Positions 1-45,986 of a stretch of DNA of 45,986 bases are shown piece after piece. Location of the stretch: positions 1 to 45,986 of the forward strand of contig CAVDTK010000001.1 in NCBI GenBank assembly GCA_963611755.1. The letters are read 5' to 3'. The notes under the pieces are model-generated. The model was not told the origin of the DNA. It saw nothing but the letters and a program-made list of their open reading frames with translations, and ran no database searches. The position numbers and the translations under genes are program-made. The stretch comes from Oscillibacter sp. ER4. Lineage in GTDB: Bacteria > Actinomycetota > Coriobacteriia > Coriobacteriales > Atopobiaceae. Numbering within the stretch: the first letter of the stretch is position 1; the number at the start of each line of letters is the position of its first letter.

Positions 1-96
1 AAAGCCGTGCAGGTTGCGCGGCCGGTTAGGTTCGAGTTTTTATCTCATTGTAGCGAGATACGGGGTCGCGCGGGTGTCGCGGCAGGCAGACTGCAG

Positions 97-270
97 TGCA
101 CCAGAACCCCGTCATGTCGGTGTCGATAAGCCGAGAAACGCACCGGAACCAGGGCATGTCGGTGGATTTGAGGCCCCTAGACCCCCACTAAGCGCGCAGC
201 TAACACCGACATACCCCAATTCCGGTGCGCCCTTCTCGTAAATCCACCGACATGCCCTCAATCTGGTGCA
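97..270. repeat. Four-unit nested inverted repeat: two direct ~42-bp-period units followed by two inverted units
   Basis: GCACC(A/G)GA..CATGTCGGTG at 98 and 140 (+), with inverted copies ending at 228 and 269. AGGGCATGTCGGTGGATTT (151-169) is the perfect reverse complement of 240-258. Confidence 0.85.
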
Positions 271-328
271 TCAGCGAGATAGACCAGAGCTGCCGAGAAG
301 CGCGACTCGCAGAATAGCGCTTCCATCG

Positions 329-358
329 AAAAAAGTGCCCCCGAGTCGCCGGGGGCAC
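329..358 (-). terminator. Rho-independent terminator of the peptide gene
   Basis: 9-bp stem GTGCCCCCG/CGGGGGCAC, 6-nt loop, followed by T6 on the minus strand. Confidence 0.75.
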
Positions 359-414
359 ACGATGAGCTGCTCTTTTATGGGTGTCTAGGCCTTGGGGCCC
401 GCGGTAGGCCGTTC

Positions 415-594
415 CTAGAACGGAGGCAGCCATGGAAGCGGGCTGGGGCCGGTCAGCTGCTCCTCGGACTTATCGGTTTCGACTTCCGCGTCGTCAACCG
501 CCGCGTCGTCCTCGGTTTTCAGGCTCCCGCGGTAACGACCGCCGTCGACAGCCTCAAGGTCCTGGTCATCCAAGCGCTCGAACTTCTCGTCCAT
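415..594 (-). CDS. 59-aa peptide with double-glycine (bacteriocin/RiPP-type) leader
   Basis: Strong RBS AAAGGAGG 6 nt before ATG at 594. Leader MDEKFERLDDQDLEAVDGG matches the FxxLxxxxLxxVxGG pattern. Has its own terminator. Confidence 0.7.
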   Translation of the reverse strand: MDEKFERLDDQDLEAVDGGRYRGSLKTEDDAAVDDAEVETDKSEEQLTGPSPLPWLPPF

Positions 595-727
595 CTTGAG
601 CCTCCTTTGCCGGGCTTCCTTTGTTGCAACAACATTGTCCCGCGCGAGCCGGACCCACGCAATGAACACCGTGTCCCATTACGCCTCGTCCCCCTACGTG
701 GCGGCTGTCAGGAAAGAAATACTTGAA

Positions 728-1894
728 TTTGGCCCACGACTTGAAGCATAACCGCAGCTGAATTCCTGTCCCGCGGCCGGCCTACGATCACGTCGACGGA
801 AACGGCGATCGGAGGCAATCATGGGGAACAGGTCGGCGAGGCAGCTGCTTAAGGAGCAGAGCCCCCTGGACGGGGACATGGCGACGTTCGTGTCCACCTT
901 CTCGGACGAGTCGGCGTGCGAGGAGGCGCTGCTCGCGATGAGGTTCCCGGAGGGCTTCCGGTGCCCGCGCTGCGGCGGCGAGTCCTACTCGATGATGCGC
1001 GGCAGGCGCCACACCTGCCAGTGCTCACGCTGCCGCAGGCAGGTCTCGCTCACGGCGGGCACCGCCATGCAGGGCACCAGGCTGCCGCTGGCCAAGTGGT
1101 TCCTCGCGATTCGCCTCATGACGCACTCCAAGCGCGGCGTCTCGGCCGCCGAGCTCTCCCGCGAGCTGGGCGTGTGCGAGAAGACCGGCCAGTACGTGCT
1201 GAGGCGCCTGCGCGGCGCGATGTCCAGATCGGAGTGCCTTCCAGGTGCTTGACGGCGAGGTCGAGCTCGACGACGCGTTCGTCGGCGCCACGGGCAACGG
1301 CAAGCGCGGGCGCGGCACCGACCAGCAGCAGGTCATCGTGGCGGTTGAGACGGGCGCCCGCGAGGCGCCGGGCCGCGCGTGCGTCAGGTGCGTGCCCGAC
1401 TGCTCGGGCGGCTCATACGAGCTCTTCGCCTCCGAGCACGTCCACATAGGCGCCAGGGTGCGGGCGGACGCCTGGAACGGCATCCGCGGCGGGCTCGCAG
1501 GCTGGCCGGGGCTCGACCAGGGCGCCTTCGAGGAGTCCGGGCCCAGGAGCCTGCCTGCCGCCCACCACGTGATATCGAACTTCAAGGCCTTCGTGCAGGG
1601 AACCTTCCACGGGCTGGCGAAGGTCTCCCTGCAGGGCGCGGCCGACGAGTTCTCGTGGCGCTACTCGCACCGCGGGTCGAGCTCGGCGTGCTCGGACCTG
1701 CTCGCCGACTGCCTGCTCGGGCACTACCGGCGCGCCGAGCTCATGGGCGCGCTGTCCGAGCAGCCCGCCGGGCCGCCGCTGAGGACCAGGGGCAAGGCCG
1801 GGGCGGCCCACCGTGAACTGGTCAACCGGCTCAGGGGCGAGGCCGGGATGCCGCCATGGGAGGGGTGACATTATGCACGAAGTCGTGGGCCAAA
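728..1894 (+). mobile_element. IS1595-family insertion sequence (ISSod11-like DDHK group)
   Basis: 24-bp TIRs TTTGGCCCACGACTTGAAGCATAA (728-751) and 1871-1894 (21/24 match). 8-bp direct repeat TACTTGAA at 720-727 and 1895-1902. Confidence 0.92.
821..1868 (+). pseudogene. IS1595 transposase split by a 1-bp frameshift near 1240
   Basis: ORF 821-1252 has a Zn ribbon (CPRC..CSRC) and an HTH. ORF 1245-1868 has VELDDAFVG, RADAW and LPAAHHVISNFK. Removing one C in CTTCCAG restores ECLQVLDGEVELDD. Confidence 0.85.
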
Positions 1895-1924
1895 TACTTG
1901 AAAGTGCTGTTTACCTGCGGATGA

Positions 1925-2010
1925 GCAACTTTTTCAAGGGACTTTTTGGCGTTTGCGCAACTTTTTCCAACGACTTTTTGGCATTTTAGCAACTTTTCCA
2001 AGGGAGTTTG
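1925..2010. repeat. Tandem 32-bp repeat, ~2.7 copies, T-tract rich
   Basis: GCAACTTTT starts at 1925, 1957 and 1989. Consensus GCAACTTTTTCAAGGGACTTTTTGGC. Confidence 0.85.
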
Positions 2011-2219
2011 TCTATCCCGGTCCGCTGTGACGGCATGGGCCGCGTGGCGGCGCAACATGTCGCCATGCTTCCCGCGCGTTGCGAGGTTGCTACAATCTGT
2101 TGTCCCCTCCCCTGCCGGGGTTACCGTGAACTTTGCGGGCCTTTGCCGCGGCGCCGATAAACCCTTGCGCCCCGGACTCGCCCGCATCTTGCCGAGCACG
2201 CGATCCGAGGGAGAGGCAC

Positions 2220-3725
2220 ATGTCCCAGGCGGCAGATAAATACGTTAACCAAAACCAGAGCGAGGCCGCGGCGCGCGGCGCCGAAGCCGGCCGTGACGCC
2301 GCAGACGCCAACGCCCTCGGCTTCACCGGCCTCACCACGCTGGTCGTGACGACCTGCGTGGGCGCGGGCATCTTCTCGCTGTCCGGCGACCTTGCCCAAG
2401 GCGGGGCCAACACCGCGGCCGTTCTCGCCGGCTGGGCCATCTGCTTTGTGGGCGTCTTTGCCCTGGCCAAGACCTTCAGCGGCCTCGCCGCCGCCCGCCC
2501 CGAGCTTTCCGGCGGCATCTACGCCTACGCACACGCGGGCTTTGGCGAGTACGTGGGTTTCTCGGCCGCGTGGGGCTACTGGATGAGTGCCTGCCTTAAC
2601 AACGCGGGCTACGCCATCATGCTCTTCAACGCCTTGTCGTACTTCTTTCCGCAGCTCGGAGGGGGCAACACGCCTGTCTCAATCGCCCTGGCGTCATGCT
2701 TTTTGTGGCTCATCGCGTGGCTGCTCACCCGCGGCGTGCGCCTGGCCACGGGTGTGAACCTCATCATCACGCTGGCCAAGCTCGTGCCGCTCACGCTCTT
2801 CATCCTTTGCGTCGTGCTGCTCACGCGCTTTGATGTGGCCGCCTTTCTCGCCAATTTCTGGGGCGAGCCGGGCGGACCTTCGTTCGCAGAGCAGCTGCGC
2901 TCCACGATGATTTCGCTCGTGTGGCTGTTCGTGGGCCTGGAGGGCGCCGTCGTCGTGTCCGGCCGCGCCCGCGACCAGCGCGACGTCAGCCGCGCCACCA
3001 CCTGCGGTTTTATCCTGGTTGTGGTCTTCTACGTGCTGATCTCGGTCCTGGCGTTGGGGGTCATGTCGCGAGAAGAGCTGGCGACGCTCTCCACGCCGTC
3101 GCTCGCCGGGGTCTTTGAGAAGGTCATCGGGCCCGCCGGGGCCGTTCTCATCAACGGCGGCGTGGTCGTCTCGCTCATGGGAACGATGCTGGGCTACCTC
3201 ACGTTCGCGGCCGAGACCTCCTACCAGGCGGCCTCGCGCGGGATCTTCCCCGCCGCCCTGGCCGTGACCGACAAGCGCGGCATCTCGGTGCGCACGGCGC
3301 TTGTCTCCGCCGCGATCACGCAGGTCTTCCTTATCATCTCGCTCTTCTCGGCCGGGACCTATCAATTCTTCTATACCTGCTCGGTCTACGCGATCCTCAT
3401 CCCGTACACCTGCGCGGCCTGGTATTTCGCGCGCGCCGCCTGGAAGAACGAGCGGATCGAGGGCGAAAACGCGCCAAGCTTGACCAGCGCCCGCGTCGCC
3501 GGGACCGTGGCCTTGCTGTACACGGCGTTCCTCATCTTGTCGAGCTTTATGCGCTCCGTCACCGTGATCGCCATCGTCATCGCGCCGGGAACCATCCTAT
3601 ACGCGCTCACGCGCAAACGCCGCGGCCTGCCGCTTCTGCCCACCCGCGCGGATAAGGCCTTCGCGGCCCTGGTCGTCTGCGCGATCATCGGCGTCGCGAT
3701 CGCGAACCTGCTCGCCGCGGCGTAG
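2220..3725 (+). CDS. APC-family amino acid permease (basic amino acid/polyamine antiporter, ArcD-like)
   Basis: GAGIFSL, GGIYAYAHAGFGEYVGF and WLFVGLEGA motifs; many TM helices; GAGG RBS before ATG 2220. Confidence 0.9.
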   Translation: MSQAADKYVNQNQSEAAARGAEAGRDAADANALGFTGLTTLVVTTCVGAGIFSLSGDLAQGGANTAAVLAGWAICFVGVFALAKTFSGLAAARPELSGGIYAYAHAGFGEYVGFSAAWGYWMSACLNNAGYAIMLFNALSYFFPQLGGGNTPVSIALASCFLWLIAWLLTRGVRLATGVNLIITLAKLVPLTLFILCVVLLTRFDVAAFLANFWGEPGGPSFAEQLRSTMISLVWLFVGLEGAVVVSGRARDQRDVSRATTCGFILVVVFYVLISVLALGVMSREELATLSTPSLAGVFEKVIGPAGAVLINGGVVVSLMGTMLGYLTFAAETSYQAASRGIFPAALAVTDKRGISVRTALVSAAITQVFLIISLFSAGTYQFFYTCSVYAILIPYTCAAWYFARAAWKNERIEGENAPSLTSARVAGTVALLYTAFLILSSFMRSVTVIAIVIAPGTILYALTRKRRGLPLLPTRADKAFAALVVCAIIGVAIANLLAAA

Positions 3726-3779
3726 CGGCCGGGTGCTCGGCGGCCCGCACAGAGCCCCCTCTCGCCCTTCTCGCCAAAG

Positions 3780-3918
3780 AAACTTCCGCCAATTTACCTC
3801 TTAATTCAGAAACACCAAGTAGGCCAGGCCTAGAAAACTCCGCGACCTGGCCTTTTGCCGCGGCAAAGGAGCGGGATACCGACAGGCTTCGCAACAAGAG
3901 GTAAATTGGCGGAAGTTT
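3780..3918. repeat. Intergenic inverted-repeat element (perfect 23-bp arms, 93-nt spacer, central CAGGT core)
   Basis: AAACTTCCGCCAATTTACCTCTT (3780-3802) and AAGAGGTAAATTGGCGGAAGTTT (3896-3918). GACCTGGCCTTTT lies at the centre. Confidence 0.9.
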
Positions 3919-3940
3919 GACTCATCCAAAGGCCACCCGG

Positions 3941-3988
3941 ACACAAAACAGGGGCTTGTCTGATGGGAGGACATCAGACAAGCCCCTG
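3941..3988 (-). terminator. Rho-independent terminator
   Basis: Perfect 17-bp stem CAGGGGCTTGTCTGATG/CATCAGACAAGCCCCTG, followed by TTTT on the minus strand, downstream of the NmrA gene. Confidence 0.8.
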
Positions 3989-4023
3989 AATTGAAGCCCC
4001 GTTAGCGCTGCGGCGCCCCGGAC

Positions 4024-4998
4024 TTACTTAATGTCGCGCCAGTGGCGGACGTTGTTCTCCCAGATATAGGAATAGCCCTTCGCCAGCTCGCGAGCGGTCT
4101 TGGGCTTGGTACCGGTCACGTCCTCGATGTCGGTCGACGCGACGTCCATCAGGCCCTCGGCGATGCTGCCCTCGTTGGTCACCATGTCGTTGCCGCACCA
4201 GGGCACGGGCGCCTGCGAGAAGTCCTCGGTCGCGGTGCGCGGGATGTGCATGGAGTCCAGATACTCGAAGAACTCCTCGTGAGAGACCGGGCAGTACTCG
4301 ATGTCGCGGCCAGAAAGGTCGCTGATCATGGCCGCCAGGTCGCGCTGAGACAAGCTCTCGCAACCGCAGGCCTTGTACGTGCGGTTATCCTCGCCCTTGC
4401 CCAGCAGCAGCGCCGCGGCCATGCGGGCCACATCGTCCTTGGGCACGTAGGTGGCCTTACCCTCGCCCGCGGTGGTGTACCACTTGTTGCCGCTCATGAG
4501 CGCCAGCATCACCGAGGTGGTGAGGTAGTTCTCCAGATAGAGGTTGTCCTGCATGAAGTTGTACTTGATGCCCGTCTGCTCGGCGCGCTCGCGGATGTAG
4601 GCCTCGGTCGCGGTGTGGTCGGGCGTCACGTAGACGTGGGCATAGCGCGGATCGGACGCGCCGAGGAACGAGGTGTAGGTCAGGTGCTGGACGCCCGCCG
4701 CGATGGCCGCGTCGACCACGCTCTTGTGCTGCTGGACGCGGATCTCGCCGATGGTGACGGCGCTCACGATGTAGATGCGGTCGCCGCCGCGGAAGGCCTC
4801 GGTCATCTCGGCCACGTTGTCATAGTTGGCCTGGCGCACGGCGACGCCCGCGGCCTCCCAGCGCTCGCGCTTCTCGGGCTTCAGCCACTCCATGTTGGGG
4901 CAGGTGAAGATAAGGTCGGTAGCCGCGACCTCGCCCAGCATGAGCTCCGCGACGCGACCGCCCAGCTTTCCGTCGACGCCGGTAACGATGTACTTCAT
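4024..4998 (-). CDS. NmrA-family/atypical SDR NAD(P)-binding oxidoreductase
   Basis: N-terminal YIVTGVDGKLG Rossmann motif, AAIAAGVQHLTYTS and HTATEAYI; GGAGG RBS. Confidence 0.85.
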   Translation of the reverse strand: MKYIVTGVDGKLGGRVAELMLGEVAATDLIFTCPNMEWLKPEKRERWEAAGVAVRQANYDNVAEMTEAFRGGDRIYIVSAVTIGEIRVQQHKSVVDAAIAAGVQHLTYTSFLGASDPRYAHVYVTPDHTATEAYIRERAEQTGIKYNFMQDNLYLENYLTTSVMLALMSGNKWYTTAGEGKATYVPKDDVARMAAALLLGKGEDNRTYKACGCESLSQRDLAAMISDLSGRDIEYCPVSHEEFFEYLDSMHIPRTATEDFSQAPVPWCGNDMVTNEGSIAEGLMDVASTDIEDVTGTKPKTARELAKGYSYIWENNVRHWRDIK

Positions 4999-5085
4999 AC
5001 GATCCTCCAAACGCATGGGTTTACCTGCTTGCACCTTGGATTCTACGTGCCAAGCAATGGCATTCCCAATCGATATCACTTATCA

Positions 5086-5106
5086 TCGATAGATACTTTC
5101 TATCGA
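5086..5106. promoter_or_regulatory. LysR-type operator (T-N11-A dyad)
   Basis: Perfect TCGATAG-N7-CTATCGA between the divergent NmrA and LysR genes. Confidence 0.75.
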
Positions 5107-5148
5107 ACACCACCGCGCAGCAAACCCGCCGCAGAAAGGCGCGACGCC

Positions 5149-6030
5149 ATGAACTCCAAGCAGGTCGAGTGCTTTCTCTCCGCCGCCGAGACCCTCAATT
5201 TCACCGAGACGTCCCGGCTGCTCTTCATCTCGCAGCCCACGGTCACGCACAACATCGCGACGCTCGAGACGGAGCTGGGCTACCGCCTTTTCGACCGTGC
5301 GAACAAGCAGGTGACGCTCACGCCGGCAGGTCGGCATCTGTATAAATCGTTGAAGGAGATCGGCGTCGACCTGCGCAATGCGATGCTGCGTGCGCGCCTG
5401 TTTGGCGACGGCTACAAGACAGAACTTGTCGTTGGCTGCGGCTCATCCGAGTTCGAAGAGGCGCGCCTGCCCGCGATCGTCAAGCGCTACCGCGCCGAGC
5501 ACCCGGATGTCTATCTCTCCTTCGAGATGAGCCCCATGCGAGAAAAGCTCGCGCTGCTTTTGGCCGGCAAGATCGACCTGCTCCTCTCCACCACCAAGCA
5601 AGGCGCCGACCTCTCGCGCTGCGACTTCATCGAGCTGGCCTGCTATCCCCTCGTTTGCGTGATGGGCGCGCAGAACCCGCTTGCCGAGAAGGACTCCATT
5701 GTCCTCGACGACCTTGTTGACCAGGGGCTCGTTCTTCTCGACGGCCCGTGCGCTCCGCCCGAGATCGAGGAGGTCCAGGCCACGCTCGAGCACCGCTTCC
5801 AGGCCAACATCATCCAGCGCGTCCAGGACATGCGCCTAAGCCGCCTGGCGATGCTGTGCGACATGGGCGTGGCCGTCATGCCCGAGTTCAAGTTCCGCCG
5901 CGCCGAGGGGCTGGTCGCGCTCCCGTTCGAGTGGGGGCGCGACGTCCCCTACGGCATCTTGCTGCGCCGCGACGAGACGCGCGACCACGTGTGCGACTTC
6001 GCGCGCCTCGTCATGGACACAAGCTGGTAG
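5149..6030 (+). CDS. LysR-family transcriptional regulator
   Basis: LNFTETSRLLFISQPTVTHNIATLETELGYRLFDR HTH plus substrate-binding domain; AGAAAGG RBS. Confidence 0.93.
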   Translation: MNSKQVECFLSAAETLNFTETSRLLFISQPTVTHNIATLETELGYRLFDRANKQVTLTPAGRHLYKSLKEIGVDLRNAMLRARLFGDGYKTELVVGCGSSEFEEARLPAIVKRYRAEHPDVYLSFEMSPMREKLALLLAGKIDLLLSTTKQGADLSRCDFIELACYPLVCVMGAQNPLAEKDSIVLDDLVDQGLVLLDGPCAPPEIEEVQATLEHRFQANIIQRVQDMRLSRLAMLCDMGVAVMPEFKFRRAEGLVALPFEWGRDVPYGILLRRDETRDHVCDFARLVMDTSW

Positions 6031-6098
6031 GCGGTCAGCCGCTGAGAAACCCCGCGCGGCTTGGTGGCGAGAAGCCCGGCGCAGCCTACGCCGACCCC

Positions 6099-7550
6099 CT
6101 ACTTCTTGGCGGCGCGACCGGCGGCGTAGCCCGCGGCCTTGCGCATGCCGAGCGACAGCAGCAGGCCGATCACGGCCAGGACCAGCACAAACGTGAAGCC
6201 GTAGTGTGAGCCCGCGGTGGCCGCGGCCTGGGCGTCGAGACCCGCAGCGGTTCCTGCGGCCTCGCCGGCCGAGAGCATGCCCGTGGCCAGCGCGGTGCAG
6301 ACGGCGCCGCAGACCTGCTCCATCGTGTTGAGGATCGTCGAGCCGTCCGTGCCCATCTCGGCAGGCAGGGAGTTCAAGCCGTTGGTCTGGCAAGGCGACA
6401 TGGCCATCGGCACGCCGATCATCAGCAGGATGTGCGCGGCGATAAGGTAGGCGATGCTCGTCGACGTCGACGTGAACAGCATGAGCGCCGCGCCCACGCA
6501 CGAGATCGCGAAGCCGCAGCGGGCGGGAGCGGCCGCGCCCATGCGGTCATAGAACTTGCCGGAGCACAGGGAGACGCCAGCGTTGATGATGCCGCCGGGC
6601 AGCATGAGCAGGCCGGACACGGTGGCGGTAAGTCCCAGGCCGTTCTGTGCGAACTGCGGAATCAGATACATAGCGGCCAGGGTGATGCCAAAGTTGATCA
6701 TGACCAGCACGGCCGAGACGCGGAACTGCGGGTTGGCGAAGGCGCGCAGGTTAAGGACGGGCGTCTCGCTGGACAGCTGCCTGCGCACATAGACGACCAG
6801 GGCCACGACGCCCACGATCAGGGCACAGATGACAACGGCCGAACCCCAGCCCAGAAGGCTCGAGAGGCCAAAGCCCAAGACGATGCCGCCAAAGCCCAGG
6901 CAGGACAGGACGCACGAGGCCACGTCGACCTTGGGCCGCGTGAGCTCGTAGGGGCTTACCAGGCAGGTCGCGGTAAAGACCAGGCCCGCGGCCATCACGA
7001 CGGCGAAGATAAAGAAGAGCGCTCGCCACGAGAAATAGCCCAGGATAACGCCGGAAAGCGACGGGCCGATGGCGGGCGCGAACATGATGATGAGGGTCAT
7101 GAGGCCCATGGCGCTGCCGATCTTGGAGGCCGGGAACACCTCGAGGACCACGGCGAACATGGTGGGCAGCACAAGGCCGGTGCCGATGCCCTGGATGATG
7201 CGGCCGGCGAGCGCCACGCCAAAGTTAGGGGCCAGGGCGCTCATGAGCGAGCCAACGAAAAACGCGCCGAGCGCGAAAAGGGTAAGCGAGCGGACCTTGA
7301 ACCACTTCATGAGGATGCCCGCGAACGGCAGCACCAGGCCGATCATGAGCATATAGCCCACGACCATCCACTGCGCGAGCGCCGTGGTGATGCCAAAGAC
7401 CTTGGTGAGCTGCGGCAGCGCGACGTTAAGCGCGCTTTCCGAGAACATGCCGATAAAGCCTCCCAGGTAGAGGCCCATCATGGCGAGGTGCGGGTGCTCG
7501 ACGTGGACGCGAGCCGCATCTTGACTGGTAGGGATAGCAGAAGACGTCAC
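6099..7550 (-). CDS. DHA2-family MFS efflux transporter (LmrB-like)
   Basis: LNVALP, GRIIQGIG, APAIGP and WRALF motifs; about 14 TM segments. Confidence 0.9.
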   Translation of the reverse strand: MTSSAIPTSQDAARVHVEHPHLAMMGLYLGGFIGMFSESALNVALPQLTKVFGITTALAQWMVVGYMLMIGLVLPFAGILMKWFKVRSLTLFALGAFFVGSLMSALAPNFGVALAGRIIQGIGTGLVLPTMFAVVLEVFPASKIGSAMGLMTLIIMFAPAIGPSLSGVILGYFSWRALFFIFAVVMAAGLVFTATCLVSPYELTRPKVDVASCVLSCLGFGGIVLGFGLSSLLGWGSAVVICALIVGVVALVVYVRRQLSSETPVLNLRAFANPQFRVSAVLVMINFGITLAAMYLIPQFAQNGLGLTATVSGLLMLPGGIINAGVSLCSGKFYDRMGAAAPARCGFAISCVGAALMLFTSTSTSIAYLIAAHILLMIGVPMAMSPCQTNGLNSLPAEMGTDGSTILNTMEQVCGAVCTALATGMLSAGEAAGTAAGLDAQAAATAGSHYGFTFVLVLAVIGLLLSLGMRKAAGYAAGRAAKK

Positions 7551-7743
7551 CGATAAATCAGTCCTTTCTGTTGGACCGCGGCGCCATGAGGTGCGGCGCG
7601 CGGCCGGGGAAATATGACGGGTGCCTTATTTCCCCATTCGATCGGATTGAATCGATGATTTTCGAGAAATCGTTAAACTCGGCTGATTTAGCGAGACGGG
7701 CCATCGAGGCCGCGGGCTTCTCGCCGCCCGCCCCGACATACGC

Positions 7744-7809
7744 CGACGGGCCCAAAACCGTCAATCATGGCCTGTTCAGGGGGCATGATCGTCGTTTTTG
7801 GGCCCGTCG
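7744..7809. terminator. Long hairpin downstream of tatA, probable terminator
   Basis: CGACGGGCCCAAAA...TTTTGGGCCCGTCG outer stem with inner ATCATG/CATGAT. Confidence 0.55.
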
Positions 7810-7844
7810 AGGGGAGGAGCGAGGTGGGGCGTGGGACGCAGGGG

Positions 7845-8051
7845 TTACTCGGGGTCGTCGGCGTCGTCGACGGCATCGGCCGTGGCCTTGACCGGCTCGG
7901 GCTCGAGGTCGTCGGACTCCATGCCCTCGCGGAAGTTCTTGACCGTCTTGCCAATGGAGCTGCCCAGCTTGGGAAGGTTCTTGGGCCCAAAGATGACCAG
8001 GGCCACGATCAGGATAACGACAAGCTCTTGAATACCAAGACCAAGAATCAT
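7845..8051 (-). CDS. tatA: Twin-arginine translocase TatA/TatE subunit
   Basis: GIQELVVILIVALVIFGPKNLPKLGSSIGKTVKNFREG; GGAGG RBS. Confidence 0.93.
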   Translation of the reverse strand: MILGLGIQELVVILIVALVIFGPKNLPKLGSSIGKTVKNFREGMESDDLEPEPVKATADAVDDADDPE

Positions 8052-8181
8052 AAGAACCTCCAAAGCAAGTTACCGCAGCCCTTCTGGGCCTGTAAGTATC
8101 CTAAGCCGCCCATCTCGATAGGTAAAATACATCTTTTACGGCCATCCCATATAATTCTTGTATGCCACGCCGCACAAGAGA

Positions 8182-8223
8182 AGGCCCTTCTCGCCACGGC
8201 ACGTTCCATGGCGAGAAGGGCCT
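8182..8223. terminator. Hairpin downstream of the CoA ligase-ACT operon
   Basis: 15-bp stem AGGCCCTTCTCGCCA/TGGCGAGAAGGGCCT. Confidence 0.6.
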
Positions 8224-8287
8224 CGAACTTCAAACGAATCCCAGGTAGACAGCCGCGCGCAAGGTCTTCTCCCCTACGCCGCCGCCC

Positions 8288-8713
8288 TTACAGGTCGGCC
8301 TGCGACAGCGCCTTGAAGCCGCATCCCTCCAGCGTCCAGACGGCCTTGGCGGCAGCAGCCGCGTCGGCCACCTTGAGCGCCATGACGGCCGAGTCGCCCT
8401 GGTGAGAGAAGCAGTACCCGTACTCGATGTTGACGTTGAGGTTGTCCAAGGCCTCGAGAAGCTCGGCCATGCCGCCGGGGCGGTCGGGCACCGCGATGGC
8501 GGCCACCTTGGTCGTCGTGGCCGAGTAGCCCGCCGCGTCCAGAGCCGCGCGGGCCGCCGCCGAGTCCGCGCAGATGATGCGCACCAGGCCGTAGTCGGTG
8601 GTATCGGCGATGGACAGGGCGCTCATGTTCACGCCGGCGTCTGCCATCGTGCGGGCCAGCGCCGCGAGCCTGCCCTTGTCGTTCTCCAAAAAGACCGTGA
8701 TCTGATCAATCAT
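8288..8713 (-). CDS. Tandem ACT-domain protein
   Basis: QITVFLENDKGRLA, SIADTTDYGLVRI, VPDRPGG and NIEYGY; typical partner of PaaK-family ligases. Confidence 0.88.
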   Translation of the reverse strand: MIDQITVFLENDKGRLAALARTMADAGVNMSALSIADTTDYGLVRIICADSAAARAALDAAGYSATTTKVAAIAVPDRPGGMAELLEALDNLNVNIEYGYCFSHQGDSAVMALKVADAAAAAKAVWTLEGCGFKALSQADL

Positions 8714-8714
8714 C

Positions 8715-10022
8715 CTAGAGCTCCTTTCGCAGGTCGATGACGCGCTTTGCCTTGCCTTCGCTTCTGGGGATGCTCTTGGGCTCCACCAGGCGCACCTTGA
8801 TGCCCACCGAAAGCGCCGTCTTGAGGGCGCCAGAGATCTCCTTCTGCAGGCGCTCGACGGCCGCCACCGAGTCGAAGTCGAAACCAGGGTTGACCTCAGC
8901 CTTCAGGGTCACGACGTCCAGCGAGCGCGCGTCGGTGGAGACTTCGATCTGGTACCAGCTGGAGACCTGGTCGAAGGTCTTCATGACGTCCTCGATCTGG
9001 CTGGGGAAGACGTTGACACCGCGGATGATCAACATGTCGTCGGTGCGGCCGTGCAGGCGGTCGATGCGCCGGTGCGTGCAGCCGCAGGGGCACTGGCCGG
9101 GGATGATGCGCGTAATGTCGCGGGTACGGTAGCGCACGACGGGCGACGCCTCGCGGTCGACCGTGGTCAGGACCAGCTCGCCCCACTCGCCGTCGGGCAG
9201 GACCTCGCCCGTCTCGGGGTTGATGATCTCGGGGTAGAAGTGGTCCTCGGCCAGGTGCAGGCCCTTCTGCTCCCAGCACTCGTTGGCCACGCCCGGCCCC
9301 ATGGTCTCGGTCAGGCCATAGACGTCCAGGACTTTATAGCCCAGCTTGCGCTCCAGGTCGGCGCGGAAGTTGTCGCTAAAGGGCTCGGCGCCGTGGATGC
9401 CGGCGCGCAGGTGGAAGTCGCGCGCGGGGTCCAGGCCCATCTCGATGGCGGTGTCGGCGATGTGCATGGCGTAGGACGGAGTGCAGCACAGGATCGTCGA
9501 GCCCATCTCGCGCAGGACGCGGATCTGGCGCTCGGTGTTTCCGGCCGAGATGGGGATGACGGTCGAGTCCATCCAGTGGCCGCCGTAGTGCGCGCCCAGG
9601 CCGCCGGTGAACAGGCCGTAGCCGTAGGCGACCTGCACGACGTCGTTCTCATCCCCGCCGGCAAAGATGATGCCGCGAGCAAAGCACTCGCCCCAGATGT
9701 CGAGGTCGTGCTTGGTGTAGGCCCCCACCGTCGCCACGCCCGTGGTACCCGAGGACATGTGGATCTCCTTGACGTCCTTCAGGGGCACGGCCAGCATGCC
9801 GTAGGGATAGGCGTCGCGCAGGTCCTGCTTCTGGACAAAGGGGGCCGCGGCCAGGTCGTCCAGGCTCTTGACGGCGTAGGGGTCAAAGCCCGCCTCGTCG
9901 AAGCTGTGCTTATAGAACGGGATGTTCTCGTAGCAGTCGATGACGGTCTTTTTGATGCCCTCGAGCTGGATCTTCTCGATCTCGTCGTGGGGCGCGTGCA
10001 GGATCTCCTGAGTTTTTCCCAT
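8715..10022 (-). CDS. paaK: Phenylacetate-CoA ligase family protein
   Basis: SSGTTG, YGYGLFTGGLG, YGLTETMGPG, RYRTRD, GRTDDMLIIRGVNVFPSQIE and GKAKRVID motifs. Confidence 0.88.
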   Translation of the reverse strand: MGKTQEILHAPHDEIEKIQLEGIKKTVIDCYENIPFYKHSFDEAGFDPYAVKSLDDLAAAPFVQKQDLRDAYPYGMLAVPLKDVKEIHMSSGTTGVATVGAYTKHDLDIWGECFARGIIFAGGDENDVVQVAYGYGLFTGGLGAHYGGHWMDSTVIPISAGNTERQIRVLREMGSTILCCTPSYAMHIADTAIEMGLDPARDFHLRAGIHGAEPFSDNFRADLERKLGYKVLDVYGLTETMGPGVANECWEQKGLHLAEDHFYPEIINPETGEVLPDGEWGELVLTTVDREASPVVRYRTRDITRIIPGQCPCGCTHRRIDRLHGRTDDMLIIRGVNVFPSQIEDVMKTFDQVSSWYQIEVSTDARSLDVVTLKAEVNPGFDFDSVAAVERLQKEISGALKTALSVGIKVRLVEPKSIPRSEGKAKRVIDLRKEL

Positions 10023-10091
10023 CGTGGGCCCTTCTCGTTGGACGCGCCGCAAGCTGCGGCGCTTACCGCAATGGGACCGAGAATAACCCAA

Positions 10092-10514
10092 CTATGCGCG
10101 CCTGGCCTCCTCCAAGCGACGGACGGCCTCTGTCACCTTGTCAATGGCCTCGTCCACGCGGTCGGCCGCGTCCGACATGTCCTTTTGAACGAGAAGATCA
10201 GCCAGCGGGTTGTCGAAGGCGATGTCGAAGAGGGCGTTCAAGCTCGAGACGTTAGCGTTCAGGCGCGAGAGCTCGCGGACGTCGGCCAGCTCGTGCGAGA
10301 AGTTGCGGATCTCTTCGCGCGCGATGGCTAACGCATGGTTGGCGTCGCCCAAGCGCGAATGCTTGATGACGCTGGTCACAAGGCCGCCGCCGAAGATGTC
10401 CACAAGGCCCCAGCGCTGAGCGGATCCCAGGGAGTCGCGCGCGTCTTCCAACGCCTCGAGGGCGCGATGGCCCGCCTCAATGGCCTCGTCGATCTCTTTC
10501 TTACGGTCGTACAT
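10092..10514 (-). CDS. Conserved hypothetical helical protein
   Basis: GGGGAG RBS, high-GC codon bias, EIDEAIEAG..WGLVDIFGGG..KHS pattern. Confidence 0.75.
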   Translation of the reverse strand: MYDRKKEIDEAIEAGHRALEALEDARDSLGSAQRWGLVDIFGGGLVTSVIKHSRLGDANHALAIAREEIRNFSHELADVRELSRLNANVSSLNALFDIAFDNPLADLLVQKDMSDAADRVDEAIDKVTEAVRRLEEARRA

Positions 10515-10583
10515 GGCGCTCCCCCGGCTACGTCGCGGTCTTCCTGCAGGACAATTCTCCCACACCAACTGCCGCCGGAGTTA

Positions 10584-10774
10584 GGCGCTCAAAAACGAGT
10601 GCATATTGGTACTTTATGCCCGCGTGCGGAGAAGCCCGACGACGTTTGCCCAGTTGATTTTTAGGTACCCCCTCCCACATTTGAGCGAAATGAGGTCTTG
10701 AAGTACCAATACCCCTGCAAAATTGAGCGCCCCTAAGCTCAAAAGCACCAATATGGCACCTAAATTGAGCGCCC
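10584..10774. repeat. Intergenic element: one inverted unit plus three direct 42-bp-period units
   Basis: TTGAGCG at 10681, 10723 and 10765. AAG(T/C)ACCAATA at 10701 and 10743. Inverted TATTGGTACTT at 10604-10614 and GGCGCTCAA at 10584. Confidence 0.8.
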
Positions 10775-10802
10775 GCAGCCCGCGAGCGCCCTGGCAGCCC
10801 GG

Positions 10803-11237
10803 CTAGATAAGCCCGGCTCCAGCAGCCAGCACGAAGATCGCGACATGCAAGACGAGAAACGCGGGCAGGCCAAAGCGGAAATACCACTTGAGGGTCTTGT
10901 GCCTAAAGACGCGCATCCCCACCATGCCGCCGAGCGCGCCGCCCAGAAGACAGGCGCCCAGCAAGGTGGCCTCGGGCACACGGCTTCTTGCCCCCGAGCC
11001 CTGGTACTTGACAGCCACCCGCTTGTCATAGCCAAACAGCGCAAAGGCCCCGACGTTAATAACGCCCAGGTAGACGGCCAGCGCGCGGTTCTGCGCCGCG
11101 GCCACAACGCAGCCCAAATCAAATCGCGCCGGCACGACCCCAAACCAGCACAGCGCCACGACCACCGCGACGATCAGTGCGTAAAGACCGCCAAACCACG
11201 CGGCAACGTTGCTCTTGTTCACGCGTCCCTTAGCCAA
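10803..11237 (-). CDS. DUF1294-domain membrane protein
   Basis: FALFGYDKR..RVPEATLL..GGALG..FRHKTLK signature. Confidence 0.85.
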   Translation of the reverse strand: MAKGRVNKSNVAAWFGGLYALIVAVVVALCWFGVVPARFDLGCVVAAAQNRALAVYLGVINVGAFALFGYDKRVAVKYQGSGARSRVPEATLLGACLLGGALGGMVGMRVFRHKTLKWYFRFGLPAFLVLHVAIFVLAAGAGLI

Positions 11238-11336
11238 AAACCATCACCTGCTGAGAATACCCATCACAAATTGATATAAAAACAGGGCGAGAAGCTCCTG
11301 AGCCCCTCGCCCCGACAACACTACCAAAAGAAAGGC

Positions 11337-12785
11337 CTAACGCTGCCCCATGGGCACGTAAACGCCACTGCCCATCACGGAGTTGTACGCCGGGCGGATG
11401 ATGCGGCCCGCGCCGTAGAGCTCCTCCATGCGGTGCGCGCACCAGCCGGCCAGGCGAGCCATGGCAAAGATCGCCGTGTACATGTCCTGGGGAATCCCCA
11501 GCATGGAGTACACGAAGCCGGTGTAGAGGTCGATGTTCGCGCAGATGGGCTTGGTGGTTCCCTTGACGTCGCGCATGACCTGGGGGCCCAGCTTCTCGAT
11601 GTTCTCAAGCAGCTGCAGCTTGGCCTGGCGGCCCTTGGCCTCGGCCAGCTTGCGCGCGTACTTCTTGATGATGACGGCGCGCGGGTCGCTCACGGTATAG
11701 ACCGCGTGCCCCAGGCCGTAGATCAGCCCGCTGCCGTCGAACCCCTGGCCCTTCACAACGCGAGTAAGATAGTCCGCCACCTCATCTTCGCTCGACCAGT
11801 CGTCGATCTTCTCGGCAGCGTCCTCGATCATGGCGCCCACCTTGGCGTTGGCGCCGCCGTGCTTGGGCCCCTTGAGCGAGCCGATGGCCGCCGCATAGGC
11901 GGAGTAGGCGTCGGTGCCCGAGGAAGAAAGGACGCGCGTGGTGAAGGTCGAGTTGTTGCCGCCGCCGTGCTCGGCGTGGAGCATCAGCATGACGTCAAGC
12001 AGCATAGCCTCGTCGTGGGTGAAGCCCTGGTCGCCGCGCAGGACGTCGAGCAGGGTCTCGGCCATCGAGAAGCCCTCGCAGGGAGGCGGGACCAGAAGCT
12101 TGGTGCCCGTGGCAGACGCGACCGCCGCCTCGTGCGCCACCGCGGCCGTGCGCGGCCAGCGGCCGAGCAGCGACAGCGCCACGTCGATCTCGTGCGTGGG
12201 GGTGGTGTCGTCGGGCGTGGGATCGAAGGAGTACAGCAGAAGCGTCGCGCGCTGCAGGACGTTCATGATGTTTTGGCTGTACGTCGTGCGCGGGAAGATG
12301 TGCAGGAAGCCCTCCGGCAGCTGGCGGCGAGAATCGATGCGTGCCTTGAAGTCGGCGAGCTGCTCTTCCGTGGGAAGGGCGCCCGTCAACAGCAAATAGG
12401 CCGCCTCCTCGTAGCCAAAACGGTCCTCTGCCTGGGCGTTGTCGATAAGGTCGGCGATGTGATAGCCGCGGTAGATCAGGTCGCCCTCATCGGGCACCAC
12501 GCCCTCGGGGGTCTTGTTGTAGCCGTGCACGTTGGAGATCGTGGTAAGGCCCACAAGCACGCCGGAGCCGTCCGCGTTGCGCAGGCCGCGCTTGACGTCG
12601 TACTTCTCGTACAGCTCGGCCGGAACGACGTCGACCTCACGGAAGCCCTGGTAGAGCCTATCGGAGACAGGCGGCAGGCCCAGGCCCACCGACGGCATGG
12701 GGTAGGCGTCGGCCACATGGGTCATGGCGGAGGTGTCGAGCGAGCTTAAGCTGGGGCCGATGCCCTTGATACCAAAGTGAGACAA
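11337..12785 (-). CDS. gltA: Citrate synthase (citrate/2-methylcitrate synthase family)
   Basis: HAEHGGGNNSTF, SLKGPKHGGAN, IYGLGHAVYTVSDPR, ANIDLY and IIRPAY. Start uncertain (TTG 12785 after AAGGAGG). Confidence 0.9.
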   Translation of the reverse strand: MSHFGIKGIGPSLSSLDTSAMTHVADAYPMPSVGLGLPPVSDRLYQGFREVDVVPAELYEKYDVKRGLRNADGSGVLVGLTTISNVHGYNKTPEGVVPDEGDLIYRGYHIADLIDNAQAEDRFGYEEAAYLLLTGALPTEEQLADFKARIDSRRQLPEGFLHIFPRTTYSQNIMNVLQRATLLLYSFDPTPDDTTPTHEIDVALSLLGRWPRTAAVAHEAAVASATGTKLLVPPPCEGFSMAETLLDVLRGDQGFTHDEAMLLDVMLMLHAEHGGGNNSTFTTRVLSSSGTDAYSAYAAAIGSLKGPKHGGANAKVGAMIEDAAEKIDDWSSEDEVADYLTRVVKGQGFDGSGLIYGLGHAVYTVSDPRAVIIKKYARKLAEAKGRQAKLQLLENIEKLGPQVMRDVKGTTKPICANIDLYTGFVYSMLGIPQDMYTAIFAMARLAGWCAHRMEELYGAGRIIRPAYNSVMGSGVYVPMGQR

Positions 12786-12854
12786 CACAACCTCCTTGTG
12801 CGGGCGCACGGAGCGGACACAACCGGCCAGGCGCCCCTCGATTGACGGGGTGTC

Positions 12855-13148
12855 TTACAGGCGATACATGAACTTGAAGACCTCTTCGCGCTGCAGGGTG
12901 ATCTGGACGCCCAGGCGGTTGGACAGCGCGTCCAGGGCCTCCTTCAAGGCGCTGAACTCGGTGTTGGCGCCCAGGTCGACCAGCATGGTCATGGTGAAGA
13001 TGCCCTGCAGGATGGTCTGCGAGATGTCCAGGATGTTGGCGTCGCGCTGGGCAAGCTCGCCGGTCACGGCAGCGACGATGCCGGGGCGGTCGCTGCCCAA
13101 GACGGTGATGATCGCGCGGTTCTTAGAGTCGTTCTCGGGGGTTGCCAT
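12855..13148 (-). CDS. ACT-domain protein (UPF0237-like)
   Basis: AIITVLGSDRPGIVAAV, NILDISQTILQGIFTM and QREEVFKFMYRL. Confidence 0.88.
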   Translation of the reverse strand: MATPENDSKNRAIITVLGSDRPGIVAAVTGELAQRDANILDISQTILQGIFTMTMLVDLGANTEFSALKEALDALSNRLGVQITLQREEVFKFMYRL

Positions 13149-13323
13149 GCGTCCTCCTTAGTGGCCTAAAAAGCTAGAAGCCCAATCATACCCAATGCCT
13201 GCCTGGCGAGAAGCTCGCCGAGCCAACTTGATACACAACCGTTAACCGGAAAAACAGGGGCCGAAACCCGGCGTTATCCTGCGGCGAGAAGGGCGTGCGA
13301 GCCCGGCGCGCGACCCCGGCGCC

Positions 13324-13806
13324 CTACCCGGCGTTTTCCTCGAACAGGGCCACGACGTCTTCCTTGGAGCACTCGAGCGCGCAGGACAGCTCCTCGAGCG
13401 AGCGCGAGCGGGCCTGCTTGAGGATGCGCTCGTAGGCCACGGGGGCCTTCTTATTGTTAGCCTCGGCGGCGGCGATCTTGGCCTTGATGGTCTTGACGAT
13501 CCTCACGGAATCGCGGCAGCTGCCGTCGCGGATCTCCTTCTTGAAATGAGCCTCCTCAAGCGCGGCGGAGCGCTCGGTAAAGGGGTCCTGCTCAAGCTCG
13601 GAGTAGGTCTCGATGATAAGGCGCGCCTCGCCGGCGGAAAGGATGGGGCGCAGGCGCGACTCGGATGCCACGGGGTAGCTGATGTGCATCGGGCGCGGCT
13701 GGCCCATAGGGAGCAGCTGGTAGGTGGCGTCGTCTCCTTGCGTCACGTCCTCGACCCTGCAAACGCCTTGACCCGGATGAACGACGAACTCCCCTACCTT
13801 GTACAT
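13324..13806 (-). CDS. CarD-family transcriptional regulator
   Basis: YKVGEFVVHPGQGVCRVEDV N-terminal RNAP-interaction domain; GGAG RBS. Confidence 0.82.
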   Translation of the reverse strand: MYKVGEFVVHPGQGVCRVEDVTQGDDATYQLLPMGQPRPMHISYPVASESRLRPILSAGEARLIIETYSELEQDPFTERSAALEEAHFKKEIRDGSCRDSVRIVKTIKAKIAAAEANNKKAPVAYERILKQARSRSLEELSCALECSKEDVVALFEENAG

Positions 13807-13998
13807 ACGCATATCTCCCTTCTCATGACACAAGTATAGCACCCAGGGAGACACTCGTTTAAAAGGTTCACAGGTAAGGGGCAGTGTGACGCGAGTTGCA
13901 CGACAGATGTTAGTTGCTAGTTTGATGGGCTGAGAAGCTCGCGGCGGCATGATGGCGAGCAACCGCGCCGCCGCCCGCGCCGGCCACAGCCCGCGCGC

Positions 13999-14697
13999 CT
14001 AGTCCGTGACGGTGATCTTGGTGATCTTGGGCTGGTTCTGCGAAGCGACGGTGCCGTTCGAATCCTCTACCTGGACGTTCGCGCAGATGGCGTCGACCAC
14101 CTCCATGCCCGAGGTCACGCTGCCGAAGGCCGCGTACTGGCCGTCCAGGGACGTGGTGGTCTTCTGCATGATGAAGAACTGCGAGCTGCCGGAGTCATAG
14201 GACGAGGAGCGCGCCATCGAGATGGTCCCACGCACGTGGCTGATGGGGTTCTCGACGCCGTTCTTGGAGAACTCGCCCTTGATGTTTTGGGTAGAGCCGC
14301 CGGTACCGTCGCCGTTAGGGTCGCCGCCCTGGATCATGAAGCCGTCGATGATGCGGTGGAAAGTAAGGCCGTCATAAAAGCCCTGGTTGGCCAGGTTGCA
14401 GAAGTTCGAGACCGAGATAGGCGCCACGTTGGCGTTCAGCGCGACCTCGATGGTGCCGTAGCCCTCGACCTCGATCGTGGCGTGGTGGATGCCCGTGGCG
14501 TAGGGGTCGTTCTCGTCCACCGAGTCGATGACCGAAGTCGAGCTGGCCGAGGTCGCGGAGTCCGCGGTCTTCTCGCCGTCGGAAGAAGATGAGCCCGAGC
14601 CGCCGGACGCCGAGGAGCACCCGCAGAGCACCCCCACGAGCACGAGCGTGCAGGCGAGAAGAACGGGCAGGACAAAACGGCGCGGAGAGCGGTGCAT
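13999..14697 (-). CDS. Cyclophilin-type peptidyl-prolyl isomerase lipoprotein
   Basis: Lipobox LCGC, FYDGLTFHRIIDGFMIQGGDP, GTISMAR, SSQFFI and LDGQYAAFG. Confidence 0.92.
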   Translation of the reverse strand: MHRSPRRFVLPVLLACTLVLVGVLCGCSSASGGSGSSSSDGEKTADSATSASSTSVIDSVDENDPYATGIHHATIEVEGYGTIEVALNANVAPISVSNFCNLANQGFYDGLTFHRIIDGFMIQGGDPNGDGTGGSTQNIKGEFSKNGVENPISHVRGTISMARSSSYDSGSSQFFIMQKTTTSLDGQYAAFGSVTSGMEVVDAICANVQVEDSNGTVASQNQPKITKITVTD

Positions 14698-14980
14698 AAC
14701 GGGTTCCCTTCCATAGCAGACAGTGGCCACTACCTTACCACCACGGCCGTGGGCCGACACCCGTTAAGGTTGCGTTTAGCCTGCTTAACCGCCTGTTCAA
14801 CCATTTGCTCCATCTTTGCATCCGGGGGTACGAGCGCTCACTTGGGATTGTGGAGGGCAATACTAGCGTCAATGGGACGATCGCGGAGGCCTGTCTCCTC
14901 TTCCCTCCCCAAAGGCCAGGCGCGGACGCGCGCTCACCTCCAGGCCCCGGCGATCGTCCCTTGCCTGAAAGGAGAAGAAC

Positions 14981-16846
14981 ATGTCGAGCTTCGAGCCTAG
15001 GATGGACAGCATCATGCGCAAGGTCGGCGTGGCCGTGGTCACGGGCGCCCTTGTCCTGTCCGCGATCCCCGCCGCCGCCATCGCCGAGACCTCCACGCAG
15101 GCCGCGGCCACGCAGGCCGCGAGCTCGACCAGCGGCTCCGGCGCGGGCACCGGCAGCGGCTCCGGCGCGGGCACCGGCAGCGGCTCCGGCAACGGCTCGA
15201 GCTCCGACAAGCCCGGCGAGCCTCCCTCGGGCGGCGCCGGCGGCGGGCAGGGCAACGGCGGCCAGAACGGCACCCCCGGCGAGAAACCCGACGGCCAGGG
15301 CGGCGGCTTTGGCGGCGGCGCCAACACCATGACCTTCGACTACAAGGGAACCTACACGGGCGCCGTCACGGCCGACGGCACGTCAAACACGGTATCTGAC
15401 CAGTCCATTAGTGCCACGACGGCCGACCAAAACGCCGCACTTGCCCAAAACGGCGGCAGCCTCGCCCTTACCGGCGTGACGCTCACCAAGTCCGGCGACG
15501 ACACCAACGGCGACAACTGCAACTTCTACGGCCTGAACTCGATCCTTCTCGCCGTGGGCTCGGGCACGACCGCCAAGATCTCCAACAGCGAGCTTTCCGC
15601 CACGAGCGAGGGCTCCAACGGTATCTTTGCCACCAACGACGCCGTGATCTGGGCAAAGGACGTGAAGATCTCCACCACCGCAGGCAACTCGCGCGGCCTT
15701 GACGCCACCTACGGCGGAACCATCGTGGCCGACGACGTGACCGTGAACACCCAGGGCAACCACTGCGCAGCCGTCGCCACCGACCGTGGCGGCGGAAGCA
15801 TCAGCGTGACCAACTCGGCCCTCAACACACAGGGCTCCGGCTCGCCCATCCTCTACTCCACCGGCGACATCGAGGTCTCAGGCGTCACCGGCACGGCGAC
15901 CGGTAGCCAGCTCGTGGGCATGGAGGGCCTGAACACCGTCCTTATCAACAACTCGACCTTGACCAGCACCAACACCGAGAAGACCTCCTCTGACCCGGTG
16001 GCCAACGGCGTCATCATCTACCAGTCGACCTCCGGCGACGCCGAGTCAACGACCGGCGAGACCGCGACCTTCCAGGCCGCAGACTCCACCCTGTCGAGCG
16101 CCATCGCGTCTGGCGCGATGTTCTACGTCACCAACACGAGCGCCGACGTGGTGCTCAAAAACACCGTGCTTGACTTTGACTCCACGGCCGCTGACCTGCT
16201 GCTCGTTGCCGGAAACGACGCCAACAGCTGGGGCAACGCGGGCTCCAACGGCGCCACCGTGCGCTTCACGGGCATCGAGCAGGAGCTGGCCGGCAACATC
16301 GAGGTCGACACCATCTCTTCTGCCGACGTCCATCTCACCCAGAACACCACCTGGGCGGGCGCCGCGGCCGTCACGGATAACGCTTACGGCTCGACCTCAG
16401 AGAGCCCGCTCACCGTGAACATCGACGCCACGTCAACCTGGGTCGTGACCGGCGACTCGACCGTCTCGGCCTTGAACGTGGTCGAGGGCGGCAAGGTCGC
16501 GGATGCGCAAGGTAACGCGGTGACCATCGTGAGCGGCGGAAAGACCCTGGTCAAGGGTACTTCTCAGTACACGGTGACGGTCACGGGCACCTACTCCACG
16601 AGTTACGACATCTCCAACGCCGGCGAGCTGTCCGAGTCGCTCATCGACCGCAGCGCCTTCGACGCCGAGTATGGCTGCGAGACCACCTTCTCGATGGGAG
16701 ACTCGTCCAAGGCGGCATCTCTGACCAGCGCGAACACTGCGTCTGCCAACTCGAGCGCCGCCGAGAGCCAGGCGTCCGACACCTCGGATGGTTCCTTCTG
16801 GGACGCCGTGGTCAACTGGTTCAAGAGCCTCTTCGGCATGGCCTAG
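14981..16846 (+). CDS. Secreted Thr/Ser/Gly-rich beta-helix (adhesin-like) protein
   Basis: Signal peptide ending AIA, G/S-rich linker, repeated beta-strand motifs, amphipathic C-terminus FWDAVVNWFKSLFG; AAAGGAG RBS. Confidence 0.7.
   Translation: MSSFEPRMDSIMRKVGVAVVTGALVLSAIPAAAIAETSTQAAATQAASSTSGSGAGTGSGSGAGTGSGSGNGSSSDKPGEPPSGGAGGGQGNGGQNGTPGEKPDGQGGGFGGGANTMTFDYKGTYTGAVTADGTSNTVSDQSISATTADQNAALAQNGGSLALTGVTLTKSGDDTNGDNCNFYGLNSILLAVGSGTTAKISNSELSATSEGSNGIFATNDAVIWAKDVKISTTAGNSRGLDATYGGTIVADDVTVNTQGNHCAAVATDRGGGSISVTNSALNTQGSGSPILYSTGDIEVSGVTGTATGSQLVGMEGLNTVLINNSTLTSTNTEKTSSDPVANGVIIYQSTSGDAESTTGETATFQAADSTLSSAIASGAMFYVTNTSADVVLKNTVLDFDSTAADLLLVAGNDANSWGNAGSNGATVRFTGIEQELAGNIEVDTISSADVHLTQNTTWAGAAAVTDNAYGSTSESPLTVNIDATSTWVVTGDSTVSALNVVEGGKVADAQGNAVTIVSGGKTLVKGTSQYTVTVTGTYSTSYDISNAGELSESLIDRSAFDAEYGCETTFSMGDSSKAASLTSANTASANSSAAESQASDTSDGSFWDAVVNWFKSLFGMA
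15130..15190 (+). repeat. In-frame 24-bp tandem repeat (SGSGAGTG x2.5)
   Basis: CAGCGGCTCCGGCGCGGGCACCGG repeated perfectly. Confidence 0.85.
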
Positions 16847-16900
16847 GCCGACGGCACAGTCCGGCAGGCCTTCGCCGGCATCTCGTCGACGCCTCGCCAG

Positions 16901-17045
16901 GCAAAAATCGAGCATCTTGGCCGACTAAATCGAATCTGCCGAGTAGACGCAAAATCAGCAACGCATCTACCTGCGGTTTTATAAAGCAAACGGGCCCGGA
17001 TACTCGTCCGGGCCCGTTTAGTCGGCCAAGATGTCGCGTTTTTGC
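16901..17045. repeat. Intergenic inverted-repeat element (perfect 17-bp arms, 87-nt spacer, central CAGGT core)
   Basis: CATCTTGGCCGACTAAA (16913-16929) and TTTAGTCGGCCAAGATG (17017-17033), outer GCAAAAA/TTTTTGC. TACCTGCGGTTTT lies at the centre. Confidence 0.88.
16988..17019. terminator. Possible bidirectional terminator hairpin between convergent genes
   Basis: 13-bp stem AAACGGGCCCGGA/TCCGGGCCCGTTT. Confidence 0.6.
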
Positions 17046-17089
17046 TCCGAGCGGCGGGAATCACCCCTATCCGCGGCGGGAACGGTCCC

Positions 17090-19129
17090 TTATCCGCAGC
17101 AGGCGATGACCCACTGGATGAGGTTCGAGGTCGCGGACCCCGAGCGCTCGGCCAGCACGTGGCCCTGGCCCCAGACGGGCGTGTAGGCCACATCGGCCAC
17201 GCCGTCGTACTTGGACAGCGCGAAGACCAGGTTGGCGGCCATGCAGGCAGAGGCGTCGGTGTCGAGAAGCCCCTCGTTGATGCGCCAGTGCGGGGCCACG
17301 CTCGCCTGGCCGTAGCCGCCGTAGTGGCCGGAGAGCCAATAGAGCGGGTTCATCATCGAGACGCGCGTAGCCATGTCGGTGTCGAGCGAGTCGGTCTTCT
17401 CGAGGTCGTCGTCCCAGTCGGTGATATAGGAGGTCACCCAGTCGGTCGCGGCCATGAACTGCGTCGCGTTCTTCTCGATAAGCTGGCCGATGGTCTCGTC
17501 GAAGTGCAGGGTCGACTCCTCACCGATGCCAAAGAGCTGGTTGGACCTGGAGCTCCTGTCCGGGCGGTCGTAAGGGGCGGCCTTGAGCTTGGCGCTGCGC
17601 AGGTGGATGGCGTAGTCGCGCAGGCTCGAGACCGAGACGCTCTGCTTGCGCAGGTTGTAGTTGATCCACCAGTAGTCTGCGTTGAGCTCGGAGAAGTACG
17701 TCTGGGCCGAGTCGTAGATCGTGGACTGGACCTGGGTAGCGCCCGTCGCGGTGGTGGTGGCAACCGTCGTCGCGGCGGCGGTGGCGGCGCTCACCGCAGT
17801 CGTGGTCACGCCCGTGCCGTCGGCCGCGTCGGTCGCCGCGGCAGAGCCGTCATCGGCCACGGTGGTCGTCGTGGTCGTGGTGGTCGTGCCGGTCGTCGAG
17901 GTCGTGCCGGTGGCGCTCGTCGTGCCCGTGACCAGGTTCTGGCCGGCCGTGGCGGCCTCGGCGGCGCGGGCCGTCAACAGGTTGGGGTCGCCCGGGAAGC
18001 TCGGCTCGTCCACGCGCTGCGGCGTGTAGGTGTACGGGAAGGGCGTGTTCTGCACGAACCACGTGGCCGCATCGTCGATGTTGGCGAGAAGCGCCGTGGC
18101 GTAGCTGCCCATCGTGTAGCAACCGCCCTCGGTCTCGTCCAAGGTGAGCTGCTCGTCGTCGACGCCGCGAAAGTCCATCTGGTTGACGTACTCGCCGTAA
18201 GAGGCGGCGAGCGCCGTCGACAAGCCGGACATCCAGGAGCCCTCGGCGCGCGTGTCCTCGGTCGAGTACTGGCCGCAGGACCACTCATAGGCCGCGTCGG
18301 CGGTGTCGTAGGAGGTCACGGGGCACCACGAAGCGCTGCCCGCGATGGCATCGGAGATAGCGTTGCCCTTGGCGTCGTGGGTCACGGCGCCGATGGAGGA
18401 CAGATAGGGCTCGTAGAGGGACGACCCGCCCGAGGAGCCCAGGACCGCGGACACGCCGCCGCCCGCGCCGAAGCCAAAGACAAAGATGCGCGAGGCGTCG
18501 CACGGCAGGCTCTCCGCGTTGTATCGCAGGTAGCGGATGGCGGCCTTAAGGTCGACCACCGGCCAGGGCGCGCCGCCGGGGAACAGCTCGTTCTTGCCGC
18601 TGGCCGTGTCGTAGCCGGCGCTCCTGCCCCTGAAGCCCGCGTACACGTAGATGCAGCCGGCGGAAAGATACGGCGCCAGGCCCTCGTAGGAGTAGGCGGT
18701 GGGGCTCGTCTGCGCGGCCAGGGTCGCGGTGTTGATGGGCATGAGCACCGGAGCGGTGGCCGCGGTGAAGTTGCCCACGACGGCCTTCTCGTCCACCGTG
18801 CAGGTGTAGGAGTTGCCGTTCTTCTCGCCCTTGAAATAGTCGCCGGGCACAAAGATGGCCAGCGACTCGTAGGTCGTGGTGGCCGGGTCCAGGCAGTACG
18901 CAAGGCCCAGCTGGTAGTAGACGTTGTTGTCCTCGTCGTACTTCCAAGACCCCATGTTGATGGCCAGGTCCTTGAACTCCTCGAGGTTCACGTCCGGCTG
19001 GCTGGACTGGTCGTCGGCCGAGGACTGCTGGTTGCTCTGGCTGTTGCCCGCCCTGGAGCAGCCGGCAAGCCCTGCCGCCGCCGCGCCCGTCGAGGCCATG
19101 GCCAGGAATTCTCTTCTGGTAAAGCCCAT
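17090..19129 (-). CDS. Tat-exported lipoprotein, subtype A tannase-like alpha/beta hydrolase fold
   Basis: TRREFL Tat motif, LAGC lipobox, VYYQLGLAYCLDP, GAPWPVVDLKAAIRYLRYN and VWGQGH; Thr-rich internal insert. Confidence 0.75.
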   Translation of the reverse strand: MGFTRREFLAMASTGAAAAGLAGCSRAGNSQSNQQSSADDQSSQPDVNLEEFKDLAINMGSWKYDEDNNVYYQLGLAYCLDPATTTYESLAIFVPGDYFKGEKNGNSYTCTVDEKAVVGNFTAATAPVLMPINTATLAAQTSPTAYSYEGLAPYLSAGCIYVYAGFRGRSAGYDTASGKNELFPGGAPWPVVDLKAAIRYLRYNAESLPCDASRIFVFGFGAGGGVSAVLGSSGGSSLYEPYLSSIGAVTHDAKGNAISDAIAGSASWCPVTSYDTADAAYEWSCGQYSTEDTRAEGSWMSGLSTALAASYGEYVNQMDFRGVDDEQLTLDETEGGCYTMGSYATALLANIDDAATWFVQNTPFPYTYTPQRVDEPSFPGDPNLLTARAAEAATAGQNLVTGTTSATGTTSTTGTTTTTTTTTVADDGSAAATDAADGTGVTTTAVSAATAAATTVATTTATGATQVQSTIYDSAQTYFSELNADYWWINYNLRKQSVSVSSLRDYAIHLRSAKLKAAPYDRPDRSSRSNQLFGIGEESTLHFDETIGQLIEKNATQFMAATDWVTSYITDWDDDLEKTDSLDTDMATRVSMMNPLYWLSGHYGGYGQASVAPHWRINEGLLDTDASACMAANLVFALSKYDGVADVAYTPVWGQGHVLAERSGSATSNLIQWVIACCG

Positions 19130-19141
19130 GATGCCTTCTTT

Positions 19142-20086
19142 CTACTTGGTCTCTCGGACGCCCTTGACCTTGGTGACCTGCTTGTCATTGCGGCGGTCGC
19201 TGCCCCAGAAGCAGACCGAGACCATGCCGGGGCCAACGTGGGCGCCGATGGTCGGGCCGATGGTGGGACGCAGGACCTCGAGGCTGTCGTCCAGGCGGCG
19301 AAGCTCGGCCGCCACGTTGAAGCCGTCGTCGGCCACGTCGGCGTCGCCCACCGCGCAGGTATTGGCCTGGCCGTCGAGCGCGTGGTTCTTGTCGTAGTAG
19401 TCGACCAGCTTACGCAGGCCCTTCTTGCGGCCGCGCGCGACCGAGCGGATGCCCAGCGTGCCGTCCAGGTTGAAGTGGAGAAGGGCCTTGACGTCCAGCG
19501 CGTCGCCGATGACGGCCACGCCCTTGGGCAGGCGGCCGCCGCGGTGCAGGGCGTCGAGGTTGTCGACCATGAACAGGGTGTGCACGTGGTAGCGGGCCTC
19601 TTCTGCCCACATGACCAGCTGCTCGGCGTTCAAGCCGGCGTCGCGCTGGTTACAGGCCTCGTTGACCAGCAGGGTGAGGGCGGTCGAGGCGATCTTGGTG
19701 TCGATGACGTAGATGCGCACCTCCTCGCCGGGGTGCTCCTCCTTCAGGCGGTCGAGGCTCATGACTGCGCCGTTGTAGCCGCCCGAGATGCCGCTCGAGA
19801 TGCAAAACATGACCGTGGGCACGCCCGACTCGTAGGCGGCCTTGAAGGCCTCGTCATACTCGAGCTGGGAGGGCTGCGAGGTCATGGGGGTGGCGCCATG
19901 GCGAATGGCGTCATAGAACTCGTGAGCGGTGCGCGACTGGAAGAGATCGTCGTCGCCGGACAGGCCGCCGTCGGGCTTTCCGGCCTCGACGTAATGGAAC
20001 GGCAAGATGGTGACGCCGCGAGCCGCGGCCTGATCGGCCGTGAAATCGCAGGTAGAGTCGCACATGATGTTGCAGAGAGCCGACAT
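19142..20086 (-). CDS. DegV/FakB family fatty-acid-binding protein
   Basis: DSTCD, TSQPS, ISSGISG, LHRGGRL and IGAHVGPG. Confidence 0.92.
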   Translation of the reverse strand: MSALCNIMCDSTCDFTADQAAARGVTILPFHYVEAGKPDGGLSGDDDLFQSRTAHEFYDAIRHGATPMTSQPSQLEYDEAFKAAYESGVPTVMFCISSGISGGYNGAVMSLDRLKEEHPGEEVRIYVIDTKIASTALTLLVNEACNQRDAGLNAEQLVMWAEEARYHVHTLFMVDNLDALHRGGRLPKGVAVIGDALDVKALLHFNLDGTLGIRSVARGRKKGLRKLVDYYDKNHALDGQANTCAVGDADVADDGFNVAAELRRLDDSLEVLRPTIGPTIGAHVGPGMVSVCFWGSDRRNDKQVTKVKGVRETK

Positions 20087-20228
20087 TGGGATTCCAATCG
20101 TTACCAGAGGCGAAAATGCAAGCTATATTGTAGTCATTGCGCGCGGGCGAGAAGCGCCAGAGCGCGCGGCGCCCACCAGAAACGCGAACGCCCAAAGACC
20201 CGATTCGACCCGACCCGACGGAGGCCCC

Positions 20229-20606
20229 ATGCTGTTTTGGAAACGCGACCGCGAGAACGGCCCCACCGCACAAGACGCCGAGCGCGACCGAGAAGAGCTG
20301 CGCGCCGTGGCCGCGGCCGACGACGGCGAGCTTATCCGCCGCAGGTACCGCTTTGTGGGCCAGGTCCAGGGCGTGGGCTTTCGCTGGAACTCCAAGAAGA
20401 TCGCCGACGGCATGGGCCTCACCGGCTGGGTGAGAAACGAGGACGACGGCTCGGTGACCTGCGTGCTCCAGGGCACACAGACCCAGCTGGCGACCTTTGC
20501 CACGGCGCTGCGGCAGGACCTCTCGAGCTGGGCACGCTACACCATCGACGACCGCTGGGACGAGGACGTGGTGGCCGGCGAGAAGGACTTCAGGGTCAGG
20601 TATTAG
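20229..20606 (+). CDS. acyP: Acylphosphatase
   Basis: GQVQGVGFR and GLTGWVRNEDDGSV; GGAGG RBS. Confidence 0.88.
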   Translation: MLFWKRDRENGPTAQDAERDREELRAVAAADDGELIRRRYRFVGQVQGVGFRWNSKKIADGMGLTGWVRNEDDGSVTCVLQGTQTQLATFATALRQDLSSWARYTIDDRWDEDVVAGEKDFRVRY

Positions 20607-20671
20607 GGCGGCTAGGGCGACGCGGCACGAAGGACCGCGTCCTAACCTCAAACCAGCGCCTGCTCAGCGGC

Positions 20672-20971
20672 CTAGTCCTCCTCCACCATCTCGGCGAGAA
20701 AGACGTTCAAGGTATCGACCTCGGGGCAGCAGAACTTGGCTGTGCCAGGCTCGTTTCCCGGGACCGTGCCGCCGTAGCGCAGGATGTCGATGTAAGGAAA
20801 GCCCACGTGGCAGGCCATGGGGCAAAGCCGGCCGCGATCGCGGTCGAAGTCAAAGACGTCGCCGGGCTTGTGCCCGTGGTGGCACAGGCACTCCCCCAGC
20901 TGGTCCACGCAGGTGATGCGGATGCGCGGCCGCTTGCCACGCGGGGCGCCCGCGCGCTTCTCGTCACTCAC
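20672..20971 (-). CDS. TIGR04076-like small Cys-rich protein
   Basis: CHHGHKPGDVF..LCPMA..ILRYGG..FCCP; overlaps the stop of the upstream kinase gene. Confidence 0.75.
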   Translation of the reverse strand: MSDEKRAGAPRGKRPRIRITCVDQLGECLCHHGHKPGDVFDFDRDRGRLCPMACHVGFPYIDILRYGGTVPGNEPGTAKFCCPEVDTLNVFLAEMVEED

Positions 20972-21788
20972 TGTCGATCACGTCCAGGCAGGCCTCGATG
21001 GGAAGGCCGGCGGACTTGTCGGCCTGGTCGACGTTTCTGGCGATAAGCTCGCGCACCACGCGCGCCGAGTCCTCGACGGCGCGCGTGAGGGTCCAACCGT
21101 CCATCACGCGGCCCAGAAGCACACTCGAGAACGTGTCGCCGGTGCCGGGGAAGTAGCAGTCGATCATGCTGAAGCCCACGGTGAAGTACTCGCCCGCCAC
21201 GTGGTCGTATCCCACGATGACGTCTTGCCCGTCGACCTTCGAGCTGGTGATGACCACAGACTTGGCGCCCAGGTCGCGAACGGCGTCCACCAGGCGGCGC
21301 GCCGCGGCAGCATCCATCTGGGGCTCGATGGGCGTGTTGGTGAGAAGGCAGGCCTCGGTGTAGTTGGGCACGGTGTAGTCCGCGCAGGCCACGAGGTTCC
21401 TCATGAGGCCGATGGTCGACTCGGGAACGCCCGCATAGAGCGAGCCGTTGTCGCCCATGATGGGGTCGACGAAGACGCGCACGCCCTTGGCCGCCTGCCG
21501 GTGGCAGAAGTCCGAGATGATGCGCGTCTCCTCCTCGGTCACGATGAAGCCCGTGGAGATGGCGTCGAACTCGAAACCCAGCTCCTCCCAGATGGCCAGG
21601 CTCTGCCGCACGTACTCGGTGGTGTCGTGGATGTAGAACTTGGGGTAGTTGAGCGTGTCTGAGACCAGGGCCGTGGGCAGGTTGTGGATGCGGTAGCCCA
21701 TGTGCGAGAGAACCGGCAGCATGGCGGAAAGCGCCACCTTGCCGTAGCCGCACATGTCGTTGATCAGCAAAAGCTGGGTGTCTTTCAT
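20964..21788 (-). CDS. pdxK: Pyridoxal/pyridoxamine kinase (PfkB family)
   Basis: NDMCGYGKVAL, VDPIMGDNG, PNYTEA and PGTGDTFSS. Confidence 0.82.
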   Translation of the reverse strand: MKDTQLLLINDMCGYGKVALSAMLPVLSHMGYRIHNLPTALVSDTLNYPKFYIHDTTEYVRQSLAIWEELGFEFDAISTGFIVTEEETRIISDFCHRQAAKGVRVFVDPIMGDNGSLYAGVPESTIGLMRNLVACADYTVPNYTEACLLTNTPIEPQMDAAAARRLVDAVRDLGAKSVVITSSKVDGQDVIVGYDHVAGEYFTVGFSMIDCYFPGTGDTFSSVLLGRVMDGWTLTRAVEDSARVVRELIARNVDQADKSAGLPIEACLDVIDSE

Positions 21789-21880
21789 GCGAATCCTTTT
21801 GCGTAGTGCTTTTGCGGGTGCGCGGAGAAGGTCGGCGGGGGACGCCCCGCCGTCGGGTCGGGCGCCGCCCGGCGAGTCGC

Positions 21881-22432
21881 CTACTTGGCGGGCGCCGGGG
21901 CAGCCTCTGCCGCGGGGGTCTCCTCTGCCGGCTTGGGCACGCGGGTCTCGTACTCCTCGGGGGTAAGGACGTCCTCGATACGCAGGTTCACGCCCGCGAC
22001 CTCAAGGCCGGTCATGCCGGTAACCTGCTTGACCACGGCTTTCTTGACGTCCTCGAAAACCTGGGGCGCGTAGGCGCCGTACTCGATGAAGACCGAGATG
22101 TTCACGCGCACCGCGGACTCGGGCGTGACCTCGACGGTGACGCCCTTGGTGGTGTCGCTCGCGCCCAGGACGTCCTGCACGCGGTTGAACCAGCTGCCCT
22201 TCATGCCCACCACGCCGGGGACCTCGCGCATCGCGAGCGCGACGATCTTCTCGATGACGCCGTTTGAGAAGGTCAGGGAGTCCTCGGAATCCTCGTCCTC
22301 GTCGTCTGCGCCGGGCATGTCGATGTCGCCCGCGCCCTCGGCCGCCTGGGCCTCGGCGAGCTCGGTGTCGGTTGCCTCGGCCTCGGCCAGGGCCTCCAGC
22401 TCGTCCTGGGCGGAATCGGCCGTCTTGCTCAT
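21881..22432 (-). CDS. Asp23/Gls24 envelope stress protein
   Basis: LTFSNGVIEKIVALAMREVPGV, KGVTVEV and MTGLEVAGVNLRIEDV. Confidence 0.9.
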   Translation of the reverse strand: MSKTADSAQDELEALAEAEATDTELAEAQAAEGAGDIDMPGADDEDEDSEDSLTFSNGVIEKIVALAMREVPGVVGMKGSWFNRVQDVLGASDTTKGVTVEVTPESAVRVNISVFIEYGAYAPQVFEDVKKAVVKQVTGMTGLEVAGVNLRIEDVLTPEEYETRVPKPAEETPAAEAAPAPAK

Positions 22433-22448
22433 TTCTTTCTCACTCACG

Positions 22449-22829
22449 TCAATCAACTCCCGAGAAGAACTTGCGGATCAACTTGATAAGCTTCGGGTCG
22501 CCGTCGGCCATCTGGCCCAAGGCGATTCCCACTCCAACCAAAACAACGATGATGATGGTGCGCAGGAGCCCCAGCGCAAAGAGCACGATGGCGACGAGAA
22601 GGCCGCACACGCCGCCCCAGAACGCCTTCTCGTGGCCCGGGAAGGCCCGGCTCACCCACGACGAGACACGCTTCGCGTAGTCGGACGCAGGCTGGGCGTC
22701 GCCGCCCGCGGCGCCCGCGCCACCGGCCGTGCTACCGGCGCCCGGGTCCTTCTCGCCAAAAGACGCGGGCCTGACCTGCGCCTTCTCGAGCTCGACCTTG
22801 GCTTTTGGGGTCTTTGAGTCCTCTGACAT
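22449..22829 (-). CDS. DUF2273 small membrane protein
   Basis: GGVCGLLVAIVLFALGLLRTIII..GQMADG; lies between amaP and asp23. Confidence 0.8.
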   Translation of the reverse strand: MSEDSKTPKAKVELEKAQVRPASFGEKDPGAGSTAGGAGAAGGDAQPASDYAKRVSSWVSRAFPGHEKAFWGGVCGLLVAIVLFALGLLRTIIIVVLVGVGIALGQMADGDPKLIKLIRKFFSGVD

Positions 22830-22832
22830 GGA

Positions 22833-23510
22833 TTATGCCTCCTTGCCGGCAGAAACAGTGCCGTTCATAGGCACGGTGATCTCGCTTGTGGTGTCCGCGG
22901 GCGCTGCGACGCTAACCTCGACCGAGATGGGGGCCTCGGACTCGACGGCGGCATCGGCGGCCTCGTCCTCGTCGGCAGGCGCCGGCGCAGAGAAGCGCAC
23001 GGACTCGGGCGTCACGAACTCCAGGCTCACGTTCTCGACCTTGTCGCCGCAGACGGCGGCCAGGCCGCTGACCAGCTCCTCGTGGAGCTGTGCGCCCTTC
23101 TCCACAACGTCGACGGTCTCGTGCGGCAAGACCCTCACGTGCACGCGCACGTGTCCGCGGCGCTTGGCCGATACGATGACCTTGGATGCCGTGCAGGTGC
23201 CGTCGGCCTCGACCACGTGGGCCGCCTGCGAGGCGATGGCCTCCTTGGCCACGCTGATGACGCCGCCGTCGACGGTCACGACCTCGACGGTGCGGACCTT
23301 ACGGGTGAAAAGCGCGCGCAGGAGCGTCACCACGACGCCGAGCATGGCCACGGCGAAGCAGATCTCGACGGCATAGAACCAGGCGTCGATCGCCATGAGG
23401 GCGCTCGCCTCGGCGCTCCAAGGGCCTGCCCACGTGAGGCCCAAAGCCAAAAGAACAAAGGCCGAAGCCAACGACCACAGGGCCAAGCAAAGCCTCTTGA
23501 AGCCACCCAT
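22833..23510 (-). CDS. Alkaline shock response membrane anchor AmaP-like protein
   Basis: Two N-terminal TM helices, GVISVAKEAI Asp23-like domain, operon context; AAGGAG RBS. Confidence 0.75.
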   Translation of the reverse strand: MGGFKRLCLALWSLASAFVLLALGLTWAGPWSAEASALMAIDAWFYAVEICFAVAMLGVVVTLLRALFTRKVRTVEVVTVDGGVISVAKEAIASQAAHVVEADGTCTASKVIVSAKRRGHVRVHVRVLPHETVDVVEKGAQLHEELVSGLAAVCGDKVENVSLEFVTPESVRFSAPAPADEDEAADAAVESEAPISVEVSVAAPADTTSEITVPMNGTVSAGKEA

Positions 23511-23555
23511 CCCAGCTCCTTTACTTCCTACGGACAAAACACGCTAGGCAAGAGT

Positions 23556-24908
23556 CTACCCCTCTGCGCTGTCTTGGTTGCGCGTGGCGAGCTTCACGAA
23601 CACGATGCCGAGAATCGCCGAGGTGAAGGAGCCCAGAAGGATGGCGCACTTGGCGGCCATGACCTCGGAGGCCGCGTCGAAGGCCAGGCCCGAGATGAGG
23701 ATCGACATGGTGAAGCCCAGGCCGCCCATGATGCCCACGGCCGCGACCTGCACCCAGTCCATGTTCTGAGGCAGCTTGGCGAAGCCGATCTTGACCAGCA
23801 GGAAGGTCACGAGGAAGATGCCCAGGGGCTTGCCCAGAACAGCGCCCAGGTAGACGCCCTGGGTCACGGGGTCGGCCAGGATCGCGCCGAAGTCGGCCCC
23901 GGCAAGGTGGACCTGCGCGTTCACGAAGGCGAAGACGGGCAGGATAAGGAAGTTCACCGGCACCGAGATGTAGTTCTCCATGCGCTCCAGGGGCGGGGTC
24001 ACGTGGTGGATCACGCGCTCGACCTTGAGCGCCGTGTGGGTGAAGTCGTGCTGGCCCAAGACGTGGTGCTCGTCGTCGTAGGTGTCCTCGAGCGCCTGCG
24101 CGCCGCGGGAGAGCCAGGTGCCCAGTTCAGAGAGGTTGACGTCAGACTTGGAGGGCAGTGCGAAGGCCAGGATGACGCCTGCCAGGGTGGCGTGGATGCC
24201 CGAGTTGTACATGCACAGCCACAGGACCAGGCCCACCAGCACGTAGGGCTTCAAGGTATAGACCCGAGCGCGGTTCAAGGCGAGAAGCACCAGGATGACC
24301 AGGCCCGCGGCGGCGCACCACGCGACGTCGGGCGACTGGCCGTAGAACAAGGCGATGACCACGATGGCCAAGATGTCGTCCGCGATGGCAAGAGTCTGGA
24401 AGAAGACCTTGGTCTCGGGCGAGATCTTGTCGCCCAGAAGCGAGACCACGCCCAGGGCGAAGGCGATGTCGGTGGCGATGGGCACGGCCCAGCCGTGGGA
24501 CTGGCCGCCCAGGTTGAAGAGCAGGTAGATAAGGGCGGGGGCGCACACGCCGCCCACGGCCGCCAGCATGGGCAGGGCCGCCTGGCGCGGGCGGCGCAGC
24601 TGACCCACGGTCATCTCGTACTTGAGCTCGATGCCCACCAGCAAGAAGAAGATGGCCATCAAAAAGTCGTTGACAAAGCCCTCGATGCTGATGGAGGCCG
24701 AAAGCGAGCCCAGGCCCAGGTGCAGCGGCTGGACGAGAAACTCCTCGATGGCCTCGTAGGCGGGGCTGTTTGCCGCAACCAGGGCGAGAAGGGCCGCGCC
24801 CACCATGACCGCCGCGGCGATGGTACCGTTGGACGTGACCTTGTGCAGCGTGCCCTTGATCTCAAGGCGCTTGATAACGGCGGGTTCCTCGTAGATGTTG
24901 GTTGCCAT
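23556..24908 (-). CDS. nhaA: Na+/H+ antiporter NhaA
   Basis: VNDFLMAIFFLLVGIELK, GWAVPIATDIAF, LAIADD, SGIHATLAG and GFTMSI. Confidence 0.95.
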   Translation of the reverse strand: MATNIYEEPAVIKRLEIKGTLHKVTSNGTIAAAVMVGAALLALVAANSPAYEAIEEFLVQPLHLGLGSLSASISIEGFVNDFLMAIFFLLVGIELKYEMTVGQLRRPRQAALPMLAAVGGVCAPALIYLLFNLGGQSHGWAVPIATDIAFALGVVSLLGDKISPETKVFFQTLAIADDILAIVVIALFYGQSPDVAWCAAAGLVILVLLALNRARVYTLKPYVLVGLVLWLCMYNSGIHATLAGVILAFALPSKSDVNLSELGTWLSRGAQALEDTYDDEHHVLGQHDFTHTALKVERVIHHVTPPLERMENYISVPVNFLILPVFAFVNAQVHLAGADFGAILADPVTQGVYLGAVLGKPLGIFLVTFLLVKIGFAKLPQNMDWVQVAAVGIMGGLGFTMSILISGLAFDAASEVMAAKCAILLGSFTSAILGIVFVKLATRNQDSAEG

Positions 24909-24941
24909 CTCTCCCCTTTCGCAAGGGGCGAGTCCCCCCTG

Positions 24942-25532
24942 CTAGTTCTGGCCGGCCGAGTAGACGGCCAGCATCTTGTCCACATAGATCTTCGCCGCAA
25001 GCGAGACCACCGCGGCCTCAAGAACGCGCGCCAGCTCAAAGGCGCCGTTGCCGTCGGGAGTATCCAGGGTGATTCTCGGCTCCACCGCGGGCGCCACGAA
25101 ATCGGCGCCGACGGAGAACTGCTCTTGCAGCGCGCACTCCAACGCCGCGACGACCTCGTCGTAGAGATCGCCGGGGTCGACCTGCGCGTTGCTTATCATA
25201 CCCATGATCTGCTCGATCTGAGCGATCGAGTAGACGCGTTTGAGCGAGCTCACAAACAGCAGGTGGGCCACGTGGCGGCGGGTGTAGCGCTTGCGGATGG
25301 GCGCCGGGACGAGCTTTCTCTTGACGTAGTTGTTGACCATGGAGCCGGTGAGGATCTCCTCGCCGGGCAGCGCCATGAACGAGAGCTCCATGTCGACGAT
25401 GCTGATGACCTGGTCAAGGTAGAGCTCGATCCGGGGCAGCTCGCCGATGCGCGAGATGTGCACGCGGCCCATCCGCTCCGCCAGCTGGGCTACGGTGGGG
25501 GCAGGCGCCTCGATGATCTTCTCGTCGGCCAT
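24942..25532 (-). CDS. DUF1836-domain putative transcriptional regulator
   Basis: LPRIELYLDQV, LTGSMVNNYVK and KRYTRRHVAHL. Confidence 0.87.
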   Translation of the reverse strand: MADEKIIEAPAPTVAQLAERMGRVHISRIGELPRIELYLDQVISIVDMELSFMALPGEEILTGSMVNNYVKRKLVPAPIRKRYTRRHVAHLLFVSSLKRVYSIAQIEQIMGMISNAQVDPGDLYDEVVAALECALQEQFSVGADFVAPAVEPRITLDTPDGNGAFELARVLEAAVVSLAAKIYVDKMLAVYSAGQN

Positions 25533-25661
25533 GGTCGCACGTCCTTAGTGGTCAAATATTGTTGTTTAGCGCACCTAGTATTGAAAACTACATAGTGTGG
25601 TTATAGTATCCCTTTAGCAAACACAGGCATGGCAGATCCGGCCTTTCTCAGGAGAAACACC

Positions 25662-26522
25662 ATGAACGACCAGCGCATCGCAGTCATCACCGACACGGGC
25701 ACCGACACACCCGAGGACTTTGTCGCCAAGCACGACGTGCGCGTCGTGCCGCTGCGCATCAACTACTCGGACGGCACCGGCTACGAGTGCGGCGTCGACA
25801 TCACGACCGACGAGGTCGTGGCCCGCTTCGATCAGGAGATCCCCAAGACCTCCCTGCCCTCGCCCGAGAAGATCCAGGACGCGATCCTGGCTGCTAAGCG
25901 CGACGGCTACACCTCTGCCGTCTTCGTGAGCATCTCTTCCGGCCTTTCGGCCACCTGCGAGACGGTCCGCATGGTCGCGCGCACGATGGACGACTTCCCG
26001 GTGCACGTGGTGGACACCAAGGGCATCGGCGTGTCGGCCGGCATGGTGGTCATGGAGGCGGTCCGCCAGATCGAGGCGGGCGTGCCCTTCTCGTCTTTGG
26101 GGACCATCCTGGAGATCGTCTCTCGCCAGACCAACGTCTTTTTCGCCGTGCGCGACCTGAGCTTCCTGCGCGCGGGCGGGCGCATTTCCGAGGCGGTCTA
26201 CCGCGTGGGCTCCGTGCTCAACATCAAGCCGGTGCTCACCTGCGACACCGAGGGGCGTTACACCATCTCTAAGAAGGCCCGCGGCTGGCAGCGCGCGCTC
26301 GACACCGAGGTCAGGCTCGTAGAGGAGCTGGCGCGCAAGTATCCCAAGGTCCGTATTGGCCTGAGCTGCACGTCCAACACGCGCGACGAGTACGCCCGCC
26401 TTGAGGAGGCCGTGCGCCGCCAGATCGACAACGTGGTGGACATCGTGCGCTCCGACATCTCGGCCGATCTTCTCGTCCACACCGGCCCCGACCTGGTGGG
26501 CATTGCCATTCAGGGGTTGTAG
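25662..26522 (+). CDS. DegV/FakB family protein
   Basis: IAVITDTGTD, KTSLPS, ISSGLS, LRAGGRI and VHTGP; AGGAG RBS. Confidence 0.92.
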   Translation: MNDQRIAVITDTGTDTPEDFVAKHDVRVVPLRINYSDGTGYECGVDITTDEVVARFDQEIPKTSLPSPEKIQDAILAAKRDGYTSAVFVSISSGLSATCETVRMVARTMDDFPVHVVDTKGIGVSAGMVVMEAVRQIEAGVPFSSLGTILEIVSRQTNVFFAVRDLSFLRAGGRISEAVYRVGSVLNIKPVLTCDTEGRYTISKKARGWQRALDTEVRLVEELARKYPKVRIGLSCTSNTRDEYARLEEAVRRQIDNVVDIVRSDISADLLVHTGPDLVGIAIQGL

Positions 26523-26553
26523 AGGCGAAGCTGCCGTCAATACCAAGTGAGTA

Positions 26554-26660
26554 GCCCGAGAAACGCCCCGGCCCTGGGTCTTCTCGGCAAAGTGCTTCTG
26601 AGCGCGCTCTTTGCGCGAGGTCACTTTGCGAGAAGCCCAGGGTCGGGGCATTTCTCGGGC
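26554..26660. repeat. Long (~40-bp stem) imperfect palindrome between convergent genes
   Basis: GCCCGAGAAACGCCCCGGCCCTGGGTCTTCTCGGCAAAGTG and CACTTTGCGAGAAGCCCAGGGTCGGGGCATTTCTCGGGC. Confidence 0.8.
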
Positions 26661-26703
26661 AGGCGAGCCCTACATACCGAAGGCTATCTTGGGCGGACGC
26701 ACT

Positions 26704-27402
26704 CTACTTGCCGGCGACCATCTTGAGGACGATGGCGGCGCAGTCCTTGGCGGCCTTGGCCTCGAACTCGGCGTAGGTGACGACCTGGTCCTGCTCGCCG
26801 GGCTTGTCGGAGATGGCCCTCACCACAACAAAGGGGAGGTTGTTGAGCCAAGCGGCCTGGGCGATGGCCGTGCCCTCCATCTCGCAGCAGAGGCCGCCAA
26901 AGTTGTCCGTGATGCGCGCCTTCTGCTCGGCGGACGAGATGAACTGGTCGCCCGAGACCACGCGGCCGGGCTTTGCCTTGATGTCGGGCGCGACGGCCTC
27001 GGCGGCGTCGAGAACAGCCTGGACCATGTCCTTATCGGCAGGGAAGGCCAGGACATCGAGGCCAGGCGTCTGGCCCAGGGCAAAGCCCAGGGGCGTCACG
27101 TCCATATCGTGCATGACGCACTCGGTGGAGACCACAAGGTCGCCCACGTTAAGGTCGGCGTCGAGCGAGCCCGCGATCCCGGTGTTGATCACGCGGTCAA
27201 CGCCAAAGCGGTCGGCCAGGATCTGCACGCAGATGGCGGCGTTGACCTTGCCGATGCCGGACTGCACGACGACTACCTGGGCGTCGTTTAAACTGCCCTC
27301 GCAAAACTCCATGCCCGCAACGCGGGTGACCTGGGTGTCTGCCATTTGCTCTTTAAGCGAGGCGACCTCGACCGCCATGGCTCCGATGATTCCGGTTTTC
27401 AT
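26704..27402 (-). CDS. mtnN: 5'-methylthioadenosine/S-adenosylhomocysteine nucleosidase
   Basis: GIIGAM, SGIGKVNAA, INTGIAG, SGDQFI, EMEG and RAISD. Confidence 0.95.
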   Translation of the reverse strand: MKTGIIGAMAVEVASLKEQMADTQVTRVAGMEFCEGSLNDAQVVVVQSGIGKVNAAICVQILADRFGVDRVINTGIAGSLDADLNVGDLVVSTECVMHDMDVTPLGFALGQTPGLDVLAFPADKDMVQAVLDAAEAVAPDIKAKPGRVVSGDQFISSAEQKARITDNFGGLCCEMEGTAIAQAAWLNNLPFVVVRAISDKPGEQDQVVTYAEFEAKAAKDCAAIVLKMVAGK

Positions 27403-27462
27403 GCATGCTCCTTCGTTGTAGGCGCGCTCGGGCGCGTCGGGTTTTGCCAAACTTTAGCGCCG

Positions 27463-27948
27463 CTAGGCGGGATAGTTCATGTGCGCCTCGTCGATATGGT
27501 CGAGCGTGTTGGTGAGGTAGCGGTTAGCCCACCAGTGCGCCAGGTTGAGGTCGGCGTCGTGCCAGTTGCCGCACTCGGCGGGCTTGGCGCCGGGGATCTC
27601 GCCCTCGAAGTCGCGGGCGAACTCGAAGATACGGCGCACCAGGTCGATGACGTCTTTGGACTCGTAGGCGCCAAAGAGCACCAGGTAGAAGCCGGTGCGA
27701 CAGCCCATCGGCCCAAAGTAGACCACGCGGCTCGACCAGTCCGAGACGCTGCGCAGGAAGGTGGCGCCCAGGTGCTCAAGCGCGTGTGCGGCCGCCGTGT
27801 CCATCACGGGCTCGCGATTGGGGGCGCAAAGGCGCAGGTCAAAGGTGGTGATGACGGCGCCGGTATCGGGGTCTTTGTCCACACGCGAGACATAGACGCC
27901 CGGCTCGAGCGTCAGGTGGTTCACGGTGAAGCTGGCGATAAGGTCCAT
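27463..27948 (-). CDS. luxS: S-ribosylhomocysteine lyase
   Basis: SFTVNH, HALEH, GPMGCRTGFY and CGN. Confidence 0.95.
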   Translation of the reverse strand: MDLIASFTVNHLTLEPGVYVSRVDKDPDTGAVITTFDLRLCAPNREPVMDTAAAHALEHLGATFLRSVSDWSSRVVYFGPMGCRTGFYLVLFGAYESKDVIDLVRRIFEFARDFEGEIPGAKPAECGNWHDADLNLAHWWANRYLTNTLDHIDEAHMNYPA

Positions 27949-28034
27949 GGGGGCTCCTTAGCAAAATTGGGTCGGAAGGTTCAGGCGGTTCGAGGGGCGG
28001 TCGACGGTCAAGCGACGAGAAGTGCACGTCTCCC

Positions 28035-28808
28035 CTACTTGGGAAGCACCGTGGCGATCCAGGGCTTTCCCTGGATGGCGCGCAGGACCTTGTCGGCCGG
28101 GAAGTCCGGGTGCACGCCCGCGGCGGCGCGCAGCACGATGACGATCTTGGTGCCGTAGGCGTCCATGCTCTGGAGCAGCACCACGGGCTCGAAGGCGGGG
28201 TTCAGCATGTCGCCCGCGGCCTCTTTGGCGATCTCGACGATCTGCCAGGTCACGTCTTCGAGGTCGGCCTTGGGGATGATCTGGACGGGCACACAGATCT
28301 TGCCCACCTCGGACGGATCGAGGTGCGTGAGCGAGGTCTTGTTGAGCACCGAGTTGGGGATGACCTCGACCGATCCGGTGCGGTCGAGCACCGTGGTGCT
28401 TCTCCATGTCACGTCGGTCACCTTGCCGGAAACCGACCCCACCGTGATGTCGTCACCGGGCTTGACCACGCGGCCCAGCATGAGCAGCAGGCCCGAGAAG
28501 ACATTGGAGATCGTGTCCTGCAGGCCCAGCGAGATGGCCAGCGAGACCACGCCCAGCGTGGCCACGAAGTAGGTGGGCGTGATGCCGAAGACGGGCTCCA
28601 GCACGCACAGCAGCGCGCAAGCCCAGATGACGGCGCGCACGATGTTGAGCAGGATCGAGGCCTTGGGGGCGCCGGACGCGGCGATGAGCTTCTTGGCGGC
28701 CCTGATGACGATGGCCTGCACCACCAGGGCGACTACCACGGCGACTACCAGGTAAATGCCGCCCGAGAAGAGTTTCTGGGCCAAAAAGCTCAACTGCTGC
28801 GCGTCCAT
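28035..28808 (-). CDS. Small-conductance mechanosensitive channel (MscS family)
   Basis: SLGLQDTISNVFSG, VKPGDDI, GKVTDVTWRST and IPNS. Confidence 0.9.
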   Translation of the reverse strand: MDAQQLSFLAQKLFSGGIYLVVAVVVALVVQAIVIRAAKKLIAASGAPKASILLNIVRAVIWACALLCVLEPVFGITPTYFVATLGVVSLAISLGLQDTISNVFSGLLLMLGRVVKPGDDITVGSVSGKVTDVTWRSTTVLDRTGSVEVIPNSVLNKTSLTHLDPSEVGKICVPVQIIPKADLEDVTWQIVEIAKEAAGDMLNPAFEPVVLLQSMDAYGTKIVIVLRAAAGVHPDFPADKVLRAIQGKPWIATVLPK

Positions 28809-28812
28809 GCGG

Positions 28813-31473
28813 CTACCCCTCTATCTTGACGATGGGAGCAAAACCGCGAAGCAGCTTCTTGGTCTTGCCGGTCCTGGTGAAACTGACCTCAAGGGTATCA
28901 CCCGAGACGCCCACGATGACGCCGGGACCGAAGGTCTTGTGCGAGATGCGGTCGCCCTTGGCGAAGGTGTCGCTGGAAGACGTTGCGGGGGCAGCCGCCT
29001 CGCCGGCTCTCTTGGCGTGCGGCGCGATGGGGGCGCCGGCGCTGCGGGATACCTTGGGGCGCGCGGCCGGGGCCTGCTGGCCAAACGAGGCGCTGGCACG
29101 GCGGGTGCCGAAGGTGCCCGCGCCGCCGGACGAGGCGGAGCCGGAGCCGCTGCCGAAGGAACCGCTGCTGGAACCGAAGCTACCGAAGGACCCGGAACCG
29201 CGACCCGTGCCGGAGCCGAAGGCCGACCCGCTGCCGAAGCCTAAGCCGGAAGACGGCCTGCTCTGGGGAGACCCGCCGGTCGAGCGGGTACGCGAGCCAA
29301 AGACGTGGCCGCCGTAGACCTCGGACCCGCGGCCGGAGCCAAAGGTCCCGTGGCGGTCTCCGCGCTTCTCCCAGCCCACGCCCGAGAAGCCCGACGAGCC
29401 CACACCCACGCGCTCGATATCATTAGCCGGGATCTCGCCCAGAAAACGGCTGGGCGGGTTTGCCGTGGTGGAGCCGTAGGTGCGGCGCGTGGCGGCAAAG
29501 GTCAGGTAGAGGCGCTGGCGGGCGCGCGTGATGGCCACGTAGGCCAGGCGGCGCTCCTCCTCCAGGTTGGACGGGTCGGAGTCGTACATGGCGTGCGGGA
29601 AGATGCCCTCCTCCATGCCGGCCACAAAGACCACCGGGAACTCCAGACCCTTGGCCGCGTGGATGGTCATCATCGTGACGGCATGGGTCTGCCCGGCCAA
29701 AGAATCGAGGTCGCTTCGAAGGGCGAGCCATTCCATGAAGGCCGGGAGCTTCTCGGCCGCCACGTCGGGGCGCAGCGGCTGCGTGGCGGGCGCGGGAGCC
29801 GCCGCAGGGGCAACCGCAGCCGCGGCCGCGCCGGCTTGGCCGTCCTCAAGGGCGCCGGCGGCGCGAAGCTGCTCCAGGGACTCCAAGGTCTCGGCCACGT
29901 TGTCGTGCGTCTCGTCGAACTCGGCGGCGACGGCCAGGAATTCCTTGATGTTCTCGATGCGGCCGTCCGCCTCGACGGTATGCTCGGCGGCCAGGGCCTG
30001 GATAAGGCCCGCTTTGTCGACGATGGCATCCACCACCTGCACCAACTCGCCCGAGATGTGGCGGCTGGACTCGATGATGCCGCAGAAGTCGCCCAGGGCC
30101 TGGCGGACCTTAGCCGAGAGCAGGCCCGTCTCGCAGATGGCCATCTGGCAGGCCGAGAAGAACGAGATGCCCTCCTGGGCGGCCAGCCCCGCGATCTTCT
30201 GGATCGAGGTGGTGCCGATGCCGCGGCGCGGCGTGTTGATCACGCGCTGGACCGCCACGTCGTCGTCGGGGTTGCAGACGGCCTTGAGATAGGCCATGAC
30301 GTCGCGCACCTCGGCGCGGTCGAAGAATCGCGTGCCGCCCACGATCTTGTAGGGCACGCCCGCGCGCAGGAACATATCTTCCAAGATACGGGACTGCGCG
30401 TTAGTGCGGTAGAAGACGGCCATGTCGTCGTAGCTCGTGCCGCCGTCGTGGAGTTTCTCGATCTCCGAGCCGATCCAGCGGCCCTCGTCGCGCTCGTCGG
30501 CGGCCTGGAAGACCTTGATCAGCTCGCCGTCGCCCGCGGTCGTGAACAGGCGTTTCTCCTTGCGGCGGGAGTTCCTGGCCACCACGGCGTTGGCGGCGTT
30601 CAGGATGTGGCCGGTCGAGCGGTAGTTCTGCTCGAGCCTCACCACGCGCGCGTCCGGGTAGTCCTTCTCGAAGTCCAGGATGTTCTGGATATCGGCGCCA
30701 CGCCACGAGTAGATGGACTGGTCGTCGTCGCCCACGACCATGAGGTTCTTGTACTTGCCGGCCAAAAGGTTGGTGATCGCGTACTGGACGTGGTTGGTGT
30801 CCTGGTACTCGTCCACGCTGATCTGGCGGAAGCGGTCCTGGTAGCCCTCGAGCACCTTAGGGTTCTTACTGAGAAGCTCCAGGGTCTTGAGCAGCAGGTC
30901 GTCGAAGTCCATGGCGTTGGCGCGCGCGAGGCGGCGGTCCAGCTCGCGGTAAACGCGGGCGGCGGCGCGATCGGCCGGGTTGGTAGACGACTCCATCTCT
31001 TCGGGGCCGACCATGGCGTTTTTGGCCGAGGAGATCTTGGAGCGCACGGCGTTGATCGGGAACTGCTTGGTATCGATGGAAAAGTCGCTCATGATGGCCT
31101 TGACCAGGCGCTTCGAGTCGTCGTCGTCATAGATGGCGAAGTTGGGCTTGTAGCCGATGAGCTCAGGGTCTTCTCGCAGCATGCGCACGCACATGGCGTG
31201 GAAGGTGCACACCCACATGCCGCGGGTGCCGCCGTCGGGCAGAAGGACGCCCAGGCGCTCGCGCATCTCGGCCGCGGCCTTGTTGGTGAAGGTGATGGCC
31301 AGGACCTGCCAGGGGCGCACGCCCTCGTCGGCGATCATGTGCGCAATGCGGAAGGTCAGCACGCGCGTCTTGCCCGAGCCGGCGCCCGCAAGGACCAGCA
31401 GAGGGCCCTTCGTGCAGGTAGCGGCCTCGTGCTGGGCCTCGTTCAAACCGGAGAGGTCGAAATTCTGAGTCAT
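28813..31473 (-). CDS. pcrA: PcrA/UvrD ATP-dependent DNA helicase
   Basis: AGAGSGKT, DEYQDTN, VGDDDQSIY, LEQNYRST, TIHAAKGLEF and EERRLAYVAITRA; G/S linker and Tudor-like C-terminal domain. Confidence 0.93.
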   Translation of the reverse strand: MTQNFDLSGLNEAQHEAATCTKGPLLVLAGAGSGKTRVLTFRIAHMIADEGVRPWQVLAITFTNKAAAEMRERLGVLLPDGGTRGMWVCTFHAMCVRMLREDPELIGYKPNFAIYDDDDSKRLVKAIMSDFSIDTKQFPINAVRSKISSAKNAMVGPEEMESSTNPADRAAARVYRELDRRLARANAMDFDDLLLKTLELLSKNPKVLEGYQDRFRQISVDEYQDTNHVQYAITNLLAGKYKNLMVVGDDDQSIYSWRGADIQNILDFEKDYPDARVVRLEQNYRSTGHILNAANAVVARNSRRKEKRLFTTAGDGELIKVFQAADERDEGRWIGSEIEKLHDGGTSYDDMAVFYRTNAQSRILEDMFLRAGVPYKIVGGTRFFDRAEVRDVMAYLKAVCNPDDDVAVQRVINTPRRGIGTTSIQKIAGLAAQEGISFFSACQMAICETGLLSAKVRQALGDFCGIIESSRHISGELVQVVDAIVDKAGLIQALAAEHTVEADGRIENIKEFLAVAAEFDETHDNVAETLESLEQLRAAGALEDGQAGAAAAAVAPAAAPAPATQPLRPDVAAEKLPAFMEWLALRSDLDSLAGQTHAVTMMTIHAAKGLEFPVVFVAGMEEGIFPHAMYDSDPSNLEEERRLAYVAITRARQRLYLTFAATRRTYGSTTANPPSRFLGEIPANDIERVGVGSSGFSGVGWEKRGDRHGTFGSGRGSEVYGGHVFGSRTRSTGGSPQSRPSSGLGFGSGSAFGSGTGRGSGSFGSFGSSSGSFGSGSGSASSGGAGTFGTRRASASFGQQAPAARPKVSRSAGAPIAPHAKRAGEAAAPATSSSDTFAKGDRISHKTFGPGVIVGVSGDTLEVSFTRTGKTKKLLRGFAPIVKIEG

Positions 31474-31637
31474 GGTGCCATCCAAAGCGTCAAAGATGAT
31501 TGTCCGTGCATGAGTGTAGCCGCCGCACCGGACATAAATTCGGACGGGCGTGCTGGGCGTTGCGGGGCGAGAGGGGCGCGGGGGCGGTGCCGGCAGCCCG
31601 CCGGAAACGGCCCGGCACCCACGCTCCGCCGCGCGGC

Positions 31638-32093
31638 CTACAAACTGGCGAGAAGGGCCTCGCACCCGGCAACGACGTCGCGGTAGGTCGCGTCGAAGTC
31701 GCCGGTGTACCAGGGATCGGCCACGTCGCGGGGAGAGTCCGTCCAATCGAGCAGGCGGCTTACCTTGCCCTGGGGGTCGTCCCCCAGGATGCGTCGCAGG
31801 CCGCGGGCGTTCTCGGCGTCCATATAAACGATGTGGTCCCACAGGCCGTAGTCCGCGCGGCGGATCTGGCGGGCGCGGTGCTTGCCCACGGGCACCCCCA
31901 CCTGGCGGAGCTTGGCCACCGTGCCGTGGTGGGGCGGGTTGCCGATCTCCTCGGTGCTCGTAGCGGCCGAGTCGATGAGAAACTCGTCGGCGCGGCCCGC
32001 GCGCTCAACCAGGTCCTGCATGACGAACTGGGCCATGGTCGAGCGGCAGATGTTGCCGTGGCAGATGAAGAGCACCTTGGTCACGTTGCGCAT
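31638..32093 (-). CDS. Low-molecular-weight protein-tyrosine phosphatase
   Basis: FICHGNICRS P-loop and DVADPWY. Confidence 0.93.
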   Translation of the reverse strand: MRNVTKVLFICHGNICRSTMAQFVMQDLVERAGRADEFLIDSAATSTEEIGNPPHHGTVAKLRQVGVPVGKHRARQIRRADYGLWDHIVYMDAENARGLRRILGDDPQGKVSRLLDWTDSPRDVADPWYTGDFDATYRDVVAGCEALLASL

Positions 32094-32106
32094 CCTTTCC
32101 CGCGGG

Positions 32107-33639
32107 CTAACCGTTGAAGTGGGCGCCGCGGCCGCCCTTCTTGCCGGCGTGGGGACGGCCGGCGTCGCCTGCGCCCTTGAGCTGCGAGTACCCGGTGTAC
32201 TTCGCGCGCTGGGGCTGCTCCAGTCGAACCCCGCCGTAGCCGTGGGAGTAGGTCGTGCCGCGGCGCAGGCTCATCTGCTTCTCGCGGCGGCGGCTCGACG
32301 CGCCAGAGCAGGCAAGGCCAACCAGGCACACGACGGCCACGGCGACCACCACGACGATGATCAGGTGCAGCGGGTCAGAGAGCCAGTCCATGACGAACAT
32401 CGGGATGGAGAGCTTGAGCTCGCTCGCCGTCTGGGCAGAAACGCTGCCCAGCTCACGGCCCTTATAGCTCACGCTCACCGTGCCGAGGTCGGCGCCCTTC
32501 TCCACAGGGGCGTCGACGGCAGCCGTCCAAGACGACTTGAAGGTAAGTGCCGAGGAAGCCGTGCCCGCAGGCACCGTCGCGCGCACGGAGCCGGTGGCCA
32601 GAGCCGCGACCGAGGTGCCCTCCTCAGACAGGCGGACGTCGGCCGAGCCCACGGTGTCGCCCGCGGCCACGACGTCTGCCGTGGTCCAGGACGCGTAGGC
32701 CCACTCGAGAAGCTCGTGCATCTCGGAGATGGCGGCCGTGTAGCCCTTGAGGTCGGTGTCGGCCCCCATCACGACGGCCACGAGATCCAGGCCGTTGTAG
32801 CTGGCGCCCACGGAAAGGCAGCGGCCGGCCGCGGGCGTGTAGCCGGTCTTTCCGGCAGTGACCGTGCCGTCCAGGTACCAGTCGGAGTCCTCGTTAAGCA
32901 GGAGATTCGTGTTGGTGAGGGTGCGCGCGGCGTTGCCCGAGGTTGCGGGCAGGTCCCACGTGGCGCTGCCCGAGACGCGCACGAACTCGGGCTGGCCCAT
33001 GGCGGCCTCGAGGATCTTGGCCATGTCGGCCGCCGTGGTGTAGTGGTCCTCGTCGTTTAGGCCGCAGGGGTTCATGAAGTGGGTATCGGCGCAGCCCAGC
33101 TCCGCGGCCTTCTCGTTCATCATGTCAACGAAGGCCTGGTAGCCGCCGGCGACGTGGCGCGCCAGCACGTAGGCCGCCTCGTTTCCGGAGGGCAGAAGCA
33201 GGCAGGCGAGGAGGTTCTCGATGCTCAAGGTCTCCCCCGCCACCAGGCCCGCGGTCGAGCTGTCCGAGGTGATCTGGTTGAGGTCTTCCTGGGTCACGGT
33301 CTCCTGCTCGTCGACGGAGGAGTTCTCGAGCACCACCAGGGCGCACATGACCTTGGTCATCGAGGCCGGATAGCGGCGCTCGGTGGCGTTCTTCTCGTAG
33401 ATGACCGTGTTGGTCGAGCGGTCGATGACCACGGCGGACCCGGCGGTGAGGTCGGGGCCGTCGACCTCGGACGCGGCCTTGGCGGCCGTGCCGTAGTCGA
33501 GCGCGGCGAAGGCCTGCGCGGGGCAGGCGACGATCGCGGCTGCCAGGGCCACGGCGAAGGCCAGGACGGCGCGCAGCGGGGCCGCGGGCGTCCTGCGGGC
33601 GGGCTCGTTCTTCTTTGACAGGGTCTTCTCGTCGAACAC
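32107..33639 (-). CDS. dacA: D-alanyl-D-alanine carboxypeptidase (peptidase S11) with C-terminal TM anchor
   Basis: SMTK (SxxK), SGN (SxN) and KTG motifs; signal peptide; GTG start after GAGG. Confidence 0.88.
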   Translation of the reverse strand: MFDEKTLSKKNEPARRTPAAPLRAVLAFAVALAAAIVACPAQAFAALDYGTAAKAASEVDGPDLTAGSAVVIDRSTNTVIYEKNATERRYPASMTKVMCALVVLENSSVDEQETVTQEDLNQITSDSSTAGLVAGETLSIENLLACLLLPSGNEAAYVLARHVAGGYQAFVDMMNEKAAELGCADTHFMNPCGLNDEDHYTTAADMAKILEAAMGQPEFVRVSGSATWDLPATSGNAARTLTNTNLLLNEDSDWYLDGTVTAGKTGYTPAAGRCLSVGASYNGLDLVAVVMGADTDLKGYTAAISEMHELLEWAYASWTTADVVAAGDTVGSADVRLSEEGTSVAALATGSVRATVPAGTASSALTFKSSWTAAVDAPVEKGADLGTVSVSYKGRELGSVSAQTASELKLSIPMFVMDWLSDPLHLIIVVVVAVAVVCLVGLACSGASSRRREKQMSLRRGTTYSHGYGGVRLEQPQRAKYTGYSQLKGAGDAGRPHAGKKGGRGAHFNG

Positions 33640-33658
33640 GGTTCTTAGTTCCTCTCGC

Positions 33659-34606
33659 CTAGCGGACCAGCGCGAAGTACGCGATGACCAGGATGCCCAG
33701 GACAATGCGGTACCAGCCGAAGGGCTTGAAGTTGTGCTTGCGGACAAAGCTCATCAAGAAGCGGATGACCAGCAGCGAGACCACGAAGGCCACGGCGCAG
33801 CCCACCAGAAGGATGGCCAGCTCACCGGCCGCGAAGGCGTTGCCTTTGAGGAAGAACTTGACCAGGCGAAGGCCCGAGGCGCCGGCCATGACGGGGATGG
33901 CCAGGTAGAAGGTGAACTCGGCCACTGCGGTGCGCGAGCAGCCCAGGAGCAGGCCGCCGATGATCGTGGAGCCGGAGCGAGAAGTGCCCGGGACGATGGA
34001 GAGCACCTGGAAGAGGCCGATGCCGATGGCGGTCTTCCAGTCGATCTCCTCGACGGTCTGGATGCGGGCGTCGGCGTCGGCCAGCTGCGAGCGGGTCGCG
34101 GGCTCGGCCGCGGCGGCGTGGGCCATGTGCTTGGGCGCGGGGCGCAGCGAGGAGGAGCCGTTGCCGCCGGGAAGGGCCGCGGCGGCTTTCTTCTCGCGGC
34201 TGGACTCGATGACGATGAACGCGATGCCGTAGACGATCAGGGCCGCCGCGATGACGAAGGGGCTGCCCAGGTGCTCCTCCATCCAGTCGTCGATAGGGAT
34301 GCCGATGACCGCGGCTGGGACGCACGCCACGATGGTCTTGCCCCACAGCGTCCACGTGTTGCGCTTCTCGATGGCCGACTTGGACGGCGCGAAGGGGTTC
34401 AGCTGGTGGAAGAAGATGACGCAGACGGCCAGGATCGCGCCGAGCTGGATGACCACCAGGAACATGTCCCAGAAGTCGGTCGAGACGTTCATGGTAAGGA
34501 ACTGGTTCAAAAGCAGCATGTGGCCGGTGGAAGAGATGGGCAGCCACTCGGTGATGCCCTCCACGACGCCAAAGACGGCCGCCTTCAGAAGCTCGATGAG
34601 ATCCAC
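33659..34606 (-). CDS. uppP: Undecaprenyl-diphosphate phosphatase
   Basis: GVVEGITEWLPISSTGH, PGTSRSGSTI and FGWYRI. Confidence 0.95.
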   Translation of the reverse strand: MDLIELLKAAVFGVVEGITEWLPISSTGHMLLLNQFLTMNVSTDFWDMFLVVIQLGAILAVCVIFFHQLNPFAPSKSAIEKRNTWTLWGKTIVACVPAAVIGIPIDDWMEEHLGSPFVIAAALIVYGIAFIVIESSREKKAAAALPGGNGSSSLRPAPKHMAHAAAAEPATRSQLADADARIQTVEEIDWKTAIGIGLFQVLSIVPGTSRSGSTIIGGLLLGCSRTAVAEFTFYLAIPVMAGASGLRLVKFFLKGNAFAAGELAILLVGCAVAFVVSLLVIRFLMSFVRKHNFKPFGWYRIVLGILVIAYFALVR

Positions 34607-34955
34607 GGTACCTCCTGTATATCCTGCATAGAGACAGATGGTTTAAGTTTCCTCTATAGGGGGTATCGGGTCGCGCAGAATTTCGCATGCGCAGCGAAAA
34701 ACCATCTGGGGCGGGCGACGAGACGGACGGGGGTCACCCGGGCTTCTCGCCGAGCTTCTCGCCTGCGGGCGCACGGCTCACGCCGACCTTCTCGCCAGCG
34801 GACCCGCCGCTCACCGGAAAAGGCCGCGCACACATGTGGCTTTACTCCCCTGCGGCGTTTCTCGCCCGCGACTTGGGGTAAGAAAGCCGCGACCAGCCGT
34901 TTTATGCGGCCCGTTTGCGGTCGGCGGGACTCGGCCGCGCGAGAAAGGAAGAACC

Positions 34956-35414
34956 ATGAGCGCCTCTGACACCTACCAAGACCTCGGTTACAAGAAAATC
35001 TTCGTCGCGCTGGACGGCTCGGACGGGCAGGGCAAGGTCCTCGACCGCGCGATCGCCCTGGCGGCAAACGACGAGGCCGAGCTTTACCTGGGCCACGCCA
35101 TCGACACGACCGCGCTTGAGGGCACCGGCGCCTTCCCGGCCGGGGTCATGCGCGACCTCGAGAAGCAGTTCCGCGAGTCGATCCAGCCGGCCGTCGACCG
35201 CGCCGAGGCCAATCCCCGGATCAAGAAAGTCGAGGTCATGGTGGGTAACGGCCGCATCCGCGAGACCCTGAAGGACGACATGCTCGACGTCATCCACCCC
35301 GACCTGGTCATCTGCGGCGCGCGCGGGCTTTCCTCCATCAAGTACGCGATCCTGGGCTCCATCTCGACCTTCTTGACCAGAAACTGCGAGTGCGACGTGC
35401 TCATCATCAAATAA
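34956..35414 (+). CDS. Universal stress protein
   Basis: YKKIFVALDGS, DLVICGARG, LGSIS and CDVLIIK. Confidence 0.92.
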   Translation: MSASDTYQDLGYKKIFVALDGSDGQGKVLDRAIALAANDEAELYLGHAIDTTALEGTGAFPAGVMRDLEKQFRESIQPAVDRAEANPRIKKVEVMVGNGRIRETLKDDMLDVIHPDLVICGARGLSSIKYAILGSISTFLTRNCECDVLIIK

Positions 35415-35556
35415 CGGTTCGAGGTTTTACTTTGCTTGCGGCGGCGGCCGCGGCGCGTGGATAAACGGTGACAAACCCTCAAGTAGGTTAAAGTAGGAGC
35501 ATTGCACGCCTGATCGCCCGGCGTTTTCCGGGACCCCGACTAAAAGGTATCGAGCC

Positions 35557-36687
35557 TTGACTTCTGTGAAACTCACCACCAGGGTTGCAAAGCCCGTCAT
35601 CGCCGCGACCGCTGCCGCCGCCATCTGCGCCGGCATCCTTGGCCTGGGCAGCTGCCCCGCCGGCGCGGCCACGCTCGACGAGCTCACGCAGCAGATTGAG
35701 CAGACCAACGACTCCTACGAGAGCGCCACGCAGAAGGTCGCCGAGATCGAGGCCAAGATCCAGGCCAACGAGGAGCGCATCGCCCAGATCGAGGCGGAGC
35801 TCCCCCAGAAGCGCCAGGCCGCCGCGACGTGCATGAAGGCGCAGTACAAGCTGCAGCAGGGGGCGAGCGGCCTCATCGAGCTGCTTCTCTCCGCCGAGAA
35901 CTTCAACGACTTCATCTCGACGATCCAGTACCTGGACGTCATCAATAACCACAACAACAACGCCATCGACGAGCTGGTCTCCGCCGACGAGGAGCTGGCC
36001 CAGACCCGCCTTACGCTCGAGACCGAGAAGCAGCAGGCCGAGGCCACCCAGCAGGAGGCGCAGGACTCCCTGAGCGCCGCGATCTCGGCCCGTCAGCAGC
36101 TTGAGCAGGAGATGGCCGCGCAGGCCGCCGCCGAGGAGGCCGAGCGCCAGGCCGCCGTCGCGGCTGCCGCTGCCGCCGCGAGCTCGAGCACCGATTCGGC
36201 CAACTCCGGCACGTCGAGCACCGACTCCAGCTCCAGCCAGACGACGTTCGACACCAACACCGGCAACTCTTCCGAGGTCAGCGTGCCCGAGAGCACCGAC
36301 CCCGGCACCGTCGACTGGAGCAGCGACAAGTCAGCGTTCATCTCGACCTGGACCTCGCGCATCGACGCTTATCTAGCCGGCAGCCCGATGGCCGGCTGCG
36401 GCAAGACCTTTGCCGAGGCCGCCTGGGACTACGGCGCGGACCCGCGCTTCTCGCCCGCCATCGCCTGCATCGAGAGCGGCAAGGGCACCTACTGCTTCAA
36501 GCCCCACAACGCCTGGGGCTGGGGCAGCTCCAGCTGGCCTGACTGGGACACCGCCATCCGCGCCCACGTCAAGGGCCTGGCGTCCATCTACGGTGGCCAC
36601 CTTACCTATGCCGGCGCACAGATGTACTGCCCGCCTAACGCCGACTTCTGGTACTCGTCGGTCGCGGCCCAGATGGAGCTCATCTAA
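35557..36687 (+). CDS. Secreted coiled-coil protein (PcsB/CwlO-like N-terminus) with lysozyme/glucosaminidase-like C-terminal domain
   Basis: Signal peptide, heptad repeats, ELLLSAENFNDFI, and C-terminal AIACIESGKG..HNAWGWG. Confidence 0.72.
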   Translation: MTSVKLTTRVAKPVIAATAAAAICAGILGLGSCPAGAATLDELTQQIEQTNDSYESATQKVAEIEAKIQANEERIAQIEAELPQKRQAAATCMKAQYKLQQGASGLIELLLSAENFNDFISTIQYLDVINNHNNNAIDELVSADEELAQTRLTLETEKQQAEATQQEAQDSLSAAISARQQLEQEMAAQAAAEEAERQAAVAAAAAAASSSTDSANSGTSSTDSSSSQTTFDTNTGNSSEVSVPESTDPGTVDWSSDKSAFISTWTSRIDAYLAGSPMAGCGKTFAEAAWDYGADPRFSPAIACIESGKGTYCFKPHNAWGWGSSSWPDWDTAIRAHVKGLASIYGGHLTYAGAQMYCPPNADFWYSSVAAQMELI

Positions 36688-36721
36688 GGGGTGCGCGATG
36701 GCCAGTGCGGCTGGCCGGGCT

Positions 36722-37780
36722 TTAACGACCCAAGGTCGACCAATCGATAAAGAGTTCGCGACGAAGCTCGTTTTGGGCCTCTAGCTGGCGCTTGCTCTTC
36801 TTGCGGCGGGGCAAGCCGGTCTTCTCGGCCACGATATTCAGCACCGCATCGAAAGAGGCGACGTCGAAGACCTGATCGAAGGTAAGAAGGATGACCTCGT
36901 AGCCCATGCTCATGAGCGCGGTCGTGCGGTTGGAGTCCGAGATCGAGGCGGCCTCGCCTGCGTGGACCGAGCGGCCCTGGCACTCGATGATCACGCCCGC
37001 GCTTTGGGACTTGCCCTCTATCAGGATGTCTGCGTAGCAGCATTCATGCGGGTAGATCCTCTTTGCCGCCGGGGTCAGGCGGATACGCTGGTTGTTCTTG
37101 ATGGCCAGGCCTTCGCCGCCGACCGACCTCGGCAACCCCAGGAGCATGGACGTTTGCGCCTCGAAGGGCGACGCGGTCACGCCGGTGAGCTGTGAGGCGC
37201 ACCAGCGCAGGTTCTTGACGCCGTGGAAGTTTGGAACTTCATCGCAGAAGCCAGCGAGCTCCTCGCGAGTGAGCAGCGGCGGACGGCGCCAAAGGTTTGT
37301 GCCAGCGTCATCGACGTTCTTGACGCGGCGCCAGCCCTCTCCCGGAAGGATAAAGCCTTGGCGCTCGGCCTCCCTGAGCTGGGCTTCCGCGCGGTCGCAC
37401 GGGTTGAACACCGCGAAATCGCCTGTCATCTCGAAGGCGGCCATAAGCAGATCGATGCGCGAGACGCTTCGCGCCAGGGTGAGCAGGGTCGCCGCAGGCG
37501 AGGTCACCGAAAAGCCGAAATCGGTCTCAAACACCGACCCAAACGGCAGGTCGCCCTTGATGTAATGCGAGTCATAGAGCTTCGTCACCCCATGATCCGC
37601 CATCTTAAATACAACTCGATGGATCGGTGTTTCAAGAAGATCGGAAACTATCGGCGAAGCAGCCAACTTCAAGTGATTCGAATCCTCATACGCAAATGGC
37701 AACGGAGGATACAGCCCGACTATTTGGGGCGGAACTCGATAGAAGCGTAAAGCGGTTGGCCCGCAAAGCGTGATGTCCAT
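36722..37780 (-). CDS. AbiEi-like / DUF559 (Vsr-like PD-(D/E)xK) putative endonuclease
   Basis: Central VTSPAATLLTLA; C-terminal SPFE, YADIL, IIECQG..H and D..R..AL..MGYEVILLT. 5' half is visibly more AT-rich than the neighbours. Confidence 0.72.
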   Translation of the reverse strand: MDITLCGPTALRFYRVPPQIVGLYPPLPFAYEDSNHLKLAASPIVSDLLETPIHRVVFKMADHGVTKLYDSHYIKGDLPFGSVFETDFGFSVTSPAATLLTLARSVSRIDLLMAAFEMTGDFAVFNPCDRAEAQLREAERQGFILPGEGWRRVKNVDDAGTNLWRRPPLLTREELAGFCDEVPNFHGVKNLRWCASQLTGVTASPFEAQTSMLLGLPRSVGGEGLAIKNNQRIRLTPAAKRIYPHECCYADILIEGKSQSAGVIIECQGRSVHAGEAASISDSNRTTALMSMGYEVILLTFDQVFDVASFDAVLNIVAEKTGLPRRKKSKRQLEAQNELRRELFIDWSTLGR

Positions 37781-37827
37781 AGCGCCCCGTCCCAAAGACC
37801 ATTTTGGCTCACAGTGCCATCATTCTT

Positions 37828-37953
37828 ACGAAAGTTGGGACCAGTTTAAGCAATCAGCAAGTAGAACGGTCGAATCAACCAAGAAACCGCAGGTCAATTC
37901 AAGCAAAAAGTACCGTGTACTCAGCAAACGGCTAAACTGATCCCAACTTTCGT
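37828..37953. repeat. Inverted-repeat element (21-bp arms, 1 mismatch, 84-nt spacer, central CAGGT core) upstream of the nuclease gene
   Basis: ACGAAAGTTGGGACCAGTTTA (37828-37848) and TAAACTGATCCCAACTTTCGT (37933-37953). AAACCGCAGGTCA lies at the centre. Confidence 0.9.
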
Positions 37954-37983
37954 TAAAAAAGTTAGCTTGGCCCCGAGTACGAC

Positions 37984-38907
37984 CTACGCGGTGAGGTAGA
38001 CCATCACCAAAATCATGACGAAACCCACGATGTCGGTGGGGGCGAAGGTCGCGCCCAGCAAAAGGACCGAGGACAGGGTCGCCGCGATGGGCTCGGAGGT
38101 GCCCAGAAGGGCCGCGCGCATCGAGCCCGCATCGTGAACGCCCTGCAGATAGAGGGCATAGGACCCAAAGGTTCCCACAATCACGCAGAACGCAAGCAGC
38201 GCGATGGCCGTGCCGTCGAGGGCGGGCATGTGCTCCCAGGGGCGATAGGCCGCGGACAGGATGCAGCCCGAGATCAGAAACGCCAGGCCGTTGACCGTGA
38301 AGTTACCCCACTTGCGCATGGGCTCGGCCGGAAGGATCGACAGGCAGGCCGAGGACAGGGCGCAGACCAGGCCCCAGGCAAGGCCTCCCAAGGGGATCGT
38401 GAGCTGGCCGAAGTTGCCGCCCGTCGAGATCAGGAACGTTCCCACAAGGGCCAGGGCCACGCCCGCCACCTCGCGAATGCGAGGGGCCCGGCGCAGGCGA
38501 ACGCAGCTGTAGACCAAGACAAGCGCCACGCCCAGGCTCTGCATGACCGTCGCCATGGCCGAGCTGGTCCAGCTGATGGCCTCGAGGTAGGCGACCTGCG
38601 AGAAAAGGATGGCGCCTAAGGACACCGCCAAGACCTCGAGCATGCCCCGGCGGTCACGGACCACGCCCGCGAGCTGAGCGCGTCCGTCGGGCGTCGCCGC
38701 GGCGGCGGCCAAGAACAGCCAGCAGGCCAGAAGCTCCCGCACGCAGACGAGCCACAAAGGGTCGATGGCGTAGGTGTCCATCAAGAACTTCGCGGCCGTA
38801 CCGTTGAGGCCCCAGAAGGTGCCGCCCACCAAGGTGGCCACAATACCGCGGCGGATCCTCGCGCGGCGCTCGGCATCGGTGGTCTGAACAGGCTCGTCTT
38901 GTGCCAT
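37984..38907 (-). CDS. EamA/DMT-family transporter
   Basis: Two EamA repeats, GGTFWG and SEPIAA; about 10 TM segments. Confidence 0.9.
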   Translation of the reverse strand: MAQDEPVQTTDAERRARIRRGIVATLVGGTFWGLNGTAAKFLMDTYAIDPLWLVCVRELLACWLFLAAAAATPDGRAQLAGVVRDRRGMLEVLAVSLGAILFSQVAYLEAISWTSSAMATVMQSLGVALVLVYSCVRLRRAPRIREVAGVALALVGTFLISTGGNFGQLTIPLGGLAWGLVCALSSACLSILPAEPMRKWGNFTVNGLAFLISGCILSAAYRPWEHMPALDGTAIALLAFCVIVGTFGSYALYLQGVHDAGSMRAALLGTSEPIAATLSSVLLLGATFAPTDIVGFVMILVMVYLTA

Positions 38908-39003
38908 ACGTGTATCTCCTTCAACAAAGCGGCTCAGCTAGAGTAGCACCCCAAGGTGGGGTATGCTGCTCACGTACAAAAGCAACCTAAGGAGTACCCC
39001 CAC

Positions 39004-41940
39004 ATGGCATCCGCAGATTATTCGGCCGCCGACCCGGCCCTGGCCAACGGCAGCGCCCACTCCGGCTTCGAGGTCACCCGCGCCGAGGCCGTTCCGGAGA
39101 TTTCCGGTTACGCCTACGTCATGAAACACCAGGCCACGGGCGCGCGCCTGCTGTGGCTCGCCTGCGACGACAGAAACAAGTCCTTTGCCATCTCGTTCAA
39201 GACGCCCCCGCAAGACGACACGGGCGTCTTCCACATCCTGGAGCACTCGGTGCTGTGCGGCAGCGACGCCTACCCGGTCAAAGAGCCCTTCGTGAACCTG
39301 CTCAAGACCAGCATGCAGACCTTCTTGAACGCCCTCACCTTCCCGGACAAGACCATGTACCCGGTGGCCTCGACCAACACGGCCGACCTCGAGAACCTCA
39401 TGGGCGTCTACCTGGACGCGGTCCTTCACCCCGCGATCTACCGCCGCCCGCGCATCTTCGAGCAGGAGGGCTGGCACCTCGAGGTCCAGGGCGAGGGCCA
39501 AGACGCCAAGCTCGCCTACAACGGCGTGGTCTTCAACGAGATGAAAGGCGCCCTCTCCGATCCCGACGACGTCTTGTACCAGGCCCTGTCCACCAGCCTC
39601 TTTCCCGATACCGCCTATGGCTTCGAGTCGGGCGGCAACCCCCGCGCCATCCCGACCTTGACCTACGAGAAGTTCCTGGACACCCACGCGCGCCACTACA
39701 ACCTGGCCAACAGCTACACCGTGCTCTACGGCGACCTGGACATCGAGCGCGAGCTGGCCTTCATCGCCGAGCGCTTTGACGCGGCGGCCGCGCGCGACGC
39801 CGGCGCCCCCAACACCCTGGCGCTCCAGGCCCCCGTACGACCCGAGCGCCGCGTGATCAAGATGGCGACCGCCCCTACCAACGCCGAGATCGGCGTCTCC
39901 TACGTCATCGGCGGCGCCGACGAGCGCGACCGCGTGATGGCCGCCGACATCCTGCTCGACGCCCTGTGCGGCTCCAACGAAGCCCCGCTCAAGCGCGCGA
40001 TCCTGGACTCGGGCCTGGGCGACGACTTCGACGCGACGCTCATCGACGGCGTCATGCAGCCGCAGGTCATGTTCACCTTGAAGGGCTCCCATGAGGGCGC
40101 CGGCGAGAAGTTCCGCGACCTTCTCGAGTCCACCTGCGCCCGCATCGCCGAGGAGGGTGTGCCCAAGGACAAGCTCGCCGCGGCCCTGGCCCAGTCTGAG
40201 TTCAACCTGCGCGAGGGCGACTGGGGCGGCTACCCCGACGGCGTGGGCCTTTCCATGACCGTCATGTCGTCGTGGCTCTACGACGACGACCGCCCCCTCG
40301 ACTATGTCCACTACGAGGGCGCCCTGGCCAACGCCAAGGCGGGCCTTGATACCGGCTACTACGAGGGGCTTCTCCGCGAGCTGGTGTGCGAGAGCGCCCA
40401 CGCGGCCGAGGTCGAGCTGGTGCCGGTCGAGGAAGGCGACGCGGCCGAGGAGGAGGCCGAGCTGGCCGCGCGCCGCGCCCAGATGAGCGACGCCGAGCTG
40501 GTCGCCGTCGCGGCCGAGGTGGCCGCCCTTCGCGCCGAGCAGGAGGCCCCCGACACGCCCGAGGCCCTGGCCACCCTCCCCCAGCTGGGCGTCGCCGACA
40601 TCGAGGACCCCAAGCCCGAGCCGCGGGGCTTCATGGCGGCAGCCCCCCTGCCCTGCATCGCCCACGAGCTGGACACCCACGGCATCGACTACGTCTATTA
40701 CTACTTCGACCTGCGGCGCCTCGCGACGGACGAGCTGGTCTACGCGGGCCTTCTCTCCGACCTTCTCGGCAAGCTGGACACCGCGTCGCACACCGCCTCT
40801 GACCTGGACACCTTGGCCGAGACCAACCTGGGCAACCTAAGTTTTTCGGTCGAGACCTACGCGCCCAAGGACGACCTGCTGTGCGCCGTGCCGGCCTTTC
40901 GCGTGGGCGCGAGCGCCCTTTCGCAGAAGGCGCCCTTCCTGGCGAGCATCCCGGCCGAGGTCTGGTCGTCCACGAGCTTTGCCGACACCGACAGCGTCCG
41001 CGACATCCTGACGCAGCGCAAGATCGCCCTCGAGCAGTACTTCGTGGGCGCCGGCCACGCGGCAGCGATGGCGCGCGCCAACACGTACTTCTCGGCAGCC
41101 TCGCGCGCCACGGAGCTCATGGGCGGCCTGGACTACTACCTCTACCTGCGCGAACTTCTGGCCAACTGGGACGAGCGCAAGGACGCCCTGGTAGCCACGC
41201 TAGCCCAGGTATGCGAGAAGGTCTTCACCGCCGACGAGGTCACCGTAAGCTTCGTGGGCGACGCCGCCGACCGCGAGCGCTTTTGGGCCGAGGCCGGCGA
41301 CCTGAGCCTTCCCACCTCCGCCGAGAAGCCCGCGCATGTCCTGGACGTGAAGCCCCGCGGCGCCTGCCAGGAGGGCTTTGCCATCCCCTCCAACGTGAGC
41401 TACGTCGTGCGCGCGCAGGCGAAATCGGCCCATGACCAGAGCACCCTTGGCTGCTGGGCCGTGGCCAACCGCGCGATCTCCTACGACTACCTGTGGAACG
41501 AGGTCCGCGTGAAGGGCGGCGCCTACGGCTGCGGCTTCCGCTACGGCGGCGAGACGGGCCTGCGCAGCTTCTGGTCCTACCGCGACCCCGCGATCGACGC
41601 CACGCTGGCCCGCTACGACGCCTGCGGCGCGTGGCTTGCCGGCTGGCAAGGCACCCAAGACGAGCTCGAGGGCTACATCGTGAGCACCGTGGCCGGCTTC
41701 GACGCGCCCGTGAAGCCGCGCGCGATGGCACGTCGCCAGGACCTCGCGCGCTTCAACGAGAAGCCCGAGAACCACCGCCAGGTCGTGCGCCGCTCCATGT
41801 TGGAGACGGGCCTGGACGACATCCGAGCCCTGGCAGATGCCCTGGCAGACGACGAGCCCGCGTGCGGCGTCTGCGTCTTTGGCGGCAAGGAGGCCCTGGA
41901 GGCGAGCAAGCTCGACCTCACGATCACGGAGCTTTGCTAG
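39004..41940 (+). CDS. Insulinase-family M16C metallopeptidase (presequence protease-like)
   Basis: GVFHILEHSVLCGS inverzincin motif, FLNALTFPDKTMYP, GVVFNEMKG and VRVKGGAYG. Confidence 0.93.
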   Translation: MASADYSAADPALANGSAHSGFEVTRAEAVPEISGYAYVMKHQATGARLLWLACDDRNKSFAISFKTPPQDDTGVFHILEHSVLCGSDAYPVKEPFVNLLKTSMQTFLNALTFPDKTMYPVASTNTADLENLMGVYLDAVLHPAIYRRPRIFEQEGWHLEVQGEGQDAKLAYNGVVFNEMKGALSDPDDVLYQALSTSLFPDTAYGFESGGNPRAIPTLTYEKFLDTHARHYNLANSYTVLYGDLDIERELAFIAERFDAAAARDAGAPNTLALQAPVRPERRVIKMATAPTNAEIGVSYVIGGADERDRVMAADILLDALCGSNEAPLKRAILDSGLGDDFDATLIDGVMQPQVMFTLKGSHEGAGEKFRDLLESTCARIAEEGVPKDKLAAALAQSEFNLREGDWGGYPDGVGLSMTVMSSWLYDDDRPLDYVHYEGALANAKAGLDTGYYEGLLRELVCESAHAAEVELVPVEEGDAAEEEAELAARRAQMSDAELVAVAAEVAALRAEQEAPDTPEALATLPQLGVADIEDPKPEPRGFMAAAPLPCIAHELDTHGIDYVYYYFDLRRLATDELVYAGLLSDLLGKLDTASHTASDLDTLAETNLGNLSFSVETYAPKDDLLCAVPAFRVGASALSQKAPFLASIPAEVWSSTSFADTDSVRDILTQRKIALEQYFVGAGHAAAMARANTYFSAASRATELMGGLDYYLYLRELLANWDERKDALVATLAQVCEKVFTADEVTVSFVGDAADRERFWAEAGDLSLPTSAEKPAHVLDVKPRGACQEGFAIPSNVSYVVRAQAKSAHDQSTLGCWAVANRAISYDYLWNEVRVKGGAYGCGFRYGGETGLRSFWSYRDPAIDATLARYDACGAWLAGWQGTQDELEGYIVSTVAGFDAPVKPRAMARRQDLARFNEKPENHRQVVRRSMLETGLDDIRALADALADDEPACGVCVFGGKEALEASKLDLTITELC

Positions 41941-42048
41941 CGGGTGAGCGGGTTTCTCGCTTCTCGCCCTGGCCCCCGCACTGCATCGATGTTTGTAGGT
42001 CGCTTCCTCAAATGAACCGATGTTTGTGGGTTTAACGCCCCAGATTCT

Positions 42049-42088
42049 CAAAAAGAGCCGGCCTTTGTACAAAGGTCGGCTCTTTTGG
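42049..42088. terminator. Bidirectional terminator
   Basis: AAAAGAGCCGGCCTTTG-TA-CAAAGGTCGGCTCTTTT between convergent genes. Confidence 0.8.
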
Positions 42089-42134
42089 TAACGCGAGGGA
42101 TGGGTCGGCGCACAGCGCACGGCGCGCCCGCCCC

Positions 42135-42734
42135 CTAAACGAGAATCTCCTCCAACGCCAGCTTGGGCACGTGGTGCGAGCCGTCCGACTCGTGCCAGTA
42201 CGTGAGCCCATGGGCCTCGGCCGCGCCCACGCCGGCCCGCTCGAGCACGACCTTCTCGCCGCGCCCGCCCACCGAGACGACCAGCGCCACGGCCAGGCCC
42301 TTCTCGGTCAAGCCAAGCTCGTCGCCGAGGACGGCGTCGTAGCTCTTGTGCATGCAGCAGCCCAGGCCCTGCGCCGCCGCGGCCAGGGCCACGGTCTGCG
42401 CGGCGATGCCCACGTCGAGCAGGCGCACCGGGTTCTTTGCCGCCTCGGTCGGCAGGCAGATGACCACAAAGCCGCCGGGGCGCTGGTAGACCTCGGGGCC
42501 GTCCCAGTCCTTGAGCGCGGCCGCCCAGTGCAGGTGCGAGAAGACCAGCTGGCAGCCGGCGGGGTCCTTCTCCCCCACCACGTGAAAGCGCAGCAGCTGC
42601 GTGTTGTTGCCGGTGGGCGCCATGCGCGCGGCCTCCACCAGCTCGAGCAGCACCTCGTTTGCCACGGGCTTGCCGTCGTAGCGCCGGTAGGTGCGAGAAG
42701 ACCTCACCAGCTCCTGGAACTCCGTCTTGTCCAT
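42135..42734 (-). CDS. Nitroreductase family protein
   Basis: RTYRRY, AARMAPTGNNTQ, DVGIAAQT and GLGCC. Confidence 0.88.
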   Translation of the reverse strand: MDKTEFQELVRSSRTYRRYDGKPVANEVLLELVEAARMAPTGNNTQLLRFHVVGEKDPAGCQLVFSHLHWAAALKDWDGPEVYQRPGGFVVICLPTEAAKNPVRLLDVGIAAQTVALAAAAQGLGCCMHKSYDAVLGDELGLTEKGLAVALVVSVGGRGEKVVLERAGVGAAEAHGLTYWHESDGSHHVPKLALEEILV

Positions 42735-42750
42735 GCGCGCCTCTCCCCCT

Positions 42751-43911
42751 TTACACGTCGGCCGCGTCGATGGCGGCCACGGCCTCGCGAAGCTGGTCGG
42801 GCCCGAGCACGAGCGCCATGCGGCAGAAGCCCTCGCCCAAAGGCCCGAAGCTCGCGCCCGGCGTCACGATGACGCCGGCCTTCTCCATAAGCTCCAGCGC
42901 GAAGTCCATCGAGTCCTGGCGCCCGTGCGGCAGGCGCGCCCACACGAACATCGAGCCGTGCGCGTTGGGGCGCTCCCAGCCGATGGCCTCAAGGCCGTCG
43001 CACAGGGCGTCGCGGCGCTCCTGGTAGAGCAGCCGCTGGGCCTCGACCTGCTCGCGCGGGCCGGTGAGGGCGGCGATCGCGGCGTCCTGCTCGGGGTAGA
43101 ACATGCCGAAGTCGACCTGGCTGCGCAGCTTCTTCGCCGCGGCCACGATGTCGGCGCGGCCCACCAAGAAGGACAGGCGGCAGCCCGTGACGTTGAAGCT
43201 CTTGGACAGGCTCAAGAACTCGACGCCCACCTCCTGGGCGCCGGGATAGGCCAAGAAAGACCCGCCGGCCGGGCCGTCGTAGATGATGTCGGAGTAGGCG
43301 TTGTCGTGGATGACCACGACGTCGTGGGCCTTGGCAAAGGCGATGACCTGCTCGTAGACCTCGGGCGTGCCCACGCTTCCCACCGGGTTTGCCGGCAGCG
43401 AGACGATCATGTACTTGGCGGCGTCCGCGACGGCGGGGTCGATGCCGTCCACGTAGGGCAGGAAATCGTGCTCGGCGTCCAGCGGGTAGAAGGCGCACTT
43501 ACCGCCCGCGAGCAGCGTCGCGTTGCGGAAAACGGGGTAGCACGGGTCGGGCACGAGCACGGTGTCGCCCTCGTCGATCAGGGCCGCGCAGACCGAGAGC
43601 ATCCCCTCCTGCGTGCCGCGGCAGCTCATGATCATGTCCGGGCGGATGTTGTCTACCCCGTAGCGGTCGCGGTAGTAGTCGCACACGGCGGCGAGAAGCT
43701 CGTCCTTGTCGTGCAGGGAGTACTTCCAGTTGTTGGGGTCCTGCGCGCTCTTGATCAGGGCGTCGACCACGTGCGCGGGCGGGCGAAAGTCGGGCGTGCC
43801 CACCGAGAGGTCGAAGACGCGCCGGCCCTGGCCCTCCAGCTCGCGGCGCTTCACGTTGAGGGCGGCAAAGACCTCGTCACCCAAAAGGTCCAGACGTTTA
43901 GAGAACTGCAT
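42751..43911 (-). CDS. PLP-dependent aminotransferase class I/II (DapL/MtnE-like)
   Basis: DLSVGTPD, PANPVG, HDNAYSDI and SLSKSFNVTGCR. Confidence 0.88.
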   Translation of the reverse strand: MQFSKRLDLLGDEVFAALNVKRRELEGQGRRVFDLSVGTPDFRPPAHVVDALIKSAQDPNNWKYSLHDKDELLAAVCDYYRDRYGVDNIRPDMIMSCRGTQEGMLSVCAALIDEGDTVLVPDPCYPVFRNATLLAGGKCAFYPLDAEHDFLPYVDGIDPAVADAAKYMIVSLPANPVGSVGTPEVYEQVIAFAKAHDVVVIHDNAYSDIIYDGPAGGSFLAYPGAQEVGVEFLSLSKSFNVTGCRLSFLVGRADIVAAAKKLRSQVDFGMFYPEQDAAIAALTGPREQVEAQRLLYQERRDALCDGLEAIGWERPNAHGSMFVWARLPHGRQDSMDFALELMEKAGVIVTPGASFGPLGEGFCRMALVLGPDQLREAVAAIDAADV

Positions 43912-44250
43912 GTACCGCTCCAATCGGCAGGGGTTTCTCGCGTCGCCGGCGGGGCCCGAGACGGGCCTTCTGGCCGGGTTTTCTCGCCACACCACTTTAG
44001 CCCACCGCAGCGGCCCGCGCGGGCCAGGACCCCGAGCGGCAAGGGTAAACGAGCCGCCGAGAACCCCTTGTCAAGCGTCTTCAAAAGTTTTCTTGCATAA
44101 TGCAGACGCCGTCAACCAAGTCTTCACGCCGTTTGCGGGACGGCCCGACCGTTTACCAGAAAGGCCGTAAAAGATTTTAACCGGTGCCCCCCGGCCCACC
44201 TGCGCGGATGCCCGTTTCCTACAAAGCATTCTGTATGTCAAGACCCAATC

Positions 44251-44298
44251 TCGCAAGATATGGGGCTAATTCTTGCGCACAGACACAACAGGTTGTGC
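44251..44298 (+). promoter_or_regulatory. Tandem NrdR boxes
   Basis: TCGCAAGATATGGGGC (44251) and ACACAACAGGTTGTGC (44283), 32 bp apart, upstream of an RNR gene. Confidence 0.65.
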
Positions 44299-44386
44299 CA
44301 TAGTATGCATGCACACAAGATCACGCACGAGATTTGCGGCGCGCCCCACGGCGCGTCGCTTTTTACGGGAACGGAAGCAAAGACTC

Positions 44387-45986
44387 ATGAAGATCATCAA
44401 GCGTAACGGCTCGGAAGTCACCTTTGACAGCATAAAAATTGAAAATGCTATCCAAGCCGCCAACCTTGAGGTCGCGCCCGACCAGCGCATGAGCGACCGC
44501 GGCATCAAGTTCGCTACGGCAAACGTCGTGGACGCCTGCGAGACGGCCGGCCACACGGTGACCGTCGAGGAGGTCCAGGACATGGTCGAGGATCAGCTCA
44601 TGGCCCTCGACCACTTCGAGGTGGCCCGACACTACATCATCTATCGCTATGTCCAGGCCCAGAAGCGCCACAAGAACACGACCGACGACAAGATATTGTC
44701 CCTCATCGAGTGCAACAACGAGGAGGTCAAGCAGGAGAACTCCAACAAGAACCCCACCGTGGTCAGCGTCCAGCGCGACTACATGGCGGGCGAGGTCTCC
44801 AAGGACCTGGCCATGCGCGAGCTTCTCGACCCCGACGTCGTGCGTGCCCACGAGGAGGGCATCATCCACTTCCACGACGCGGACTATTTTGCCCAGCACA
44901 TGCACAACTGCGACCTGGTGAACCTCGAGGACATGTTGCAGAACGGCACGGTCATCTCGGGCACCTTGATCGAGAAGCCCCACAGCTTCTCGACCGCCTG
45001 CAACATCGCCACGCAGATCATCGCGCAGGTGGCCTCGTCGCAGTACGGCGGCCAGTCCATCTCGCTCACCCACCTGGCGCCCTTCGTCGACGTGTCGCGC
45101 AAGAAGATCCGCCGCCAGGTCTACTCCGAGATGGAGGCCATCGGCGCCCACCCCGGCACCGACAAGATCGACGAGATCGTCGAGCGCCGCCTGCGCGAGG
45201 AGGTCGCCCGCGGCGTCCAGACCATCCAGTACCAGGTCGTGACCCTTATGACCACCAACGGCCAGGCGCCGTTCATCACCGTGTTCATGTATCTCAACGA
45301 GGCTCGCAACGAGCAGGAGAAGGCAGACCTGGCCCTCTGCATCGAGGAGATGCTGCGCCAGCGCTACCAGGGCGTCAAGAACGAGGCCGGCGTCTGGATC
45401 ACGCCCGCCTTCCCCAAGCTCATCTACGTGCTGGAAGACGACAACATCGAGCCCGACAGCCCCTACTACTACCTCACCAAGCTCGCCGCCAAGTGCACCG
45501 CCAAGCGCATGGTGCCCGACTACATCTCCGAGAAGAAGATGCGCGAGTACAAGCTGTCCAAGGGCGAGACCGAGGGCAACGGCGACGTCTTCACCTGCAT
45601 GGGCTGCCGCAGCTTCCTGACGCCCGACCGCTCGGGCAACGGCTACGACAACGTGGCGCGCGCCAAGAACTACGATCCCGACAAGCCCAAGTACTACGGT
45701 CGCTTCAACCAGGGCGTCGTTACCATCAACCTGCCCGACGTGGCCCTTTCCTCGGGCCGCGACATGGACAAGTTCTGGGAGATCTTCGAGGAGCGCCTGG
45801 AGCTCTGCCACCGCGCCCTGCAGGCCCGCCACAACCGCCTGTGCGGCACCTTGTCCGACGCCGCCCCCATCCTATGGCAGTACGGCGCGCTGGCCCGTCT
45901 CAACAAGGGCGAGAAGATCGACCCCCTGCTTTACGGCGGCTACTCCACCATCAGCCTGGGCTACGCCGGCCTCTACGAGTGCGTGA
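44387..45986 (+). CDS. nrdD: Anaerobic (class III) ribonucleoside-triphosphate reductase, truncated by the window edge
   Basis: Open frame from ATG 44387 (absent from the ORF track because it has no stop): MKIIKRNG ATP cone, ENSNKN, IIHFHD, HNCDLVN, QYGGQ, PAFPKL, CMGCRSFL and GRFNQGVVTINL. Confidence 0.95.
   Translation, partial: MKIIKRNGSEVTFDSIKIENAIQAANLEVAPDQRMSDRGIKFATANVVDACETAGHTVTVEEVQDMVEDQLMALDHFEVARHYIIYRYVQAQKRHKNTTDDKILSLIECNNEEVKQENSNKNPTVVSVQRDYMAGEVSKDLAMRELLDPDVVRAHEEGIIHFHDADYFAQHMHNCDLVNLEDMLQNGTVISGTLIEKPHSFSTACNIATQIIAQVASSQYGGQSISLTHLAPFVDVSRKKIRRQVYSEMEAIGAHPGTDKIDEIVERRLREEVARGVQTIQYQVVTLMTTNGQAPFITVFMYLNEARNEQEKADLALCIEEMLRQRYQGVKNEAGVWITPAFPKLIYVLEDDNIEPDSPYYYLTKLAAKCTAKRMVPDYISEKKMREYKLSKGETEGNGDVFTCMGCRSFLTPDRSGNGYDNVARAKNYDPDKPKYYGRFNQGVVTINLPDVALSSGRDMDKFWEIFEERLELCHRALQARHNRLCGTLSDAAPILWQYGALARLNKGEKIDPLLYGGYSTISLGYAGLYECV

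Follow-up and report, generated by a model that had tools for sequence, protein, structure and literature searches.

Centred-core inverted repeats and their association with a family of AbiEi-like/Vsr-like nuclease genes in an Atopobiaceae genome

Related repeat systems and enzymes

RAYT genes are flanked by their own REPs. The RIB/BIME-1 elements of E. coli, reportedly described by Boccard and Prentki in 1993, are said to comprise two inverted repeats with a central asymmetric site and to lie at the ends of transcription units. REPINs are extragenic inverted doublets of about 100 bp, whose arms are conserved and whose spacer varies, occurring in many dispersed copies, as outlined in bioRxiv 10.1101/2021.07.10.451892 and PMC5581495; the former defines MITEs as short non-coding units with terminal inverted repeats, served by an enzyme in trans. 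The type IV antitoxins AbiEi and Rv2827c both autoregulate through inverted repeats in their promoters, according to PMC7319586.

The elements described here are likewise dispersed extragenic inverted doublets of about 100 bp, conserved in the arms and variable in the spacer; like RIB/BIME-1, they consist of two inverted repeats that enclose an asymmetric central site and lie at ends of transcription units. They differ from REPIN-RAYT in the enzyme, which is a PD-(D/E)XK Vsr-like nuclease here and an HUH (Y1) tyrosine transposase there; in its number, 14 paralogs of shifting position as against a single-copy enzyme at one locus; and in the arms, which are mostly not short palindromes and surround a conserved core fixed at the dyad. 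A search for RAYT/IS200 transposases (PF01797) gave no candidates in the genome, which is 97% complete, with the control positive in 6/14. Published “REP-associated restriction endonucleases” were not borne out by a term search of two Bertels papers, and no published account of such a nuclease-repeat system was found in the literature.

Geometry, core and arm families of the elements

The window, by which we mean the whole stretch of 45,986 nucleotides analysed (contig CAVDTK010000001.1), contains the four inverted repeats reported by the first-pass annotation, all of them at the coordinates given there; no strand is assigned to the repeats, only to their cores. Element 1 (3780..3918) has perfect 23-bp arms of the AAACTTCCGCCAAT family and a core at 3844-3855 (-), and element 2 (16913..17033) has perfect 17-bp arms of the CATCTTGGCCGACT family and a core at 16968-16979 (-). 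The 21-bp arms of element 3 (37828..37953), of the family CGAAAGT(T/C)G, contain one mismatch; its core is at 37884-37895 (+), and the element lies 47 nt upstream of a nuclease gene. Element 4 has perfect 11-bp arms at 10604-10711, and the longer family arm, GCGCTCAATTT-n-ATATTGGTRCT, accompanied by one additional half repeat, extends to about 10581-10776. The cores of elements 1, 2 and 3 are centred, as had been claimed; that of element 4 (10645-10655, +) is a common variant, TTTGCCCAGTT, about 6 nt off centre, and TTTGCCCAG[GT]T occurs in 48 copies in the genome. A short hairpin of the GGGTTGTCTGAT family (3949..3988) adjoins element 1, and an array of the CATGTC(G/T)GTGGAT family occupies 97..270, both listed without strand. 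No tRNA was found in the window.

Across the genome, perfect inverted repeats of at least 15 bp number 51 at spacers of 80-89 and 21 at 90-99, with 10 and 6 in the adjoining bins, a peak to which tandem arrays of other, core-less repeat families contribute in part (judged by eye); three local triplet shuffles yielded 1-2 repeats with all spacer bins combined. Among 134 inverted repeats with arms of at least 13 bp and spacers of 76-106, 75 contain SSCAG[GT]T and 59 are without a core. In 64 of the 75, the core lies at +0.5/+1 from the midpoint, where about 2-3 would be expected under uniform placement. The scan proposed by the first-pass annotation, for a spacer-length peak and a core enriched at the dyad, found both, at levels that are not due to chance. 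Geometry, centred core and differing arms hold genome-wide and in 19/19 genomes of the genus. The original observation is confirmed and is larger in extent than first described, and the interpretation put on it is partly supported.

The elements share a skeleton of about 120–140 bases in total: outer A-tract, arm, RGTA, WWWSSSCAG(G/T)T, TACY, arm. The inner RGTA...TACY pair flanks the dyad at a distance of 30 nt on each side, and the symmetry is patchy, its blocks being spaced by roughly one helical turn; beyond the A-tract, no terminal sequence common to the elements was found. The proposal that the spacer represents two 42-bp units fails: that period belongs to a separate family, the GGGTTGTCTGAT arrays, and spacer length only marks the point where perfect symmetry breaks. 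In this genome, 244 occurrences of the core compare with 19 of its reversed form. It was rejected as a phylum-wide signal, being about 2-4-fold in the other five genomes sampled from the order and weak or absent in most others of the 81 genomes, a tally that includes the unpublished G031 and G077, on neither of which any claim is based.

The arms had been called mutually unrelated. They do differ; however, they are not one-offs, because each is a multicopy family (about 6-14 copies for the window elements), and the positional skeleton with its RGTA...TACY pair is common to all. The element 1 family has 14 full copies and one lone arm in the genome and was found in 0/18 congeners; family 2, that of element 2, has 10 full copies, with arms that are kin to another arm family of the genome; the element 3 family has at least 6 copies, and the element 4 family has 20 arms. 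Complete units of 140 bp, each with an interior typical of its family, are repeated 10-14 times, the interiors having diverged between copies, unlike those of fresh transposon copies. Seven of the ten family-2 elements are paired with an element of related arms at a distance of 38-48 bp, and the orientation is the same every time; among these doublets, one family-2 element has its interior flipped and one carries the interior of the neighbour family. Elements lie in both orientations, many at 3′ ends, and their sites include positions downstream of nuclease genes and between convergent unrelated genes. No target duplication was visible by eye in 14 aligned flanks, in copies that may be too old.

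As to a binder of the core, elements of this kind differ from RIB/BIME-1 in having many arm families with one core, and HU/IHF was rejected since PF00216 was not found in the genome (control positive in 9/14; assembly of 208 contigs). The IHF consensus also differs from the core. Actinobacterial IHF, whose gene is present, was set aside because it is reported to be non-specific: PMC3627587 and PMC6155035 report no sequence motif and no DNA bending.

Nuclease paralogs, cognate arms and turnover

The gene beside element 3 (36722..37780, minus strand), which the first-pass annotation of the elements had overlooked, encodes a 352-residue protein with an AbiEi-antitoxin-like N-terminal domain and a C-terminal Vsr/EDxHD (DUF559/MTES_1575-like) nuclease domain. 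It stands free between two intact genes, EamA and PcsB-like. Fourteen paralogs of this two-domain protein are encoded in the genome, and E206, D250, H272 and D281 (alignment numbering), the predicted EDxHD-type catalytic site, are invariant in 13/13 aligned paralogs. The nuclease matches 3r3p (E 4.8e-5), and the top folds for the predicted model are I-Bth0305I (Z 10.1, rmsd 2.3, 95 aligned) and Vsr (Z 8.7, rmsd 2.5, 100 aligned), with RAP-type domains (FASTKD4, mitoribosomal proteins) at ranks 4-8. The N-terminal domain resembles residues 68-195 of AbiEi (6y8q; Z 7.8, rmsd 3.6, 117 aligned), a score in the range of common arrangements, and Rv2827c (Z 5.5). Pfam AbiEi_1 was reached in 1/13 paralogs only (E 0.041). 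NCBIfam gave no match, nor did PADLOC in 13/13 paralogs or Foldseek on PDB at E<=0.001, and a narrow-alignment search for related loci returned 10 loci and added nothing.

According to PMC3239194, the EDxHD homing endonuclease I-Bth0305I likewise has a Vsr-like catalytic domain behind a DNA-binding region, with the same His-x8-Asp spacing as the paralogs, and long symmetric targets with a link to mobility. In contrast, the gene here is free-standing, without intron or intein (Rfam has no match in the window, introns included), the repeats that bracket it also occur without a gene, and its N-terminal domain is AbiEi-like.

As RAYTs are with REPs, the nuclease genes are flanked by cognate repeats. 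By eye, a repeat family lies on at least one flank of 14/14 paralogs in this genome and on both flanks of 10; a long inverted repeat lies beside 55/60 congener homologs, 34 of which have matching arms on both sides. The paralog on contig C72 has element 1 arms to either side, the ortholog (69%) of the C33 paralog in G005 lies between element 2 arms, and a centred copy of the element 4 family is upstream of paralog C23:20002-21015. The C33 orthologs vary at residues about 55-75 and 97-115. The GGGTTGTCTGAT family flanks paralog C23:4612-5625, and the CATGTC(G/T)GTGGAT family flanks C10:20083-21252. The arm TTCGCACTYTAAA is present in 6/6 genomes with a 77-100% ortholog (3-31 matches) and in 2/13 without one; this tracking of arm with protein rests on pairwise identities and on two families. 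Over 19 genomes, the arm-free skeleton count rises with the paralog count (rank correlation about 0.85, by hand, the genomes being kin and not independent). At least two arm families are without a matching gene in this assembly of 208 contigs: TTCGCACTTTAAA, with 11 matches and a best protein at 46-47%, and family 2, where the gene is now flanked by different arms. The tie between arm type and its own nuclease gene copy points to a selfish repeat-and-enzyme system that resembles REP/RAYT but uses an unrelated enzyme.

Gene position and the elements at orthologous gaps also differ between genomes. The nuclease gene is absent from the window's slot in 5/5 closest congeners, and their orthologs sit on other contigs. 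Element 3 is retained at its site in G002, G003, G005 and G006, with species-specific symmetric arm variants, and is absent in G013; since it occupies one site in 5/6 species, it is old and perhaps selected. The adjoining slot holds different cargo, a Fic-like fragment in G003 (by eye). At the gap orthologous to that of element 2, G006 and G005 have no such element (G005 has an N run there), and G013 and G002 have a different repeat family. At the element 4 gap, the corresponding genes of G013 have a centred element of another family upstream. Arms of orthologs drift between species. The congeners are only about 80% identical, and a clean empty/filled pair from close strains is absent among the comparisons.

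Competing readings and the proposed mechanism

We favour, as probable, the reading that these are REPIN/RAYT-like non-autonomous mobile repeats, each arm family being served by its own AbiEi-like/Vsr-like PD-(D/E)XK nuclease paralog. It builds on the gene-repeat pairing, the co-occurrence across genomes, the turnover at orthologous gaps, the changed gene position, the arm drift and the flipped and swapped interiors. Counted against it are the persistence of the element 3 site, the gene-less families, the diverged interiors, the lack of a visible target duplication and of a clean empty/filled pair, the negative search for HU/IHF as core binder, and an N-terminal fold score within the range of common arrangements.

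It is unlikely, in our view, that the elements are instead operators or chromosome-organising sites for AbiEi-like regulators, made and eroded by local evolution and gene conversion while the nuclease domain does something else. The modelled N-terminal resemblance to AbiEi and Rv2827c would suit such a role, as would their autoregulation through inverted repeats near their own genes (PMC7319586); element 3 is just upstream of its own gene and has stayed at one site in 5/6 species, and the patchy symmetry is like that of duplex binding sites. However, the model aligns to AbiEi from residue 68 onward only, so the winged-helix part is unmatched, the nuclease fusion sets the protein apart from those antitoxins, and no toxin partner, including an adjacent nucleotidyltransferase toxin gene, was seen beside the window's gene. 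Also against operators, elements lie downstream of the genes too and between convergent unrelated genes, whole units recur with interiors typical of the family, and families are swapped at orthologous gaps; unlike the repeats of AbiEi and Rv2827c, the elements are dispersed genome-wide.

Less likely still is a spread of the elements as MITE-like units by some other activity, either an IS transposase or host recombination, in which case the nuclease genes would be passengers, or else addiction modules cutting sites left unprotected. The elements do resemble MITEs as short non-coding units with terminal inverted repeats, dependent, as we propose, on an enzyme in trans; an IS1595 remnant lies in the window, families without a found gene persist, and the cargo beside element 3 varies. 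Yet the one-to-one pairing of arm and paralog and the 6/6 co-occurrence are unexpected of passengers, PADLOC has no match in 13/13 paralogs, only the A-tract is common at the termini, no transposon with these ends was found, and the gene lies between two whole elements, not between two arms.

Elements 1-3 do fold as single-stranded DNA (z -6.5 to -9.9), and in 3/14 family-1 copies both arms switch jointly, with a covariation score of 0.200 reached by 2/500 shuffles; a long continuous hairpin was nevertheless rejected, as the four other covariation measures were no better than shuffles. That the elements are RNA or single-stranded hairpins of transcript ends, acting in termination or stability, with the Vsr-like domain binding or cutting RNA as RAP domains do, is the least probable reading: the 3′-end positions and the RAP-type ranks fit it, but the folding is due to the terminal arms while inner positions pair poorly, the arm switch is a single inherited event, Rfam has no match, both orientations occur, and the copying is left unexplained.

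For the mobile-repeat reading, we infer cleavage, mobilisation and the binding of the core. The nuclease protein would bind at two symmetric half-sites of about 45 bp and read the family-specific arm, and a common factor, probably host-encoded, would bind the centred asymmetric core and bring the arms together. The nuclease domain may then nick at a family-independent position, either the RGTA/TACY pair or the outer A-tracts, after which host repair would place copies of the element in intergenic gaps, frequently next to one already there. Inversion or exchange of interiors would follow from these cuts as well, as would movement of the gene between its two brackets.

More tentatively, this might be a new class of mobile DNA, whose repeats are copied and rearranged by their own PD-(D/E)XK nuclease, fused to an AbiEi-like reader, with no need for HUH, DDE or recombinase chemistry; the scaffold would stay fixed, with a host-factor site at its centre, while the paralogs alter their arm specificity. 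As part of that same tentative reading, two related arm types side by side may be a specificity switch caught in progress, and the genus, with its paralogs diversifying on one scaffold, would hold dozens of natural protein-DNA specificity pairs.

Actinomycetota commonly encode uncharacterised DUF559/AbiEi-type proteins, and RAYT-less genomes contain many intergenic palindromic repeats of unexplained origin. With many paralogs, readable cognate sites and one conserved scaffold, this genus lends itself to a direct test of binding specificity, cut position and mobilisation through exchanged protein-arm combinations. Should the reading hold, REPIN-like replicators would have arisen twice, the second time on different chemistry, and the pairs of protein and arm would be a natural set of long-site DNA-targeting nucleases.

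The centred inverted repeats and their scaffold

The first-pass annotation had described four intergenic inverted repeats with unrelated arms, long spacers and, in three of them, a common core at the dyad. All four are real and carry their cores, at 3780–3918 (element 1), 16913–17033 (element 2), 37828–37953 (element 3) and 10581–10776 (element 4, inner arms 10604–10711). The spacer-length peak and midpoint enrichment on which that description depended are both found across the assembly (2.24 Mb, 208 contigs, GC 63.8%), of which the window is contig C1. Perfect inverted repeats of ≥15 bp number 51 at spacers of 80–89 nt and 21 at 90–99 nt, with 10 and 6 in the neighbouring bins and 1–2 in each of three local shuffles, all spacer bins summed. 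At spacers of 76–106 nt there are 134 repeats whose arms reach at least 13 bp. Of these, 75 bear SSCAG[GT]T, which lies at +0.5/+1 from the dyad in 64; the remaining 59 belong mostly, by eye and among the matches listed, to tandem arrays of other families. The profile of the 64 repeats reads AAA (−67 to −65), AGTA (−29 to −26), a central WWWSSSCAG(G/T)T, TACT (+30 to +33) and TTT (+69 to +71).

The core alone occurs 254 times versus 34 for the reversed pattern; thus, the majority of cores fall outside the 64 perfect-arm elements. When 11 additional core sites were aligned and judged by eye, two were imperfect family-3 elements, one followed a tRNA-like sequence, and several were apparently coding. 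An arm-free pattern comprising the inner skeleton only, controlled by its reverse, finds 55 copies here, 5–90 per genome in 18/18 congeners (control 0–4), 11 in one other genus and 0–3 in the remaining 11 genomes. Across the phylum, the core may represent a putative binding site present in low copy number. TTTCCGCAGGTC recurs among the core matches listed in distant Actinomycetota (genomes G099, G084, G069, G054 and G040).

The arm family of element 1 has 14 full copies in this genome and none in the 18 congeners; element 2's has 10 copies, element 3's at least six, and element 4's 20 arms. In family 1 the interiors have diverged while arms and skeleton are fixed, and in three of the 14 copies both arms are of a variant type. 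An element with ACAAGTATGCCATC arms lies 38–48 bp from seven of the ten element-2-type copies, in the same orientation in 7/7 doublets; two family 1 variants also form doublets. One element-2-type copy has a flipped interior, and one has the interior of the neighbour family.

Other repeats and genes

Further dispersed families (GCGCAGTTCCGCATGAGCCG..., GCTCAGCGCTCGC..., GCAAAGTGCTTCTGAGCGCG...; C5:26111–26217, C36:12769–12874, C110:60–167 and others) show the opposite pattern to elements 1–4, with conserved interiors and variable arms. Different repeat families are stacked within one intergenic gap each at C24:12681–13560 and C36:12092–12874. A separate family with CGACGGGCC arms (7740–7809; spacer 38–44 nt) has at least six copies. 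Upstream of an amino-acid permease lie three tandem copies (1917–2012) of a 32-nt repeat with GCAACTTTT at its core, and an IS1595-family transposase is split into two ORFs (821–1868). Counting both strands, the window contains 101 copies of the heptamer CGAGAAG versus 9 expected (dinucleotide shuffles only), with inverted pairs in intergenic hairpins (e.g., 8182–8223), as Neisseria uptake sequences likewise form; it may serve as a signal for uptake or as one of Chi-like or HIP1-like type. The GTTTCACGTGGAAC palindromes clustered at C9:15715–16020, which we take to be parS-like, are probably close to the origin. The NmrA-like gene (4024–5079, −) keeps 89–94% identity across congeners versus ~75–79% for its neighbour, in differing flanks, and therefore appears to have spread horizontally in recent times.

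Nuclease paralogs and their repeats

The nuclease ORF (36722–37780, −) lies 47 nt from element 3. No domain family exceeds the cut-off, with weak matches to MTES_1575, DUF559 and AbiEi_1; Atlas neighbours are for the most part from Actinomycetota. In the predicted structure (pLDDT 86), residues ~200–322 match I-Bth0305I (Z 10.1), NGO0050 (8.8) and Vsr (8.7), and residues 1–198 match AbiEi (Z 7.8). The latter match would suit an AbiEi-like operator network, a reading that we consider improbable. Iterative search gives 14 paralogs, along with a fragment separated from the start of one of them, and the E, D, H and D of an EDxHD-type site are invariant in 13/13 aligned sequences (partial C73 gene excluded). 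In chemistry, the proposed system would resemble EDxHD homing endonucleases.

By eye, a repeat family adjoins at least one flank of 14/14 paralogs, both flanks in 10/14, and differs from paralog to paralog in all 14. The C72 paralog is flanked by element 1's arms, that at C23:20002 by element 4's, and others by families such as the tandem GGGTTGTCTGAT, GGACTTATCGGAAG and CATGTC.GTGGAT. All 18 congeners and 7/12 other genera have homologs. Among 60 loci from the best-scoring of 150 matches listed, some stopping at contig ends, a long inverted repeat adjoins the gene in 55, with matching arms on both sides in 34.

Arm TTCGCACTYTAAA is found in 6/6 genomes having a 77–100% ortholog (31, 22, 16, 10, 5 and 3 hits) and is absent from 11/13 lacking one, with a single arm in one more; the exception is the present genome, with 11 hits and no ortholog found in its 208 contigs. 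Skeleton count climbs with paralog count over 19 genomes (rank correlation ~0.85 by hand, treating related genomes as independent and including gene-flanking copies).

Orthologs of the C33 paralog (69–77% to the copy in congener G005) are bracketed by related yet distinct arms in the frame CA-n5-G(C/T)C-n4-AAA: element 2's in G005, ACAAGTATGCCATC here, ACAAATGTGCCTCC in three genomes and other variants in three more. Their protein differences concentrate, by eye, near residues 55–75 and 97–115.

The window gene is absent from its slot between PcsB-like and EamA genes in 5/5 closest congeners, whose orthologs are found on other contigs, where the downstream neighbours differ. Element 3 is retained there in G002, G003, G005 and G006, its arms being symmetric variants like those by the species' own gene (G002, G003 and G005 checked); in G013 it is absent and the flanks meet across an A-run. 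By eye, a small helix-turn-helix/Fic-like cassette fragment fills the gene's slot in G003 (L129:1980–2470). Element 2's gap lacks the element in G006 and G005 (the latter with an N run) and holds a different repeat family in G013 and G002; in G013, the centred element upstream of the genes next to element 4 belongs to a different family, and element 1's neighbour genes are non-adjacent in the congeners matched. These comparisons are at species level, exact element ends and direction of change lying beyond their resolution.

A proposed repeat-and-nuclease mobile system

We favour, with some confidence, a mobile system of repeats and nucleases. The cognate paralog would read the family-specific arm and a common factor the shared centred core; nicking and host repair would then copy, flip and exchange units. 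Fixed spacing and patchy symmetry are easier to reconcile with duplex binding than with a single long hairpin, and action of the elements at the RNA level is very unlikely. Against a mobile system we count diverged copies, some long resident at their site; arm families with no matching gene found in this genome, which would suit nuclease genes riding as passengers while a different mobiliser spreads the elements, a doubtful alternative given little weight; no target duplication seen by eye in aligned element flanks; and no candidate binder of the core found. An actinobacterial-type IHF is present; a profile search of the 208-contig assembly found no HU/IHF-family gene.

The proposed mobile system would work much as REPIN-RAYT does, but is not a member, since no HUH gene was found, paralogs are many and the gene changes position. 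RIB elements resemble the present elements in layout. The system falls outside the known families tested. No description of the gene–repeat pairing was found in searches of the main text of open-access papers, nor any hit for Actinobacteria or Coriobacter in a GTAG/CGTC repeat survey (PMC3733652). What is new is a common scaffold with a centred core, the occurrence of 14 gene–repeat pairs within a single genome, the drift of arms between orthologs, and oriented doublets.

Follow-up and report, generated by a model that had tools for sequence, protein, structure and literature searches.

The stretch of DNA analysed here (45,986 nt, hereafter the window) comes from a coriobacterial genome (G000) and contains a gene for a nuclease-like protein that is immediately preceded by a long inverted repeat, while similar repeats without any gene lie elsewhere in the same stretch. 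The question raised by this locus is whether the gene and the repeats belong to one system and, if they do, what the protein does to the repeats. The earlier note on this DNA proposed that the protein might mobilise the repeats, in the manner of the RAYT proteins that accompany REPIN elements, or bind them as DNA or as a structured non-coding RNA. The gene and the repeats can be taken with high confidence to form a real unit. The explanation that appears to account best for this unit, to which we assign a probability of slightly under 0.6, is a domesticated system of nuclease and repeats, similar to RAYT/REPIN in the way it works yet unrelated to it, which would operate by nicking and conversion.

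The window gene, its protein and its element

The gene is flanked by genes for a PcsB-coiled-coil protein and an EamA transporter, both intact, and no match to the AbiEii or methylase families was detected among the ORFs scanned around it, in agreement with the earlier remark that neither partner is present. The AT-richer 5' half that was pointed out at the same time is real as well, with a GC content of 54.7% in the 5' 380 bp and 63.0% in the remainder. The description of the product as an AbiEi/DUF559-like nuclease survives in part. At the level of sequence profiles, the matches of the 352-aa protein to MTES_1575 (E 0.003, 18.1 bits) and DUF559 (E 0.005, 17.1 bits) fall below the curated Pfam cut-offs (38.2 and 20.6 bits, respectively) and Pfam AbiEi is not matched at all; AbiEi_1 is found in one of 20 proteins of the family, with E 0.041. 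PADLOC yields no match in the same number of family proteins, and NCBIfam nothing relevant. The Vsr/DUF559 part of the description is supported by the fold and by invariant catalytic residues.

The AlphaFold2 model of the protein (pLDDT 90) consists of two domains. A Foldseek search against the PDB gave nothing at E ≤0.001. The predicted structure of residues 204-323 best matches the catalytic domain of I-Bth0305I (Z 9.8, rmsd 2.4, 95 aligned residues), followed by Vsr (Z 8.9) and the DUF559 protein NGO0050 (Z 8.6). Six residues of this domain, E207, D251, E266, H273, D282 and R285, are invariant in all 91 long-clade homologues, so that the active site is under selection. Four of them, E207, D251, H273 and D282, would make up the catalytic set E, D, H, D of this nuclease fold. 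Judging by position, D251, H273 and D282 would be the counterparts of the catalytic residues D51/H69/D97 of Vsr and D196/H213/D222 of I-Bth0305I that are given in the accessible part of PMC3239194. The top match of residues 1-199 is AbiEi (6y8q residues 67-195, Z 6.9, rmsd 3.6, 119 aligned residues, 7% identity), with Rv2827c next (Z 4.8). Residue 1 of the protein aligns with residue 67 of AbiEi, and the N-terminal winged helix is absent. The likeness to AbiEi is one of modelled fold, and it extends over the antitoxin domain at the C-terminus of AbiEi but not over the winged helix that binds DNA.

A homodimer joined through the nuclease domains is predicted with a score of 0.45, compared with 0.02 for the best control, with contact agreement of at least 84% between runs and pLDDT of at least 87; of 30 solved pairs, 20 attain the mark set for this score, compared with one of 23 single chains. 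I-Bth0305I, according to the same partly accessible source (PMC3239194), dimerises via its nuclease domain, and the score may therefore reflect likeness to solved Vsr-like dimers. The family to which the protein belongs is large, with 2,780 clusters at 50% identity (E up to 1e-30; Actinomycetota in the Atlas) and up to 17 matches per genome; the fusion proteins are 320-400 aa long. The accessible part of PMC3424549 gives Vsr repair and homing as the only functions associated with DUF559.

Features of the window that bear on the gene and its repeats (positions are those of the window)
Feature	Position	Strand	Remarks
Nuclease-fusion gene	36722..37780	-	352 aa; AbiEi-CTD-like domain + Vsr/EDxHD-fold nuclease (modelled)
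Residues 1-199, AbiEi C-terminal-domain-like fold (modelled)	37184..37780	-	no winged helix ahead
Residues 46-85, highest variability; candidate arm-specificity determinant	37526..37645	-	
Residues 204-323, Vsr/I-Bth0305I-like nuclease domain; predicted dimer interface	36812..37171	-	E207, D251, E266, H273, D282, R285
Leader from element to ATG, 47 nt	37781..37827	-	
Gene-linked element, 126 bp between arm ends	37828..37953	.	AAACCGCAGGTCA at centre
Gene-proximal arm, 21 bp	37828..37848	+	
Inner GAGTAG-type box (AAGTAG)	37859..37864	+	
Centred asymmetric core	37888..37894	-	ACCTGCG on the gene's strand
Inverted inner box, degenerate (GAGTAC)	37917..37922	-	
Gene-distal arm, 21 bp	37933..37953	-	one mismatch
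Gene-free element, family A, 23-bp arms	3780..3918	.	arms = those flanking paralogue C72:1604-2776
Cluster of family-E arms	10584..10775	.	same arms beside paralogue C23:20005-21015; without fixed interior
Gene-free element, family B	16902..17044	.	near-identical arms flank C33-clade gene in G005

The element upstream of the gene has the length, arms, central core and distance from the ATG that had been read from the sequence, with a single arm mismatch (Table). The further claim that the same architecture recurs without a gene near positions 3780 and 16901 holds as well, these two being doublets that agree with it in geometry and differ from it in their arms, and the copy at 10584, described as weaker, is an arm cluster. 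A short doublet similar to family G (with arms of the type of the C23:4612 paralogue) adjoins the first of these elements at 3945-3990. Within the element at 16902, a GC-rich hairpin followed by T's (16990-17020) could be a recruited terminator, and interiors like that of this element also occur in the related genomes G003, G006 and G013.

Repeat families and their genes

The genome holds 15 paralogues of the gene, two of them truncated by contig ends, with products 20-33% identical to the window protein, and at least 12 of the 15 adjoin a repeat family of their own, the remaining three lying outside the seed search. Nine families are fixed-length doublets with 64 copies in total (for example, 121 bp in 12 of 14 copies, or 137 bp in nine of nine), compared with zero or one match for reversed-seed controls of these nine. 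Shorter paralogues pair with shorter, tandem REP-like repeats that comprise up to 181 arms. Across the doublets, inverted GAGTAG-type boxes stand 65 bp apart around a centred core of the ACCTGCG type: the box is found at -32/-33 from the doublet centre in 48 of the 64 copies, its inverse, ending at +32/+33, in 50, and the core A[CA]CTG[CG]R, with at most one mismatch, at the centre of all 64. No published identity of this core motif was found. Beyond the boxes and the core, the sequence of the interior varies freely. As judged with a crude gene caller, 63 of the 64 doublets are intergenic.

The family of the window gene has five orphans in the genome (on contigs C14, C54, twice, C24 and C29). 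The earlier suggestion to compare orphan arms with paralogue loci proved productive, given that two of the gene-free sites in the window match arms next to paralogues in the same genome, at C72 and C23:20005, and the third those of a related gene in G005. The gene cognate to this third family, B, is missing from the assembly of the window genome (97% complete), and so are the genes for four more of the nine fixed-geometry families (Bq, K, M and Q); these absences count against a strict coupling of genes and repeats. Arms similar to those of B, M and Q flank genes in relatives. Elements of different families, B and C in particular, are often arranged in tandem clusters (C36:12035-12912 and C24:12900-13700, as well as on C2, C11, C29, C43, C46, C121 and C159).

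Among 19 genomes of the genus, an inverted element of 120-145 bp adjoins 92 of the 96 long-clade loci, compared with 15 of 300 random windows, so that the expectation that coriobacterial homologues carry flanking elements is borne out. The element is upstream in 85 of 91 loci and downstream in 69 of 92, and where both sides have one, the two share at least an 8-mer in 59 of 62 loci. The core is present in 71 of the 85 upstream and 61 of the 69 downstream elements, and the similarity of the arms climbs from 4.9 to 19.6 as protein identity goes from 20% to 90%. The elements have a rigid interior in common and arms that track the protein tree, which is the combination of paralogue-specific arms and shared core that the earlier note had envisaged.

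The distribution of the families follows that of the genes. The doublet pattern of the window gene is found in 10 of the 19 genomes, with 3-26 copies each, and in none of the other nine; the gene itself, at ≥60% identity, is carried by exactly this set of 10. This and the next two counts are not independent tests because the patterns were built on arms next to genes in these very genomes, which secures one match per genome by construction, and because the genomes are kin. Two other clades, C33 and C72, are distributed differently. The pattern of the C33 clade occurs in seven of eight gene-bearing genomes, the miss being a variant outside the definition of the pattern, and in one of 11 others (G014, 67% complete). 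The pattern of the C72 clade occurs in six of eight and in none of 11, and one of its misses is the arm of the window genome itself, which the specification of the pattern left out. In an rpoB tree of 18 genomes, with G014 left out, three sister-group contrasts for the coupling between the window gene and its doublet pattern can be drawn: G004 against G001/G016, G010 against G007 (87% complete) and the G000 clade against G009/G018.

The inner module shared by the families is absent from all five genomes without a detected homologue, rare (3-4 matches) where a single long-clade gene is present and common (58-61 matches) in G003 and G006; in G021 and G031, homologues are present and the module is unmatched. 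Among named genomes, for which 80 of at least 120 loci were listed, it is found in Collinsella, Olsenella, Enorma, Atopobium, Senegalimassilia, Parolsenella and Paratractidigestivibacter; records titled as other phyla have unverified submitter labels and are not counted as spread beyond Coriobacteriia. Among the matches listed, 78 of 82 inner modules have flanking arms, compared with 83 of 1,997 mixed-flank controls. Outside the order, in a comparison of 38 loci from which L090 and L094, of unpublished genomes, were left out, homologues have at most short inverted doublets (for example, L083 and L085), never this geometry.

Gene movement and the evolution of arms

The gene is not conserved at the window locus, contrary to the vertical conservation that, in the earlier note, would have refuted its proposal. 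Eight orthologues (69-73% identity) reside at another locus that adjoins a cupin gene and/or its partner, six of them sharing both neighbours and two sharing one; at this cupin-type locus, the window genome has a gene for a 603-aa AAA_14 ATPase between another inverted pair. At the window site, in turn, a gene-free element that belongs to the family of the window gene and is oriented alike is present in G002, G003, G005 and G006; G013 has half an arm, G009 and G018 have nothing, and two more regions are uninformative. The interior of the window element is 43-59% identical to the gene-linked copy and 51-58% to the orphan at this site, which fits descent from either. Genes of the C33 clade are found at three loci, and the window genome keeps orphans at the two that it leaves unoccupied. 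The gene tree rejects the species clade in the AU test with p 0.004 (p 0.056 without the window genome), for groups that were drawn from the rpoB tree once a first nuclease tree was already known; given this conflict, arrival by transfer is as likely as relocation. On the evidence of locus comparison, the genes have moved or been exchanged between sites marked by elements. The elements may also mark insertion sites of cargo. A gene for an HTH + Fic-like product, a family recognised by eye, is inserted beside the orphan element at the window site in G006 (L037, intact) and in G003 (L034, decayed), and a small membrane-protein gene lies between two elements on contig C73 of G006.

The idea of a mobiliser comparable to RAYT retains the analogy of layout; direct traces of mobility, namely, target-site duplications, circles and fresh insertions, were not found. 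Flanking direct repeats show no excess around 61 elements (mean 4.75, compared with 4.91 after shuffling), the copies being old, and no circle consisting of gene plus element was detected. Two circular plasmid records of 1.6-1.8 kb from Collinsella aerofaciens, considered as excised circles, turned out to be the two halves of an IS-broken gene with no element. The search for empty sites in related strains, which the earlier note had recommended, produced one close case, G006 against G003, and this was discarded as a pre-insertion site because it looks like a microhomology deletion. A metagenome scan with the family-A arm returned zero matches, and there were thus no empty sites from the same species to compare. 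Mobilisation of the elements by the nuclease is suggested by their distribution.

In the C33 family, orphan arms are closer to the gene-linked arm of their own genome, with a mean of 1.55 differences compared with 3.80 for those of other genomes (74 arms; 0 of 5,000 permutations). One orphan that is orthologous between G003 and G006, with only the left flank shared at 94.6% identity, differs at 10 of 32 arm positions and at one of 89 interior positions. The arms of the orphan at the window site also differ between these two genomes, each matching the gene-linked type of its own genome. Among 28 G003/G006 pairs, four had no anchor and four failed the flank filter; of the 20 that passed, two show such a symmetric multi-base switch of arms and most inherited their arms unchanged. 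Overall divergence is 6.4% for arms (inflated by one misregistered pair), 5.2% for interiors and 4.8% for flanks.

On the side of the protein, residues 46-85 are the most variable (pN 0.31, compared with 0.10-0.19 elsewhere) and, with overall identity removed, are the best predictor of arm similarity (partial rho 0.38 and 0.31; 352 pairs), with residues 301-325 giving a partial rho of 0.34 in the same set of pairs. The G003 and G006 orthologues, which have different arms, are 96% identical in residues 81-351 and 56% in residues 36-80. Synonymous divergence shows that the 5' part of the gene was exchanged by recombination; such an exchange would carry the upstream element along, so that linkage is an alternative to specificity residing in residues 46-85.

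In the reading that we favour, each paralogue would own one repeat family. A dimer joined at the nuclease domains would read the two arms with its N-terminal domains, with residues ~46-85 as the candidate determinant of arm specificity. A common host factor on the centred core would bend the DNA and bring the arms together, a geometry that would account for the fixed spacing. The IHF site inside the Escherichia coli BIME-1 is a parallel to a core bound by a bending host factor. A nick or break at the bound element could then initiate short-patch recombination that keeps the arms matched to the resident protein; now and then, the same process would seed new copies and allow the gene to enter or leave element sites. 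The expectation for a nuclease that cuts its own sites is that they are driven to escape, not to converge, which speaks against this scheme unless the nicks are rare and repaired.

A bolder version, which we put forward tentatively and regard as rather doubtful, is a new kind of domesticated element in which the Vsr-fold nuclease, its specificity segment being exchangeable, would bring the two arms of the host-factor-bent site into synapsis and rewrite their sequence on the spot. Old repeats would then take on the sequence of the resident protein and offer a place to land to the gene and perhaps to cargo genes as well. If this were true, the family would comprise thousands of sequence-specific nucleases, a library diversified by nature in which the target of each could be read beside its gene.

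Alternative readings and known systems

Part of these observations would also follow if the protein only bound its sites. As a DNA-binding protein similar to AbiEi, it would use the arms as operators or to organise the chromosome; selection for binding, be it in regulation, termination, DNA structure or the recruitment of repair, would keep the dispersed copies, and the nuclease would act elsewhere or locally. AbiEi proteins bind inverted repeats at their own promoters and bend the DNA, as described in the accessible part of PMC7319586. A -10-like TAnnnT box lies ~10 nt past the arm in eight of the nine leaders compared (not in the window copy), which places the arm over the -35 position, and the proximal arm may accordingly be an operator as it is for AbiEi. 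The elements are mostly inherited at fixed sites and are enriched between convergent genes, where 19 of the 35 classifiable doublets are located, compared with 72 of 368 intergenic regions overall. An autoregulatory role of the gene-proximal arm is probable under our preferred reading as well. As a full account, binding without conversion appears unlikely: the protein has no AbiEi winged helix, elements occur downstream of the gene too, and ten coordinated arm changes next to a near-identical interior are hard to reach by point mutation. Furthermore, one and the same intergenic site can hold different families depending on the genome, which argues against a gene-specific regulon; at window positions 16850-17090 and the orthologous sites, family B is present in the window genome, an H-like tandem cluster in G002 and G013 and no more than a hairpin in G006.

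A selfish, homing-like cassette, in which the gene is the mobile unit, the elements its landing pads and the orphans scars of recombination between flanking copies, is improbable to a greater degree. The homing endonuclease I-Bth0305I is the nearest fold, the window gene occupies a site where four relatives keep a gene-free element of its own family, the three loci of the C33 clade behave in the same manner, and the gene tree conflicts with the species tree. These points have to be set against the regular occurrence of one copy per clade per genome, with paralogues only 20-50% alike, and against the 10-26 orphans per family, which would require an equal number of hops. Furthermore, no relative was confirmed in viral contigs, and the three plasmid matches are partial, two of them being fragments of the IS-broken gene.

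Transcription of the element into a structured RNA that the protein binds, as a guide or in an antitoxin-like manner, is very improbable. The window element forms a long hairpin (z -8.3 relative to shuffles on the gene's strand) and the arms covary, with compensatory changes in 17 of 20 pairs and 87.7% pairing. The arms are 89-96% Watson-Crick, however, with G.U no commoner than A.C; pairing in the interior (25-30%) is close to the background of 21-26% obtained by sliding, with linkers that are partly symmetric; it is the length that is conserved and not the pairing; and Rfam has no match in the window. The structured-RNA option of the earlier note is accordingly not borne out. A fixed length combined with a free sequence suggests a protein-binding geometry on double-stranded DNA, and the pairing statistics favour such a site over an RNA. 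The least probable alternative is that an ordinary DDE transposase mobilises the elements in trans as MITEs, with the nuclease genes as cargo. This would fit the size, the terminal inverted repeats and the IS1595-type transposase fragment in the window; against it, flanking direct repeats show no excess around these old copies, interiors are not conserved among copies, the arms track the nuclease tree and the presence of a family tracks that of the nuclease gene.

The domesticated nuclease-plus-repeat system that remains preferred resembles in layout the REPIN-RAYT (REPtron) and TIRtron/TIRYT arrangements, in which, according to the accessible parts of 10.1101/2021.07.10.451892 and PMC3733652, a usually single-copy enzyme gene is flanked by cognate inverted repeats, and extragenic doublets of ~100 bp with conserved arms and a variable spacer form several gene-specific families per genome and depend on the gene. 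Three features of REPIN-RAYT have their counterpart here, namely, genes flanked by cognate repeats (92 of 96 loci), dispersed extragenic doublets with conserved arms and a variable spacer (64 doublets in nine families, 63 of them intergenic) and repeats that follow the gene (10 of 10 genomes with the gene, 0 of nine without, alongside five families with no gene in the assembly). There are differences as well. The enzyme is a Vsr/PD-(D/E)xK-fold protein fused to an AbiEi-CTD-like domain, according to the model, whereas RAYT is an HUH/Y1 tyrosine transposase; the arms are not short hairpins themselves, and the spacer is of fixed length with common boxes and a centred core; and the genes pass from one locus or species to another, in contrast to the vertical inheritance described for RAYTs. 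The system works like a REPtron and is not one; if layout were the sole yardstick, it would count as a REPtron/TIRtron variant.

Likeness to other known systems is confined to individual parts. In the model, the catalytic fold and residues are those of I-Bth0305I and Vsr, and the predicted dimer is formed through the nuclease domain as in I-Bth0305I (accessible part of PMC3239194). Unlike the EDxHD homing endonucleases, the protein is encoded by a free-standing gene with no intron or intein, has no NUMOD/HTH N-terminus and is encoded beside, not within, its putative site; unlike Vsr, it has no methylase partner. Residues 1-199 may resemble the C-terminal domain of the type IV antitoxins AbiEi and Rv2827c, with which the locus shares an inverted repeat that overlaps the likely promoter; these lack the added nuclease domain, AbiEi has a winged helix and an adjoining AbiEii toxin, and the arms described here are ~85 bp apart and dispersed genome-wide. 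MITEs are likewise short, non-coding and dispersed, with terminal inverted repeats; here, no conserved interior, target duplication or link to a DDE transposase was found.

Literature linking this nuclease family to repeats was not found in a search in which subscription journals were little covered, and the combination of parts has no counterpart among the families that were found, so that the gene-plus-repeat system of gut-type Coriobacteriia looks undescribed. Pairing of genes with elements, fixed geometry, an intact active site, dispersed gene-free copies and the coupling of families to genes across genomes are all shown by comparison of sequences. A large unannotated protein family thereby gains a precise candidate substrate, the arm beside each gene, and the protein-arm pairs could be a natural recognition code. 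The REPIN/RAYT arrangement would have arisen a second time, independently and with a different chemistry, and the system bears on the host role of repeat-enzyme pairs and on the upkeep of repeats with variable interiors.

Other repeats in the window and its relatives are of separate interest. Three 32-nt direct repeats preceded by a ACCTGCGG core occupy positions 1913-2012, directly after the IS1595-type transposase fragment (~821-1868), and one similar copy is found elsewhere in the genome. A conserved long palindromic intergenic element lies upstream of citrate synthase orthologues in four relatives (L193-L196) and is absent at the corresponding window positions 10515-11337; it could be a repeat family or an RNA. 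Positions 26554-26660 hold a member of another inverted-repeat family, with eight copies, GC-rich variable arms and a conserved centre. The AAA_14 ATPase gene at the cupin-type locus is bracketed by two members of this family (C110:60-167 and 2165-2269), and is possibly part of a second gene-plus-repeat system.
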